Assembly (NCBI GenBank): GCA_965202585.1
Contig: OZ241826.1
Span: 91,822,001 to 91,886,000 of the forward strand
Direction: 5' to 3'
Source: Thalia democratica
Lineage: Eukaryota
DNA length: 64,000 bases
In this document: positions 1-64,000 of the stretch, piece by piece
Layout of the letters: the number at the start of each line of letters is the position of its first letter
Numbering within the stretch: the first letter of the stretch is position 1
The notes under the pieces: generated by a model
What the model was told of the DNA's origin: nothing
The model's database searches: none
The model's input: only the letters and a program-made list of their open reading frames with translations
Made by a program: the position numbers and the translations under genes

Positions 1-205
1 GCCTATGTGGCAAAAAACGTTAACTGAAAGCGTTGAATTTAATGATATAGAAGAAAAGGATGGAAAAGTAATACATTAGAGATGAACGGGTCAAATATAC
101 ATCGTCCGCGGGCCGGATTCCGTTTAAATTTAAAAAAGGTTTGGGGGCCGGTCATTTTGACTCTGGGGACCGTATTCGGCCCGCGGGCCGTACGTTGCCC
201 ACCCC
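1..205. mobile_element. Right end of a non-autonomous hAT-like MITE (Tip100/MER45-type terminus)
   Basis: Ends GGCCCGCGGGCCGTACGTTGCCCACCCCT with an internal CCGCGGGCCGG repeat. Same terminal style as the element at 15564-15891. Left end lies outside the window. Confidence 0.55.
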
Positions 206-1849
206 TAGTATAGCTCAAAAACATAATATTATAGAAAATTACAATTTCATTTTTATACAACAGTTTAAATATTGACAGTTGTAAATATTGTATACAAACT
301 TCGTTACAAAAATTAAAAAAACATTCTTGGTTCTAGAAATAGATAAATTAGTACTTAACTAAAAAAAAAAAGTAAAATTTTATAAGTTTGATGGGTTTTT
401 TTTTTGATGGGTTTTTTCCAAACAAAAACTTTTCAGTAGTGCGTTAATTGTAACAATAAATGTTGTAAGTTGTATTGTATGTCTCTAAATTGTTGAAGTA
501 TAAGTTAATTAAATTAAAGGTCTTGATAAACTACATATCAAAAACAAGTACCAAAATATTATTTTATGCAGAAATTTTCATGTTATATTTATAAAACTTT
601 AAATTACCTCATAAAAAAATAATTAACGCTTTGATAAAGTACTAATTTAAAACAAATATGTACCAAAAAACTTTGATAGTTTAATTCTTGTAACTTAATG
701 GTCAGTAAAAATGTTACTTTTTAGCTTTAAAATTGAAATTTTTAAGTTTATGTAGTTAAATATTAGCTTGGAATAACTTATGGTAAATAATTTTAATAAA
801 GTAACATACAAGATTATTTATCTTACTTAATATTATTACTATGTTTCTGATTTACTTGAAATTAAACAATAGATTACTTAAGCTTAAAAAACAAAATTCC
901 ATAATGTCTAATACAATACTTGGTACAAAAACGTAAAACGAGCTAATACAATTTTTAAACAATAAAAATTTTTGTAAACCTATTGTTTCAAGTTTTTACC
1001 TTAGCTAGTAGAAAACTTTATTAAATGTTTTAAAACTTATTACAATAGCTATTTACACAATTAGCTAGTTTTATTCATACAATATACTTAAGCATTATTA
1101 ACGTACAAAGAAAAAAGTAATAACCAATTACTCATTCTTCCCAGGCTTAATAAATACTCAACCATTTTAAAAGTTTTTAACTAATATTGTTAGAGAATTA
1201 TCTTTAGGTAAAAATATTAATGTTTTAAACTAAATAAAAATAAAATATGTAATGTATTAAATAGCGTTTTTCAGAATAAAGCAGGATTTATAAAACGAAT
1301 TAAACTTGTGTCTTTTGGACTTTAAACGTTTTTTATGCAGAAGAACTAACAAATAAAAATTTATTAGAGCAGCATTGTTTTTATTGAGAAATAAGTATTT
1401 TTATGTAGAATATCTTACACGTTAAAAATAAAACTTTGTTACTTTGTAGCGATTAACCCCCAGGACAACAGCTAAAAATATGTTAAGGCTTTATAAAAAA
1501 ACTACTTTTTATTTGAGTCAATATTCATCCAATTATTTTAAAAATATTAATTTAGAAACATGATTACGAAAGTAATATTTGCACCAAAACTACTTTTAAA
1601 AAATAAAATACAAAACAAAAATTGGTCTGCAGGTCAAAATAAAATAAAGTTTCAAAATATTGTTTAGGTGTCAAAAAACGCATTAGCACTGACGAGCTCT
1701 TTGAGCTAACCTTATTTTTTCTTAATAAACTTTTGCAAAAAAAAGTGTATTTCTCTCCGTTTACAAGTAGAGACTTCTAACTGTTTTTTCATCAACCGAA
1801 CCTATATAAACAAACTAATTAAATAAAATCAAAGTAATTATTTCAACAG

Positions 1850-2253
1850 GTTGTTTGTTAAGTAAAATGAGAGCGACCTCAGACGCCGACTTCCACTTGG
1901 GACCGCACAAGCATCGTGACGTCAACACCTTCGAAACCAAAAGCGGCGTTTTCTCCTTCTACCCGATGACGCGGAAGAACCGCGCGGGGGCGGGGAAGTT
2001 TTGCAGGGACAAGGGAGAAATACTCGCCCCCATAACCAACTGGGTTCTTTGGCAGATAAAGAACTTCACCGACGGCTGCACCAACTTTGGCGGGGGCCGC
2101 ATCTACGCGACGGGGCTCGACTTTGTGGACGACAAGATCAGGTACTTCACCAACGGTAAAATTTACGACGAGGCCGTTCACGGGGGCTTGTACGGGAAGC
2201 TGAGCGGGGGAAACTACCGTATTTCGATATATTTTTTTACTAAAGCTAATTAA
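1850..2253 (+). CDS. C-type lectin-like domain exon, apparently incomplete
   Basis: GC-rich exon after acceptor TTTCAACAG (1849), ATG at 1867. FSFYPMTRKNRAGAGKFCRDKGEILAPITN fits the CTLD helix-1 pattern (A..FC....LA.I), followed by YATGLD and YFTNG. Ends at stop 2253 or at a possible donor GTATTT at 2219. Flanking exons not found. Confidence 0.55.
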
Positions 2254-2329
2254 GTTTTAACTTGGGGTAGTTTTAAATTCTTTAAACAACCATATTTTAA
2301 GAAATGGAATTACATAAAAATTGCTTCTT

Positions 2330-2588
2330 GATATGTGTTTTATTAGTTTTAAATAAAGTTTAATATGGAAAAGTATGAAAATGACACATGCGTGTACTTT
2401 AAAAAAGATAAATTTATGAAAAAAAAAGTCGAACTTTGAGGTCTAAAAAATGTATATTAAAAGTGTTTTTATCAAAAATAAACAAGTTTATCAATAACTA
2501 CAAAGCCTAGGGAACGTATTGATATGTGTATTATTAGTTTTAAATAAAGTTTAATATAAAAAAGTATGAAAATGACACATGCGTATAC
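2330..2588. repeat. ~68-bp direct repeat pair (2330-2398, 2521-2588)
   Basis: GATATGTGT..TTATTAGTTTTAAATAAAGTTTAATAT..AAAGTATGAAAATGACACATGCGT occurs twice. Confidence 0.8.
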
Positions 2589-2897
2589 CATGATATAATT
2601 TGCAAAATATTAGCCTATTTTAGCAGTAAAATTACTTATGCGGAATGTTAGATGCTCGATTTTTCATAATCTTAGCCTAGAAATTTTATCCCAAACAGAT
2701 TGCAATTTAATACATATTTAATAAGCATGTAAAAATTTAAGAGCAATGAAAAACTAAATTATATATCAATATAAATGCACATGCAACAGATACTATAAAG
2801 TATTTCCTAAATAAAATGTTCACAAAAGCATATTAGAAACAGACCATAATCAATACAGATAAAACCTCAAAACCTATGATAAAGAAAGTATCTTGTA

Positions 2898-3652
2898 CAG
2901 GGTTTGTAACTGTCAGGCCAATTCAAGCTGAATCAGTTTTTTTTTTAAACTGGCAAAATGTCAGTTCAGATGATTTAAAATTTCTAACTGTCAAATTTTT
3001 GTAGTTTAAATGCTTGATAATTAAAGAATCATTTTTGATTAGATTATAAGTTTTAAGAATTAATTTTTAATAACTTTTTGGTTTTTGAGCCTAAATTTTA
3101 CTTAAATTTTGGTAAGATGTCAGTTTTTGTCATTTCAAATGCTTGAAAATTTTTAAATTAAAAAAAAAGTTAATGGAAATTTTTGAATATATTTGTTTCC
3201 AAATTAGAACTTTGTTTTGGTAAGGTACTTTTTGACATTATTGCTTCAAATCTTGTGTTTTTATAAAAGAAGTGTTTGAAATTTTACTTAACAAATAGTA
3301 TTTACTTCTTAGAAAAAAAACCTAAATTTTGAACAAAAAACACTAAAAAGCTGTAATTTTGAACAAAAATCACCGTAAAATCTAGAAAAACCTGGAATTA
3401 AAAAGAAAGTTTTACATGGTTAGTTGTAAAATTTCGATTTGACACAAATAATATTTTATAAATTTAAAGTTTTCTTTTCATCATCAAAAGTTTTTTTTAA
3501 AATGTCTTTAAAGAAGCTTCATGATATCTTTTCAGTGTTGTTAACCCCAAAATTAATTTTAAACTAAAATAGTCCATAACATGTGATTTTAAATACCTGG
3601 AAAATTTTTTGTAAACCTTGAAAAAATATGTCAAAATCATTTGGGAACCCTG
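2898..3652. mobile_element. Composite CAGGG-TIR MITE remnants
   Basis: Starts CAGGGTTTG, ends GAACCCTG. 3311-3652 aligns by eye with the element at 20937-21349; 2898-3150 resembles 7357-7450. Confidence 0.5.
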
Positions 3653-4829
3653 TTAAAAATTAAATGTTTTATTTCTGTAGCAGTTCAAAAACAATTCACT
3701 TTCCAAAAACCATAGTATTTATAATGGTTTTTGTGGCCATACCTAGTTTTATGCTTAGAAAAAATTATAAGTATGCTGAAACATCTTAGATTAAAAGATC
3801 ACACACTGCTAACTACTCTAACTTTGTTTTATCTAGTTATAAGTCAAAACATCAAAGGTAAGAAAAAAAGTTAGTCTAAATTTCTCTAAATTTTTGAATT
3901 TTCCATACTAACTCTGCATATAATAAGCTGCTATCAAAAGTAGGTGGAAGGTGAAAACTTCTAGTTTTCAACCAGAATTGTCCTTGTGAAGGAACTTAGG
4001 CCAACTAAGTATTGGCTGATTTAAGCCTACTAAGGTTAGTTTTGATTTTTGAAAAGGTCAGGCTAGTTGTTTTTATTTAATTTTAGATGAATTAAAGCTG
4101 GCTTAATTTATATACTTTGGTGTTTTATAGGTCATATTCTATTATTTAATTTTTTATGACTTAAAAATATTAGTTTTTATTATTTTTTAAACTTCTTGCC
4201 TTGCTGATAACTGTGATTATATAATACAATTTATTTCATTTCTGGTTATTCGTATTTTTTGACTCAAAGAGAGGTGACCCTGTTGACAATATTTAGAGAA
4301 ATTTTGAAAAATAAACTTAAAATACCTTTAAATTTTGAATTAAAATCACTTTGATACCTGAGAAAACTTGTAATTTTAAGCTGTTTTAACATTTAGAACA
4401 ATTAAACTTTAATTAGATACAAAAATCTATTATCTACAAATATATATATTTTATTTTCACTAAAAAACACAATTTAGATATAGTTTTAATGGCTTTTGAA
4501 TATTTTTATACCCTTTAAGAGTGTTTTTTACTTTAAATTTAATTTATACTAAAAATGGACAAAAGTCCTTGAACTTTTAAAAACCTGGCAAAATTTCTAA
4601 AATATTTTGCCATCCTAGTCATAGTGGTCTACAATTAAAGCGTAAGAATGCATGACGGATAAAACATCCTGGAAAATATAAAATACTGATAGCTTTAAAC
4701 CAGTGTAGGAAAACAAAAGTTGCATCTTTCATATTTGTTTTAAGTGCCTACAAAACAACAACATGTTTTCATTATGCTCTTCTCAAACAATAGTTACTCT
4801 TTCAAATTATCCTATAAAAATCTAAATTG

Positions 4830-5450
4830 CTGCAAGCAACTCTTGTGGTGTTTTGGCTAAAGAGCTTGAACCAAAAACCTTTTTAAACTCAACAATTATG
4901 TGTTGTGAGCAACAAACCTCAGTTTCCATTAAAACCAAACACTGAGGTACATTAAGTTGACATTAAGTAATGAAGACAGCCACAGCTATTTTCTTCATAG
5001 CTGTATGAAGTTGTCTATGCATCAAGCTTGGGTTTTTTAAAGGTGTAAAGGGTAATATTTTCATTTTTTATAACTTAAATTTTTTATTTTACTGAATTCA
5101 CAATTTGATTTCACTGAAGGCAAGGGCCAATATGTCATTGATGTATATAATATGTAATACTTGTATTAATTATTGTTTTAGATTAAATTAGAGAGTATTT
5201 CAAAGTTTTTAACATTGCAACCAAAACCATGGCACATCCTGACTTTTGGTTGCAAAACTCAGTTAACCTACTTGAAGTAATTTCCTTAGAGTGTCAGGCT
5301 AAAGGTTTTTTAAATTAAACTTTCAGTGAGTATTTTTTATCTAAAAGATCAATTTATGCTTATAGATGCCAAATTACAGCAATTCTAAAGAAGTGCTGCT
5401 CTCTCAGTATTCCTCATTTTCATGGTTAATCTTTGGTCAATTTAAAGTTT
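4830..5450 (-). mobile_element. Decayed non-LTR retrotransposon (LINE) reverse transcriptase fragment
   Basis: Minus-strand translation across stops and frameshifts gives an SGVP-like segment (~5235), IIYINDILALAFSEIKL (~5110-5160) and YLSVWF*WKLRF (~4915-4950), in the order expected for LINE RT (GVPQG / LYIND / W..W.L.F). Confidence 0.45.
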
Positions 5451-7922
5451 AAAGAGGATTTTTTAGGATCATCTTTTAGGATGGTATTAGGTGTTGCTAA
5501 GCTCATTGTATCACTTGTATATCTGTTGATTTAATTATATCTGATGATTACTTTTAGTTGCTTTTCTTTGATTGACACCCAATAATGGCAACATGCTTAG
5601 CTATTTTAACCAGTATTTATTATTAAAATTCAAAACTTATTAATTTCAAGAAAAAAAAATCTTCTTGAAGTAATCTTAGTTTTTGAATTGCTTTCAAATT
5701 GTATTTAGTAAGTTACCAAGTTGTCAAAAAAAACTACACCACATTTAAAACTATTGTTTTATGTTATCATAAGTATATTTTATTAGATTTTAGCAACTTT
5801 ACTCAATTATTAATGCCATTGGATGTCAAAATATTTTTTAAAGCTTTGAAGGTTAGAATGGACTAAAAGAATTCATTTGTAGTTACAAAATGTATTGATT
5901 ATTGGTATTGATTATAACAATACAATTATATGTAGAGTATATATATTTATTAGTTTAAATTAAAAATATGCTGGTATTTAACATTTTTATAGGACTTCAA
6001 GTTTAATAAAAAATGTTTCTTTCATAATTTAAATTAATTTCTCCTCAAAAGTTAAAAAATATGACTAAAAATGAAACATTATTTCATACCTTCACGAATA
6101 TACTTATACAAGAAATAATTTATTGATTTTAAAAAAATAGAATTAGAAAAAAATTAAATTAATTGTTAAAATTCTATGGATAAAGAAAAATTTTCAATAA
6201 AATGGTAATTTTTTGTTATTGTTTAGGTTTGTATCTTCAATAAAGCACCTGTTCAAGTTTCATACTTAAATCTGTTATATCTTAAAAAAGGAAAACTTTT
6301 AATTTCAAAAGTTAGTAAAAGTCAAGTGACAGCCTTTGAAATTCTGCAAAGTAGTACCGAATTATAATATAACTTTTTCCCCCTCTTCATGAAGAATTAT
6401 GGCCAAGGGGATAAACATTTTAAAAAAAGTTACTCTTACTTATTATAAGCTTTTCACTGCTTTTAAAATTCCGTTTTAAGATGTAAACTATCTTAGTTAG
6501 AGAGTTCAATAGGTTCCTTATGGAAGACAAAAACTAAAATGGCTTAAATTTCTGTTACATTGAAAACCTTTACCCTCACAAATTTCCAGCTATATTTTTA
6601 AGCAGTATAACTTTTATTCAATAAAGAACTACTTTTTAGGAGGTTTAGAAGGTATAACTTTAACCTAGATGTTGTTCAATTTCAAAAAAAAAATTTTTTG
6701 TGATATAAAGTTAAAATTTTCATAAAAAAGCATTTAAAGTTTTTAATATTGCATGAAATGTTTTCTGAGAACTTGAAGCAAGTTACTTTAAAAGCATTGG
6801 AGGAAACAAAAATGAAGGCACATTTTAATTTTCTATAACAAGTATTATATACTTATCTTGTATGGTTTACAAATAAGAAAGGAATTTAGTTGATTAAAAG
6901 AAGTTGGACCCCTTATGGTGATATTTATTAAAGTAAAGTCCTTTGTAAATTTATTCCAGTTTTATTTATAGAACTTATTTAACAGTACTAAAACACAAAT
7001 AATATTAGACTTAAAAACTGCTGTGTACATATATTACATGTGATTAAAAAAAACTAAACGAGTGACTTCAAAGCAATAACTCTGTGTAAGAATATGTAAA
7101 TTTATTGTTATCTAATTTTAGATTTTAATTGTAAATATTTTTCTGTTTAGAATTTTCAAGTTAGTTATGTTTGACTTTAAGGTAATACGTTCTTTGCAGG
7201 ATTTAAAAAAACTTTTTATGGAACACAGTGAAACCATTGTATTAAATTTATAGCAAAGAAAGGTTTAAAAAAAACCATTCAATAATGTGTTTTTTTATTA
7301 TTAGTTTATATAAATTGTACTCAGAAAGTTTGGAAAGCAACAAAAAGAAGATAAATCAGGGTTCATACCTGTTAGGCTATATCAGTTTTTTGATAATGGC
7401 ATAATGTGAATTTTTGTTAGTAGTTCAAATGCTTGAAAATTTAAAAACACTAGGAAAAATTTGAATGAAATAATTCAAGAATACATAATTTGAACTATTC
7501 CAGTATTATTTCTTGAATTAAAATGCATATTTGGTAAAATTTAACAAATATTGACAAAATATCAGGACTTGTCACTACAATAATAACTTTCAATTAGTGG
7601 TCATTGAAATTAAAGCTTTTTAAAAGATTAAAAAGATAAAAAATAAGTTTTTGATGGTATAACAAGTTTTAGAATAGTTAAAAAAAGTAATAAATAACTT
7701 AAACAAAATAGCTTTGAATTTTTTACTATTTTAAAGGTTAATTAGTACTCTTATGACAACAACTATTGAGTAATTTGTACTTTATTTTATCAAACTTTTG
7801 TAAAATGTCAGTAGTAATAACTATTAATGTTTGAAATTAAGATAGTAAATCAACAAAGGGTTACTCTAAAATATTGAAAAATGTTTCCCGCCAACTAAAG
7901 GTTGTACTTCCCTGGTATAGAT

Positions 7923-8067
7923 CAGGGTTCGCCAAAGTGAGCAATATTTAGTAAGAGTTTATCACTGGTAAGGAATGTCAAAGTAAATTGGTTGGTAAAT
8001 AGTAAAAGGATCAAATTTTAAAGTTTTTGCAAGGGGGTAATTATGAAATTAATTTTTGGAAACCCTG
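7923..8067. mobile_element. Short CAGGG-TIR MITE
   Basis: CAGGGTTCGCCAA ... TTGGAAACCCTG, with degenerate 8-bp flanks GTATAGAT / GTATAAGT. Confidence 0.55.
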
Positions 8068-8730
8068 GTATAAGTTATTATTTTGAATAAGCAGTAACAT
8101 GTTTTTTATTTATTTAAAAAAATGCTTTAATTTTTGTGGACTGGCAAAAGTCAAGATATCATCCTGGAAAATCAATATACTTTTATCTATGTTTATCAAA
8201 CTTTGTTTCATGAACATAAAAATTCAAAATTTTTGTTTTTGTTTTTCAAAATATTTTTCAAGTAGGTAAGTAAGCTACATAATGTTTAATTATGCTTCAT
8301 CTAATTTAAAATTCGTTCACACATGAATTAAATCAAAAAGCTACATTAGACTCAATTAAACAATAAAATTCTAATTTTAATGGTATTTGTTATAAGAAGT
8401 AAGTAAATAGTATTTGTCTTTGTAAGAAAATAAATTTATTCTACTTTAGTAAAGATTTTATTATAATTGAGGATCTCATTAACCTCATTGATTACCTGAG
8501 TGAAATACTGTTCTATGAACAAATTTATTAACTAATAAACTTTTAGTTTTCTCATTCTAAAATCTTGAATTAATCTCGAATTCTTTTGTAGCTCAATTTA
8601 AGAACCTGGTCTGTTACAATTAAATCAAACTAGAATTACAATTGAGCTAAATTTAACTAAAATTTAAATTTTTGCTTATGCTGAAAAAAAGTAACTGTAA
8701 AAATTTCAGAAAGTTAAATAACACTTAAAA

Positions 8731-9031
8731 ATGGACCACGTCAAGAACATAATAGTGGTCATGTCCGGAAAGGGAGGCGTCGGCAAGAGCACACTGGCAG
8801 TCCAGATAGCCCACGGTATCCACAGAGCAGGAAACAAAGTGGGAGTTTTGGACGTTGACTTGTGCGGACCGTCCATACCCGCCATGTTTGGTGTGGACAA
8901 GGGTCACGATGTGATGAAGAATGCAGACAGCATGTGGATCCCGGTCGAGGCCCCAGCATCCAATGGCAGGACCATTTCCCTCATGTCCATTGCTTTTCTC
9001 ATTGGAAAGAACGACCCTGTTGTTTGGAAAG
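8731..9031 (+). CDS. NUBP2: Cytosolic Fe-S cluster assembly factor NUBP2 (Cfd1), exon 1 of 4
   Basis: MDHVKNIIVVMSGKGGVGKST deviant Walker A, DVDLCGPSIP, ISLMSIAFL, PVVWKG. No N-terminal Cys cluster, so not NUBP1. Donor GTAAGT at 9032, phase 1. Confidence 0.93.
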
Positions 9032-10869
9032 GTAAGTAAAAAAATATTTACATATTGAAATAAAATAAACTATTTACATTTGTTTTTAAAATTAATTATC
9101 TATTAAAAATTAAGTTTTTATATGGTTTATACTGATTGGAATTTTATTTTACTAAAATTTTTATAGAGTACATGTAATGTTATTTTTTTACACTCTGAAA
9201 ATACTTTTTTTGACTTGAGTTTTTTTAAATTTATTCGTAATTTTACATCACAACGGTATATAAAATAGATGAAATTATGTTAATTGATTTTAAATATGTA
9301 GTATATTGTCAATGATAAATTCTTATAGAAATATAGTTTTCTAGCCAAAAATTTTTGTTTAAACAACTTGTTTTTGGTATATAGATTTGAAATCTTTAGT
9401 AAGTATTAAAAGTTTTATTTATGATTTGTGTGTGCAATTTTTAAAAATGAGTTGATATTTTAAATTAAAATAATTTAATGATGTGTTTTTTAACTCCGAT
9501 ATTTACTCAGTAGTTTTCAGATAGTTGAAAAGTAAATAGTAAAAATATAAATATAGTTAATTCAATATATTGTTAATAAATAGATATTAATAAAAAGTTA
9601 TTAACTCTTTTGCTACCTTTATAATTTTGAAAATATTTAAAACCAACGAAATGAAACAAATACTTTTTGACATCAATTAAACTAAAAAGTGTAATGCCAC
9701 AGGGTGAATAAATATTTTTTCAAACAAAAATAAAATGAATATTGGTTCATACATGGAAATTAAAAGTATGAATTATAAGTAGTTTTTTAATGAGTATTAG
9801 AACTATCTTTTGAGATATGTTCAGTTTTAAAAAAGTTTCAGATAAAATGTCTGGACCACAGTTTTTTCAGAAATTAAAATATCACTGAAAATATATCTAC
9901 TTTTTCTAGTTTTTGAACTGAAGACTTCAATTTTTACAGCTATCATTTCTCAAAAAGTTAAAACATTTTTAGTACTTATTTTATAAAAAAAGGATAGATA
10001 TCATTTTTTTTTCTTAAATAATTTTTTTTTTTTGATATGAACTTTTTTAGTATAAATTTTCAAATTATAGGTGGTAAACTTTTGTTGCTTGTCTCACTTG
10101 TTTAAAATCTTTTGGGTTTACATAAATTTTAGAAAAATTCTAGAAAATTTAAGATATAAACTGATTTGACTCATTAATGTTGATCACTTGTATAACAAAA
10201 ATTACTTTGAGTTTTTAAATGTTAAACAGTGTCTCATCGCTAAGATATAACTCCACAAATAAGATCAGCTTGTAAAATAAGATGGACCCCTTTGGCCTTG
10301 ATTAGAAATATGGCTTTAAATCAGCTATTAAAGAAACTAATTTAGCAGCTTTAGCGCAAGTTTCGAAAACAGTAATCTGAAACTAGTATTAAGTAAGAGT
10401 TTTTAAAATATAAGTGTATCTACCAAAATGATCTAGGCTATTTACATGCTTTGGGAATAATCAGTTTCAAGGTAACATATAAAGTTAAATAGCAGGAAGT
10501 TATAATTGAATAATTTTTTACAAAATCAGTGATTTTGAAATTCTAAACTGAGAGTTACAACTTGAAAACGTTCAATACAATTTTAAACGTTTTTGTAAAT
10601 GTTCTCTAAGATTTTTTGAAAGATAAAAACTTCAATATCAAGATGCTATTAGATTTTATATAGATTTTATAAAAAAGATCAATTTTGGTTTCTAAAACAC
10701 ATTAATTAATTTGTTAAAAGATTTTATTGCTAATATAACTTATTGCTGTATGATTTAATGCATCAATTAGGGAGATACACTTATATTTAAACAATAAATA
10801 TTTGACATTTTCTAGGGCCAAAGAAAAGACCTTTTATTGCTAACAATACTATTTGCTGTTTACACTAAT

Positions 10870-11253
10870 CAGGGTTTCCACACATTCAGGGAATTAAGAG
10901 AAACTCAGAGAATTTTGATTCTTTTTTTTACTCAGGGAAACTCAGGGCAGTTTTAGTTTTTTCTAAAAATTTCAAGGAAGTTTAAAGATTTTTAAAAAAT
11001 CTCAGGGAATTTTTTTCTACATCTAGAATGAGATTTAGTTAATCCAGTTTCAATACTTTGTTCACAAAAGTTAATTTTATTAATTTTTAAGTTCTTATAT
11101 AGAATTTTTTAGCCTTGCGGCTAGTTTTTCAATATTCTTAGAATAAACATTTTTATTTTTTTATAAATAATAAGGTTTTTAAGGATTTGACAAAAACTCT
11201 GGGAATTTAAGGTTATTCAGGAAAAATTTTTGGCTTAAAGAGTGGCAACCCTG
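10870..11253. mobile_element. CAGGG-TIR MITE in NUBP2 intron 1
   Basis: CAGGGTTTCCAC ... GTGGCAACCCTG with internal CTCAGGGAA repeats. A related fragment lies near 19345. Confidence 0.65.
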
Positions 11254-11348
11254 ACTAAAAAATAAACAGTTATACATACTTGTATTATAAACTATTTTTT
11301 GTATATATATAAACTATATATATTATTTTGTATATTCAATTTTTGTAG

Positions 11349-11521
11349 GACCAAAGAAGACGGCCTTCATCAAGCAGAACCTGCTGGGCATGGTGGACTG
11401 GGGAGAAATGGACTACTTGGTGGTGGACACTCCCCCGGGCACCTCCGATGAGCACTTTGCCCTCATCACGAGCATCAGGCGACTTCCCAACTGCAAGGCC
11501 GTGCTCGTCACCACTCCGCAA
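11349..11521 (+). CDS. NUBP2: NUBP2 exon 2
   Basis: (G)PKKTAFIKQNLLGMVDWGEMDYLVVDTPPGTSDEH...VLVTTPQ. Acceptor TTTTGTAG, donor GTAAGT, phases consistent. Confidence 0.93.
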
Positions 11522-12024
11522 GTAAGTTTGTCATTACTGAGATAAGTTGAAGTGTCAATAATACATTAACATTGTTGTTACACAGCATTTTTTAAATGAC
11601 TTACTATGCAGTTTGCTTAGTCTTTTAAATGGAGTCGTACTTTGTAAGGAAATTATTAACTCTTATTTAAACGAACTATGATAAAATTTAACTTTTATGA
11701 AGTCTCATTTTTCAAACTAAACATAAATTAAAACTAAGTTAAAAAGGTGCACAGTTAAATTTTGGTTTCAATGGAGAATCAAGAAAGCAAAATGTCAACA
11801 GCAAGCTGCCTTTTTAATCAAGTTTGAAAAACTTTTGCATGTTCATTAGTTTTATTTTTACATAAATATCTCATCTGTTGTTTTTGAAATAATTAGTAGC
11901 TATTTATTTCAAGAGAAAAATAAAAACAGAAAATTATTAAGCCAAGCTATTGTTTTAAGTTTTTTTTTATATCTTTATTTTGTGTTTGAAATTTTAAAAC
12001 AACACAATATTTTCTATCCGCCAG

Positions 12025-12227
12025 ATGGCGTCGATAGGGGACGTGCGTAGGGAACTGCAGTTCTGCCGCAAGATCCAGTTGGAAATATGCGGGCTGGTGG
12101 AGAACATGAGCGGGTACGTGTGCCCCCACTGCAGCGAGTGCACCAACATTTTCTCCACTGGCGGCGGTGAAGCGCTGGCAAGGGAAAAATCAATAGAGTT
12201 CCTGGGACGAGTGCCGATCGACAGCAG
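12025..12227 (+). CDS. NUBP2: NUBP2 exon 3
   Basis: MASIGDVRRELQFCRK...GLVENMSGYVCPHCSECTNIFSTGGGE...FLGRVPIDS contains the CPXC bridging-cluster motif. Donor GTTGGT at 12228. Confidence 0.93.
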
Positions 12228-12664
12228 GTTGGTAGAACAATTTAGCTGATCTTAGTACAGTGCTTATTCACTTATCCAGACATCTTGGGCAAATTTATTT
12301 TGTAAACATGTCCGGATAAGCATTTTTCCGGATAAGTACAAAAAATAATATTTTTCTTTCAATAATATAAATGTTGTATATTATCAATGCATAACAAACA
12401 ATAAAAGCTGAGCTATTCTTAGTAGTACATAGATGATTAGACAAATCATTTTTTTAAAAGTTTTATCAGTGAACAAATTTTCGCTCAATAAGCTCATCAG
12501 TACATAAAGTTCATGTTCAAAAGGAATAAGAATTTAATTTAATTTTTAAAACATCAGAACGTATGACATCAATGTTTGTATTGGGTAGAGTATTGATACT
12601 TGTTTTCGTTTCAGATTTTTCGATGTTGATAAAATTTTTCTAACACAGTGTTTTTTTCTTGAAG

Positions 12665-12791
12665 GTTGGCGAGGATATTGGACGTGGGAGGTAATTTTGA
12701 CGAGAAGTTTGATAAGGACAATGATTGCTGGAGGAGCATAGACAACGTGGTAAAGAACGTGGTTAAGAATTTTAATGGGGAGGAAGAGTAA
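12665..12791 (+). CDS. NUBP2: NUBP2 exon 4 (terminal)
   Basis: Acceptor TTTCTTGAAG; (R)LARILDVGGNFDEKF...EEE*. Total CDS 804 nt = 267 aa. AATAAA at about 12824. Confidence 0.8.
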
Positions 12792-13893
12792 TTTATTTTG
12801 ATGCTTTTTTTGTTAGTTTTGAAAATAAATTAAAAAATTTAAGTAAAATTTGATGTAAAAACTGTCTTTTAAATTTGATTTGATATCTAAAAAACGAAGA
12901 AGTTTTTATGTAAAAATTGTCTTTTTAACATTTTACGTTTAGTAAGTTTAAATATTTTTTTATAAATATCCTCAGTTTTTAAAGTCTCACCTTTGTTAAT
13001 GAATTAATTGCAACTTTTTACTTATAAGTTTATTTGTTCTTTGTTTTATATGAATTAAAGCCCCAATATATAAAATTAAATTGAAGTTAATAAAACAATG
13101 TAAAATTTCTATAAAGAGTGCTATTTTTTTGAAGTTTGTTTTTTGTGATTATGGTGAAAATTTATAAAAAAAAGTTTTGAATTATTTTTCTGAGAAATTT
13201 TGCGTACTGATTATGTAAAAGCTTTGCTTTTACCGAAACTCTCAAGTTTTTTACCATTCTTAAGCGTTTCATTATGTTGTAGTTGTTGTAGTGAATTAAT
13301 TGATTAGTTGAAATTTGAAATCGAATCCTAGTATTGTAATAAAAAATTGTTTCACACTTCTAACAGTATTTAGTTTTGTACTAAATACTGAGCGTATTTT
13401 TCAAGTAATTATTTTAGCTCAAATAAAATTTTTTTGATTGATTTTTTAATTTTTTTTGACTATTTTTAAATATTGGATTGTACTAGAGTTTTTAACAATT
13501 AAAAGTTGCTTAAATTATCTCCTAGTCTGTGTTCTCATGATTTTCAAACTTTTTTTTTTTAGTTTCAGGTTAAGTTACAAATGAGAGTTACTTATCCATC
13601 AACTTAATACTTCAATTATTTTCACCTAGTCTTTTTTTTTTTTGATTTATCATCGTATATACAATTCAAGTTGTAAAATTATTATGAAGTCAATCCAAAA
13701 ATAAAGTCTTTATACTATTTAAATACGTTTCACCAAAACATCAGCGAAAGTCTGCAGAGCCTAAGCCTGAACTTTTGATGCTATGAGACAAGCTCAAGTT
13801 TAACAAAGGGTTGCTCATACCAATTCTGTCATCATACCGCAAGCCTTCAGTAGACTGAGACCGGTTTTTACTGACTGCGAATTTTTCGGTTGT

Positions 13894-13936
13894 GACTGAC
13901 CGATGAATCCTAATAAGGACGAAATCGGTCCCAGCC
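13894..13936 (+). ncRNA. Degenerate minimal type I hammerhead ribozyme motif
   Basis: GACTGA-CCGATGA-ATCC-TAATAA-GGAC-GAAA-TCGGTC-CCAGCC. Three changes from the canonical core seen at 23115-23145. Confidence 0.55.
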
Positions 13937-14449
13937 TACCAAAGGCTTGTGGGCTGATGATCGAACTGTACTATTTAAATAGTTAATTTTTTTGTTGGTG
14001 TGACGTTAAATTTAGGGATTATATTTTACGATAACCTTTCATATACTATCTATGGCTGCTAAATAAGCATGGTTAACATTGAATTATCATTTTCAAACAG
14101 TATATAAAAAACTTATTAATAAAATATACGGTGTACTAAATTCGATTGCAAAATAATAATTTAAGTAATTTCACAAATAGCATACAAACTGTTTTATAAC
14201 AAAATATAGTTTGACTAGGTAATAAAAGTTAACTCAAAAGGTGTTATTTAAAGAAATATTTTTTGAAGTTATCCTTGATAAGAAATAGTTTTTTTTAAAT
14301 GGTTAAATACTTTATCTATATTTTAAATATAAAACTTGAACAAAATGACTTGTAAGTAGTCACTTTTAAATATATATATAAATTAACGTATAACTGCTAT
14401 TCACTTTGACTTTTTAGGTTTATTACACTTTTGTCTACCTATTATAATT

Positions 14450-14620
14450 AACCCATTACTGCAGAATTGAAAAACCTGATCAAAAGCTTGTTTGAAATGA
14501 TAACATTAAGCATTTTTCAGCGATTTGACTACAGTAACATTGGACTGTGTTCTTAATTGGTCAGGACAGTGGTTCTAGAACTGTTTGTTCAGAACTTCTG
14601 TCCAACACAGCAAACTAAAT
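14450..14620 (-). mobile_element. Possible decayed LINE RT fragment
   Basis: Minus frame HCPDQLRTQSNVTVVKSLKNA*CYHFKQAFDQV resembles the DFxKAFDxV motif and its upstream context. Short and stop-interrupted. Confidence 0.3.
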
Positions 14621-15563
14621 ACATTGTGACTTTTTAAGGCAGAGTTAAAAACTAAACCAAGTAGTTTATCATTTAATACACCTTGTTTTGTATCATATAC
14701 CATTTTGTTTTGAAAATTTAGTCTTAAATTTTCTGTCTAATTAGGGTTAGCACTCGTATAACTACTTTTAATAAGTAATTTTAAATTGTTATGGTGAACT
14801 GTTATTTTTAATTGTTAAATTTGAAAAACTTCAACTCGATTGGACAATTTTAAATAAAAAAAAAATTCTGATTACTCTAACAATCTAATTAGTTTTTGTA
14901 GCAGTTAGGCTGATTTAGGTTTAAGTAAAAAAGAATTATGTTCTTTCGAAAATTACTATTAAGTTTTTGACGAATTATTTTTACTTAATTACGATTATTT
15001 TAATGTAAATAATAACATAGACATTCAACTAATATATTTCCTTAAATGTTACCAATATTTTTTACGAAAAAAGTAAACATTGAAAAATAATTCAAATATT
15101 ACATAAAAATGGCTCTAGGTCTAGCCTAATTTTGAGGAGCTTAAGCTATAAGTTAAGAGCTTTAAACATACTTTTAAAATTTTCTTTCGAAATAGTTCTA
15201 AAATGCTTCTCTTAAATTTTTTTGGTTTTCAATTGTGGTGATAAAATTTATTTTAGGAATAAGAAGAAACAAAACACATTTAACAATTACAATTTATTTT
15301 GCGTTTTCAAAATCTCTCATTTTCAAAGGTCTACAAAAATTAGCAAATTTAGTTTTTATTAGTAAAACTTTACTTAAAATATCACTTTAAATAAGTACTT
15401 TTCAGATACTGTTAGCCAGATTGCGAAGGCTAATTGCCATTTTACTAGTAAAGCTTTTGAATTACAGATTTCAAACAACATTCCTCAAACTAGTGGTAGA
15501 TTTTAATTGAACAATAACAAAAATGGTATTATTTAAAAGTTTTATACGATATAAAATATGATG

Positions 15564-15891
15564 CAAGGGGTCGGCAGTCTTTAGTAAGTCACGGGCCAAT
15601 TTTCATTAAAAAAATTTATCACGGGCCGCATTGTATAAAAAAAAGTCTTCTTAAGCCGTTGTTATGTAAAAACAGCTTTAATATTCAATACAAGAATATT
15701 ATTTTAAAGACTAAAAATTACAAAATAAATCACATAGATCACTAGTAAAGAGTAGTAAATAAACTAAGAGCCTATTTGTAAGTTTTTTTGTATTACAAAA
15801 GAAAGCTTTGAGCTAAAAAGCACCTCGCGGGCCGCAGGTTTAGGCTCTAAGGGCCGCATTTGGCCCACGATCCGCAGTTTGACGGCACCTG
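15564..15891. mobile_element. hAT-type MITE
   Basis: CAAGGGGTCGGCAGTCT ... AGTTTGACGGCACCTG termini, subterminal CGCGGGCCGC/GGGCCGC repeats, 8-bp flanks ATATGATG / CTATACTG (5/8). Confidence 0.65.
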
Positions 15892-16194
15892 CTATACTGT
15901 TTAAAAAAAAAAGCGTATTAAGTATGTATAAATGTGTAAGCTGTGAATCTGGTGTCAGAACAAATGCCAATTTTATATTTCTTCAGACAGTTAAACAGTT
16001 TTATTCAATAAGAAAAACTATGTAGCTCAGAAATAGACTGTCAAATGAAGTATAAACCAAACTATTTATTCGAAAAGCTTTCATCATTTATTTGACAGTA
16101 TCAATAAAGTAAACGGCTTTTTCTTTATGAATAAAAATTCATTCATAAAGAAAAAAGCTGTTTAATAATCAATAACTTCATGTCGACTTTAAAC

Positions 16195-16300
16195 CTAATG
16201 AGATGCTTCAGCGTGCCTTTAGTTGCTCTCTGCTCGCTTATCACCTGCTAGCTTGCCAGGGTAAAGTAGAGGAATATTATTGAAAGGAGCAGAAGCGCAT
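16195..16300 (-). pseudogene. Decayed signal-peptide exon, possibly the original first exon of the adjacent trypsin-like gene
   Basis: With one frameshift after ATG: M-x-LLLLSIIFLYFTLAS*QVISEQRATKGTLKHLIR, then AG|GTTTAA. An acceptor-like GGTCAG lies 21 nt before the ATG. Confidence 0.35.
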
Positions 16301-16882
16301 TTTGCAATTTTTCAGGAAAAACTGACCGAAACTGATGTTGTCAGAAATATTGATGCTTTTTTTGTAAAACTATGGTTTCCATGGTCAATATTGGCAGTAA
16401 TGGATTTAAAAAGGGTGCTTACCACTTTTGAACTTAAAAAAAAAATTGTATATTCAGTTACTTTCTAAGTTTTTGTTTTTATTTTTTCATTTTTGTTTTA
16501 AAGTTAGCTCAAAGAATTAGTTACAAGTAAATGGTGTGCAGCTCGATGACCGAAAGGTCTTTCTCCACACCAATCCATTGACCTTAGTTGTGAGCGTTCA
16601 CATTTTTCTTTCTTTCTTTCTTTCTTTTGACAAAAACTAATTTAAGAAGATCGCTTTTTTATGACGTAGTTTTAAAGTTTTTATTTATAAAAAGCATATT
16701 TTAGTTCAACATAAAGAATAATGTCGCAGTTTACACATTTAAGCTTTAACATTTTTGATAAATTTTTGACCAGCTTGAGTCTTTTTTAATATTTTTAAAT
16801 TTTGGGCTACCTAAATGTATATTAGTCTGGTTCTTGGTCACTCGGACTGGCTTTTTACCTCAAAGAGTGACAAACTTTAAAT

Positions 16883-16950
16883 CAGCAATTCTTAACCTGG
16901 AGTAAATTTACCCCAGGTTTAAATACTCTTGTTTTAAAGGTGATTTTCTT
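16883..16950. mobile_element. 5' fragment of the MITE family at 20403-20707
   Basis: CAGCAATTCTTAACCTGGAGTAAATTTACCCC resembles CAGCGGGGTTCTTATCCTGGGGTAAACTCCC. Confidence 0.5.
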
Positions 16951-16984
16951 CCTCAAAACTAGCTACTAACGCAACTACCTCATA

Positions 16985-17763
16985 CGGAATCAAGCTGTAA
17001 CTGTCTTATAACAGCTCGCACATCCGTTCCCGCGCTTACCTCGTAGCTGTGCACTGCGGGAAGCCTCCAACCGTGGAAGAAAACGGGGTGGAAGCACGAG
17101 GGAGCACACTTTCCACTGGGTGGAGGTGTTGGCAGGGACGAAGGACTGCAACGACAAGAATGAGAAAGCGCAGCTGATCGGTGCAAGAGAAGAATGGATT
17201 TTTCGTGAAAAATTTTGCATGAAAAGTTTGAAAATTTACGACTTGGCGCTCACTCACTTGAAAAAAGCCTTCGATGAAACAAACACCGTAAAACCCGTCA
17301 AATTGCTGGAAATTGGGATGAAGTTTGAAGGTGACGTCAAGTGCGTCGTGCAGGGGTGGGGGTGCAATAAAGTGATCGATGTTGATCACTTTTTGATTTC
17401 GATATATGCAAATTAACTGCTCAACAAAGCGAGGCGGGGAAGAGGTAATTTTCTAAAAGGAAAAAAAATGCGGCCACTACGCTAAAAACAAACGTTAAAA
17501 TTTTTGGTAACATTTTGCATTTTTCTTTCGGATGCTTGAGGCCCGGGGAGTCGGCGTTGGGACCGCAGTGTGCGCTCTCGACGGAGGAGAATACCCTTTG
17601 TATGATGGTTGTCGTGTTCGCAGTGCACAGCTACGGGTGCGCGGAGGTTAGGTAAGAAGAGTATTGGGGATGTACGGGATGGGTTGACGGTGGATTAGAG
17701 GAGCAAAAGTTTGGAGTTGTTCCGCACTTGGTCGTTGCGGTGATACCTGGGTGGTACATTTAA
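16985..17763 (+). pseudogene. Trypsin-like (S1) serine protease pseudogene; catalytic domain apparently without introns
   Basis: Across frames: LVAVHC (His motif), YDLALTHL (Asp), VKPVKL, CVVQGWG, KCGHY, FC...DA*, PGESALGPQC (Ser motif), AVHSYGC, PGWY. Several stops and frameshifts. Confidence 0.8.
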
Positions 17764-20402
17764 ACGGGGAGGCTGCAGGATGTTGTGACAATTTTCTGTT
17801 ATTGGTGCGAATTTGTTTGTTGAGTTCAAAGTTAAATTTGGAACTTATATTTTTCAAAACTGTGCTTAAACTTTTAAAACAGTAATCGCAACGTGAAAAA
17901 TGGGATTGAAACTTTAAACTCTTGACTTGAGTAATATGGAGTGATGAATTAGCAAAACTAGAAGAATTTGTTATTTAGATTTTTATTAAAACTGATATAC
18001 ATAAGATGTATATTTTATAATAAAACGTTTTTATTTTTAAAAAATTATCATTCAAAAAAAAATGTACAATATAGATCAGTAGTGCAGACTGATATTTTAC
18101 CCTTTTTTGAATTACTAAAAGTAACTTAAAATAATAAAAAATATGTAGTTCATTTTGTTTGAATTCATCCCTGTTAGTTTATTTTGCTTTTTTTTATGCA
18201 GACCATTTTAGTAATTTTCCCATATTAACTTTTTTCTCAACATTGATCATTTTGTAACATTCTTATTGATTTGAAGTCTGATGACTAAATAAAGAACTCA
18301 TTGGTAGTAACCACCTACTGACAGAAAATATTAGTTTTTAAATTTTGTTTTTTTAAACAATTATTATTGTTTACATTATTCAAGTTTAAATCAAATGACT
18401 AATTTGTTAATTTAATAAAAATTTGGAATAAAATAAAATCTCATGAAAGCTTCAATTTCACTTAATTCAGGTTTAAAATTGAATTGAATAATATTGTATT
18501 AAAAAAAAATATTAACATTTTTCAATTAACAATACTTCGCTTGAAAAAATAAATTCTTGTTTTATGAAAATGGAAATGACAAATGCTAAACACTTTAACC
18601 ATAATGCTAAAGTTTTTTTTTGTATACTATACTTTAAAAAATATCAGTACTACATTTCATTAATAAGTACAGTTTGAAAATAAGCTTCCATGTATAATTA
18701 CTACTAAAACCATGCATATATCTAACAACTGTAAATTTTATTACAGCCTTTTGTTAACACTTAACTTCAGTGCAATCATTTTATTTACTATAACATAGTC
18801 ACTTTTAAAATTTAAAATTATTCCAAATTTAATGTCTCCATTTGATATTTTACTTAAACTCAACTTTTTATAGAAAATAATTACTGAAGGTTATTTCTTT
18901 TGTAATTTATAAAAGTTAAAAATCATGAAACATGTTAGGAAGGTAGACTTAAATTTTTTTACTACAAACTTGTCAAACACATAGGCTAGTTTGAGCTTTT
19001 TTGAAAAACTTAGGCTTACTCATATTTTTTAAAATTTTTTCCTATATCTTTACTAGTTTGGAATTTAATTTTTGAATTTTAGGCTTGCATTTATTACCAT
19101 GAAATTTATTTTGAAGGTTGTTTTTTTTTTAATCCTAGCTATGTATTAAGTCCTTATTTTTATTATGACAGTTTTTGGCATCTAAATTTAACTAGCTGAT
19201 TTTTTTTCAGGTTTTTGCTTGTACTTGTTTTTTTTTTTTTAAACTCAAGATAAATCAGGCTACTATTTGGACACTAAAAATATCTTTTTTAAGGCGGTAG
19301 CTCTGTTAAGTTAAGATCCAGTTTAAACTTTTATAATGGTTTAAGGTTGCCACACACTCAAACTAACCTAGTCTTTTTTTTTTTTGAAAAATTAAGACTA
19401 CTTAGGAAGTAAAATTTTAGCTAGGTTTTGAATTTATCTGGAAAAACTTTGAAAACTTTAAAAACTCAGATGAGCTTAAATTACTTTGAACTTTGTTTAG
19501 TAAATTTAAAAAATCAGACTAGTTACTTATTTTGAAGAGATTTAAGCTAGTTTTATGAACTTAGACCTATTTTTCTTCTTAAGATTAATGTTTGAATTTA
19601 CTTATGTTAAAGCATTAAGCATTAAATAAATTTTTTGATCTACTACTATACTTTCTATTTAAAATGTTTTTTTTTATTTAAAGAGTATAAATTTAAGATT
19701 ATTAATTTATAGTGGTGCAATGTTAAAATGACCAAATTACAAATAATTTTGTGAAACTCATACAACAAATAATTACTACAGCTAGGTTCTTTTATCATAT
19801 TTAATTAAAAATAACTAAGCTTGGTTTTTAAGATGTTTAAAAGCATAATGACCTTTTTGTAGTTATATTAAGATAAAGGTTTACTATTGAATACTTAAAA
19901 AAAAACAGTGTTTTAACTGTAATAAATTTTTTAATATATTTAGAAAAAACCTAAAAAATAACTCTAACTTAAAATACAAGGTCAACTTTTCTTCTTCTAA
20001 GAACTTATTAAATACTTTTTTTACAAATATATAAAAGTGTGTTGTTATTTTAAAGACAGGGTTGACACGCTACTAAGAATATCTTAAGCCAGTTTAACAT
20101 TTTTGAAAAACTCAAGTTTGAACTTTTGTTTAAAACTTTGACTAGTTTTGATGTTTTTCATTTATTCTAGTAAGGTTTTTTTACTTTAAACTTCTTAAAG
20201 ATTTTTTCTTAAAAGCTGTGTTTTTTAAATTCTTTTGTTAATGTTTTATTGTTTTATGACAGCTTCTTTTAAACAGCTTTATTTCTAATATTTTTTACTA
20301 CTTGGCTCATAATTTAATTATATCATAAACTCAAGCAAGCATGAAGTAAACCCAGGCTGAATTTTTACTTAAAAGGGTTACAATCATGAAATGATTCTAA
20401 AC

Positions 20403-20707
20403 CAGCGGGGTTCTTATCCTGGGGTAAACTCCCTTGTTTTAGGGGGTAAATTTTCTTAATTGGAAGTTGTGTAAATTCATATTTATTAGTAATCATTTTA
20501 GTCTTTAATTTAGTATTTAACTGAAGTTTTAAATCTTACGATTATTGACATTAAATAAGCATGATCTTCAAAAAATTTAGTTTTTCCTCCACAAAATTAA
20601 AATTGCATATTGAATGTAAATTTGGTCATTACATTCTAAAAAGAGGTAAATTTCGTATTAAACTTTCAAATATGGTGAAACTCGAAAAAGAAAGTTGAAA
20701 ACCGCTG
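20403..20707. mobile_element. hAT (Charlie-like) MITE with target-site duplication
   Basis: CAGCGGGGTTCTTA ... GTTGAAAACCGCTG, flanked by TTCTAAAC / CTCTAAAC (7/8). Confidence 0.8.
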
Positions 20708-20936
20708 CTCTAAACTAACTAGTGTGTTTAATTACAAACATTGAACATTTTAACCTAAAAACGTTTTACAGCCAACTAAATCATAGATTGTGTATATGTT
20801 CCGTTTGTTAACTATTTAAAACTCTAAAACAGCAAGAAGTGGTTTTCTTTTAGCTTCATGGAATAAAAGAACCTTAAGCTACATTATCAACTCATGACAA
20901 CCACTGAATTTTTTTAACCGTATCTGACGAACAACA

Positions 20937-21349
20937 CAGGGTTGCTAAAGAACCTAGAATTCAGGAAAAACCTGGAATTTGACAATTTAGGCTAAAAAAA
21001 CCTGGAATTTTGAACAAACAATAACTAAGAAACCTTGAATTTTAGACTGAGATCACCAAAAAATTAGAAAATTCTGGAATTTAAACAATTTTTACATGTT
21101 AAAATTTAATATTTTGACCTGACACAAAAATCTATCATAAAGATAAAGTTTTTTGTGAACATCAGACTCTTTAAAAACATTTTAAGGAAGCTTTAAGAAG
21201 TCTTTTAACTTTCGTTGTACTTTTTACAAAATGTTTTACCATAAACTTAATTTCAAACTAAAAATAGATTTTAAAACGTTTAATTATAAAAATCAGGATG
21301 AAATTTAGAAAACCTGGAAAAAATTTGCCAAAATCCTTTTGCAACCCTG
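20937..21349. mobile_element. CAGGG-TIR MITE
   Basis: Perfect CAGGGTTGC/GCAACCCTG termini and repeated AAACCTGGAATTT subterminal motifs. No clear TSD. Confidence 0.7.
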
Positions 21350-22269
21350 ATAAAGTCTTTTGTGATGAAACATTTTTTGTTTCGTTTTTGGTTGGACAAT
21401 TGTTTTTCAAAAAGAAAATAATCACCAAATAAAAGATTACACTGTCCTGGAAAAAACATTAAACTGTATCCTTGGTTAATGACTCGATAACCGAATGGTT
21501 TTTACGTACACTGAGTCGTTGGATAGGTTTACGATTTTTGGGCGCTTTTTTGTCGTATAATTAATAATTACAGCTTTCAATTAGATGCATTATTATATTA
21601 AAAATAAAGAAAAATAAGACAGCTGATTTTTGATAGGTATTGTGAAAATGTAATTTTAATAACATCGGAATACGTGAGCGATATAAACAGAACTTCATTG
21701 TTAAAAACATTAAGTTTAATAAAATTGTTTTTCAATTTTTAAAGGTTTAAATGTAAAAATTGACTAAATTCAATGCGTATAAAATTGGAGTAGTTTTCTG
21801 ATAAAAACAAATAAAGTTGTTTAGGTCTTCCTACTACTACCGGCTCACTAAATTAAAAGCTTGGGGTGCACATACTTTTTTTGCAGCTAAGCATGCACAG
21901 ATTTCAATAACTGTGAAGACTACTAGTTTAATCAAGGTATATTATCGTATATCTTCGTATGAGTTTTTTAAATAATTTTTGCATAGTTTAATAAAATTTA
22001 ATCTTCATTTTCCATATATTTGTCTATTGACATTCTGTTATGTTTAAAAATTACTATCTTTAGATATAATAAAAACAAACTATACAGTATCTTCTTTTAA
22101 AAGCTCTACTTTATTGATATTACATTGAAACTATAAAGAAGGCATTAAAAATTTAAATTATTATGAAAACAAATTTATTAGTTCATCTGTATTAGGAAAG
22201 AAATTAATAGTAACAATTGTTTTAGCAGATTTTAAGCACTAAAATGTATAAAACCAAAAAACAAAAGTT

Positions 22270-22376
22270 TGAAAAATCTGCAGTTCGGCAAAGCTTTCTG
22301 CAATCATGCAGACAAAACGCTTTAAACAAGTTGGAAGAAGAAAATTCGGAAACAGTGAAAGTTCACGGAACAAATG
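22270..22376 (+). pseudogene. Probable BTB-coding exon of a decayed BTB-kelch gene
   Basis: FEKSAVRQSFLQSCRQNALNKLEEENSETVKVHGTN, then G|GTAAT. Phase 1 joins in frame with the acceptor at 23568. Confidence 0.4.
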
Positions 22377-22479
22377 GTAATATTATAAGTTTATATTTAC
22401 TAGTATTTTGTCAATTATAAATAATTTCTTAAACATCAAACAAATTTCTATAACATTAACTTTAAGTCAAAAAATTACC

Positions 22480-22900
22480 TAACCTATCCCTCGGTCGGTA
22501 ATTTTTTTTCTTATTATTTTTTGTAATATTTTTCATTTTAGTTTTATTTTTTGATCAATAGTATCTATAAAGTTTTTTTTATTATTAACATTTTTTTCTA
22601 TTACTGTTATCCCTGTACCTTACCGTCGGTCGGTTTTTTTTTTATTTTTTGCTTTTTTGTTAGTTTATTTTTGTTTTTTATTTTTATAGTTTATTATTAT
22701 TTTTTCGCTATTTCTTTTTACTATAAATGTTACCCCTAACCCTTAATTCGGTCGTTAACTTTTTATTGTTTTGGTTTTTACATTGCCTTTTTCATTTTTT
22801 TAAATTATTTTTTTTTACTCTCGTGTAAATAAGACACTTCTTGCAAAAGTGACTCTCCGTGCTTATTTGACCTTTTGTGCAAAAGTTACTTAGTGTATGT
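22480..22900. repeat. Three ~125-bp T-rich units each headed by CC(T/C)..ACC...TCGGTCG, followed by TGCAAAAGTGAC-like motifs
   Basis: Heads near 22488, 22611 and 22733 with strong T skew between them. The TGCAAAAGTGAC motif recurs near 25217. Confidence 0.5.
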
Positions 22901-23087
22901 TTGAGCCGGCCCAGTGAATAATGTTTATACTATTCTATATAGTCTAAATTGCATGGAGGTATATTAAACTTTATTTAATAGTTTTATGTATTGTAATTTT
23001 TACTGTTTACTTACAATTTCAATGAAAAGGCACGTATGTAAATTTGAATGTAGTTTTCAATAAATAATAAACTTTACCTCACGACTG

Positions 23088-23165
23088 TCAACAGCAGCAC
23101 CCGAAGCAACTTAAGACCGGTTTCGTCCTTTTTAGGACTCATCAGTCGCGAGAAGCTGCTGTTGA
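23088..23165 (-). ncRNA. Minimal type I hammerhead ribozyme with canonical core (23115-23145)
   Basis: Minus strand CTGATGA-GTCC-TAAAAA-GGAC-GAAA-CCG-GTC, flanked by an 11-bp inverted repeat TCAACAGCAGC/GCTGCTGTTGA (23088-23098, 23155-23165). Confidence 0.75.
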
Positions 23166-23568
23166 GGTCAAACCAATCGGTATTACGTGTGTATTCACTG
23201 AAACGACCGTTTGTTGGTAAATTGCAATAAATTGACGCAGCCAAATCCTTCACAGCTCAACGTCTGACATATTGTCAGCTTATTGCGAGAATTTAGTCTC
23301 CGCTCCTTTGATCAGTTTTAATAATTATTTATTTCGGCCATTATCAACAAAGTTGAGAGTATAAATAGAGGTAAAGTTAATTGTTTATTGCTAATGGCGC
23401 GAAACAACTCAACTTTGTTGATGATAGCTAAAATAACTACTTGTTATTTTCGGACAATTAGATGCTTGTATTAGAAACAAATTTATCTTAATAAAAATAA
23501 CATTGAATAATATTAGATAAATAATGAAACTATAAAGAACATCAAATAGATCTAAAACATTTTTTCAG

Positions 23569-24450
23569 ACGAAAAAAAGACAAAAACAACAAAACTTATT
23601 TCACAGTTGAAAGTGAACAAACTTTTATTAGATGGGAAGCCTCAAACCACAACACTAGAAACCATAGAAAACAATACAACATCAAATAACATACTTATTT
23701 GTTTACACTTAGCAAAGTTGTACAATTTGGATGGACATTTTCTGGCCGAAAAAATGGCTTCTATAAAAATGGAAATGGGCTGTAACTCATTTGCAAAAAA
23801 TCGGAAGTTAATACGTTTGAACGGCGAAGTTTACGCGTTTGGAGGTTACGACGGCAATAATACTTATGTGAGCGAGATATCTAAATACACGCCTCACACT
23901 GAACCTAATTGGAGCGCAGTTGCAGTTATTTTCCATGAAGAGTATTGTGCTTGTGGATTTGCAAATGAAATTTTTCTCATGGGAGGTGTTTACAACGGAA
24001 AGGTTACTAACAATGTTTGTTGTCTGAAATTAGAACTTGAAAGAGAACTAACAGAACTTGCGGGAATGATGGAGCCAAGATACTCAGCAGCATGTGCAGT
24101 TTTTGACAATAGAATTGTAGTTGCTGGTGGAATTGGTGCAAAACAAGAAAAAATGAAGACGGTAGAGTCTTATGATGTTCACAGTGACACGTGGACACCA
24201 TTGCCAAGCATGATAAACAGCAGAAGTGACCACAGTTTAGTTGTCGTCAATAACAAGTTGTTTGTAGTTGGTAAATTACAAGACGCGATCGAGGTCTACG
24301 ACAAAATATGTGCAAGGTTTGTTTATTTTAAACCAACACCGCTGTCTAAGCAGTTTTTACCGGATGTACATGCTGAGAGATAAACTACTCTGACTTTTGA
24401 CGTGGAGTCACTATTTGAACATACCAGAACCGGTTTTTCTTTGTAAACTA
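23569..24450 (+). pseudogene. Kelch-repeat (BTB-kelch-derived) gene, internally deleted, probably a pseudogene
   Basis: ORF to stop 24383: BTB-end-like CLHLAKLYNL, then VYAFGGYDG, IFLMGGVY, IVVAGG, KLFVVG kelch blades. No BACK domain. Family-like C-terminal sequence (TLTFDVES) continues in another frame after the stop. Confidence 0.7.
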
Positions 24451-27395
24451 CCTTCTTGGTTAAGTTTTCAGGAATTTCAAGTTTAAACGGTTATTTTAAA
24501 CACGTGTGATTTTAAGCTGATTAAAATATCTGAACATAACAATTATTTATAGCTAAATACTCTTTATTAGAACTTATTATTACAGATAAAAGTTCTTTCT
24601 AGATTTATGAACAACAAACTAATTAGTTTTTAGATCTTAATACTTTTTGCGTTTAGAGTCTAATAATTAGAACACTTTACTAAATCTACAAGCTGGTTTC
24701 AAATATGAAATATATTTATGACTTACACTTAAGTGTTTATACTTCATAGTTTTGTTTACTTAGCTAGCTGAAAAAAAGTTGTTATTAGTAGTAGATTTTT
24801 ATATTACTTTAATTAGTGTTTATATTAATTTTCCAGAGTGATAATTTTTACTGATCAGATTTTATGTTTCTGGTAATTTTTTAAACGCTTGTATTTTACT
24901 GTTTAAATTCCGTTTTTCTAAATTTGAAACTTTTCCAGATTAATTTATCTCTCCTTATTTTTTGTTTTTTCTCTTTTTCTTATGATAGGTTAATAAAATG
25001 CATATTATATACATCATAGGTCGTTGTTGTAGCTTTAAATATGAAAATAGTAGCCTATCAATTTAGATTTAATATAAAATCAATATTTGTTTAACTTTTA
25101 TGTAACTTGTTAAAATCATAAATTAATTTTATGATTTTTATAACTTTACTCATTTTATTTCCTCTAACTGAATATCAATTAAGTTTCATAAAAGTCAGCC
25201 GTGCAAAATTGAACCATGCAAAAGTGACAATCGTTAAAGAGTTTCACTTGTCCAAAAATTACGCTTATGTTCATTACTTTACATTTAAATACATGTAATT
25301 ATAATAATTTTCTTAGTGAATAAAGACAGTATTTCAAGACATAATTTTTACAGCATTTTTTATAGCAACTTAGTCGTATTTTTAGTTTAAATTAGTTAAT
25401 TTAGTTTAAAAAACAGGTTGTTAAAAAAAATTTCTTGAATTAAATACAGTTTTGTTTTAATCATACATATTGAAATTTTATACTTAGAAACTTAAACAAT
25501 TCATCAATTAAATTATAACCAAAATAACAAAATTTGTTTCTTTATCATATTAAGATCATTACTTGGCATTAACTAAACACAATAAAAACGTCTATAATAA
25601 AAACTTAAAATGAAAGAACTTAATGTATAGAAAGAAGGTGAAATTTCACTTTAAAAAGTGCTTTTTAAATAAAAAATACTTCCTTACAGCTGACATTTTT
25701 CAATAAATCAAGTAAAAACGTTTATAATTTTGTTTCCTGTTTTAGTTAGTAAAAAAAACATTTAATGGTAAAACTAGAACCAAAAGAAAATGTATATCAG
25801 TACTTAATACTTACTAATACTACATGAAATTTTTGTTTTAAAACGAAGGTTTACAATACAGACAACATTTATTTTTTCATTCTACTCGCAAAAAATGTTG
25901 TGAATGATTAGCATACATACGTAAAATATCTTAAGTTATGAAAAGTATTTTAGTTTGCACGTAAAACTAGTTAAGTTTATTTATTAGTACACACTTTAAG
26001 AAAATACTATTAACTTTGAATAGCTTAAAGGAATTCAGAACGTTAGATTAAATAGTTAATACATTTTTGTAGCCAAGTTTATTTCTTTCGGTACGTTTTA
26101 CGCAATGAGATAAGATTACAGAAGTGAACTCAATCATCAGACCCGCGGAATTAAATCTTTGCAAAATTTAAACTGAATAAGTTTGATAACCAGGTAAATG
26201 TTGTGCGAATAAGGTAAAGTTAAAAAGCTCTAGCCCGTCGAAAAGTTTTTTTTTCTGGGTTACACCTTAATAACCCTTAGATTGACGTATTTTAGGTTAA
26301 GTTATGGAATTACTTCAGTCTTTAAGTCTTCTTCAACAACAACTATTAATTCTATTTCAGGTACTTTAAGAGTTGCTTTATATAAAAAGTAGTTATTATA
26401 TCTGAAATGAATCTAGTTAAGATAAAACTAAATTTAACGCTTTTCAAAAAACCTTGAAAGGATTCAATTTCGAGAAAAACTAATTTAACTTAAATAACTA
26501 ACGCAAAATAATTAGAATTTTTCATAATAACTTAGTTTAGTACAAGCAAATAAACAATATATTACAAGTTTCTATGGTTGTGTAATATTAATAATGCGTA
26601 AAACAAAATATTTTATTATTGACTTTATACATTGTAGGTTTACTCTTGAAAAATTAGTAGACAGAAGTGTCGAAAATGTTGTTTTTTTTAGTATGAAGCA
26701 AAATCAAAATAGTAAACAATTTTTTTAACTTAAAAACCACAGTAGCTGAAAGTTTTAGTTTTAAATGTGTTTAAAAAGAAATCAGTATAGTTGAAAGGAT
26801 GTTTAAATATATTTATTAGTCGCCAGGTTTTTTGTAATCAACATTTAAAGACTTTTTTTGTTTTTAAAGTTATTTTAACTCTCACTTAAGATAATTTGAC
26901 ACGTGTTTTATCATTAACTAGTTTTGATCAATTTAAATTAAAGTTACTAACTAATTTAACGAAATTATTCTCAAAAAACTAGATTTTTTGTCGTTTTTTT
27001 AAAACTTTATAGCTGTTTGAAAATATTTTTAAACTGTTTTTATATACACTAACTTGCTTACAGAAATATTAAATTTAAACCTCAAAAAAACAAACTGAGA
27101 CGATTTATTTTTAAAAAGTGGCATAGTTTATCAACAATACCTAATATATACGTTATAAGTAAAAAATAATAAAATTGTTAATTGCTCTAAACTGACAAGA
27201 GAGAATTCTCAACTCATGTAGCTACATAGAAATGAATAAAATTCTATTTTTGCAGATTGTTAAAAACAACACAATATTCAGTCATATAGCAAACTATAAG
27301 CAACTTCAGTTGTTGAACAACTCTTATTCAAATTAAAAACCTTATAAGTTATAATAGTTGAACAGTTCTTATTACTTTTGAAAAACTTTAAAAGT

Positions 27396-27822
27396 TCACA
27401 AACTCGACGAAGCGTTCGTCTGACTTCTTGCTTCTGCGGTTCTGCTAATTGGCGTTGTGTGCGACTGAACTGACATCCTCTGCAGGGAAATCCCCTTGTT
27501 AGTGCCAAAAAATCCCGCCTTAATCCTCTTCAACGACCGCTTGAAGTCTTGGTCGCGGCTCTGGTATATGAAGAAGTTCCAGAAGGAATTGTAGAAAAGG
27601 ACCACGTTGGCCGCGTGGGAAAACCCCTTGAACAGGCCGTAGTTGGACTGGCTGAAGTTGCTCAGGTCGGCAGTGTCGAGGGAAGGGTCGAAGATGAAAA
27701 GCATGTTGGAGATGATCATGAGGATGATGGTGGAAGTGAACGCGGATATCATTATGAGAAGCGTCTTGGCCACCCTGACTTCGGTGCGGGCCGATCTCGA
27801 CACATTGTTTGACTTCATTTCC
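27396..27822 (-). CDS. Class A (rhodopsin-like) GPCR, exon 4 (TM6, TM7, tail)
   Basis: VAKTLLIMISAFTSTIILMII (TM6), ANVVLFYNSFWNFFIY (TM7, NPxxY variant). Acceptor AACAACAG, stop at 27396. Confidence 0.88.
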
Positions 27823-28069
27823 CTGTTGTTTATATATTTTAGATTGTCTATCAAATTTAATTTTATTTTGTATTAGAACTTTATTTTAATTTCTTTAATA
27901 GTTATTTTTTATTAAAGTAACTAGTAAACTTGACAAGGTAATTTTTACTAAGTTTAAACAGTTAAAAAGTATTTTTTTACTACTTGATTATTTTCAAAGG
28001 ACACCATTATAATCAAAACTATCTACATTCAAGTCACTTATACTATAAAGTACCTGTAGTAACACTCAC

Positions 28070-28708
28070 CTGTTGTGAAAGTACAGGACCACCAGCACCA
28101 CCAAGCTGTTGACCAGCATCAGGCCCAACGAGACGAAGTTGGTCACTAGGGTGTGCACCCGAGCCGTCTTCTCATCAACGAGCATGAAGTAGGGACTGGT
28201 GATCACGGACGCCTTCGAGCTGAGTACCCCGGCCACGAGGTTGCAAGTTGAAATAACCCACACAAGGACGCAAGCAGTCATTGTGACGTAACACTTGCTG
28301 CTTTTGACGTAGCGCGCCGGGAAGAGGGTGGCGAAGAGGCGGTCGAAGCTGGCGGCGATCAGCGTGAATATGGACACCAGGAACGACAACCAGCTGACGA
28401 AGCCGGTGAAAATCAGGAAACTATCCACTTCTTCCAAGGTCAACGCGGTCTGGTCGTCGAGCGAGAAATTTTCTCCGCTGGCGGTAGCTCTTTTGTTCAG
28501 TCTTTCCGTTGCAAAGTAAATGGCAGGAATGAAAGCAAACACGCCCAGCATAAGATCGGCAACAGCTAGGTTGATTCTGTAAAGATGTTGTGGAGTTTTC
28601 ATTTTAGGGTTTTTCCCAAATATGTACAATGCAATGGAGTTGAGAGTAATTATTGCAAGAGCAGATACAAAGTGAAAAAAATGCAGGAAGTAAGTGCTGC
28701 CCGTGCAT
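28070..28708 (-). CDS. Class A GPCR, exon 3 (TM1-TM5)
   Basis: NSIALYIF (TM1), NLAVADLMLG (TM2), AASFDRLFA (TM3, DRY variant DRL), VLVWVIS (TM4 Trp), TM5. Acceptor ATTACAG, donor GTGAGT, 639 nt with consistent phases. Confidence 0.9.
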
Positions 28709-28941
28709 CTGTAATTTATGTATTTTTATAGAAAATAAAAATGATTTTCCATTGTAATATTTTTTAAGACTAACATATACATAATTCAACCTAACACCAT
28801 TAAAGCTTAAAAATAAGTATATTACTTTTCCCAAAAAACAAAAAAAAGTAGTAATTAAACTAAAAAATCTTCTGTTAAACAACTAATATAACAATCAGTA
28901 ATAAACAAAAAATATAGTTGGTATCTATAAACAAAACTAAC

Positions 28942-29401
28942 AAAGATGAAGCACACACTGAAGCAGAAAGCTTATCCATGTTATCTAAATCTGCTCCACA
29001 CCAAATGTACTCACAAAATGGAAAGTAAAGTTCCTTGACTTCTGCAAATTTTCCAGCACTGCTGCCATTGTTGTTCATCAGAACTTTGTCGTACAATGCT
29101 GCTTGGTAGCAAGGTTTCTGCAATTCTTCTTTACTGAGTATACCAAGAGCCAAAACCGCAGTACTCCAGTTTTGTTTCGCGCCTATTTCTTCACTACACT
29201 TATGTATTAATGCATTTTTGTCGCAGTGGCGATCATATACGAGTTCAGTGAATTTGCTGAGTTGAAAGTATCTTGCTTTACATTCAACGCTCAATTGCTC
29301 ATTGCAGCTCAGGTCACCAAGAAACTCTAGGTAGCTCGTCAGGAAGTTTTTTGACTTGTCCAAATTGGAATGGAAAATACGGCTTGTTCTTTCACATGCG
29401 T
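28942..29401 (-). CDS. Class A GPCR, exon 2 (Cys-rich extracellular domain)
   Basis: Open 460-nt exon between acceptor TTTACAG and donor GTTAGT. Phase 1 in and phase 2 out join exons 1 and 3 in frame. Confidence 0.75.
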
Positions 29402-30237
29402 CTGTAAATTGTAGTTTGAAATGCTAAGTATTTATAAGCTTTTTGTGTTTAAATTGCAAAAGGTAAAACAATATTTTTTTGTATACATTTTATAAGTCCT
29501 TAAAGAATGAGAGAGCTAAAAATATAGTTAATAATAAAAGCTAAGTAAGTTATTTTGATTTTTGTTTAAAAAGTATGAAAATGAATGGGAAAAGTTTAAA
29601 TTAAACTTTAAGTTAGAGTAAGTTTTTGATAAAATTTGTTTAAATTAAAAAAACAATTGAGCAACTAATGACTTCAAAACTGAACAGTTAGTTTCTGATT
29701 AAATATTAATAAGTACATGCGTACTCCAAAATATATTTCAACGCAAAATGTTAAAAGATGTTAGTTGGTTTTTTGAACTATTCGTTTTTTTAGACTGTGA
29801 AGTACTGTAAAAACTTTTATACAAAACTAGTTTTAATTTCTTCAATATTTTTTTTCATTCAAACATTAAAAAAATTAAACACCTAGACTTTATATTGTTA
29901 CAATACAAGATTCTAAGCTACATAAAGCGTAAACTAACTAAATAAAGTTGGTTTTTTCTACTATTTTAGATTTTTATTGATTAAAATCATTAAAAGAAAT
30001 ACGTTTTGGGATTTTGTCTATGAACACTTTAAAAACCGTACTTAGTTTAATAAATTTTTGTTGATTTGTTAAATTAATTTTTTCTATGTACTTTTTTAAA
30101 CAAAGAATGACATTCTTAGAATTTTAGCGTCATAAAATACTTTCAAAATGATATATTTTAAATCAAAGTTGAGTAGAAAAAATTAAAAAAAAAACTCATT
30201 GGGCTAATCATTTTACAGTAAAACTAGTTTAATTAAC

Positions 30238-30337
30238 CGTATGTTGAAACTGTTTGGTTTGCATCGCAAAAACTGATGTTGACAATGAAAGAAATTAGCT
30301 GAATGATCACCAAAAAGTTCTTGAAGTCTTCAAACAT
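30238..30337 (-). CDS. Class A GPCR, exon 1 (signal peptide)
   Basis: MFEDFKNFLVIIQLISFIVNISFCDANQTVSTY, donor G|GTTAAT phase 1. Total CDS 1626 nt = 541 aa. Confidence 0.7.
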
Positions 30338-32589
30338 GTTGGTATACATAAAATTAAAGCTGATAAACTGCAACAAACAAATAAGCTTAACACACTAAAC
30401 GTTAATGATATGTGCGACTTAGGTGTTAAAATTATATTGTAATTAGGCCTAATACGAAAATGGTTATCATATTTCAGAAAAGTATTATTAAAGGAAGTAT
30501 AAATGATAATTGATGGTTAAACCTTTAAGTTATGTTAATTTTACTTGAAAAAAAATATAAACAAAGCTGTTTAAGAAAAAAATACTTTTAAATTTTTAAA
30601 GGTTTGCTAAAAAATACGAAATTTGTTTTAGTTTAAAATAATACATGACTTTACTTTTTTAATAAAAAACTAAACGTTTCAAAGAAACATATAAACTTTT
30701 AAACTCACTTGTGGTAAAATAAAAATGATTCAAATAAAAATGAAAATATGACCTACTACTGTTTACAGATTAAAAAGTGTGACATTGATGATTCATAAAA
30801 AAGTCGACGTTTTTGTTGTAAAATTATGTAAACTTGTGTAATTCATTCATGGTTAATCAAGTTTCTTATATTTACAATGCTTACAAAGTTTATTTAAAAT
30901 TTTTACTAAAAGATAAAAAAGCTACATAACTTTTAGCTCAACTGGAGCCGACTTATGTAAAAATGTTCGATTTTTTATTACCTTGAGCCAATTTAAAATA
31001 GCTTCGTTGGTGCTTTCTCAAATAAAACCTTTATACAGATAAACATGTGTATTTATAAACCACAAATGATTTTTTAACGTTTTATTTTGTTATAGTCTAG
31101 TAATGGATAAAAGTTATTTTATATTTACAAAAACATTTAGGTTATCTCTTTCTAAAAAATATCGTTAATTCTATTGTACCTGAACTACTTATAAATAAAA
31201 ATAGCATTTACTAAATCTTAAAGAAAAAAAAAATAATTTTTAGAAATACATTCGATAAAACTGTTAATATATATTAATAAGATTAGTTTGTTAGTATGCA
31301 TAGTCATCAAAAAAATTTTTATATTTAAAGTTTTCGGTTCAAACAAAAATATATAACAAAGTCTTTTGCGTTAAAATTACTGAAGGTATTTCAATGATCA
31401 GTATTCCTTTTAAAAATAAAAAAAAAAAAAAAAAAAAAAAATAACACCGAGAAATACTTTAATGTAACTTCAATATATTTTACAAACTAGAGTTGTTCAC
31501 CAAGGATACTTCAATTTAAACAATCTAGTAGCATGATTATGTTGTTAGCACCTTTTCAAGTGTTTAGTAACAAACTTATCGTACTCGCTTGTAAGAAAAA
31601 AATGTTTTATGCTTAAAATATAAATGAAATAAAGCTTTGTTTTACTGTTAGTTGTACAAATCTCGTATTTACATATTAGATTCACGAAAAAACTTATTAA
31701 AACTATTGTCAATAAGTAGCGTAAAAACTTAAAGTTAAAACAAGTGTTTCACCTGCCTTATAAATTTGAATGAATGTTGTACTAAATCACAAACGTGAAA
31801 AACTACATTGTTGAAAATTATCGTTTTGTTTTACAATAAAAAAGGCGATATGTATAGAAATTTACATTTTTCACTTATAAAAGTCATTTAGTTTTTAAAA
31901 CGCGTCTAAGGATATTTTAAAAACAAACTTTTCTAAATTCATTTAATACGTAAAAAGATATGCTTAATGTTATCATTAATACATTATATTATGTTACATT
32001 GTACAGTTAACTTAATTTGTAACTTATGTTTGTTATGTAAGTTTAAACACGTTTAAGAAACAATTGAAAAACGATTAATAAATGCTTCAAATGTAATGAG
32101 AGTTGAAAAGTGTTTATTGTTTATTAACACAATTTTTAGTTCATAATCTTTACAAATTGCTTATTGTGTCGCAATATGTTTCCAGACACAAGGAAACACC
32201 AAGATTGTATTTGCATAAACATTTTTATTTTGTAAACTAATATCCACGTTAAAAGCCATTCCAGAAAATTAAACACTTTCCCATCGACAGAAAAAACATT
32301 TTTAAAAGTTTTAATACAAAATTAAGTTAAATTATTTTAAGTAAATTTTTGTAGACTAGATTAAAACAGTTTTTGCAAGTCACTAAAAAATTAACGTCAT
32401 ATAGTCGTTTAAAAACATTATTTAAAATTTATGTACTTTATATAAAGTAAACATTTTTTTTTTCATAATACACACAAATTTTTTACAGTTGTTTAAAGAC
32501 TTGAGCTAAAGCAATACACATATAATTCCGATTTACCGAAAAATATCCTGTTATATAAGATTGAATTTGCTCGAAATCTCAGACTTTGG

Positions 32590-32740
32590 AATTTCGATTT
32601 GAGTTTCACGAGGCGCCGCTTGACAAGTTTTACTGCCTTCATCATCTGCGTAAAAATTCGCAAAATGTTATTGCTGACGTCACACTTTACTGCCTTTGTT
32701 CAAACGCTTAATGAACTTTATGGGATTTCAGGTAGAATTA
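32590..32740. promoter_or_regulatory. Candidate enhancer between the GPCR and Evx
   Basis: GC-richer non-coding island with TGACGTCACACT (32675) and two TTTACTGCCTT copies. These motifs recur in the other Evx-upstream islands. Confidence 0.35.
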
Positions 32741-33810
32741 GGTTCGTGTTTGATAAACAATTTTGACTGTGAATTTGTTTAGGTTATGTAACAGTTGTAG
32801 TGCACATCTGAGCTACGAATTAAAAACAATACAAATAGTAAGTTGCTTTGAGACATTAAAAGCCGGGTACGTTATAAACAGTTTTCATTAATGTAAAAGC
32901 TATAATCATACATAAAAAGTTAGTTTATACCATAAAATTTAGTTTCAAAATTGAGAAGGCAAAACTAAATCAATTTACGTACTTGTTACTTGAAAATTTT
33001 TTGAAAAACTTGTCCAAAATTTATTATTTAATGTCTATAAAGAATATTACTTCATTTATTAATTTGAAAAAAATTGTAAACTATTGAAAAAGCTAACAAC
33101 ATGTGTAAGGAAAAACACATTTTAATAAAACAAAACACATTAAAATAAGTTTATTAATAAATAAATAATTTACCTTTTAGTTAAAAGTATTGAAAACTTA
33201 AAAAATTATTGATGATGAAAATATAAAATAAAAAGCTAACTCTTAACACATTAAAAAAGTACAACTTCTATATTTGGTGTTACTTATTATAAAGTTTAAA
33301 AACTTAAACTGTTATGAGAAAACAAACTATTATTTGAAGGATTGAATTAAAACTTTAAAGCTTAACCTTCAAAGTTAGTTTAAGTATGTAAATGTTTAAA
33401 ATAACAAGTTTTGTTAAGTTATTTTAAACTTTAGACAACCACAACAGTTGATAACAATGCAAAACCTTAAAGAACTTTAAAATACAAAGCAAAAAGAAAT
33501 TTGAAAGTCCTAAGTAGGCACACTTGTTTACTGTTATATAAACACTTTCTAATTAGAAATATAACTTGGGTGTCAAATTTTTATTTGAGTATTTAGATGT
33601 TTAAATATAGTTCTACTTAATTCTATTTGGTACTAAAAATAGGTTTAGTATTTCCGGCTTGGCTGCCTCGGATAAAACTTTAGCTGCAATTTGATAAATG
33701 AGGTCGTTAAAATTTCAAATAAAGCGGTAAACCAACACACTTAAGTTTATAATTATAATTTTAATTAACAGCACAAGCTACAATGCGAGCGCACCACCCA
33801 CAGTCAATTA

Positions 33811-34090
33811 TCAATCAAGCAACGCTCAACACCGTCTTTATGATGTCACACTTGTTATCAGCTGGCTTCTGTTGCTAAGCGCGTGCCTTATGTCGTTAGG
33901 CACGAAAAAGATGCAGTTTTAAAGGCAATCAGAGATAAAAATTGACATTTGTGCATGTTGCAAATTGAAATCAAATCGATGGAAATATCAAAATCAACTC
34001 CATGAACGCATTGTGGGAAGACGGCATGTTTTTTATTGCCGACGTGTTTATATAAATACCCTTCCCATCAGTTTCGACACCATAAAGTCT
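33811..34090. promoter_or_regulatory. Candidate enhancer, partly duplicated at 46054-46158
   Basis: TGATGTCACACT, TGTTATCAGCT and AAGCGCGTGCCTTATGT are shared with the second copy. Su(H)/RBPJ-type TGTGGGAA at 34012. Confidence 0.45.
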
Positions 34091-35705
34091 GCATGTCTGC
34101 TTTAGAGTTAACACTTTGTTTTTAGATTAAAAAAAATACTGAATTTTCGTTTCAACTCCCGCTGCATTGCTAATAAAAGGTAAATTTGCAGTTTTAGATT
34201 GTAGTAGGAAAAATAAAATGAGCTGAGATTGAGTGTTTGTAACTTTCAAACAAATTGCCAACAAATTTATAGTTATTTTTCTGATTGAAACCTTACTTAA
34301 GTAATAAATGCTATTTAAAGACAAAACTTAGTCATGTTGCATTTAGCATACTTGAAAAAAGGTGAACCAAAAGCTATTGAAAAGCTAATACAAAAAAGAT
34401 AAAAGTTACGTTTTTATTTAAAAGCAGTTCAGTTTTACATTTTATAACTTCAACCAAAATAGCAACTTTCAAGTTTAATGGTAGTTTAATTGCAAAAAAG
34501 TTTATAGTTTTCAAGTGTAATTTAAACGATTAAAACGTATTTACATTATTTTTGGCCTATATTTACTGTAGACTTTTTCACATACTTCTATAAATAATAT
34601 ATTCGAGAAAATAGTTTAGTATGTAAGTGAAAGCGTCAAGTGCAGTCTGTATTTTTGTTAAAGTTCTTTAACTGGTAAAAGCTAGCGGCAATGTTTTGTT
34701 TTTGCTTTTTTATGCTGTGTTAAAACTTCTAGAAGTACTTGTAAAAATAACATAACAGAATAATAATAGTTGTAAAGTTGAGCATATTATACATAAGAAA
34801 GTTAAGGTATAATTTAGTAGAAGGTGAAATTTTGAAATTACTATGACAAACTCACTATGTAGTTATGACAGTCTAAGCAAGTTTTTTTGCAGGAATTGAA
34901 GTTTCAATCCAATTTGTTATAACAGTTGGAAATTATTATTTTCAAGTAGTAATTTTTAAAAACAACTTGTTTTAACAATTAATGACTAACTTAAATTTAA
35001 ATCACTTGATGCGTATACAAGCTAGTTAGTTTATAATGTAAGCTAATATTTTTAGACATTTATTAGTCGAGCTTTAATGCTAACATCTTATATTTTACAG
35101 TATCAAAATCTAAAAGTTGTTAAAAAAAGTTTCTGAGGTTATGTTATGTACTACTTAGATATGTGTAGAACCTAAAAAAATTTTTTTTGAAACTATAAAA
35201 AACAGTACGTGTATTTGCATGTTTTATAAGGCAAAACTTTTATGTCTAAAAATATGTTTAACGTTTTAAATATCTTCTTTGCTTATTTAAGAGAAATATT
35301 ATTACAATTTTTTTTCGAACAATAAGATAAATACTAAGATTTTTAAGATCAGTTTTATATTTTACTACGTCTAAAAAACATACAAAATATTTTACTCCAT
35401 TCTGGTGATAAAATTCAGAAGTAACTTAATACATTTTTTATACCTAAAATTCCAAGTCTATTCAGTTTTCCTACTTTATGATCAAAGTCTATATTGCAAA
35501 AAATTGGCTTATTAAAGGTAAAATTTTTAAAGGAAACTAGGTAACAAACAATTATAAAAGTTAAACAACTATAAATAAAATTGTTTATCTTAATCTTAAA
35601 ACTGTTTTTTTTTTACGTTAAAACTAACTAGCTAAAATGAGTTCAAAAAGTTATTAAGCATTTTTTAACGTGACCTTGAATTGACATTTGTATTGCATAT
35701 ATAAC

Positions 35706-36030
35706 TTTGCGTTATGGATTAAATCACCGTAAAGTTTTATAGCTGTCCAAAAAAAGACAGTTTCTTGTTCGAGACTGGAAAACAGTTTCACGTCGAAAGT
35801 TCACAAAATATACGCGAAATTTACGAAATCATCATTTTTACAGCCCAACACAATTTGCTCGCCATTAAACGCTTTTCAATTTTATGGAATTGAAGATTTG
35901 TTGACGGTCGGTGGCTGCTTTTACTACTACAGCCATTATTAATATGAAAGCGTATAAAATTTTACGGCCTGGTACAAAAACATAACTCGCTTGTGTTGTG
36001 AGCAGTCAGTGTTGTGTATCACTTTCTTTT
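35706..36030. promoter_or_regulatory. Candidate enhancer, weakly duplicated at 47310-47430
   Basis: GC-richer island. TTTGCGTTATGGATTA and GTCGAAAGTTCAC have collinear matches downstream. TTTTACGG at 35960. Confidence 0.35.
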
Positions 36031-38585
36031 TATTTTTTGTTGGCAAATAAATACAGTCAAAAGCTTAGTTTTAAGATTTAAAGTTGAAGTTCTTTTCATT
36101 AAAATCTTCAGGTAGATATATGTATATATACTTTATTACTTGTTAGTTTTTGTTTAAAAGCTTTTCAATGATTGTATAAATATGCTTTTCAAGTTTTGAA
36201 TCTAAAAAATGATTAAAAATCTAAAAGTTCAAACTTTTTACAAAACTTTTAAATTGAACCAACTGTCGATAAAAGTAATATTTTTCTTTGTTATGTATCT
36301 TAATTTTTTTAAACAAACCTGCTAGCTTTAAATTTTTAGAAATTTTTCACCAGCTTCAGAAACTTTAGTTTTTTAACTTTCTATTAAAGAAACTAAAAAG
36401 TTTTTAAATATAAAATTAATACAGTTATATTAACCTTAAAACTATAGAACTATACATAATTAATTTTAACTCTATTAAAACTATTAGTTGTATGATTATA
36501 TATTTAAAATAATATTTATAAGTTCCTTTATAAAACATTTAAAAACTCAGGCTTTAGTTCATTTGTGTAACTTAGCAACGAAATTGTAAACAATTATCTT
36601 TGTAAATGAACAGGTTCATATTTTTTTTCCTATTCCTGAGATATTATAATAATTTTAAAGTTAACATCCGCTAAATTTGATGAAATTTAATACAAGTGTC
36701 TTAAGTACGACTATTTACGAATATAAAAGTAAAAGCAGTGTCGTATGAATTAAAAAATGTTAACAAAACATGCCGACGATTTATAGCTTTGAAACTTTTA
36801 AGTTCTAATCGTCGTTCATATTGGCTATTTTTAACAATTGGAAAATAAAGTTTTAATTTATTTGCAATCATTAACTTTTATTAGTAGCAATTTCTTTTAA
36901 TACAAAGTATCCATTACAGTGAAAGCTATCACCGGAAAAGTATTTATTTTAAGACGAGCTATTACGTTGCACAAATTTAAAAGTTCTAATCAAACTATAA
37001 TGTAAATTTTCATTAGGCTGGTTTAATGGTATTTTCCTTGAATAAATGTTAATGAAGATTAATCGTACACTAATACGATAATCTTTTTTTATCAAAAATT
37101 TTATACAAAACTTAAACTATTATTTCAATACATCCGTTTTTTAAGTTATTTTTACACTTAGAAATAATTCTCAAAGGTTTCTTCTTATTATTTTTTCAAA
37201 AGTTATTTATTGCAAAATTGCTAGCAATATAAACTTCGGTAATTTGAATACAAATATTTTTTTTGTTTAAACTCAATTTAGTTGTTCTGAGACATATTTA
37301 TTATTCTTTTTTTCATGCTCTTTGATCAAAATCTATTCAGCAGTTTACAATCTTGTAGAAGTTGACTTGAAAAACAGTATGTACAACTTTAATTAATAAC
37401 TGTTCAATTAGTCAAACTAAAAATATTAATTTACGCGAAGCATACTATCATAAATTTTAAGAATTGTTAACTACTGCTTAAATAATTTTGTCTTTTTGTA
37501 GCTATAAGTTTTTATTGCTTCGTTATACTTTTCAGCTGTTAATTGTTTTACAGTTTAATTAATCAAGCTACTTTTTTTGTTCAGTACAGTTGCTTTAATT
37601 TTAGATAAGTATGAATTAGAAACCAAAAAGTGTATTAAAAGTACTGAAAATAGAACACAATGTTATATCAGGTTTTTTTAAGAAATCAAAAGAACTATTT
37701 TTTAACAAACTTTGTGTAAATACATAATGCAAAAAGGTTTAAACATTTTTTAAACGTTTTTTAACGTTCAAAAATAGTTTATAAAAAAGTTTAAGTCAAA
37801 AAGTTCTACTTGGCTGTAGCTGTTTTTTGGTAATGATATGAAAAGATTGTTTTAAAAGATCGAGATAAACTTCAAACTATTGAAAAATTGTAAAGTTAAA
37901 CCGGACAAGTATAAGTAACGATATATTACAGACTTGCAACAATATAGTATTTACAACTTTCAACACAGTTGAGCTATTCAGCTTACACTTTACACTTAAA
38001 CATTTATAATGCGATTTAAGATGTAATTTTTTTAAATTTTTTTTCATCTTTCAACAATAAACAATTATAAATCAAGCCTAAGAAAATTTAGTTCTTTGTT
38101 TCAAAACAATTAAATCTAAATTAAAAAGTAAGGGACAGCTTGTATGTTACCATTTAAATTTTATTAGAAATCAAAAGAAACAGGAACTACATTAAGCTTT
38201 ATTAATAAAATAAATTCAACAATTAAATAAAGTAGCTAATTTTTTGTCAGGTAAGGTTTAGAGTTTGTTTAAAAAATAAAATTGCTAATGTTGTTTTATA
38301 TCTTATGTTTATTTTTATTGTTTAAGTAGTAGCTTTGTTGCGTATTTGAAATAAGTGCTTTGTTTTATCTTTGAGTTTTGTTTTTTTTACTTTATTTAAA
38401 ATTTTAAACCTTGTTTCAATTTATACTTTATATATTTGAAAAATAATGTTAATTCCTTATGTTTACTGTTTAGATAAAACGTTGAATTTAGGTGTTTTTG
38501 GGAAAAGTTGTAGGTACATAAAAGTTTTTTTTTTGTTTTGAAAATTGATATGAATTTGTACCTTATGCAAATGTTTTAATTTTAA

Positions 38586-38935
38586 AAAATGGCGTGTTGA
38601 ATTACGGCCTAAACAAATTATTGATCACTTTTGTAAAAGTCGTAAAACTTTTATATTCAACATTCAACACTTTCAATGTTTGCGTTGGACAATTGAAAGC
38701 TTGTGCAAACTGTACGTAGCTGTTAATGATGGCAAATATCATTAAGATATCACTTTATTAATTTTAATGAGGCTCCTACATGTCTGACGCTAAAAGTTTT
38801 ACTGCTTTTCTGATGGATAACGTTCATCAATCGCTTATTCGTGGTTTCGGTTTAAACCCTGGGTGACCCATGTAACAATGTTTGCCAGCTATTTAATTCT
38901 TAAGGTAATTTACACCTTGGGAATTTGTTGTCGTT
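38586..38935. promoter_or_regulatory. Candidate Evx enhancer, near-identical copy at 49431-49760
   Basis: Core 38663-38901 vs 49501-49739 has 7 differences in 239 nt by manual alignment. No ORF. Contains GTCGTAAAA and a TTAATGAT..ATCATTAA inverted pair. Confidence 0.6.
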
Positions 38936-41187
38936 TAATAAGATCAATATAAATTTGCTTATTTTTTGTTGGCGCTAAATTTTACTGCCCCTGTTTTACA
39001 GCCCCACTTTACTAGCGTCTACTGTTTGATTGATGGCCGGAAAGTTTTGGAGTTTATGAAAAATAATATTTTTTTTTGAAACGTGAGAAATGTAGTAATT
39101 TTTGAGTATATTTTTTCAATGCTTTATTTCTTTTCTCTTTTAAAAATTTTAAATTATGTTTAAGATAAAGTGATAAACATTAAACTATGGTGAAATATGT
39201 TTTTTAATTTTAGTTGCAACGTCTCATTAAAAAAAAACAACAAAGTTATTTTTTAACTCAATTTATTTTCAAGTATGAAACACTCGAATAAATAAAGCTT
39301 CAATAATTAAAAACATACTTCTTAAATTCATACATTTGGATTTAGTACATAAGTTCTAAATTATCTCAAATATCAAAAAAAAGGATAACTTTATGAAGTT
39401 TTTTTTTATGCTTACAAAAGAACATAACTGTAAATATAGTAATAGTAAAACTTTATTTATTAAAGTAAAACTAATAGGAAATAGGATTGACAAAAATAAA
39501 TTTAAAAACTTTACAAGTATTTCTCTAAACATGTATTTACTTCTTATTTGAAGTATTTAAAATTAGATTTACAAGAATACTAATAAAGGATATTTAATAA
39601 ATTTGCTATATATAAATAGTAGTTATTTCTCAAAAGCTATAAGCTTTCTATAAAAGACCAGACTGAACCATCAGTCAATAATTTATTTTACTTTAAAACT
39701 TATTTACTCTTACAACGTTTAGTATCTTGTTTTCTGTCTCTTTAGGTACGTACACACAAAGCTTCTTTAATGTTGAGTTAAGCTTTTTAAAGCACGAAAG
39801 TATATAGATAGTAGAAAATAGTGTAAGTTAGTTTGTACATTAAAAGCTTCTAAGCTTGTGTATTTTAGTTAAAATTAAGTTTATTTTTAATGTCGTTAGT
39901 TTTCATTTACGTTTATGTTAATTAGTTTTTGATAAAATATCTAGTACTACATTATAGTAAAAAAAAAACTGAAAAATCAGTAGTCTTTTGTTTTTTTAAT
40001 AATGTTGATTTAATTTATAGCTAGTTATAGTTTGCCGGCTATATGACTAAAGGCAAATATTTTAAAAGCGTTGGATTGAATTTGTCAGAACAATATGATC
40101 AGACTTGAAATGTTGACATTCTGAATATGAATGTCTGTTACCCTTCTAACTTTAAAAACATTCCAACAATATTATTTATCTTTTTTGTTCTTACATACTA
40201 ATTTTTCACCCGTCGCATTTGACCTACTGCGGCAGACAATAAGTCGCCTTGTTAGCGATGCTTGTAAAACAATTTGTTAAACACCTTAAGTGTGAAAAGA
40301 CACGCACAAAAGAAGCCGTAAAACTTTAAGCCGTATAAAAAGTGATGTGGTGTTTATTTAGATTACATTGAAAAAAAAAGGTTTTGTAACAGTTTTAGTT
40401 TATATACCACTTTAACTTATAAGAAGCATTAGAGTTATTTCAATTTAGCAAAGACTTTACTGCGAAACAAACATGTAGCTGTCTACCAATAAGTTACTGT
40501 AATATAAGCATGTTAAATACACTAAAACTTAATAAAAAAACTAGTACTTCATAAAAAACTAAAACTTTTGTTCATGAATAGTTTTTAGTTTACAAATGTA
40601 TTTTTATTAGACATTTATTTTACTTTAGTTATACTAAAGTAAAGATAAGCGCTAATTCGTTTTTTTTTTATTATTCTTTACGTTTTATTCTTTGCTAACT
40701 TGTTTCATTTCAGAAAAATTTTTTTATTTAATTTTCTTTCGTTTTTCATAAATGTTAAAAAAAACTTTAAAATGTAAATTGCTAAGCTGAGGATGCTAAC
40801 AGCTTTATACAATTATATTATAATATAATTAATATTCAGCTTATATTTAGTTTTAAATTTGTTCTAGAAGACTTGAAAAACTTACAGACTTAAAAACATA
40901 ATTAGTAGAAAAATATACTTATAAAAAATATTTGATTTCAAACTTTTGAGAAGTTTTTATTCACATAAAGCTGTAACTTTTTCATATATTTAATTGGGTT
41001 GTTCCTAACTTTTTAGCCAAACCATTACCCGAAAAACAGCATTAAATTAACAAAGGTTTTTGTGAAAAATATATATCCGTTATTAACTTGATTGTGTTTC
41101 TTACTAAAGTACTTTGAATGTAATTATGTTAACAAATTTGCATTTACAGAAACTTTCATAGAGTTAATCTTTCAAACAAAAACAAAA

Positions 41188-41496
41188 ATGATGCCAACCA
41201 ACCGTATGAAAGACGATGAAGAAGCGGAAAAAAGAAAGTTGTACTTCGCCAGGCAGTACCAGCAGTACCAGGAGTTTCTCAGAAACAAGGCCAGCAGCCA
41301 GCACAGCAGTCCGTTGCAAAGTGACACCAAGCCACAGAATTTAGTAATAGGCAAAACTTCGGGGTCAAGCGACCAGCAAGGCTCGATATTCACACAAGAA
41401 TTGTACAAGAACACGGAAGTGAAGCGCAGCGTGAACCCCGCCATTTTGAAGAACATCATAAAGTCGCAAGCTAGTTCGTCGGTCGCTGATGCTCAG
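41188..41496 (+). CDS. Evx: Even-skipped homeobox protein, exon 1
   Basis: MMPTNRMKDDEEAEKRKLYFARQYQQYQEFL...ADAQ, donor GTAAAA, phase 0. GC-rich coding style. Confidence 0.75.
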
Positions 41497-42037
41497 GTAA
41501 AAATCAAATAATACTAGCTTAAAATAAAAAATAAACAAGTAATTAGTTAAACTTTTTGTAATATATAATGATATAAAATGAATCTATAGTGATAAAAATT
41601 AACACCGTTTGAAAGTAATTTAGCAAAAAAAAGCGCTTAACATATTTTGAGAAGTTTTTTAGCTTTAAAAACTGTTTTATAGTATTAAAATAGTTTAAAT
41701 TATTTCCTGATTGTATTAAAAGTCATATTATAACATTTTATTAATAAACAAAATTCATAGAAAGTAAAAAGAGAAGGTTGAATTTTTTTTGAACTTACCA
41801 GCTGATAAAATAAATAAAACTTTTGATTTAACTGTACCAGCTAATACACGAATAATATTACAGTACAGTTCCGACTAAAAAATATTTTTTATACAATGTA
41901 ATCCGTTTCAACCTGAAAATTATATTGAACTCGTTTAAAAAAAAAATCTTAATAACCAAAAACAAACTAATAATTAACTTAATAAACATAAACAATATAA
42001 CTTAACACAACTATCATTTTTTCTTAAAAACGAACAG

Positions 42038-42265
42038 CAACCGCAGAACAGTTCAAAGTACCCAAGTGCCGCCCGGCAGATGTCGCCCACCACGCTGCAG
42101 AACCAGCACAACATGAGCCTGGCCAACATGAAGCGGTACAGGACGGCGTTCAGCAGGGAGCAGATCAGGTGCTTGGAGGAGGAGTACCAGCGGGAGAACT
42201 ACGTGTCGCGGCCGAGGAGGTGCGAATTGGCGGGACAACTCAGCCTGCCCGAGTCAACCATAAAG
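42038..42265 (+). CDS. Evx: Evx exon 2 (homeodomain helices 1-2)
   Basis: [58 protein letters not shown] is diagnostic of Evx/eve. Intron at IK|VWFQN. Confidence 0.95.
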
Positions 42266-42970
42266 GTTGTTAATGCGGGTTATTATTATTTTTAAAGAGC
42301 AGTAATTAATTAATCAGACCTTATAGTTTGAATTGTTAGATTTTGACTGATAAACGTAGTAATTTGAAGCTGACCCGGGTCCACTATAAAGGTTTGACTT
42401 GAATATTATAAATTAAACTTGTGATAATTTAGTATGCACAATGAATATTTTATAACATAATCAATAAAGTTTAATTGCATCATATATCAGTTGAAAAGGT
42501 TTTAATTCGATGTTGTATTTGTTTTGATAAGTTCGTGCTGAAATGGACCATTTGCTAAATATATTACAGCTTTAAGAAAAATTAGTACAGTCCAAACCCA
42601 AAATGTAAGTTTTGGCTTGGCCGTGTATTTATAAAATATACGCTTATCATAAATTGAAACTTGTTAGAACTTCACATACAAAAGTAGTACTTAATGACTA
42701 GTATTTTTGTATCTAGTTGTTTTATTATCTTTATCGTAAAAAATCAATAGAATTCGTGTATAATGTTAAAATAAAGCTAAAACAAGACTCTTATTATACA
42801 AACACTTATTATAATTCAATCAAAAAAAGCAATACTTTTAGTAAAAATACCAGAAATAAACTGCTTGCCTGTCAATAAAAGATTACTTTCTAAGTGAAAG
42901 GTGTATGCTATAATACTTAATATAACTTAATATACTACGGCGATTTTTTTACAACAAAATAAACTGTCAG

Positions 42971-43181
42971 GTCTGGTTTCAAAACCGTCGCATGAAGGAC
43001 AAGAGGCAGCGTCAGAGGTGGCCGTTTTCCCTGTTCAACCAGGAAGACCCGGTCATGTGCGCGTTCATGCTCTCCCACTTTACCAACATGCTCTACCACC
43101 AGAGGCAACAGCGAACGGTAAACTTTTCCAACCAGGCGATGCCCATGCACCAGGCGCTACCGATGTTGAGTCAGCACAAAG
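42971..43181 (+). CDS. Evx: Evx exon 3 (homeodomain helix 3)
   Basis: VWFQNRRMKDKRQRQRWPFSL... Acceptor CTGTCAG, donor GTCAGT, phase 1. Confidence 0.93.
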
Positions 43182-43701
43182 GTCAGTTTGTTGCTGTTGT
43201 TAGCGGAATTTTAGCTTGGTATAAATTTATACAACCTAAGTAGATTTGTAATAAACTTCTCACTAATACGAGAGTTTCTAATAAATAGGAACACCGAATT
43301 AATAAATCTTAAACAACTACTACTTTTTCTATAATTTTTTTGTTGTGTAAAAGAGACCAAAGCAAAGTATTATATGTACGCAGATGTTTTTTATTAGTTC
43401 AGATAAAGTATGTATTTAGTTTTAGGGTACTCCAAAATATTTGTAAAAATAAAAAAACATTTATACTCATAATATAGTAATTTCTTTTTAAAGCGATGTT
43501 ACATTGAAAGCAATAGCAAGAAACATAAATATTAATTACATACACAAACTATTTTAATTAGTCTTAAAAACAGCTTATTTTTTTAATTTTTTAAGTAAAT
43601 AAAAACAAAGCATTAAGGAAACGGAATCTAAATAACTTCGCTCATATCACGAGTAATAATATAACCTCACAAAAACTGTAAACTGTGTTATTTTTTTACA
43701 G

Positions 43702-44072
43702 CTCAGTGCAGCAAAACTTCTGAGGAATCGATCAAAGAACTCCAAGACGAGCTGAAACCAGCGACCAATCAGCTGTCGTCTTCCAGCTCGTCTCCGAGCA
43801 TTGTGACGTCACCGAGCCTGGAACCAATCAGCGCGCAGAAAACGTCACCGGTCGTCCAACCGAAAGTCCTCATGCGGCCCAGCCTCGCTCAACCGTTCGG
43901 CGTCGGTTATCCGTTCTTCCAGCCTTCGATGTTTAACTCCCCTGCTATGTACCACGGAAGGTTCGGTTTGGGTGAAACCCCTTTTCTGAGGGAGAACGTC
44001 GCGCAGCAGAATAATGCGAAACTGCTGCAGTCCGCCTTCGCCGCTAGGAACGGTTCAGGCGGAAGCTTTTAA
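43702..44072 (+). CDS. Evx: Evx exon 4 (terminal, Ser/Pro-rich)
   Basis: Acceptor TTTTTACAG, in frame to stop 44072. Total CDS 1119 nt = 372 aa. Confidence 0.8.
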
Positions 44073-46053
44073 CTTTCTTTCATGGGGATTTTTTTTCAAC
44101 CTACGCTTATGTACTTGTGTTTAATGTTTTTTTGTATTATATATTTTGATTACACTGTGAAGCATTGTAAATCGGTTTGTTTTAAACAGTATTGTGAAAC
44201 TTTATAACAGTCTTTTATTGCAAATAGGGCTTTGGGTGTATATTTCAGTTTGTAGTTGTCTACACTTAGGTGCAACTTACAAACTTCTAATTTTGTCTTA
44301 CAGAACAATTTTTTTAAACAAAAGTGAAACTACAACAAGAATAGATGTTTAAGACAAAACAAACTTTTGGTATCTTCAAAATATTTTATTTAAATTTGAG
44401 TTTACAGAATAAAGTAAGATCAGTATTTAAAACACTTGGTTTATATGAAATCTATAACTATTTTTTATTTTCGTTGTTTTTGTAACCTAAGTTTGTTCGG
44501 TTTTGTACTCTTTAAAACAGTAGATTATAAATTTAGAAATTACTACTAAAGTAATTTCAACCTTGGATAGTTTTATGATATTAAATTAATCATTAAGTTA
44601 GTATTCTAATTAAAAGTATATAAAAAACTTTTAGTAATAAAGGTTTTTCAAATAAAAAAGTGTTGCATCATAAAAGTTTGTTTGTTCTTTTTGTTTTAAT
44701 GTTCTTTTTTTCTTTTTTGTTTCACTTTGGCGAAATAAAGTATGATAGAGTAGTATTTATTTTAGATGCGTTAATATTTTCTTGTCAAAAGTACAACTTC
44801 CGTTAACAAATAAAACAAGGTTACTGATAAAGATTTGTTGTTTGTTTATAAAATGACTTTTAATTTATTTATAGGTACTAGAAAACATAATTTTATCTAA
44901 TACTAAATAAAACTAACTTAATTTATAAGTTAGGTGTTCTTAATACTTTTTAGAATAATAATTAATTAACTAACAAAAATATTTTTTTTTAATTTTTATA
45001 TAAAGGGTTTAAAAAGATCATTTTAATTTGTTAGTTTAAAAGATGTTATGAATTAGTTTTGAGTAAATTTTAAAAAAACATTGGCAAATTTAATTTTCTA
45101 ATTTTATTAAAACTAAGTTTGATAGTCTGTATTGAGTATAGTTTGTAAATCATTCTTTTGGATTAAGATAAAACAACTATTAAAGATTTTTATAAGAAGT
45201 ATAACATTATTTTAAACTTTCTGCTTACATAAACTACATTACAGAATTGTATTGAGTCGTTCAAAAAGTATGCTACTAAATAAATTAAATATTTGTCTAC
45301 AAAAGTTTTTAGGAGCAGTTAAAACTAATTTCAAGAAATACTTTAAGTAAAAAAACAAACAAATTACAAACAATGTAGCGTTTGTACTAAAAAAAAAAGA
45401 TTATTATTTGAATATTCTAGTATGCTCTAGGTGATTTCTAAGATAAAATATGTGTGTAGATTTTAAAAGCGTTATCAATAATGTGTTTAATGAAATTTAA
45501 GGTATAAGAAAAAATTTGATATCATGCATATTGTTATAAAAATTTAAAACTTTTGATATTTCGCTGCCATCATTTGGATCTTATCAAAACAAGTTTAAAC
45601 TAAGTTTTATTTATATAATAATTGTTATATTACGGAGGTATTTTTTTTGATTGCTTTATTAAATGGTGTACAAGTGTTATTTTTAGTGGTAAACATACAT
45701 TAAAATAAATTTGAAATAAATATAAATAATTAGCAATTAGTAGTAACAAACCGTTTTTATTAAAATTAAAGTACGAATTTATTCAATCTAAACAACAATG
45801 TATAGAATGTTAAGGTGACATAACTTATTGCTTCAATAAATAAATTGAAATATAAATGTGAAAATTTTACTTAAAATTATTAAAAAAAATAGTTTATACC
45901 ATACATATTGTTGTACTTTAAGACTTATCTAAAAACGTATTTTATAGAATAAACTGTGAAGTATAATATGCAGTTTGTTATTTAACAACTAGGCAAAATG
46001 AAAAATGTAGAAATTAAATCCAGACTTGTTCAACACTGCTTTCATTTAAACAG

Positions 46054-49000
46054 CAGTCAACAATTAATCAACTAAATTTTCGTCTTAAATTGACTTAATG
46101 ACGTCACACTGCCATGTTATCAGCTTGTACTGTTGCGCATTAAGCGTGTGCCTTATGTAGGCTCAACATGCATGAAAGTTGTCAATACTGTGACAGCAGA
46201 AAGATTAAAGTTTCTTAAACTGCATTTTGATTAACATAAACAAAGAAAAAAACTCAATAAAATTTCAGTGTACTGAGTTCAAACTCTTGGAATATTTTGT
46301 TTAAGTATCAAAGTAAAGATTGAATCAAAAAACTTAAAAGCAAAAACTAGTTATTTTACTTTGTTATGAAAAAAACTCATAGTAAAATCTAGCTAATATG
46401 TATTAAAAGACTTTAGTAACCTATACATTATATGTTTAGTTCATAGATTAGGTGTTTTAGATTTAATCTTTGTTTAGCAAGTTGTCGTAATTTAAAATCA
46501 TACTGAAATCTTTTTAGTCAATAATTTTTTTTTGCCATAGCAGCTTCTAATTGAGTCAGTAATATTCTAAATGTCATAATATTTATCGTTTTCAAACATT
46601 TTTTCTTTAGATTTTGTTTACCATACTACTTTTTTTTTTAAATACCTTTTCAAAGAACGGTTGGGTTTGGCATACCATATATTTGACTCTATGCTTTTAA
46701 ATTTTTATGAAGTTGAAAACTAAAAATTTCTGCTTTAACGACATTAATGGAATTATAAAAGATATAAAGTCTTTTTTTGAATAGCCAAAACTGTTTTGTA
46801 TGCAGTCGACTAAAACTAATTTCGCATTTGGTTTTTGTAAGTTTAAATATCATAAAAACTGGCAGGATTATGTTAGACTAATTGTTGTTTAATTGGATTG
46901 TATGTTTGTTGTTATTGATGTTTTTTTTTGTTTTTTAATTGAACAAACATTTTAGAAAATAGAATTTTCAAATACCGTGTTGAATATACTTTTAATGTTA
47001 AGTTATACGGCTGTAGTAGACATTATGTTTCCACTGCACTAAGCTTTTCTTAAAAAAAAAGTTAACTTAGTTTCCTATTTAAAAAGTTGAGTTTTGTGAA
47101 AAAATAAGTTAATCTAAGTTGATCGTTATACAACTAAAAATACAAATAAACCTTTATCTTTAAATATTAGCGGCTTCTTAAGCTAAAGTAATTTTTAACA
47201 AATGACTTCTAAATAATTTTTCAATTAAAAATAAAAGTTGTTCTAAAGTTTACTTTAAAGTAGCTTAAATTTTTTAAAATTAATTTGACTTAAAGACAGT
47301 AAGCTTGAGTTTGCATCGTGGATTATATTGCTATTAAATTTTACTGCTTTTATAAGAAATAGTAGCTTTAAATTCACTCTGCATTAAATTTTTCTTGCAG
47401 TCAAAAGTTCACGAAGACATACAAAACATGAGAAAATTTTAGTGAATAAAATTCTGAGTTTTATAACTAAAAATATTTCTCTCGTTATTTAACGACTAAA
47501 AAATTCATTAAATTGAATATTTATCATCGCAAATTTGGTTTCTAGCTTTTAATACTTCCATCATTAAATAATAACGTATCAACTTTTATCCGTGTTTTTT
47601 TAACAGTATTGGTTGTAAAGTTTCTTTGTTGCAACAAAATTATTAGTAGCGATCGTTTAAGTATTCACGTTTTCTTTAAGTTTTAATTTCCAAGCTGCAA
47701 CTTGTTTGGTATGAAAATAAAAAGTTTCTTCACTTAAAATTAAAAGTCACAGTTTTTATTCAATTAGTTTCAGAGGGTAAGATAATCATATAAAATTTGT
47801 GCAAATAATATTAAACCAGTAATATTTATATAACAACTATTTTTGAGTTGTTTTTAGTGCTTAAATATTTACAATTTTCTTTTATAATGAAACTAAGCTA
47901 TTAAGTACATTATTCAAATTAGAAACTTTGTAGCATATAAAAAAATAGTTTGTTATTATTTTCAGTTTTTTAGCTATAACTTAAGTTATAACTTTTGTAT
48001 GCGGTAAATAAAAACATATTTTAATAGCTTTTTTATTTAAGAACTACCAGCTTTCTTGTACCTAGTTATTTTGATTATGTTTGAAACCCTGGATTATTAG
48101 TAAAGCTGAAGATAATATAGTTTATTGCGATGTAATGCTAAAAAATACTTATAACAGCAATCAATCTTAAAATATAACATAGAAGCATAATGTTTGAGCC
48201 TGTAAAAAATATATTATTTATTAAAGTTAGTTTTAAACAGCGAAACTATGAACTAAAACGTTTTTGAAAAAGTTTATTTTTACAATTTCATTACAAATTA
48301 AAGTTACTTATACGCTTGTACGAAAATTTTGTTTGCTAAATATACACCTTTGCTTAAACCAGGTTAAGTAACTTAGTATAAATTTTTGTACTTTATAGTT
48401 TTATGTATGTTGTTTTTTTTTTGTAATTTATTTAGCTAAGTAAAAAAGAAATACATCGATAAAATGTTAACTAATAATTTGATTTCAAAAACTAAGTTTA
48501 CTTAATTTCTATAGTTAAACCTAAGTTTTACACAAACAGTTCAAAGTTTTTATTGACCACATTGACTATAATGAACGTAAATGTAAAATTAGACTAGCTT
48601 TTTTTTAAATTCCTTATTGGTATGATTTTTATAAACTGTATTCTACTTTGTTTTATTTTTAGCCAGCTAAAACCTAAAAAGTTACTTAGTAGGTTTGTTC
48701 AATATTTAGTAGACATGATTTAAAATTACATTTTAGAAAGTCAAGCTAATGTTTGAATTAACTTTAGTTGGAAAGTAAGTTGTTAAAAGCTAAAACATTA
48801 AATAAGAATCAATTTTGTGAGAAGTTATTTTTATAGGTCTTAGTACTTCATTTACTTTTTGAACGCTTAAATAGGTTTTTCTTAAAAATAAGTGGTTTGT
48901 AATCATCAGTAGTTTATTTGATTTTATAGAACAAAATACTTGACTGACTGTAGTAATAATCATTATCGTTTCTAGAAAAATAAACCTACCGAACATTTAA

Positions 49001-51150
49001 AATCAAAGATTTACAAGGAACACGTCTGTTCAATACTAAGTACTTATGCTATATATCTGACAAGTTCTCATACTTGTAAAAAGTTACTTAGAAAGTATAT
49101 TCAATGTTTAGAAAGTATTAATAGAATCAAATATCAGTAAATCAAGCTAAGTTGTTAAAATCTTGAAATTAAATAAGAATAAATTTTGTCAGAAGTTATT
49201 TTTATGTACCTAAGTGGTAGATTTAAAATAATTTGTAGTTAATAGTAGTTTGTTTGATTTTGGAGAACAAAATACTTGTACTGACTGCAGTAATAACCAT
49301 TGTCATTTCTAGAAAAATAAATCTACCGAACATTTTTAAATGAAATCTTTACAAGGAACTTGTCTGTTCAACACTATCTACTTTTGCTATATATCTGACA
49401 AGTTCCCATAGTTTGTTTTATTTTCGAAACAAAATGGCGTATTTAGTTACAACAGGAACAAATTATTAATCACCTTCACATAAGTCGTAAAACCTTTACA
49501 TTCAACACTTTCAATGTTTGCGTTGGACAATTGAAAGCTTGTGCAAACTGTACGTAGCTATTAATGATGGCAAATATCATTAAAATATCACTTTATTAAT
49601 TTTAATGAGGCTCCTACATGTCTGCCACTAAAAGTTTTACTGCTTTTCTGATGGATAACGTTCATCAATCGCTTATTCGCGGTTTCGGTTTAAACCCTGG
49701 GTGACCCATGTAACAATGTTTGCCAACTGTTTAATTCTTTGTTTATATCTTGTGAATTGGTTGTCGTTGAGTTGACATTTTTTTTTTCATTCCCTAAAGC
49801 TCTTATCTTTATCTTTAATTTAACTGCTCTCTTGTTTTTGCTATTGTTGTGGTTTTTGTTGTTGTTGGAGATATCTTTGAACAGGATCCTCTATCAACTG
49901 AGAATAGAATTAATAATGATCGTTTTTGTTAAGATTGATAAATTAAGGAGATTTTATAACAATAATAGAATCGTATTATTATCGAAAAATCGTTTTTCGT
50001 TTATCAATTTAAGAAATTGTTATAAAGTACTTACTTAAAAACTTTTAAAGTTTTACATAAATAAACCGAAAATTTTTGTATCAACTAAAATAATTCATAA
50101 ATTTTAATGTTTTTTTTGTATCTAAATATCTGTAGTTTAAATAATTTTATAATAGCAAGTGAACTTTTATTTTAGATAATTTTTATTCAATTTTTTATAC
50201 TGTTAATTTTCACATAGTTTGAGAAACCGTTAATTTTTAAAATACTAAAAACAAAAAGTTTAATAGTTTTATATTTATCAAAATGGTTTAAAAAAAAAAG
50301 TATAATTATTCAAAATATCTAAAACAAATTTTATGTTTAAGAAAACTCGTATATTTTATTATTCAACTTATTATAACGAGGTTTAATTATCAAAAGAGAA
50401 ATTTTTAATAAAGTATACTTAAGTGAAAATGGAACATTGATAAAAAAAAATTGTTTTTAAAGGCGATAATAGCGTTTAAAACTTCGTTTTTGAAATTACA
50501 TCAAATCCATTCGAAATTTTTTTTTTCTTGGCGATTACTTGAAAATATTTTATGAGCTTCAAATATATAAAACACAAGTTTGTTTTAGTAACTTTAGAAA
50601 CTTCAGAATAAAGCTTATATACTACTACAAATATTTATTTCAGATTAAATTTTCTTTATATTAATTAAATAATCTATTATTAGATTGCTTTAATACTATT
50701 ATATTACTTATTTACTTATTTACTACTAATAATACTTATATGAACTTTACATTAAACATTTTTTAAAGTTTTAAAGACCTGACGTTCAGGATAAATTAAA
50801 AAAAAGTTTTTAAAAATTTTTAAGTAAATTATATGATTTTAAATAATTATAAAGGTTAACTTTCAAGTTAAAACTTTAAACTTTTTTAGTAAAATAGTAA
50901 CACAAATGCACACTAGTGATTAATTGTAATTTTAATATTTTATCAAACACTTAAAATTGTTACGTTTGAAAACTGCTTATATAAAAAGTTATAACATAAC
51001 CTGTAAAGCTGGCTCTTTTAAATTTATTTGTTTATTCATCGTGAATGACGTACGTACAGTGTAGACTTTAAAGTCGCTGTTTGTTTAATTTAATTCTTAC
51101 TCAAGCTTCAAGTGTGAAAAAAAATTGCAACAAAAAGGTATGAAATTAAG
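46054..51150 (+). repeat. Direct, diverged duplicate of the Evx upstream region (33.8-40.3 kb)
   Basis: Four collinear matches: 33811-33893/46054-46158, 35706-35820/47310-47430, 38586-38935/49431-49760, 40221-40330/51046-51150. Confidence 0.75.
48801..49410. repeat. Tandem duplication of a ~250-bp unit (48801-49073, 49171-49410)
   Basis: Shared GAACAAAATACTTG..CTGACTG, TTTCTAGAAAAATAAA.CTACCGAACATT and GCTATATATCTGACAAGTTC. Confidence 0.8.
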
Positions 51151-51387
51151 TGTTTAAAATTTATGTTTAACCTAAGTATTGGTTTAAGGTACAACATTCT
51201 AAGTTACTAAATTTTATTTGATAGTCCACATTTTCAACCAACAAATCTAATTTATACATTATTTTGATATTCTGGTTTAAAACATTTTGTTGTTATAAAT
51301 AAAATAAATAATAAAGAAAATAAAAAATTCTTCAGAATTAGATTTTTAAATAGTCAAAGTAAGTCCTATGTTTTTTTTTAACTTGAG

Positions 51388-51521
51388 TCCGTGATCACCA
51401 GTCCCTACTTCATGCTTGTGGACGACAAGACGGCTCGGGTGCACACCCTAGTGACCAACTTCGTGTCGTTGGGTCTCATGTGCGTCAACAGCTTAGTGGT
51501 GCTTCAAGTCTTTCACAATAG
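51388..51521 (+). CDS. 5'-truncated duplicate GPCR, first remaining exon (TM5); functional status uncertain
   Basis: SVITSPYFMLVDDKTARVHTLVTNFVSLGLMCVNSLVVLQVFHNR matches the end of GPCR exon 3 with a 6-nt in-frame deletion. Donor GTGAGT kept. In-frame ATG at 51412. Confidence 0.55.
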
Positions 51522-51794
51522 GTGAGTGTGCCTTGTACAATTACTATATAGTATAACTAACTTTAGTTTGATAGTTTTGGTTGTAATGGTGTCGTTTGAA
51601 GACAGCTTGAAAATAATCGAGCAAAAAAAAAACATAAAAAAAATTGTTTATTTAATTAGTGGAAAAATACCTTTCTTGTTTACTATTTACTCTTTGACAA
51701 AGTAAAACTAATCAAAAAACTTATAACTTTAATAAAGTAGTAAAACCAAATGTAGTTAACTGTAGCATACAAATCTAACATACATGAACAACAG

Positions 51795-52212
51795 GGAAAT
51801 GAAGTCAAACAACGTGTCGAGATCGGCCCGCACCGAAGTCAGGGTGGCCAAGATGCTTCTCATAATGATATCCGCCTTCACCTCCACCATCATCCTCATG
51901 ATCATCTCCAACATGCTTTTCATCTTCGACCCTTCGCTCGACACCGCCGACCTGAGCAACTTCAGCCAGTCCAACTACGGCCTGTTTAAGGGGTTTTCCC
52001 ACGCGGCCAACGTGGTCCTTTTCTACAATTCCTTCTGGAACTTCTTCATATACCAGAGCCGGGACCAAGACTTCAAGCGGTCGTTGAAGGCGGGATTGTT
52101 TGGCACTAACAAGGGGATTTCCCTGCAGAGGATGTCGGTTCAGTCGCACACAACGCCAATGAGCAGGACCGCAGAAGCAAGAAGTCAGACAAACGCTTCG
52201 TCGAGTTTGTGA
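51795..52212 (+). CDS. 5'-truncated duplicate GPCR, terminal exon (TM6-TM7, tail); functional status uncertain
   Basis: Paralogous to 27396-27822 with 10 synonymous and 3 non-synonymous differences and a 9-nt in-frame deletion. Acceptor and stop kept. Confidence 0.65.
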
Positions 52213-53100
52213 ACTTTTAAAGTTTTTTACTGAATAAGAATTGTTCAACAGCTGATAATCTCTTATAGTTTGCTATAGGACTGAAACGTTGTGTTGTCTT
52301 TAGTAATCTGCAAAAATAGAATTTAATTCGTTTCTTTATAGCTACATGAGTTGAGAACTTTCTGTTGCCAATCTAAAGCAGTTTCAAATATAAGTTTTTT
52401 TTTTACTTATAACGTGTTAAATACTATTGATAAACTATGCCCTTTTTTAAAAATAAGTTGGTTCAGTTTTTTTTTTTTGAGGTTTAACTTTAATACTTGT
52501 GTGTTCAAATTAACATTCAAGTTATAGTAGTTTCAAAATATTTTTTAAGTTCTTTAAAAATTTAAAAACTTGTTAAGCTTATTAATATTATGGTACCATA
52601 AAAATTTGAATATAACACTTGTTGCTTGTGTTTAGCAAAATTATACTAAGAAGTTCTAATTATTTTCGTTAGTTTTTTATTTCAAACTAGTTTTTCATGA
52701 CATTAAACACTTTCGGGTTTTTTAAAAATACAAATAAATTTAGTTTCTGTCACTTAAGTCCTTCTATAACACATAAAAGCGTTTTGTTAGGGCCTGAACT
52801 ATCTTAAATAAAAACATTGTGACTTAAGTAATTTTAAACTTAGTTTCGAATATCTTAATCAAGTGGTTAGTAAGATATTCGACATAAAACCTTATCCTTG
52901 TCAAGAAACAGAAATTTTATTCTATTTAATTCACATAAATTTTATCTAGTTAGCAAACTTATTTCTGATGTAAATTTTAATTACATTTGGTTTAGCGGGC
53001 TGATATTCATGTTTGCAGTTATACCTTTCGCGCGCTAAACTCCATTTAAACTTTGCAAAGATTGGCGGTTCAGTAATATTCTGAGGGACTAATATCCGGC

Positions 53101-53439
53101 TCACGGGTTGTACTTTTATTATACTTATAATTATATGTTATTTGTTTTGTTATGAAAAACAATCGTTTAAGAATCGGAAATGTTTTTTTCTTTGCTTATT
53201 ATCCAAAACTTTTTTACATTTGAAAATTTGAAAGAAAGTTTTAATTACTTTAATATTAAAAGTATGTCAACGGGTTGTACTTTTATTATACTTATATTAA
53301 TATGTTATTTGTTTTGTTATGAAATACTAACGTTCAACAATTGGTAATATTTTTTCTATGCTTATTCTAATAGAATTAGTATACATTTGAAAAAATTGAA
53401 GACAAGTTTTTATCATTTTAATATTAAAAGTATGTCAAT
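53101..53439. repeat. ~170-bp tandem duplication
   Basis: CGGGTTGTACTTTTATTATACTTATA...TAATATTAAAAGTATGTCAA occurs twice head to tail. Confidence 0.85.
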
Positions 53440-54239
53440 GTTGTTTTTATTTTATTATTTCTAAAATGATACAATTACAACAGTTTAAATTTTAAGTTTA
53501 AAATCACGCTATTTTTCTTCAAAAATAAGTATTACTTATGGTACAATGAAAACTAAAGTATTTAAAACAATATATTATGATAGTATAAGTATACATAAGT
53601 TTAAATTAAGGTGTTTTTTTAAAACTTTATTATACATAATTATTACTGTACCTTCAGGAGCGTGTCTAGGCATTTTTAAGTAAGAAAGGTTAACTCTTTT
53701 TGATAAAAATAGTAGTGTATTTTCTATTATGGCTTTACTTAAACACTTTTTATTATGTAAATGTCTTTAAAGACTTGGTTTATATATAATATGTAAGTAA
53801 GTTTTTATAATTGTTTACTAAAACATTAAAAGCTATTATTGTAAACTATGCAAAAGCCTACTTCTTTGCCTTCTAGTTTGCAAACTACTAATCATACTAC
53901 TTGTTGTAATACAAAGCCTACTATGTTTTAAAATAATAATTGGATTTCTAAAAACCCTTTAGATTAAAGTAGAAAAGTTTTTATTATCAAAATGAATTTC
54001 TAATTGCTTTCAAATTTATAAATAAAAACTACTCAGTTTTAACAAAAAATAAAATGTCAAAAACTTGTAAGTTTAGTAACCAAATAGAAAAAAATATATA
54101 CATTGAAACTAAACATATTTTAATTATCGGAAATATAAAACAATCACTAAAAGTAAAATAAAACAATTGCTTACTGTACTTTCACTGCTTATAATGACCT
54201 GATAACCAACTGTAACGTGAAAAATTTTGGTTAAAATGA

Positions 54240-55300
54240 TCAAAAACTTGCTGTTGTAATTAACCAAAGAAATTTCAACGAATTAAAAGTTATGCTTGAT
54301 CCCGTTCGTCCGCAACATTATACAGTCTAAAAGTATCACTTAACACTTGCCTGCAACAACTAATGAATAACAATTGTCCTCAACATTAAGAATCTAAAAC
54401 TATCATTCCACAGTATATCGCAACAATACAACTATCACATCACAGTAGACCACAACAATACAATTAGCACATCACAGTAAATCGCGATAATACAACTATC
54501 ATATCACAGTAGACCCCAACAATACAATTAGCACATCACTATAGATTGCAACAATACAACTGTCACATCACAGTAGATTGTAAGAATACAACTATCACAC
54601 CACAGTAGACCCCAACAATACAATTAGCACATCACTATAGATTGCAACAATACAACTGTCGCATCACAGTAGATTGTAAGAATACAACTATCACATCACA
54701 GTAGATCGCAAGTGTACAACTATCACATCACAGTAGATTGCAATGTTACAACTATCACATCACAGTAGATCACAAGTGTACAACTATCACATCACAGTAG
54801 ATTGCAATGTTACAACTATCACATCACAGTAGATTCCAAAAATACAAGTATTACATCACAGGAGTTTTATAATTTACACTGGTTACAAAGCAACCAACTC
54901 CTGCTTTGACTTTACTAGTAGGCTATTGGTGTGCGGTGGGCTTAATAAAAGCGATGAATGCTGTAATAATGTTATGAAAATAAAATCAGTTGTATCATAT
55001 AACTAAGAACGCAGTAACTGGTCATCAATACCAAACATGAAAGAAGCCGAAGCTTTTACAGTATGGTTGTTGTCAAAATCAAGATGTTTGTAATCGGGGT
55101 CGGTTGCAATAACAGTGAAGTTTTTGATAACAATAACAGTAAATATGTTTATTTTTATTTGTTCGAAGTACCCAGAACTTTTTTGTTCCATCGAAACCGC
55201 CTTGTATGACAGTAAATAGATTGTTGTTGGTAAGAAAAGTTCCATGGCTTTCTGTTTTGACACGAAAGAAAAACGGTGAAAATTTTTATTTGAATTTGTC
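54240..55300 (+). pseudogene. Second kelch-repeat pseudogene, interrupted by a minisatellite-bearing insertion
   Basis: Across frames: RNFNELKVMLDP/RSSA (~54270-54325), then after the array SCFDFTSRLLVCGG, NWSSIPNM, FYSMVVVKIKMFVIG, SEVFDNNNSKYVYF, AFCFDTKE. Homologous to 24050-24450. Confidence 0.65.
54398..54862 (+). repeat. 32-bp minisatellite array 1 (~14 units)
   Basis: Unit CAACTATCACATCACAGTAGATTGCAACAATA and variants. Confidence 0.92.
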
Positions 55301-55693
55301 AGATGTTTTTTTTTTCATACGTTAGCTTACTTATATTTAAGTTTTTAGTGTGTTTTTTTAAGTTTAATTTATAAGTCCAAAAGAAGACCTTCAAAACTAT
55401 TCTATTCGTGCTTCCGATTCAATAGCGATTAATTTGATTTAAGTAACTTTTACCATTTATTTTAATAGATTTACTTTTGTGCAGAAATTTGTTTTAATGC
55501 ACCATGAAAGTGTAGTCAAAATTGTTTGTTTTTAAATTTAACATTTAAGAATTATTAGAATTTAAAATATGTAGTTTATTACTTTGGTGTTTTAAACAAA
55601 TATTATAAAAACAAGTTTGTTTTTTGTCTCTTTTGTTTACATTTTATCTTTTTGGCTTTTTTTTTATTAGGGTAATAACGTCAATTTATTTAA

Positions 55694-56040
55694 TGTGATT
55701 TGATAGTTGTATTATTGCGATCTACTGTGATGCAATAGTTGTATTGTTTGCTGTCTACTGTGATGTGATAGTTGTACTGTTGAGATCTACTGTGATGTGA
55801 TAGTTGTATCGTTGCTATCTACTGTGAAGTGATAGTTGTACATATCGCTGTCTACTGTGATGTGATAGTTGTACTCTTGAGATCTACTGTGATGTGATAG
55901 TTGTATTGTTGCTATCTACTGTGATGTGATAGTTGTAATATTGCTATCTATTGTGATGTGATAGTTGTACATATCGCTGTCTACTGTGATGTGATAGTTG
56001 TACTGTTGAGATCTACTGTGATGTGATAGTTGTATCGTTG
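55694..56040 (-). repeat. 32-bp minisatellite array 2 (~10 units, inverted)
   Basis: Reverse-complement units TCTACTGTGATGTGATAGTTGTA... Followed by a ~300-bp tail (56041-56348) homologous to 59006-59328. Confidence 0.92.
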
Positions 56041-56859
56041 AGGTCACAATTTAAAAATTTTATAATTTTCACTCAATTTTCTGGAGTTAATGGTGAATGG
56101 CAAAAAAAAAGGTCTTAGGTTTTTTCAATGGTAGTTTTGAAATATTTTTACAGATATTATAGGAAAGTTCAGAAATTTAGGGTGCCATAAGTTTTAAACG
56201 GGGAGCCACAAGGACATAATTTGTAACTTCCACTAGATATTTTCGAGTTGATAATGAAGAGAAAAAAATCTTAGGCATATTTAATGGTAGTTTTCTGAGA
56301 AATCTTGTCAGAAGGGGCCATACCTTTTTTATTCTTCTAAAGGGAACCTGTTGAAAAAGAAGTAAGGGAAACTCTGTTCTAAGTACTTGACAAATATTAA
56401 TGAAAGGATTTAGTAAAAGTTTAAACGATTTGTTTCATTATTAATTGCCAGTTATTAGAGGTGCAGTTTTTTGGTTACATAATTATACAAATAACTACAC
56501 TTCAAGTTTTTTACTAATACTTTTAGGGAGCCACATTTCTGAAGACAAGTTAAACTAGAAAATCTTTGTAATGATCATGTAGGTTTAATTCTTAAATATA
56601 TGATAAAAAAAATTAACATACTCATTATACTAAAACTGTCTACGTTTTAGTAAGTTTTAAAACTTTTTTTAGTCATACAAAAAAAAAAATAATTCTTTTT
56701 TTGATAAGAAACATTAATGTAGGTCTAATTAAAAACATTTAGACGGCAAAGTTATAATTTAACAATAGAGAAAGTTAAAAATAAGAAAATATTTTAATAC
56801 TAAATTGAATTATTTCCACCCTGGAAATTACACATGACTAAACTTACTTGCTTGATTTT

Positions 56860-57290
56860 TGCATAAAATTTATAATTAAAGAGAAAAACTAAAATACTGA
56901 AATTTTTTACCGAAACAAAATACCTTTTCCTAAATGTTTCAAATGATAATGTTAATTTATGTTTTGAATTATCTAAAATAGTTAAATTTTTCATGCACTT
57001 TGGTATATAATTTTGTATTCTTTGACTTTGAAATAATTTTTTTTTACTTTTTTTGATTAAGGTATACATTGCAATTACTTTAATTATTTCACAGAAGAAT
57101 TACTATTAGTAATGTTTACAATAGTTTTGTGTTCACTTGTTGTTTACATTAGCTTTAGTATACATGTAAGAGACCAAGTACTTTCTTGTGTTGTCTTACA
57201 TTTAATATGTATCTGGTAAATGCGGTTGATGTTGGCAAATTTAAAGGTACCATCGTAAAGCCAAGAGTTTTTGTAAAATTTCCCATTAAT
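56860..57290 (-). mobile_element. Possible decayed LINE (Jockey/L2-like) ORF2 3' fragment
   Basis: Across frames TKTLGFT, RYILNV...KKVLGLL and YTLIKKSK...QRIQN resemble the LINE ORF2 segments KYLG / HI..LGLL / LQRIQN that follow the RT core, in the right order. Confidence 0.35.
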
Positions 57291-57910
57291 TTAAAATTTT
57301 CTATTGCAAAAAGAAATAGTTGATAATTTTATGTATTCCCAAACTTTTTCTGCTAAAATTTTACTCGAAGACTATATGTTTTTCTAACAATCTCCTAAAT
57401 AAAATTTAACAATACTAATTGATATATTGCAAAAAGTTAAACTAAACACATTTATTATCGACCAACCGTGGTTTTTTAATACAATACAAAAATCTAATTC
57501 TAATGAAATTTAATTTTATTTTCTAAACTTTTTTCATTAAGTCTTTAACATATAACAACTTGCTGTATGATCAAAACCTAAAACTTACATTTTGAAAATT
57601 TTGCACAGGCCTATAAAAAATCCAAATATCTCGCCTAGTACATTTCTTGAGTACTATTGGGCTAACTGGTGATGACTAAATAATACCGTCACTAATAAAA
57701 ATCAACCAACGGTTGCAAATAAAAGGTCGTTTTTTAAAAGAGAGTACTTAGCTTAACAAACATAAAAAAAAAGCTAATATAAATTACGAGAAAGCAATTC
57801 ATTTATTATTATTTTACCACTAGTTACCGATTTCTGCTTACAAATTTATATGTTATAACATACATATCACTGATTAAATATATTCTAATTTCTAAATTTC
57901 AGAAATGATA

Positions 57911-58222
57911 TAACTATCACATCATAGTAGACTGCAACATTGCAACTACCACATCACAGTAGACTGCAACAATACAACTATCACATCACAGTAGACTGCA
58001 ATGGTACAACTATCACATCAAAGTAGACTGCAATGGTACAACTATCACATCACAGTAGACTGCAATGGTACAACTATCACATCACAGTAGACTGCAACAA
58101 TACAACTATCACATCACAGTAGACTGCAATGGTACAACTATCACATCACAGTAGACTGCAATGGTACAAGTATCACATCACAATAGACTGCAACTTTACA
58201 ACTATCACATCACAGTTAATTG
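57911..58222 (+). repeat. 32-bp minisatellite array 3 (~9-10 units)
   Basis: Unit CAACTATCACATCACAGTAGACTGCAATGGTA, very homogeneous. Confidence 0.92.
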
Positions 58223-58804
58223 CAAAGATTTAACTAACACTCAACAGGCATTTTATATTATAAGTAAACTTTTGACGCAGTTCTATAAAAGAAGTAGCAT
58301 CGATTTAAAACTTGACTAATATTTTTACAATCTCCAACTTTTAATTTGAAGTAAATTGAGTTTAGTAAGAACGAAAAAACTAACAATTAAATTAGTTTTT
58401 GACAAGTCAAGGCTTTTAATTTATGAAAAAACTTTAATTTTAATTAGCATTAGCTAATTTTTACTTAAACAATATTCAAAAAACCGAGTTTTAATTCATG
58501 TAATAATGATTGTGTTACAACAATCGGTATAATTATAACCTAAAATTTGTATTTTTTTTCAAATTACACATAGACCAACTATTACTCTACTAATATTTAT
58601 AACTGTTGTCCGTAACACCTTGGAGTCTACAATCATCACATCTCTGTTGTTTAGTTATTTAATAAATTAATCTTTGACGCAACTTTTTAAAGTTTTTTTA
58701 CGTTTACTTAATTGTTTTTTCTAAATGTCTTGGCCAATTTGAAATAACCGATTTAAAGCTATCATTCTAAGTAGCATTTTCAAAAAACTTTTAGCTACGT
58801 ATTT

Positions 58805-59328
58805 ACATCGTTGCGATTTACTGTGATCTGATAGTTGTATCGCTAGAAGTCTACCGTGACGTAATAGTTTTAATGTTGAAGTCTGCTGCAATGTGATAGT
58901 TGTATTGTTCCAATCTACTGTGATGTGATAGTTGTACCATTGCAATCTACTGTGATGGAATAGTTGTATTGTTGCAATTTACCGTGATGTGATAGTTTTT
59001 TGGTTGAGGTCATTATTTGAAACTTACGTTAGATACTCTAGAATTCATTGTAAAATGCAAAATAAAAGCTCTAAGGTTTTTTCAATGAAGTTTTGAAAAA
59101 AATATACAGATTTTATGGGAGAATTCAGAAATTTAGGGGTCATAAGTTTCAAAATAGGGAACAACAAGGCCATGATATGAAACTATATATTTTTGATTTG
59201 ATGATGAAGAGCTAAAAATAAAGTTCTTAGGCATATTAATGATAGTTTACTGAGAAATCTTGTCTGAGGGGGTTATAGCTTTTTCTATTTTTTAAAAGGG
59301 GGGCTTTTGATTTTTTTGGGAAACCCTG
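58805..59328 (-). mobile_element. Minisatellite array 4 (~6 units) plus ~320-bp tail ending in a GGGAAACCCTG TIR-like end
   Basis: Inverted 32-bp units at 58805-59000, tail shared with 56041-56348, terminus matches the CAGGG MITE families. Confidence 0.65.
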
Positions 59329-59334
59329 CTGTAT

Positions 59335-61110
59335 ATTAAGAGAGTTATCACTTTTAAAAAGGTAGTCAAAGTGTTTCAATAATAGCCTGAATAATCTGGT
59401 GTATTTGTAAAAAAAAATTACAAACCAAAAACTAAAGAAAAATATTTAGTTAAATAAGTTTAGATGCCGAAAGTTGTCGTAATGAAATAAAGGAGTTAAT
59501 ATATAGCTAGAATCAAAAAAGATCACCTTCAAGAATAAATTTCATATTAATAATTGTTAGCCTAAAGTTCAAATAAAAAAAATTCCAAACTAGTCAAGTT
59601 TTAGGAAAGAACTTTATACGAACCTTAGTAAGCCTGAGTTTTTCAAAAAAGTTCAAACAAGACTATGTGTTTGACAGTTCTGCAGTAATAGATTCAAGTC
59701 TACCTTTTCAGTATATTTCATGATTAGAGACTTTTATTAATATTAAAGAGATAATCTTTAATGAAATCAAGTTCAGTTGAAATATTAAATGGAGAAATTA
59801 AATTTGTAATTATTTAAAATTATAAAGGTTACTTTATAATAATAAATAAAGTATTACACGGAAGAAAATTGTTAGAAACTAGCTTATATTAAATTTTATA
59901 ATGCTAAATAAACACATAATTTTACCTGTAAGTATGTATGACAGCAAATTTAAGCTGTATTTATTACTGAAATGTGGTATTAATGTTTTTCAAAAGTGTC
60001 ATATAAAAACAAATTTTAGCGTAATGTTTATTATTGTTATTTAAAAACTGTTACTATATTTTTTTTCAAATAAAACATTGTCCTTTTGAATTTTAAACCT
60101 GCAATTTAAGTTTTATCGGAGTTATTATGAGAAAATTATTTTTTTTTTCCAAAACTTAGTTGGAATAACTAATTATTCATGTGATTCAAAATTAAATAAA
60201 TTATCTAAACAAGAATGGTTATTTAAAGATAGTAAAAACTTAAAAATAACATTTTCTATATTAGGTCTTTAAGTGGATGCTCCCAGTGAATAGTTTCATC
60301 AGACTTCAAATCAATAAGAATGTTACAAAATGTTTTAAATGTGAATACTAAAAAATTTAAAATGGGCAAATTATTAATATGGTCAATATTAGAAAATGCA
60401 AAACAAATTACCAGATATAAATTTGAACTAAATGAACTACATGTTTTTTATTCATTCAATTTAGATTTAATAATCTGATACATAAAAGTCTATTTTGCAA
60501 TTTAAAACTAAATACAAATTAAATTACCAATCTGCACTACTGACCTTTATAATTATTATTATCACGCTTTATTACCTATGTCAAAAGTTTATAAACTTTA
60601 CACTCATACTTAAAGTTACAATTATTGTTTTAGAAATTTTACACAAATTAATACTTGCAGCGTACCAATGACTTTAACTACCAAGGTCAAATCACGCAAA
60701 CAACCGGCAGAAACTTATCCTACAAACCGGCAGGTCCTTTATTTAAAAATGCCACCGCAACGACCATGACGGAATACTACAAACATTTACTTCTCTGTCT
60801 CACCGTCAACCCTCGGCCGCTCTGACATCCGTACCCCAAGCACTCTCCTTCTCCACCTAAATGCACCCGTAGCACCGCAAACACAAAACCATCATGCAAA
60901 GGGTTTTCCCCTCCATCAAGAGCGCACACTATTGGCGCTCCCGAGTCGTCCACTGCCGCCTGCATCCGGCATATTACAAGTGTCGCATCCGTAGCAGAAC
61001 TGCAAACTTTTATCGAAAATTGAAGCGTTGTTGTGAGCGTAGAGGCCGCATTTTTCTCCTTTCAAAAGACTCTTTCCTGCCTCGCTTCATTCTGCTCGTT
61101 TTTTCCAAAT
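59335..61110 (-). repeat. Inverted duplicate of 17400-19310
   Basis: Continuous non-coding homology, for example an exact ATTTTGTAACATTCTTATTGATTTGAAGTCTGATGA at ~18250 and ~60297-60332 (reverse complement), and 18800-19310 vs 59335-59830. Confidence 0.85.
60737..61110 (-). pseudogene. Second trypsin-like serine protease pseudogene (3' half only)
   Basis: EKCGLYAHN...LQFCYGCDTCNMPDA then frameshift to DDSGAPIVCALDGG...FVFAV. Nucleotide homology to 17410-17760. Confidence 0.75.
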
Positions 61111-62817
61111 TTCATTTTGTCACTAAAAGTTGTAATTTTTTTCATATTAGAGTTAGTTTATTAAAATTTTTTAAATACTTTTTGTGAAACACACTTAGTT
61201 TTTGATTTGAAAAATTTTAGTCCTGTTGTATCCCAAGAGACTTGGTAAAGAGCAGTGTTAGACGTATTAAAAAATTCCCGACATCAAGATTTAAATTACC
61301 TAAAACATAAATTAAAACCTTAACGCAAGGAATTTTTTATGCTTTTGATACTGCTTCTTACCAAGCCTGACCAAACAAATTGATGCTAAGTTGTCAGCAA
61401 CGTTGATGGTTTTGACAAAATTTGATTCTGAAAAACCGCTTTTGTATGACGTAGTTTCAGCCAAAATTTTTATTCAACGGTTCGTTGTTTAAACACGCAC
61501 ATTTTGTATAACATGATAATGGTATCGCCGCTGCTTAAGTTACAGTTAAGTAGGCGGTTGATTTGTGAGATAAATAACGACTTATTACTAAATTTATTTG
61601 TAAAGTTTTTTTTTACTCTTTTTAAAATTATTATGGCGGTTTTAGTTTTTCAGAAAGTTACTTAAATTATAAGCCTAAATTATTAACAATTTGCTTTAGC
61701 GTTTTTAAACATATTTAATTTAGATTTTCAGAGAGTTTAAGAAGTTTATGTATAATTATACTAAGTTACTAGCAGCAAAATTTTTAAACACTTTAAATTC
61801 AAAAACAGTCATTGTAAAGTATGATCTATCTAACTTTAAAAACTTTAAAATACGGCCTTTAAGTAGGGTCTCTAAAATTTGTTTTCATAATCGCTTTTTT
61901 AACAGAAAATGAAAATGATCGCGCAGAATACTAGTGTAAGTGTTAGTTATTTTTATTGTTAATTAAGGTTAGTTTGTTACAAAGACAATACAAACTTTTT
62001 CTTAAAATTAAAAAAAAAAGTTTAGCAGTATATTTTTGTTAAGAACAGTTACCCTTTATAGTTGTTTAAAGTTGTTTATATAAATTTAAACAATCAATTT
62101 TGAACAATATATAAACAATATATAAACTTATCTATCTATAACATTTTTGCAATATTTCACCTAGTTAAACTTATCGTTTTGCAAGTACAAGTTATAATTA
62201 ATTTCATTTAAATGAACAGTACTAAGTGTTATACAAAGCGAATTACTATTTGTAGTTTATGAAGTAATATAAGGATTGAAACGTGTAAAAGAAATGAATT
62301 AGAAATTGTAGCAATGAGTGAAAAACTTGAAATTTAGTACTTGATAGTTATAATTTGAAACAGTAAGCTATTTTTTGTAAGTAAAAGAATAAACATTATA
62401 AATATAAAATCAAACCTCTTAAAAAGTGTTTTAGTAAAAGTTGACATACAAGTAAGATTTGTAACAGTGTAATTAAAAAATTAAAAATAAATATCGACTA
62501 GTGGCAAATTATAAAGTAGACGCATAAAATTAAGCACTTGAGAACTAATAAAAAAAAGCCCTTGTTACGTAACAAAAGCTATTACTATATAATAAATGAA
62601 GTTCATACAACTATTTTAACTCAAAGAAAATGTATTAATTTTTATGCTAAACCGTGTACTCCTTTTATAAATAAGACAAAACTTAAGTTTAAGAAAATAG
62701 ATAAGATTTATTTATGTATAATAGGACTTTGTTTTTACTCAAACCGATTTAGCAACAACAAAAAAACATACTCTCTAATATCAATTTAGATCAAAAACAA
62801 ACAGAAATAAAAACAAT

Positions 62818-62985
62818 TCAGAAAACTGTTGTTGCCCGCTCCGACAGGTACTTGTTGATACCAGGCAAGCAAGTCACTCTGTATTTCAGGTCGTCCAACA
62901 ACGGGACGTAGCTCAGTAAGGAGGGTAGGTACTGCTCAGTGATCAGAAGGTAGTGGGCCAACACCAGGTCAACGTAAGAAAGCTT
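62818..62985 (-). CDS. Cytosolic glutathione S-transferase, terminal exon
   Basis: KLSYVDLVLAHYLLITEQYLPSLLSYVPLLDDLKYRVTCLPGINKYLSERATTVF* fits the GST C-terminal pattern (L..AD, P.L..L..RV..LP.I.KYL..R). Acceptor ATAACAG. Not in the ORF track. Confidence 0.85.
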   Translation of the reverse strand, partial: KLSYVDLVLAHYLLITEQYLPSLLSYVPLLDDLKYRVTCLPGINKYLSERATTVF

Positions 62986-63039
62986 CTGTTATTTATAGTC
63001 TAATGTAAAATGCCTAATAATTACTGTATTTTATGCGAA

Positions 63040-63322
63040 TGCTTCTTGTAAACATTTTGAAAATCTGAAAAACGACGTTCTTTTATACGAAAACTTTTAT
63101 TATTTATATTTTAAATATCTAAAATGTACTTTTTTACGAAAGCTTCTTGTAAACATTTTAAAAATGTGAAAATTGACGTTCTTTTACTCGAAAACTTCTA
63201 TTATTTATATTTTAAAAGTCTAAAAATGTACTTTAATTAAAAGCTTCTTTTGTACATTTTAAAAATCTGAAAAATTACTTTGTATTATACGGAAGCTTCT
63301 GTTATACATTTTAAAAGTCTAA
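63040..63322. repeat. Tandem ~100-bp units built from ~50-bp subunits, inside the GST intron
   Basis: GCTTCTTGTAAACATTTT.AAAAT.TGAAAA..GACGTTCTTTTA..CGAAAACTT repeated about 3 times. Confidence 0.75.
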
Positions 63323-63616
63323 CAAAGTATTTAAAGTATCTGTTGTATAAAATTTTATACAAGCTCACTAAATTTTTTCTAGTTTGGTTTAATTAAGCTT
63401 TAATAATACTTTTCCTTTTAATTTAGCTAATTTTATATATACTTTAAGAACAAAAATTGTTTCATACTTGAATCTATCATTGTAAATAGTTTAAGTTAGC
63501 TGTTTTGTAATATTTTTCCTTTATCTTAGAAGCTAAAGTAAGCAAGATAACGTTTAAAGTGAAACAGTGAGGTAAGAAAAATTCTTATACAAACAAACAC
63601 GAGTATGTAAACATAC

Positions 63617-63718
63617 ATTGTGAATGAAGTAAATGTTATTGTTTTCCGCCAAAAGTTTTTCCATTTGTTGTAAAACTGGTAAAATGTCATCCATATGTGT
63701 TCTCACCATTTTCTCTGC
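63617..63718 (-). CDS. Glutathione S-transferase, penultimate exon (gene continues beyond window)
   Basis: AEKMVRTHMDDILPVLQQMEKLLAENNNIYFIHN splices in phase 0 (donor GTATGT) to KLSYVD, giving the EK.L..N...F..NKL..D pattern. Confidence 0.8.
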
Positions 63719-64000
63719 CTATTTATTGTTGTTTTTTATTTTTCTTTTGTTTTAGGTTGAGATATTGTAGTTATTAACAAATAGTTTTTTTTTTTCATTT
63801 AAGATTTATTTGTTGTAAACTCATACAATTGTAATAAAATACAGTTTAACTCTCTACACGAATTATTAAATTATTGTACTAATATTTTTATAAAACTACT
63901 TAAAGTTTTATAAAAAAGATTTAAACAGTTGAAGATTTTTTCCATTGCAAAAGTTAAAAAAAAGTTTTGTCTGTTGACGAAGTAAAATTAATTTAGTTAG

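Follow-up and report, generated by a model that had tools for sequence, protein, structure and literature searches.

Organization of the Locus

The window analyzed here is a stretch of 64,000 nucleotides of Thalia democratica DNA, and positions given without a contig name are counted from its first letter. It contains Evx, an even-skipped class homeobox gene on the forward strand (41092-44069), which is comprised of four coding ORF segments, matches Pfam Homeodomain, and has Even-skipped as its best PDB matches (E 4e-19). Evx is present as a single copy within the 288 kb examined, and no remnants of its exons were detected elsewhere in the region examined, including the surroundings of block D′ described below. 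A second Evx-like locus occurs on another contig (C6:79.22 Mb). While Evx is single in this region, its neighbors (a protease, a kelch gene, and a GPCR gene) are copied, truncated, and eroded.

The copied blocks lie on both sides of Evx. In the left arm, the outer block A (17401-19309, forward strand) comprises the 3′ exon of a trypsin-like gene in decay, together with downstream DNA, and the inner block B (26136-28213, reverse strand) covers exon 2 of the GPCR gene with its 3′ flank, the intron, and the terminal ~145 bp of exon 1; the gene matches Pfam 7tm_1. In the right arm, the inner block B′ (51384-53004, forward strand) is a truncated GPCR copy whose splice sites are kept, and the outer block A′ (59336-61113, reverse strand) holds a 3′ fragment of the protease only. 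Blocks D (33801-38935) and D′ (46054-49768), both on the forward strand, form a direct repeat within the spacer between the arms. The blocks, with their orientation, copy numbers, divergences, and inner breakpoint, are observed directly. As a whole, this is a mirror-image duplication, old and decayed, whose arms flank Evx, and it is an ordinary kind of locus. Inverted segmental duplications (a palindrome with a unique spacer) are known in many animal genomes. A literature search on salp and tunicate genomes returned nothing on this locus.

The Inverted Arms

Block A aligns with A′ in inverted orientation (17401-19309 with 61113-59336) at 66-72% identity over 1.9 kb, as had been proposed in an earlier note on this DNA, which matched 59.3-61.1 kb with 19.3-17.4 kb. 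The exon upstream of the 3′ exon of A (17012-17413) matches Pfam Trypsin, the 3′ exon itself carries frameshifting indels relative to A′ and to the copy on contig C7, and a search for the middle exon of the trypsin-like gene on the right side found no counterpart.

The second pair is also inverted: 26996-28210 aligns with 52568-51387 at 80% and 26136-26620 with 53004-52556 at 63-65%, the former being the inner and the latter the outer part of the match previously drawn between 51.4-~53.1 and 28.2-~26.1 kb, which was likewise recovered. The similarity breaks off sharply midway through GPCR exon 1 (breakpoint 28213), and a polypyrimidine tract and an AG are present at the B′ breakpoint. Between B and B′, K2P is 0.33-0.36 in the intron and 0.48 in the distal part, and exon 2 has a dS of 0.117 and a dN of 0.009. 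No other sequence is nearly as close to B as B′, with an amino acid identity of 94.6% (57-59% for the next paralogues) and a DNA identity of 80% (versus 76%). This truncated copy, with its conserved splice sites and low dN/dS, may deserve further work.

Both pairs, A/A′ and B/B′, are inverted and collinear and follow each other in mirror order, with a spacing of 6.8 versus 6.3 kb, and neutral divergence along the arms is alike (K2P 0.30-0.48 in A and 0.33-0.48 in non-coding B). Since order, orientation, spacing, and neutral divergence agree, 17401-28213 (~10.8 kb) and 61113-51384 probably represent one old inverted segmental duplication with a 23-kb spacer containing Evx. The two inverted blocks set the center of symmetry at ~39.3-39.8 kb, in line with the ~39.5 kb estimated before. 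No specific similarity was detected between the arm interiors (19.3-26.1 versus 53.0-59.3 kb); homology is thus not continuous along the arm, and the continuity of the arm is deduced from order, spacing, and equal divergence.

Younger Copies of the Left Arm

The left-arm unit has two younger copies, one on contig C7 and the other (C1:91.71 Mb) 122 kb upstream of the window copy. The left protease block and these two copies differ from one another by a K2P of 0.138, while A′ differs from all three by 0.33-0.36. A′ is therefore the outgroup to three younger copies and not the nearest relative of left A. The earlier note had taken a grouping of the kelch and protease copies with other paralogues as evidence against its model; such a grouping was found for the kelch sequences (see below) and in half measure for the protease.

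The ~10-kb left-arm unit was considered as a mobile element or transposon and rejected as such, because terminal repeats are absent in the window copy. The C7 copy has only an 80-bp inverted match (76%), and the ends of the copies differ (15723/25814 versus 15870/26069). The locus C1:91.70-91.73 Mb was also considered as a copy, shortened by deletion, of everything from -35 to +55 kb. This was dropped for the kelch/satellite part, a dispersed repeat that resembles the window's version no more than its other copies in the genome do; the stretch next to the unit copy (-26.7 to -35.1 kb) holds as a copy. In addition, a young dispersed element of ~260 bp is present at 16369-16628, with 93-97% copies on many contigs and 3429 first-look candidate matches in the genome. 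It was not found in the C7 and C1:91.71 Mb copies, and probably inserted in the left arm after they were made.

The Direct Repeat within the Spacer

Three islands of D (33801-33997, 35706-35964, and 38572-38935) correspond to three of D′ (46054-46261, 47310-47588, and 49414-49768, respectively). They are collinear, lie on the same strand, and are the top matches for their queries in 274 kb. The first pair scores 55 bits (best null score over 254 kb, 33 bits) and the second 58 bits (null over 254 kb, 41), and the third is 87% identical and includes a 239-bp core (38663-38901 with 49498-49739) at 97%. The 364-bp island that bears this core occurs exactly twice in the 802-Mb genome. Another candidate pair, 36122-36535 with 49999-50394 (58 bits), was discarded as low-complexity noise, since with the same query the 254-kb null reached 57 bits. 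A direct match of 46.0-51.1 with 33.8-40.3 kb had been described as one block; it is retained as the three collinear islands, amounting to ~0.8 kb, and not as a continuous block, with no similarity detectable between 38.9-40.3 and 49.8-51.1 kb.

The alignable part of D is ~0.8 kb of ~5 kb (~16%), against nearly all of A. Within the alignable islands, K2P is 0.42-0.55, which overlaps the more diverged parts of the arms, so that D/D′ and the arms may have arisen together in a single event. Since D/D′ lies wholly within the spacer, its mirror order is trivial. An Rfam scan of the whole window returned no RNA family; hence, the conserved 239-bp core is no known RNA. This non-coding core, nearly identical on both sides of Evx, may deserve further work.

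Kelch Sequences, Foldback Repeats, and the Short Direct Fragment

For the kelch ORF in the interior of the left arm (23556-24380, forward strand, Pfam Kelch_1), the right arm contains no specific equivalent. The ORF is most closely related to the copies at C1:91.71 Mb and on C7 (71-73%), and the other members of the kelch family, which number in the hundreds, are 38-48% identical to it. A kelch-like fragment with one stop and one frameshift lies on the forward strand at ~54.9-55.2 kb and shares 40% identity with the left kelch over 47 amino acids. When the genome was searched with this fragment, its own locus came first and the left kelch 149th among the 150 matches listed; more than 140 of the other kelch loci in this list resemble the fragment better than the left kelch does.

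The fragment, a pseudogene, sits in the middle of a foldback-type repeat (53843-56376) in which two arrays of a 32-bp satellite unit (54398-54861 and 55687-56040) lie in opposite orientation. This repeat has at least 306 matches in the genome, several of them across arms and middle. In copies at C5:67.51, C1:91.70, C2:73.79, and C6:69.57 Mb, the flanks, the middle, or both are covered, and two of them, those on C2 and at C1:91.70 Mb, contain the kelch fragment as well. A second repeat of the same family (57904-59300, arrays at 57904-58216 and 58810-58997) abuts A′, and its segment 58819-59300 resembles 55853-56344 at 76%; the right-arm interior mostly consists of such repeats. Both share with foldback-type DNA transposons the inverted arrays of 32-bp units, a unique middle, and hundreds of relatives. 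Unlike these transposons, however, the repeat at 53843-56376 has a kelch gene fragment and no transposase in its middle. On this evidence, the supposed kelch block (54.2-55.3 kb, direct) is best regarded as transposon-borne family similarity: a kelch-like sequence does occur there on the forward strand, but it is not a copy of the left kelch.

The last correspondence is a short one. Fragment F (16625-16685, forward strand) lies upstream of the protease gene, and F′ (61410-61474, forward strand), its copy in direct orientation, lies 300 bp beyond the outer limit of the inverted right arm. The local score of this match is 31, while a null of 2961 windows gave no score above 26, so that the proposed direct pair 61.38-61.53 and 16.58-16.73 kb is real, although only 65 bp long. 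A 21-mer of F/F′ occurs at five sites in the genome, four of which are in copies of the unit. Of all the blocks, this 65-bp direct fragment is the only one that calls for a further event, which may have been a templated insertion or else a small inversion.

Origin of the Arrangement

The number of events, their order, and their mechanism are what we infer from these features; all K2P comparisons were made within the genome, and the events are unpolarized. With a single inverted duplication, a segment reaching from inside the trypsin-like gene to GPCR exon 1 would have been copied in reverse 23 kb rightward, with the result that both arms bracket the Evx-containing spacer. The arm interior would have turned over since then, the right one being now largely occupied by two putative foldback-type transposons (one with the kelch fragment) and the left one by the kelch gene and other repeats. 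A separate direct duplication within the spacer, of similar or greater age, would have brought Evx-upstream DNA to both sides of Evx, and only its 239-bp non-coding core would have stayed nearly identical. The 65-bp direct fragment by the outer end of the right arm may be a junction by-product, either inserted as a short templated piece or turned around by a small inversion at a later time. Subsequently, the left arm and its interior (~15.7-26.1 kb) would have been copied twice more, giving rise to the copies on C7 and 122 kb upstream.

Several features are shared with inverted segmental duplications, such as opposite arms, collinear blocks of equal divergence, breakpoint-truncated genes, a decaying redundant interior, and an exon far more alike than its surroundings. 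The locus differs from a typical case in that its arms, at a K2P of 0.3-0.5, are old and for the most part eroded and that its 23-kb spacer holds a developmental regulator and an internal direct repeat of its own. It illustrates how the surroundings of a conserved developmental gene can tolerate repeated segmental duplication. In addition, inverted arms with a 470-bp tract at 97% could permit inversion of the Evx-bearing spacer.

Alternative Explanations

It is possible, if doubtful, that serial template switching (FoSTeS/MMBIR) built the whole right side in one complex replication-based rearrangement, by copying D forward, switching strand at 28213 and running back to 17401, and then, after another switch, copying ~65-150 bp of F forward and returning. 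Replicative template switching is known, e.g., from the DUP-TRP/INV-DUP structures of human genomic disorders, and in such rearrangements, as at this locus, direct and inverted copied segments adjoin and a short fragment of nearby sequence may mark a junction. The order on the right (D′ direct, B′ to A′ inverted, F′ direct), the sharp B′ breakpoint, and the overlapping divergences of all blocks (K2P 0.3-0.55) are consistent with this path, and F′, a short and specific direct fragment beside the inverted arm at the outer junction, is more naturally explained by it than by independent events. However, the small alignable fraction of D compared with A suggests that D/D′ is older, or that equality of age is unsupported. 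Moreover, unlike in FoSTeS/MMBIR structures, unrelated DNA separates the segments (1.6 kb, repeat-rich, between D′ and B′ and 0.3 kb between A′ and F′), and junction microhomology is unreadable at a divergence of K2P 0.3-0.55. An extended form, in which a single template-switching accident duplicated an Evx-proximal regulatory element across Evx, put a truncated pair of GPCR exons, since kept by selection, downstream of a new splice acceptor, and left a short templated fragment at the far junction, is unlikely; if true, it would constitute a datable complex rearrangement that supplied both a novel regulatory copy and a novel set of exons next to a developmental regulator.

The earlier note itself had read the locus as a mirror-order duplication with strands alternating block by block; in its main model, one large inverted duplication from A through D was followed by local inversions of D′, kelch, and F′, with template switching named as the other option. 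The positions of D′, B′, and A′ on the right do mirror those of D, B, and A, and the inverted pairs A/A′ and B/B′, with Evx between the arms, are upheld here. Most of the strand flipping disappears, and several inversions are unneeded, because the kelch similarity appears to be transposon-borne, A and B form one collinear arm, and D/D′ lies wholly within the spacer. In addition, the true breakpoint lies within an exon at 28213 and nothing of 28.2-33.8 kb is found between B′ and D′; for D′ to have once adjoined B′ in an inverted arm, a further deletion and an inversion would therefore have had to use this exact breakpoint. As this model also needs more events than the alternatives and counts as a duplicate of the left kelch a block that is not one, it is improbable.

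Misassembly is unlikely, in view of copies that are too divergent for it and of a contig depth of 1x in unique parts and 2x in shared cores; that the right arm is a mis-joined allele, a point on which read depth had been proposed as evidence, or a collapsed or misplaced repeat is highly improbable, given an arm divergence (K2P 0.3-0.5) far past the allelic level. The read data consist of short contigs, by which the junctions are unbridged. One contig whose match starts exactly at 51387 fits the left GPCR copy. Right-arm-specific contigs are 100% identical to the assembly, with a depth of ~36-48, similar to that of neighboring unique DNA, versus 85-102 on the shared cores, and the right-arm-specific sequence is also present, at ~96%, in the run of a second organism.

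Inverted Arms around Evx

The analysed region (C1:91822001-91886000), from an animal genome of 802 Mb with 27% G+C, carries NUBP-type P-loop ATPase exons (8.7-12.2 kb), a trypsin-like exon (17012-17413, +), a kelch ORF (23556-24380, +), two rhodopsin-family GPCR exons (28725-28069 and 27872-27399, -), and a homeobox gene, Evx (41.1-44.1 kb, +). Against solved homeodomain structures, its homeodomain is matched best by far by Even-skipped (E 4e-19), with an engrailed construct as runner-up (E 5e-14). No Evx exon remnants were found outside the gene in the 288 kb searched. A second Evx-like homeobox exon occurs at C6:79221204-79221356 (-; 76% identity over 51 aa), and Evx may therefore not be single-copy genome-wide.

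An earlier note had described a mirror-order duplication around ~39.5 kb whose strand alternates block by block. Self-comparison recovered its two inverted blocks, namely the outer protease block (A, 17401-19309, with A', 61113-59336; 66-72% over 1.9 kb) and the inner GPCR block (B, 26996-28210, with B', 52568-51387, at 80%, continuing distally as 26136-26620 with 53004-52556 at 63-65%). They lie in mirror order, 6.8 kb apart on the left and 6.3 kb on the right. The neutral divergence of the two pairs agrees: K2P is 0.33-0.36 for the whole of A (sub-blocks 0.30 and 0.48), and 0.33-0.36 for the GPCR intron and 0.48 for the distal non-coding part of B. The inner arm edge is a true breakpoint, as high similarity extends to 28213 on the left and 51384 on the right and vanishes over a single base, midway through GPCR exon 1. 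The left GPCR has its closest relative in the right copy, whose exon 2 protein is 94.6% identical, compared with 57-59% for the next paralogues (80% at the DNA level, versus 76% over a short stretch). We read the two pairs as one inverted duplication, with arms of ~10.8 kb around a 23-kb spacer, which would have cut the protease gene short at one end and the GPCR gene at the other. There is indeed a symmetry centre near 39.5 kb, as proposed, but it does no more than mark the point halfway between these arms. The locus is notable mainly through the position of Evx, inside the spacer.

The truncated GPCR copy (51382-52209, +) retains donor and acceptor sites. A polypyrimidine tract and AG lie exactly at the duplication breakpoint, and the fragment looks as if it were used as an internal exon. 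Its exon 2 has dS 0.117 and dN 0.009, and its exon 1 remnant dS 0.44 and dN 0.078; some gene conversion of exon 2 is possible, because its dS falls far short of the divergence of the intron.

Direct Repeats

Between 33.8-40.3 and 46.0-51.1 kb, which had been regarded as one direct block, homology is direct and collinear but not continuous, and only three same-strand matches (D/D') stand out: 33801-33997 with 46054-46261 (55 bits, versus 33 for the best in a 254-kb null), 35706-35964 with 47310-47588 (58 versus 41 bits, 254-kb null), and 38572-38935 with 49414-49768 (87%; null not applicable). Another match (36122-36535 with 49999-50394) scores equally high but was noise under the same 254-kb null. 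K2P in the alignable islands (~16% of the stretch) is 0.42-0.55, overlapping the more diverged parts of the arms. Genome-wide, the 364-bp match is present exactly twice; within it, a 239-bp core (38663-38901 and 49498-49739) is 97% identical, and identity drops on either side to flanks that are unalignable or have K2P of 0.25-0.55. A contig from a second organism is 98% identical to this core, at doubled depth. The core is non-coding, rich in TAAT-type motifs, and found only twice in the genome. One copy lies 2.2 kb upstream and the other 5.3 kb downstream of Evx, which they flank as a direct repeat; because both are inside the spacer, their mirror order is uninformative.

The outermost direct block of the earlier note (16.58-16.73 with 61.38-61.53 kb) shrinks to a 65-bp fragment (F, 16625-16685, with F', 61410-61474). 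In direct orientation the match scores 31, whereas the highest score among 2961 random windows was 26 and the flipped alignment reaches 12. Genome-wide, its 21-base core is found five times: at the two sites here, in both young copies of the left-arm unit (C7 and upstream C1), and at one other site. F' is thus a genuine homologue. It sits in direct orientation 300 bp past the outer edge of the inverted arm, and is the sole observation unaccounted for by the simplest model; a templated insertion of a short stretch at the junction would account for it, as would a small inversion at a later time.

Kelch Fragment and Foldback-Type Repeats

A kelch-like frame does exist near 54.9-55.2 kb on the + strand, as had been proposed, with one stop and one frameshift, but it is not a copy of the left kelch gene, with which it shares 40% identity over 47 residues. 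The family is huge (150 scored matches among 4866 candidates, mostly intact ORFs of 470-500 aa, 38-48% identical to the left kelch); when the genome was searched with the fragment, the left kelch ranked 149th among the 150 listed matches (E 0.12), outscored by more than 140 loci at roughly 40-63% identity; and the fragment lies centrally in a foldback-type repeat (53843-56376), which has inverted arrays of a 32-bp unit and gives at least 306 matches across the genome. The kelch fragment recurs in the same place in the copies at C1:91.70 Mb and C2:73.79 Mb; the unique middle of this repeat family carries a captured kelch gene fragment common to several copies. Among the 150 scored matches, close relatives of the left kelch (71-73%) occur only in the two young unit copies. 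Since a second repeat of the same family occupies 57904-59300, the right-arm interior is mostly transposon-derived, and self-comparison found no specific match between it and the left interior. Genome-wide, the single-exon kelch ORFs (~470-500 aa) form dense clusters, e.g., at C1:114.6-116.3 Mb, C8:30.5-31.7 Mb, and C5:19.3-19.7 Mb.

Younger Copies of the Left Arm

The left arm and its interior (~15.7-26.1 kb) have two closer copies, at C7:53722211-53732429 (84-87%) and, inverted and 122 kb upstream, at C1:91708578-91717905 (72-92%). The protease homology is therefore inverted as described, but does not form an exclusive pair. The window, C7, and upstream C1 copies of block A differ mutually by K2P 0.138 and each from A' by 0.33-0.36, which makes A' the older outgroup to a clade of three copies that spread later.

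The protease gene is decaying: compared with A' and the C7 copy, its left 3' exon carries frameshifting indels, the upstream C1 copy is without part of the gene, and no counterpart of the middle trypsin exon was found in the right arm. The right fragment keeps a 94-aa open frame (60780-61061, -) where the left (17540-17700, +) is frameshifted; it contains DSGAP, similar to the trypsin active-site motif GDSGGP, and had no Pfam match at E 0.01.

A transposon origin of the ~10-kb protease-kelch unit was rejected, as terminal repeats were looked for and none was found. Its kelch frame is open in both young copies (310 and 323 aa). The C7 copy is flanked by two inverted copies of a separate ~3.6-kb repeat, also present at -5.4 to -1.9 kb from the window. 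A ~260-bp dispersed element at 16369-16628 (with 93-97% identical relatives across many contigs and 3429 first-look candidates) is a recent insertion, missing from both young copies. The left-arm interior contains two further high-copy repeats (20937-21356 and 23060-23442), the latter forming tandem and inverted ~310-bp arrays elsewhere. In the right flank, 15 kb past the right arm, a low-copy piece (76537-76904) matches the left edge of the unit (15566-15911) in inverted orientation at 68%; short relatives of it are found at either end of the C7 copy and close to the upstream foldback repeat.

Origin of the Arrangement

The best reading, and a reasonably probable one, is that one old inverted duplication would have made the two arms and a separate old direct duplication would have arisen within the spacer, after which transposons would have inserted, the interior would have turned over, and the left arm would have been copied again more recently. 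A common origin of D', B'-A', and F' in a single template-switching event is rather unlikely; the short direct F' favours it, whereas D, being preserved much more poorly, weighs weakly against it. The cascade of local inversions invoked in the earlier note is very improbable, as it requires more events and leaves a clean breakpoint inside an exon exactly where continuity would be expected. With regard to a mis-joined allele or other assembly error, arm divergence is far beyond that of alleles, right-arm-specific pieces are present at 100% identity and depth 36-48 in the short-contig runs (about 96% in that of the second organism), and the shared GPCR exon and 239-bp core reach 85-102, the depth that two collapsed copies would give; these depths come from short contigs, none bridging the junctions, and the long-range order rests on the assembly.

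C1:91.70-91.73 Mb belongs to a larger, younger inverted duplication, whose other side comprises the left arm and DNA 27-35 kb to the left of the window. In it, C1:91719925-91728787 is paired with C1:91786900-91795300 (-104.1 to -95.2 and -26.7 to -35.1 kb in window coordinates) at 81-86%, directly next to the upstream unit copy, with a junction of ~20 bp where the window side is 42.6 kb longer, the NUBP gene included.

What the first reader, a model, noticed from the sequence alone, without database searches (positions are those of the whole stretch)
46054..52212. Duplicated Evx regulatory landscape fused to the 3' half of a GPCR: candidate promoter-capture chimeric gene
Seen: four non-coding islands upstream of Evx (33.8, 35.7, 38.6, 40.3 kb) recur in the same order and orientation at 46.1, 47.3, 49.4 and 51.1 kb. 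No second Evx follows. About 240 bp after the last island, GPCR TM5-TM7 sequence starts abruptly at 51388. The junction reads TTTTTTTTTAACTTGAG|TCCGTG, an acceptor-like site 24 nt before an in-frame ATG (51412), within the 17-38 nt spacing seen for the other genes here. Inference: a copy of the Evx enhancers/promoter may drive a 175-aa three-TM receptor fragment in an Evx-like pattern. Caveats: a GAG acceptor is uncommon, and the fourth island match is short.
Basis: partly seen in the sequence, partly recalled or inferred. Interest (0 to 1): 0.8.

Follow-up and report, generated by a model that had tools for sequence, protein, structure and literature searches.

The report
Old truncated receptor copy beside Evx
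A half-copy of a neighbouring receptor gene, left at the end of an old inverted duplication next to copied Evx control elements, is shared with a related marine species and kept parent-like by gene conversion; nothing shows that Evx elements switch it on.

Summary
The structure is largely real; the promoter-capture reading is not supported.

- **Islands:** Three of the four islands recur in order and orientation downstream of Evx. I3 is strong (364 nt, 88%; 242-nt core 97%; only two copies in the 801-Mb genome). I1 is clear and I2 marginal. The fourth island, the one said to sit 240 bp before the fragment, is at chance level.
- **GPCR fragment:** The piece at 51387-52746 is an intron-containing, 5'-truncated copy of the receptor gene at 26.4-29.4 kb on the minus strand. 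Its breakpoint lies inside exon 2.
- **Inverted duplication:** The fragment is probably the inner end of an inverted segmental duplication of at least 10.7 kb (17.5-28.2 kb against 60.9-51.4 kb) that brackets Evx.
- **Age:** A marine-metagenome contig from a related species carries the same truncated copy with the same upstream flank, so the junction is old and not an assembly error.
- **Gene conversion:** Exon 3 groups by species at 46 of 46 informative sites, while the flank and mid-intron mark orthology. Exon-limited gene conversion therefore keeps the copy parent-like.
- **Selection:** The remaining parent-copy differences give dN/dS of about 0.1, and both indels are in frame. Some protein-level constraint is possible.
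- **Against promoter capture:** No Evx promoter copy is detectable. The GAG acceptor is not conserved in the orthologue. The one RNA-like run shows only the parent's spliced mRNA.

The same two features were also noted separately on this window (s1-317383, s1-317428).

The parts
51387..51521 (+). Exon 2' of the truncated GPCR copy (end of extracellular loop 2 plus TM5). Homology to the parent starts at 51387, which matches parent 28210 inside parent exon 2. The first in-frame ATG is at 51412. There is a 6-nt in-frame deletion and V>Q in TM5.
51522..51794 (+). Retained intron of the copy (GT..AG), 73% identical to the parent intron. Its presence rules out a retrocopy.
51795..52212 (+). Exon 3' of the copy (TM6, TM7, C-tail, stop). 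It is 96.9% identical to the parent, with a 9-nt in-frame deletion. Pfam 7tm_1 matches profile positions 191-260 below threshold (16.3 bits against a 30.5-bit cutoff).
52213..52746 (+). 3' flank co-duplicated with the gene; identity to parent 27395-26425 falls from 83% to 71-74%. The stretch about 52207-52400 belongs to a dispersed repeat with at least 40 genomic matches.
51242..51295 (.). Upstream flank of the copy, 87% identical to nt 17-69 of marine-metagenome contig L022. It is the only match to that flank in the 801-Mb genome and marks L022 as the orthologue of the truncated copy.
49414..49768 (+). I3', the copy of Evx-upstream island I3. The core 49498-49739 is 97% identical and the shoulders about 76-79%. 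Its edges are sharp.
47400..47588 (+). I2', a weak copy of island I2 (34.3 bits against a null maximum of 31.7).
46054..46172 (+). I1', the copy of island I1 (68 bits). It contains a TGACGTCA-type motif.
38572..38935 (+). I3, a non-coding island 2.2 kb upstream of the Evx ATG. It is rich in TAAT motifs. No Rfam family matches and RNA folding is not significant.
35792..35964 (+). I2, upstream island.
33801..33915 (+). I1, upstream island.
27396..28708 (-). Parent GPCR exon 2 (28708-28070, TM1-TM5; Pfam 7tm_1 at 45.6 bits), intron, and exon 3 (27822-27396). A further ectodomain exon lies at about 29402-28955. The exon 2-exon 3 splice is seen in a contig of the RNA-like run X5.
42080..44069 (+). 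Evx gene. The homeobox is split at 42265 / 42971, the last coding exon ends at 44069, and the first coding exon starts near 41185. Evx lies between the two island sets and between the two inverted arms.
59409..60930 (-). Outer block of the right inverted arm, 73-85% identical to 17567-19234 (a trypsin-like gene and its flank). It is collinear with the GPCR block: the spacing between blocks is 6.7 kb here and 7.2 kb in the left arm.

Best explanation
The stretch 46-52.7 kb is the inner junction of an old, complex segmental duplication around Evx.

**What is shown**
1. An inverted duplication of at least 10.7 kb (left arm 17.5-28.2 kb, right arm 60.9-51.4 kb) ends inside exon 2 of a rhodopsin-type GPCR. 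This leaves a 5'-truncated, intron-containing copy with TM5-TM7 and the tail.
2. Three non-coding islands from upstream of Evx are present again, in direct orientation, downstream of Evx. They end 1.6 kb before the fragment.
3. The truncated copy predates a speciation, because a related marine species carries it with the same upstream flank.
4. Its exons, exon 3 above all, are repeatedly overwritten by gene conversion with the parent. The mid-intron and flanks evolve independently.

**What is inferred**
- Gene conversion is the main reason the frame and splice sites are intact.
- Some direct purifying selection probably acts as well. I give about even odds that the fragment is, or recently was, an expressed TM5-TM7 mini-protein rather than a conversion-maintained relic.
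- The duplicated islands, I3 above all, are most simply constrained cis-regulatory elements that act on Evx from both sides, like a duplicated shadow-enhancer set. They are less likely to be a captured promoter for the fragment.
For: **Structure**
- Inverted homology blocks are collinear and of similar neutral identity, about 73-74%.
- The breakpoint lies inside parent exon 2, and TM1-4, exon 1 and any Evx remnant are absent downstream of Evx.
- Islands I1, I2 and I3 score 68, 34 and 330 bits, against a null maximum of 31.7.

**Age and orthology**
- Nt 17-69 of L022 hit only window 51242-51295 in the whole genome.
- In L022 the first GPCR-like segment after the flank begins within a few nt of the same parent position.
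- Three mid-intron sites and two indels are shared between the copy and L022.

**Gene conversion**
- Exon 3 informative sites: 46 group by species, 0 by orthology. Paralogues within a species are 97-98% identical, against 84-86% between species.
- Synonymous divergence is uneven: exon 3 dS 0.12 against exon 2' 0.45 and intron K 0.33 (Fisher P=0.005 and 0.002).

**Constraint**
- Pairwise omega is 0.10 (8.2 nonsynonymous and 20.8 synonymous differences). Under a neutral copy the nonsynonymous share would be about 0.63 (P about 1e-4).
- Only two indels occur, both in frame, against about 14 expected at the intron rate (P about 8e-5).
- Polarised with related-species proteins, the copy carries no more derived replacements in exon 3 than the parent: T>M and the 9-nt deletion in the copy, L>F and M>I in the parent.

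**I3**
- It has two copies only, 7 differences in the 242-nt core against 27% in the intron (P=7e-15), no RNA family and no conserved ORF.
Against: - No RNA evidence for the fragment. The single RNA-like run (X5, low depth) shows only the parent's spliced junction.
- The fragment lacks TM1-4 and a signal sequence. Its ATG context is poor, and its own derived changes hit TM5 (2-residue deletion, V>Q) and a Thr near the start of TM6 that every aligned relative keeps.
- Whole-intron identities are star-like (0.68-0.73 for all pairs), so the claim that duplication came before speciation rests on the flank, a few intron sites and two indels.
- L022 and L023 are short metagenome contigs from different samples, so it is assumed, not shown, that they are paralogues in one species.
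- The single-event nature of the inverted duplication is inferred from two blocks. The 7 kb between them does not align.
- Whether the 97% identity of the I3 core reflects constraint or gene conversion cannot be settled without an outgroup.
Confidence: 0.7

Rival explanations
1. Enhancer or promoter capture. The duplicated Evx islands drive transcription of the fragment. The transcript is trans-spliced at the GAG acceptor at 51387 and translated from ATG 51412 into a 175-aa three-TM protein in an Evx-like pattern.
For: - I1'-I3' lie 1.6-5.3 kb upstream of the fragment on the same strand.
- The frame and splice sites are intact, and omega is about 0.1.
- The junction follows a T9 tract, and no in-frame stop lies between 51388 and the ATG.
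- Earlier notes on this genome report spliced-leader remnants; I did not test this.
Against: - No copy of the Evx promoter-proximal DNA is detectable, and island 4 is at chance level.
- The acceptor-like site is not conserved in the orthologue L022.
- GAG is a poor acceptor.
- X5 shows parent mRNA only.
- The islands are equally well placed to act on Evx itself, 2 kb from its 3' end.
Confidence: 0.1
2. Pure relic. The fragment is a non-functional partial pseudogene whose exons look healthy only because the selected parent keeps overwriting them by gene conversion. The second island set is likewise a passive copy kept similar by conversion.
For: - Exon 3 groups 46:0 by species.
- The high-identity zone ends within about 20 nt of the exon 3 boundaries, as expected if conversion tracts need homology.
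- The truncation removes four helices.
- No copy-specific RNA contig was found.
- Gene conversion of a partial duplicate by its ancestral copy is documented for ftr-1 and fog-2 in C. elegans (PMC3449122).
Against:
- Exon 2' has near-neutral dS (0.45) but dN of only 0.054.
- Both indels are in frame.
- The copy has survived since before a speciation in at least two lineages.
Confidence: 0.35
3. Assembly artefact or chance. The junction at 51387 is a mis-join, and the islands are chance similarity in AT-rich DNA.
For: - The contig listing from the DNA runs did not explicitly show a piece bridging 51387.
- I2 is marginal and island 4 is at chance level.
Against: - An independent metagenome contig from another species joins the same flank to GPCR sequence.
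- DNA-run depth is continuous across the junction bin.
- I1 and I3 are far above all controls, and I3 has exactly two genomic copies.
Confidence: 0.03

Closest known systems
Partial (5'-truncated) gene duplicates created by segmental duplication, with gene conversion by the ancestral copy (reviewed by Katju 2012, PMC3449122; examples there include fog-2/ftr-1, Hun and SRGAP2)
   Same: - The duplication breakpoint lies inside an exon.
- The intron and 3' flank were co-duplicated.
- The parent sits nearby.
- Recurrent conversion by the parent holds down divergence in the shared region.
   Different: - Here the 5' half is missing, so a new promoter and start would be needed.
- No recruited coding sequence was found.
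- No transcript is known.
Concerted evolution of inverted paralogues by interlocus gene conversion (for example arms of palindromes and inverted segmental duplications; from general knowledge)
   Same: - Paralogues within a species are more alike (97-98%) than orthologues between species (84-86%).
- The orientation is inverted and the separation about 23 kb.
   Different: Homogenisation is limited to the GC-rich exons. The intron and flanks have escaped, so the arms as a whole are only about 73% identical.
Shadow or redundant enhancers born by duplication (Ness, Kosztyo and Wunderlich 2026 preprint, PMC13345019: duplication signatures in 18% of fly and 34% of mouse shadow-enhancer sets)
   Same: Sequence-similar non-coding elements sit in the same locus on both sides of a developmental transcription-factor gene. 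The I3 core is kept at 97% in both copies.
   Different: Enhancer activity and the target gene are untested here. The similarity could be kept by conversion rather than by independent constraint.
Enhancer adoption or hijacking and promoter-capture chimeric genes
   Same: A structural rearrangement places a foreign coding fragment next to developmental regulatory DNA.
   Different: No duplicated promoter, no chimeric transcript and no expression data.
Split or truncated GPCR fragments (TM1-5 plus TM6-7 co-expression experiments and dominant-negative truncated isoforms; from general knowledge)
   Same: The predicted product would be a TM5-TM7 fragment. Charged residues after TM5 would favour the native topology.
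   Different: Those are engineered fragments or splice isoforms of a full gene, not a separately encoded fragment conserved across species.

Membership tests
Rhodopsin-family GPCR (Pfam 7tm_1) | Seven transmembrane helices; whole-protein score above the Pfam cutoff | tested here: not met
   - Fragment: only profile positions 191-260 match, 16.3 bits against a 30.5-bit cutoff.
- TM1-4 are absent downstream of Evx.
- Parent exon 2 scores 45.6 bits and passes.
Partial gene duplicate (DNA-level) | Homology to a full-length paralogue that starts or ends inside the gene, with introns and flank co-duplicated | tested here: met
   Homology starts at parent 28210 inside exon 2. The intron (73%) and the 3' flank (83% falling to 71%) are retained.
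Processed pseudogene / retrocopy | Loss of introns, poly(A) tail | tested here: not met
   The 273-nt intron is retained with GT..AG.
Concerted evolution by gene conversion | Paralogues group by species although orthology markers show the duplication came before speciation | tested here: met
   - Exon 3: 46 sites group by species, 0 by orthology.
- Orthology is shown by a flank match that is unique in the genome, plus mid-intron sites and indels.
- Caveat: the outgroups are short metagenome contigs.
Promoter-capture chimeric gene | Duplicated promoter or 5' exon of the donor gene joined to the recipient coding sequence | tested here: not met
   No detectable homology between 38.9-41.2 kb and 49.8-51.4 kb. 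Island 4 is within the null range.
Promoter-capture chimeric gene | A transcript that starts in the captured region and includes the recipient exons | tested here: inconclusive
   No run is on record as RNA for the organism. The RNA-like run X5 shows only a parent-type spliced contig.
SL trans-splice acceptor at 51387 | A functional AG acceptor, expected to be conserved in orthologues and seen joined to a leader in RNA | tested here: not met
   Orthologue L022 has ...AAAAAAAAAACGCA before its first GPCR-like segment and ...GAACGCG before the position equivalent to 51387, so there is no AG. No RNA is available.
Duplicated (shadow) enhancer pair | Two sequence-related non-coding elements in one locus | tested here: met
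   I3/I3' and I1/I1' are significant. There are two genomic copies only, no RNA family and no conserved ORF.
Duplicated (shadow) enhancer pair | Both elements drive overlapping expression of the same gene | not testable with these tools
   Needs reporter assays or chromatin data.

The most novel reading that the evidence does not exclude
The 5'-truncated receptor is a real, selected gene: a separately encoded TM5-TM7 mini-protein conserved across related marine species. Duplicated Evx enhancers switch it on, so a developmental patterning landscape has been re-used for a receptor fragment that may modulate its full-length parent.
Probability: 0.1. Interest if true: 0.7.

Novelty: new member of a known kind. 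Interest (0 to 1): 0.35.

Why it matters
This is a clean natural example of three known processes acting in one 35-kb locus:
- an inverted segmental duplication that cuts a gene in half;
- exon-limited gene conversion that keeps the half-gene looking alive across a speciation;
- duplicated non-coding elements on both sides of a developmental homeobox gene.

It also carries a methodological warning for this genome. Exons that are far better conserved than their introns in partial duplicates need not mean selection on the copy; a similar case was noted elsewhere in this genome (s1-271249).

If the fragment proved to be expressed, it would be an unusual, separately encoded GPCR fragment. If both I3 copies proved active, they would be a dated example of shadow-enhancer birth by duplication.

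Tried and rejected
- **Dispersed repeat or transposon as the source of I3:** rejected. I3 has only two copies in 801 Mb. Only the GPCR 3' UTR piece at 52207-52400 is a dispersed repeat.
- **I3 as an RNA gene or coding exon:** no Rfam match at E<=1. Folding z-scores are -1.57 and +0.16. Open frames are short and not shared between the two copies.
- **Residual homology between islands, after I3' and before I1':** global alignments are no better than controls. Exact-seed and blastn scans found nothing collinear beyond the islands.
- **Remnants of a second Evx, or of GPCR exon 1 and TM1-4, downstream of Evx:** none.
- **Retrocopy:** rejected, because the intron is retained.
- **RNA evidence:** no run is on record as RNA for the organism. 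Marine metatranscriptome X4 gave only 18-25-nt chance pieces.
- **Relatives of the I3 core in JGI metagenome contigs:** two exact-pattern scans found nothing.
- **More orthologues of the truncated exon 2':** the protein search found no candidates.
- **Organism from the protein atlas:** uninformative, generic 7tm_1 clusters only.
- **Complex prediction and structure prediction:** not run, because no binding claim is made.

Full report
**Setting**

The window is G000:C1:91822001-91886000 of an 801-Mb genome with about 27% GC and GC-rich exons. The organism is marine. Its nearest sequence relatives are contigs named 'marine.metagenome' under PRJEB4352, which I recall to be Tara Oceans. Earlier notes of this scan call it a probable pelagic tunicate with spliced-leader remnants; I did not test that.

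Genes in the window:
- a NUBP-type P-loop NTPase at 8.7-12.2 kb;
- a trypsin-like gene at about 17-17.7 kb;
- a kelch-repeat ORF at 23.6-24.4 kb;
- a rhodopsin-type GPCR on the minus strand at 29.4-27.4 kb;
- Evx on the plus strand at 41.2-44.07 kb, with the homeobox split at 42265/42971;
- a GST C-terminal domain ORF (one exon) at 62.8-63.0 kb.

**The islands**

A plain self-comparison finds one strong direct repeat: 38572-38935 against 49414-49768, 88% identical. Its 242-nt core is 97% identical and the shoulders about 76-79%. Similarity stops sharply on both sides. The whole genome holds only these two copies, so I3 is not a dispersed repeat.

The DNA is very AT-rich, so I scored local alignments with a composition-aware matrix. 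I calibrated them on the reverse-complement orientation and on 24 scans of neighbouring AT-rich regions (null mean 27.8 bits, maximum 31.7 bits).

| Island | Upstream of Evx | Downstream copy | Score | Verdict |
|---|---|---|---|---|
| I1 | 33801-33915 | 46054-46172 | 68 bits | clear |
| I2 | 35792-35964 | 47400-47588 | 34.3 bits | marginal, but collinear |
| I3 | 38572-38935 | 49414-49768 | 330 bits | strong |
| I4 | about 40.3 kb | about 51.1 kb | 17.7-25 | chance level |

The DNA between islands, before I1' and between I3' and the GPCR fragment aligns no better than controls. So three islands recur in order and orientation, but the promoter-proximal Evx DNA does not.

I3 matches no Rfam family, has no significant fold and carries no shared open frame. 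Read directly, its core is rich in TAAT-type motifs, as a homeodomain-responsive enhancer would be. That is inference.

**The GPCR fragment**

Window 51387-52746 (plus strand) is homologous to the reverse complement of 28210-26425. Homology begins in the middle of parent exon 2, at the codons for S-V-I-T just before TM5. It then runs through the exon end, the intron, exon 3 and about 530 bp of 3' flank.

| Segment | Identity to parent |
|---|---|
| Exon 2' | 88% |
| Intron | 73% |
| Exon 3' | 96.9% |
| 3' flank | 83%, falling to 71% |

The retained intron excludes a retrocopy. Nothing resembling TM1-4, exon 1 or Evx lies between 44.1 and 64 kb.

**A larger inverted duplication**

The same self-comparison shows a second inverted block: 17567-19234 against 60930-59409, 73-85% identical. 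It is collinear with the GPCR block and similarly spaced (7.2 kb on the left, 6.7 kb on the right). This holds when 50 kb of extra flank is added.

The fragment is therefore most simply the inner end of an inverted duplication of at least 10.7 kb whose arms bracket the GPCR 5' half, both island sets and Evx. The 7 kb between the two blocks no longer aligns. On the right it holds 32-bp satellite arrays.

**The copy is old**

A protein search with exon 3' returned only short metagenome ORFs at 77-86% identity. I fetched four of their contigs.

Contig L022 (1097 nt) carries exon 2'-like sequence, an intron and exon 3. The evidence that it is the orthologue of the truncated copy is as follows:
- Its nt 17-69 match window 51242-51295, the DNA just upstream of the truncated copy, at 87%. 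This is the only match to that flank in the whole genome.
- The first GPCR-like segment that follows the flank in L022 starts within a few bases of the same parent position as our junction.
- The mid-intron of L022 shares three substitutions and two indels with our copy rather than with our parent.

So L022 is the orthologue of the truncated copy in another species. The junction is therefore biological and predates that speciation.

L022 differs from our copy in one respect. After a degenerate, out-of-frame 'VTTSPYIN' segment it has an extra in-frame stretch from RYV through TM4. One of the two lineages has therefore remodelled the junction.

The sequence immediately before the junction is not conserved: T9-AACTTGAG here, A-rich ...CGCA there. 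This argues against a conserved acceptor.

**Concerted evolution**

Contig L023 has an intron and 3' flank that align better with our parent. In exon 3, our parent and copy are 97% identical, L022 and L023 are 98% identical, and between-species pairs are 84-86% identical.

Informative sites in the four-way alignment:

| Segment | Group by species | Group by orthology | Conflict |
|---|---|---|---|
| Exon 3 | 46 | 0 | 0 |
| Intron | 5 | 3 | 0 |
| Exon 2' | 2 | 2 | 1 |

Because the flank shows that the duplication came first, exon 3 must have been homogenised within each species by gene conversion. This also explains why synonymous divergence is uneven: exon 3 dS 0.12, against 0.45 in exon 2' and K 0.33 in the intron.

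Caveats: the outgroups are short contigs from different samples, and whole-intron identities are star-like at 0.68-0.73.

**Is the copy itself constrained?**

Gene conversion erases synonymous and nonsynonymous differences alike. The mix of the remaining differences is therefore still informative.
- Nei-Gojobori counts give 8.2 nonsynonymous and 20.8 synonymous differences, omega 0.10.
- If the copy were neutral, about 63% of differences should be nonsynonymous (P about 1e-4).
- At the intron's indel rate about 14 indels are expected in 552 coding bases. Two are seen, both in frame (P about 8e-5).
- Polarised with the related-species proteins, exon 3 of the copy has one derived replacement (T>M next to TM6) and the 9-nt deletion. 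The parent has two derived replacements, L>F and M>I.
- GC3 has not decayed in exon 3 (0.78 in the copy, 0.74 in the parent). It has dropped in exon 2' (0.77 against 0.87).

Against function:
- The product would lack four helices.
- The copy's private changes include a 2-residue deletion and V>Q in TM5.
- The ATG context is poor.

I put the odds of a translated, selected product near even.

**Expression**

No run is on record as RNA for the organism. Run X5 (47 M letters, kind unknown) behaves like RNA. It covers none of the intergenic 5.9 kb that was laid. Its single contig joins the parent's exon 2 end directly to exon 3 and carries parent alleles at 51854 and 51876.

That confirms the parent's splice and shows no copy-specific transcript. 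The depth is only 2.8 and it is one sample, so this is weak negative evidence.

The DNA runs cover the junction bin continuously. The truncated listing did not show a named bridging contig.

**Reading**

The evidence favours a different history from promoter capture. It is an old, complex rearrangement (an inverted duplication plus a direct duplication of short non-coding patches) that left a half-gene, which the parent keeps refreshing by gene conversion.

The duplicated islands lie 2-5.7 kb beyond the 3' end of Evx, and Evx is the only developmental regulator nearby. The simplest functional guess is that they are a redundant enhancer set for Evx. Duplication is a documented route to such sets (PMC13345019). 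Partial duplicates and their conversion by the ancestral copy are also well documented (PMC3449122).

This makes the locus a new member of known kinds. The open question, whether a conserved TM5-TM7 mini-protein is made, is worth a targeted RNA test.

Noticed in passing
window 54398-54861, 55687-56042, 57904-58216, 58810-58997: Four arrays of a 32-bp satellite (unit about AACTATCACATCACAGTAGATCGCAACAATAC) in alternating orientation, inside the right inverted arm where the left arm holds a kelch-repeat ORF.
   Followed up: partly
window 52207-52400 (and parent 27190-27395): The GPCR 3' UTR or flank contains a dispersed repeat of about 150-190 bp with at least 40 matches (72-85%) on many chromosomes. 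The type was not determined.
   Followed up: partly
window 48773-49410: A local tandem duplication with a period of about 337 bp (86-89%) abuts the left edge of I3'. It may have displaced older sequence there.
   Followed up: no
L022:117-262: In the related species the truncated copy holds a degenerate, out-of-frame duplicate of the S-V-I-T-S-P-Y-F segment (20 of 23 nt). An extra in-frame RYV-TM4 stretch follows, and then the normal segment. This looks like a templated insertion or junction remodelling.
   Followed up: partly
window 17012-17652 (+) and 60780-61061 (-): A trypsin-like gene and its inverted paralogue lie in the two arms. DNA identity is 73-85%, but protein identity in one exon is only about 43%. 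Unlike the GPCR exons, this pair shows no sign of homogenisation.
   Followed up: partly
G000:C1:91558964-91559216 and G000:C856:32252-32506 (L006, L005): A full paralogue of the GPCR (about 58% protein identity) lies 263 kb upstream. A near-identical copy sits on a small unplaced contig and may be a haplotig.
   Followed up: partly
window 27334-27380 (minus strand): The parent's 3' UTR has a 47-nt insertion that looks like a tandem duplication (...AATAAGAACTGTTCAAC / ...AATAAGAGTTGTTCAAC). It is absent from the copy and from L021.
   Followed up: no
window 55045-55185 (+): A weak kelch-like remnant (40% over 47 aa against the kelch ORF at 23556-24380) lies between the satellite arrays. Its orientation is direct, not the inverted one expected from the arm.
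   Followed up: no
L023:385-793 and L024: L023 has an in-frame 12-nt deletion (PSLD) and EMK>AKK at the start of exon 3. L024 shares L023's 3' flank at 100% but differs by 5% in exon 3. This points to more than two paralogues, alleles or species in the metagenomes.
   Followed up: no
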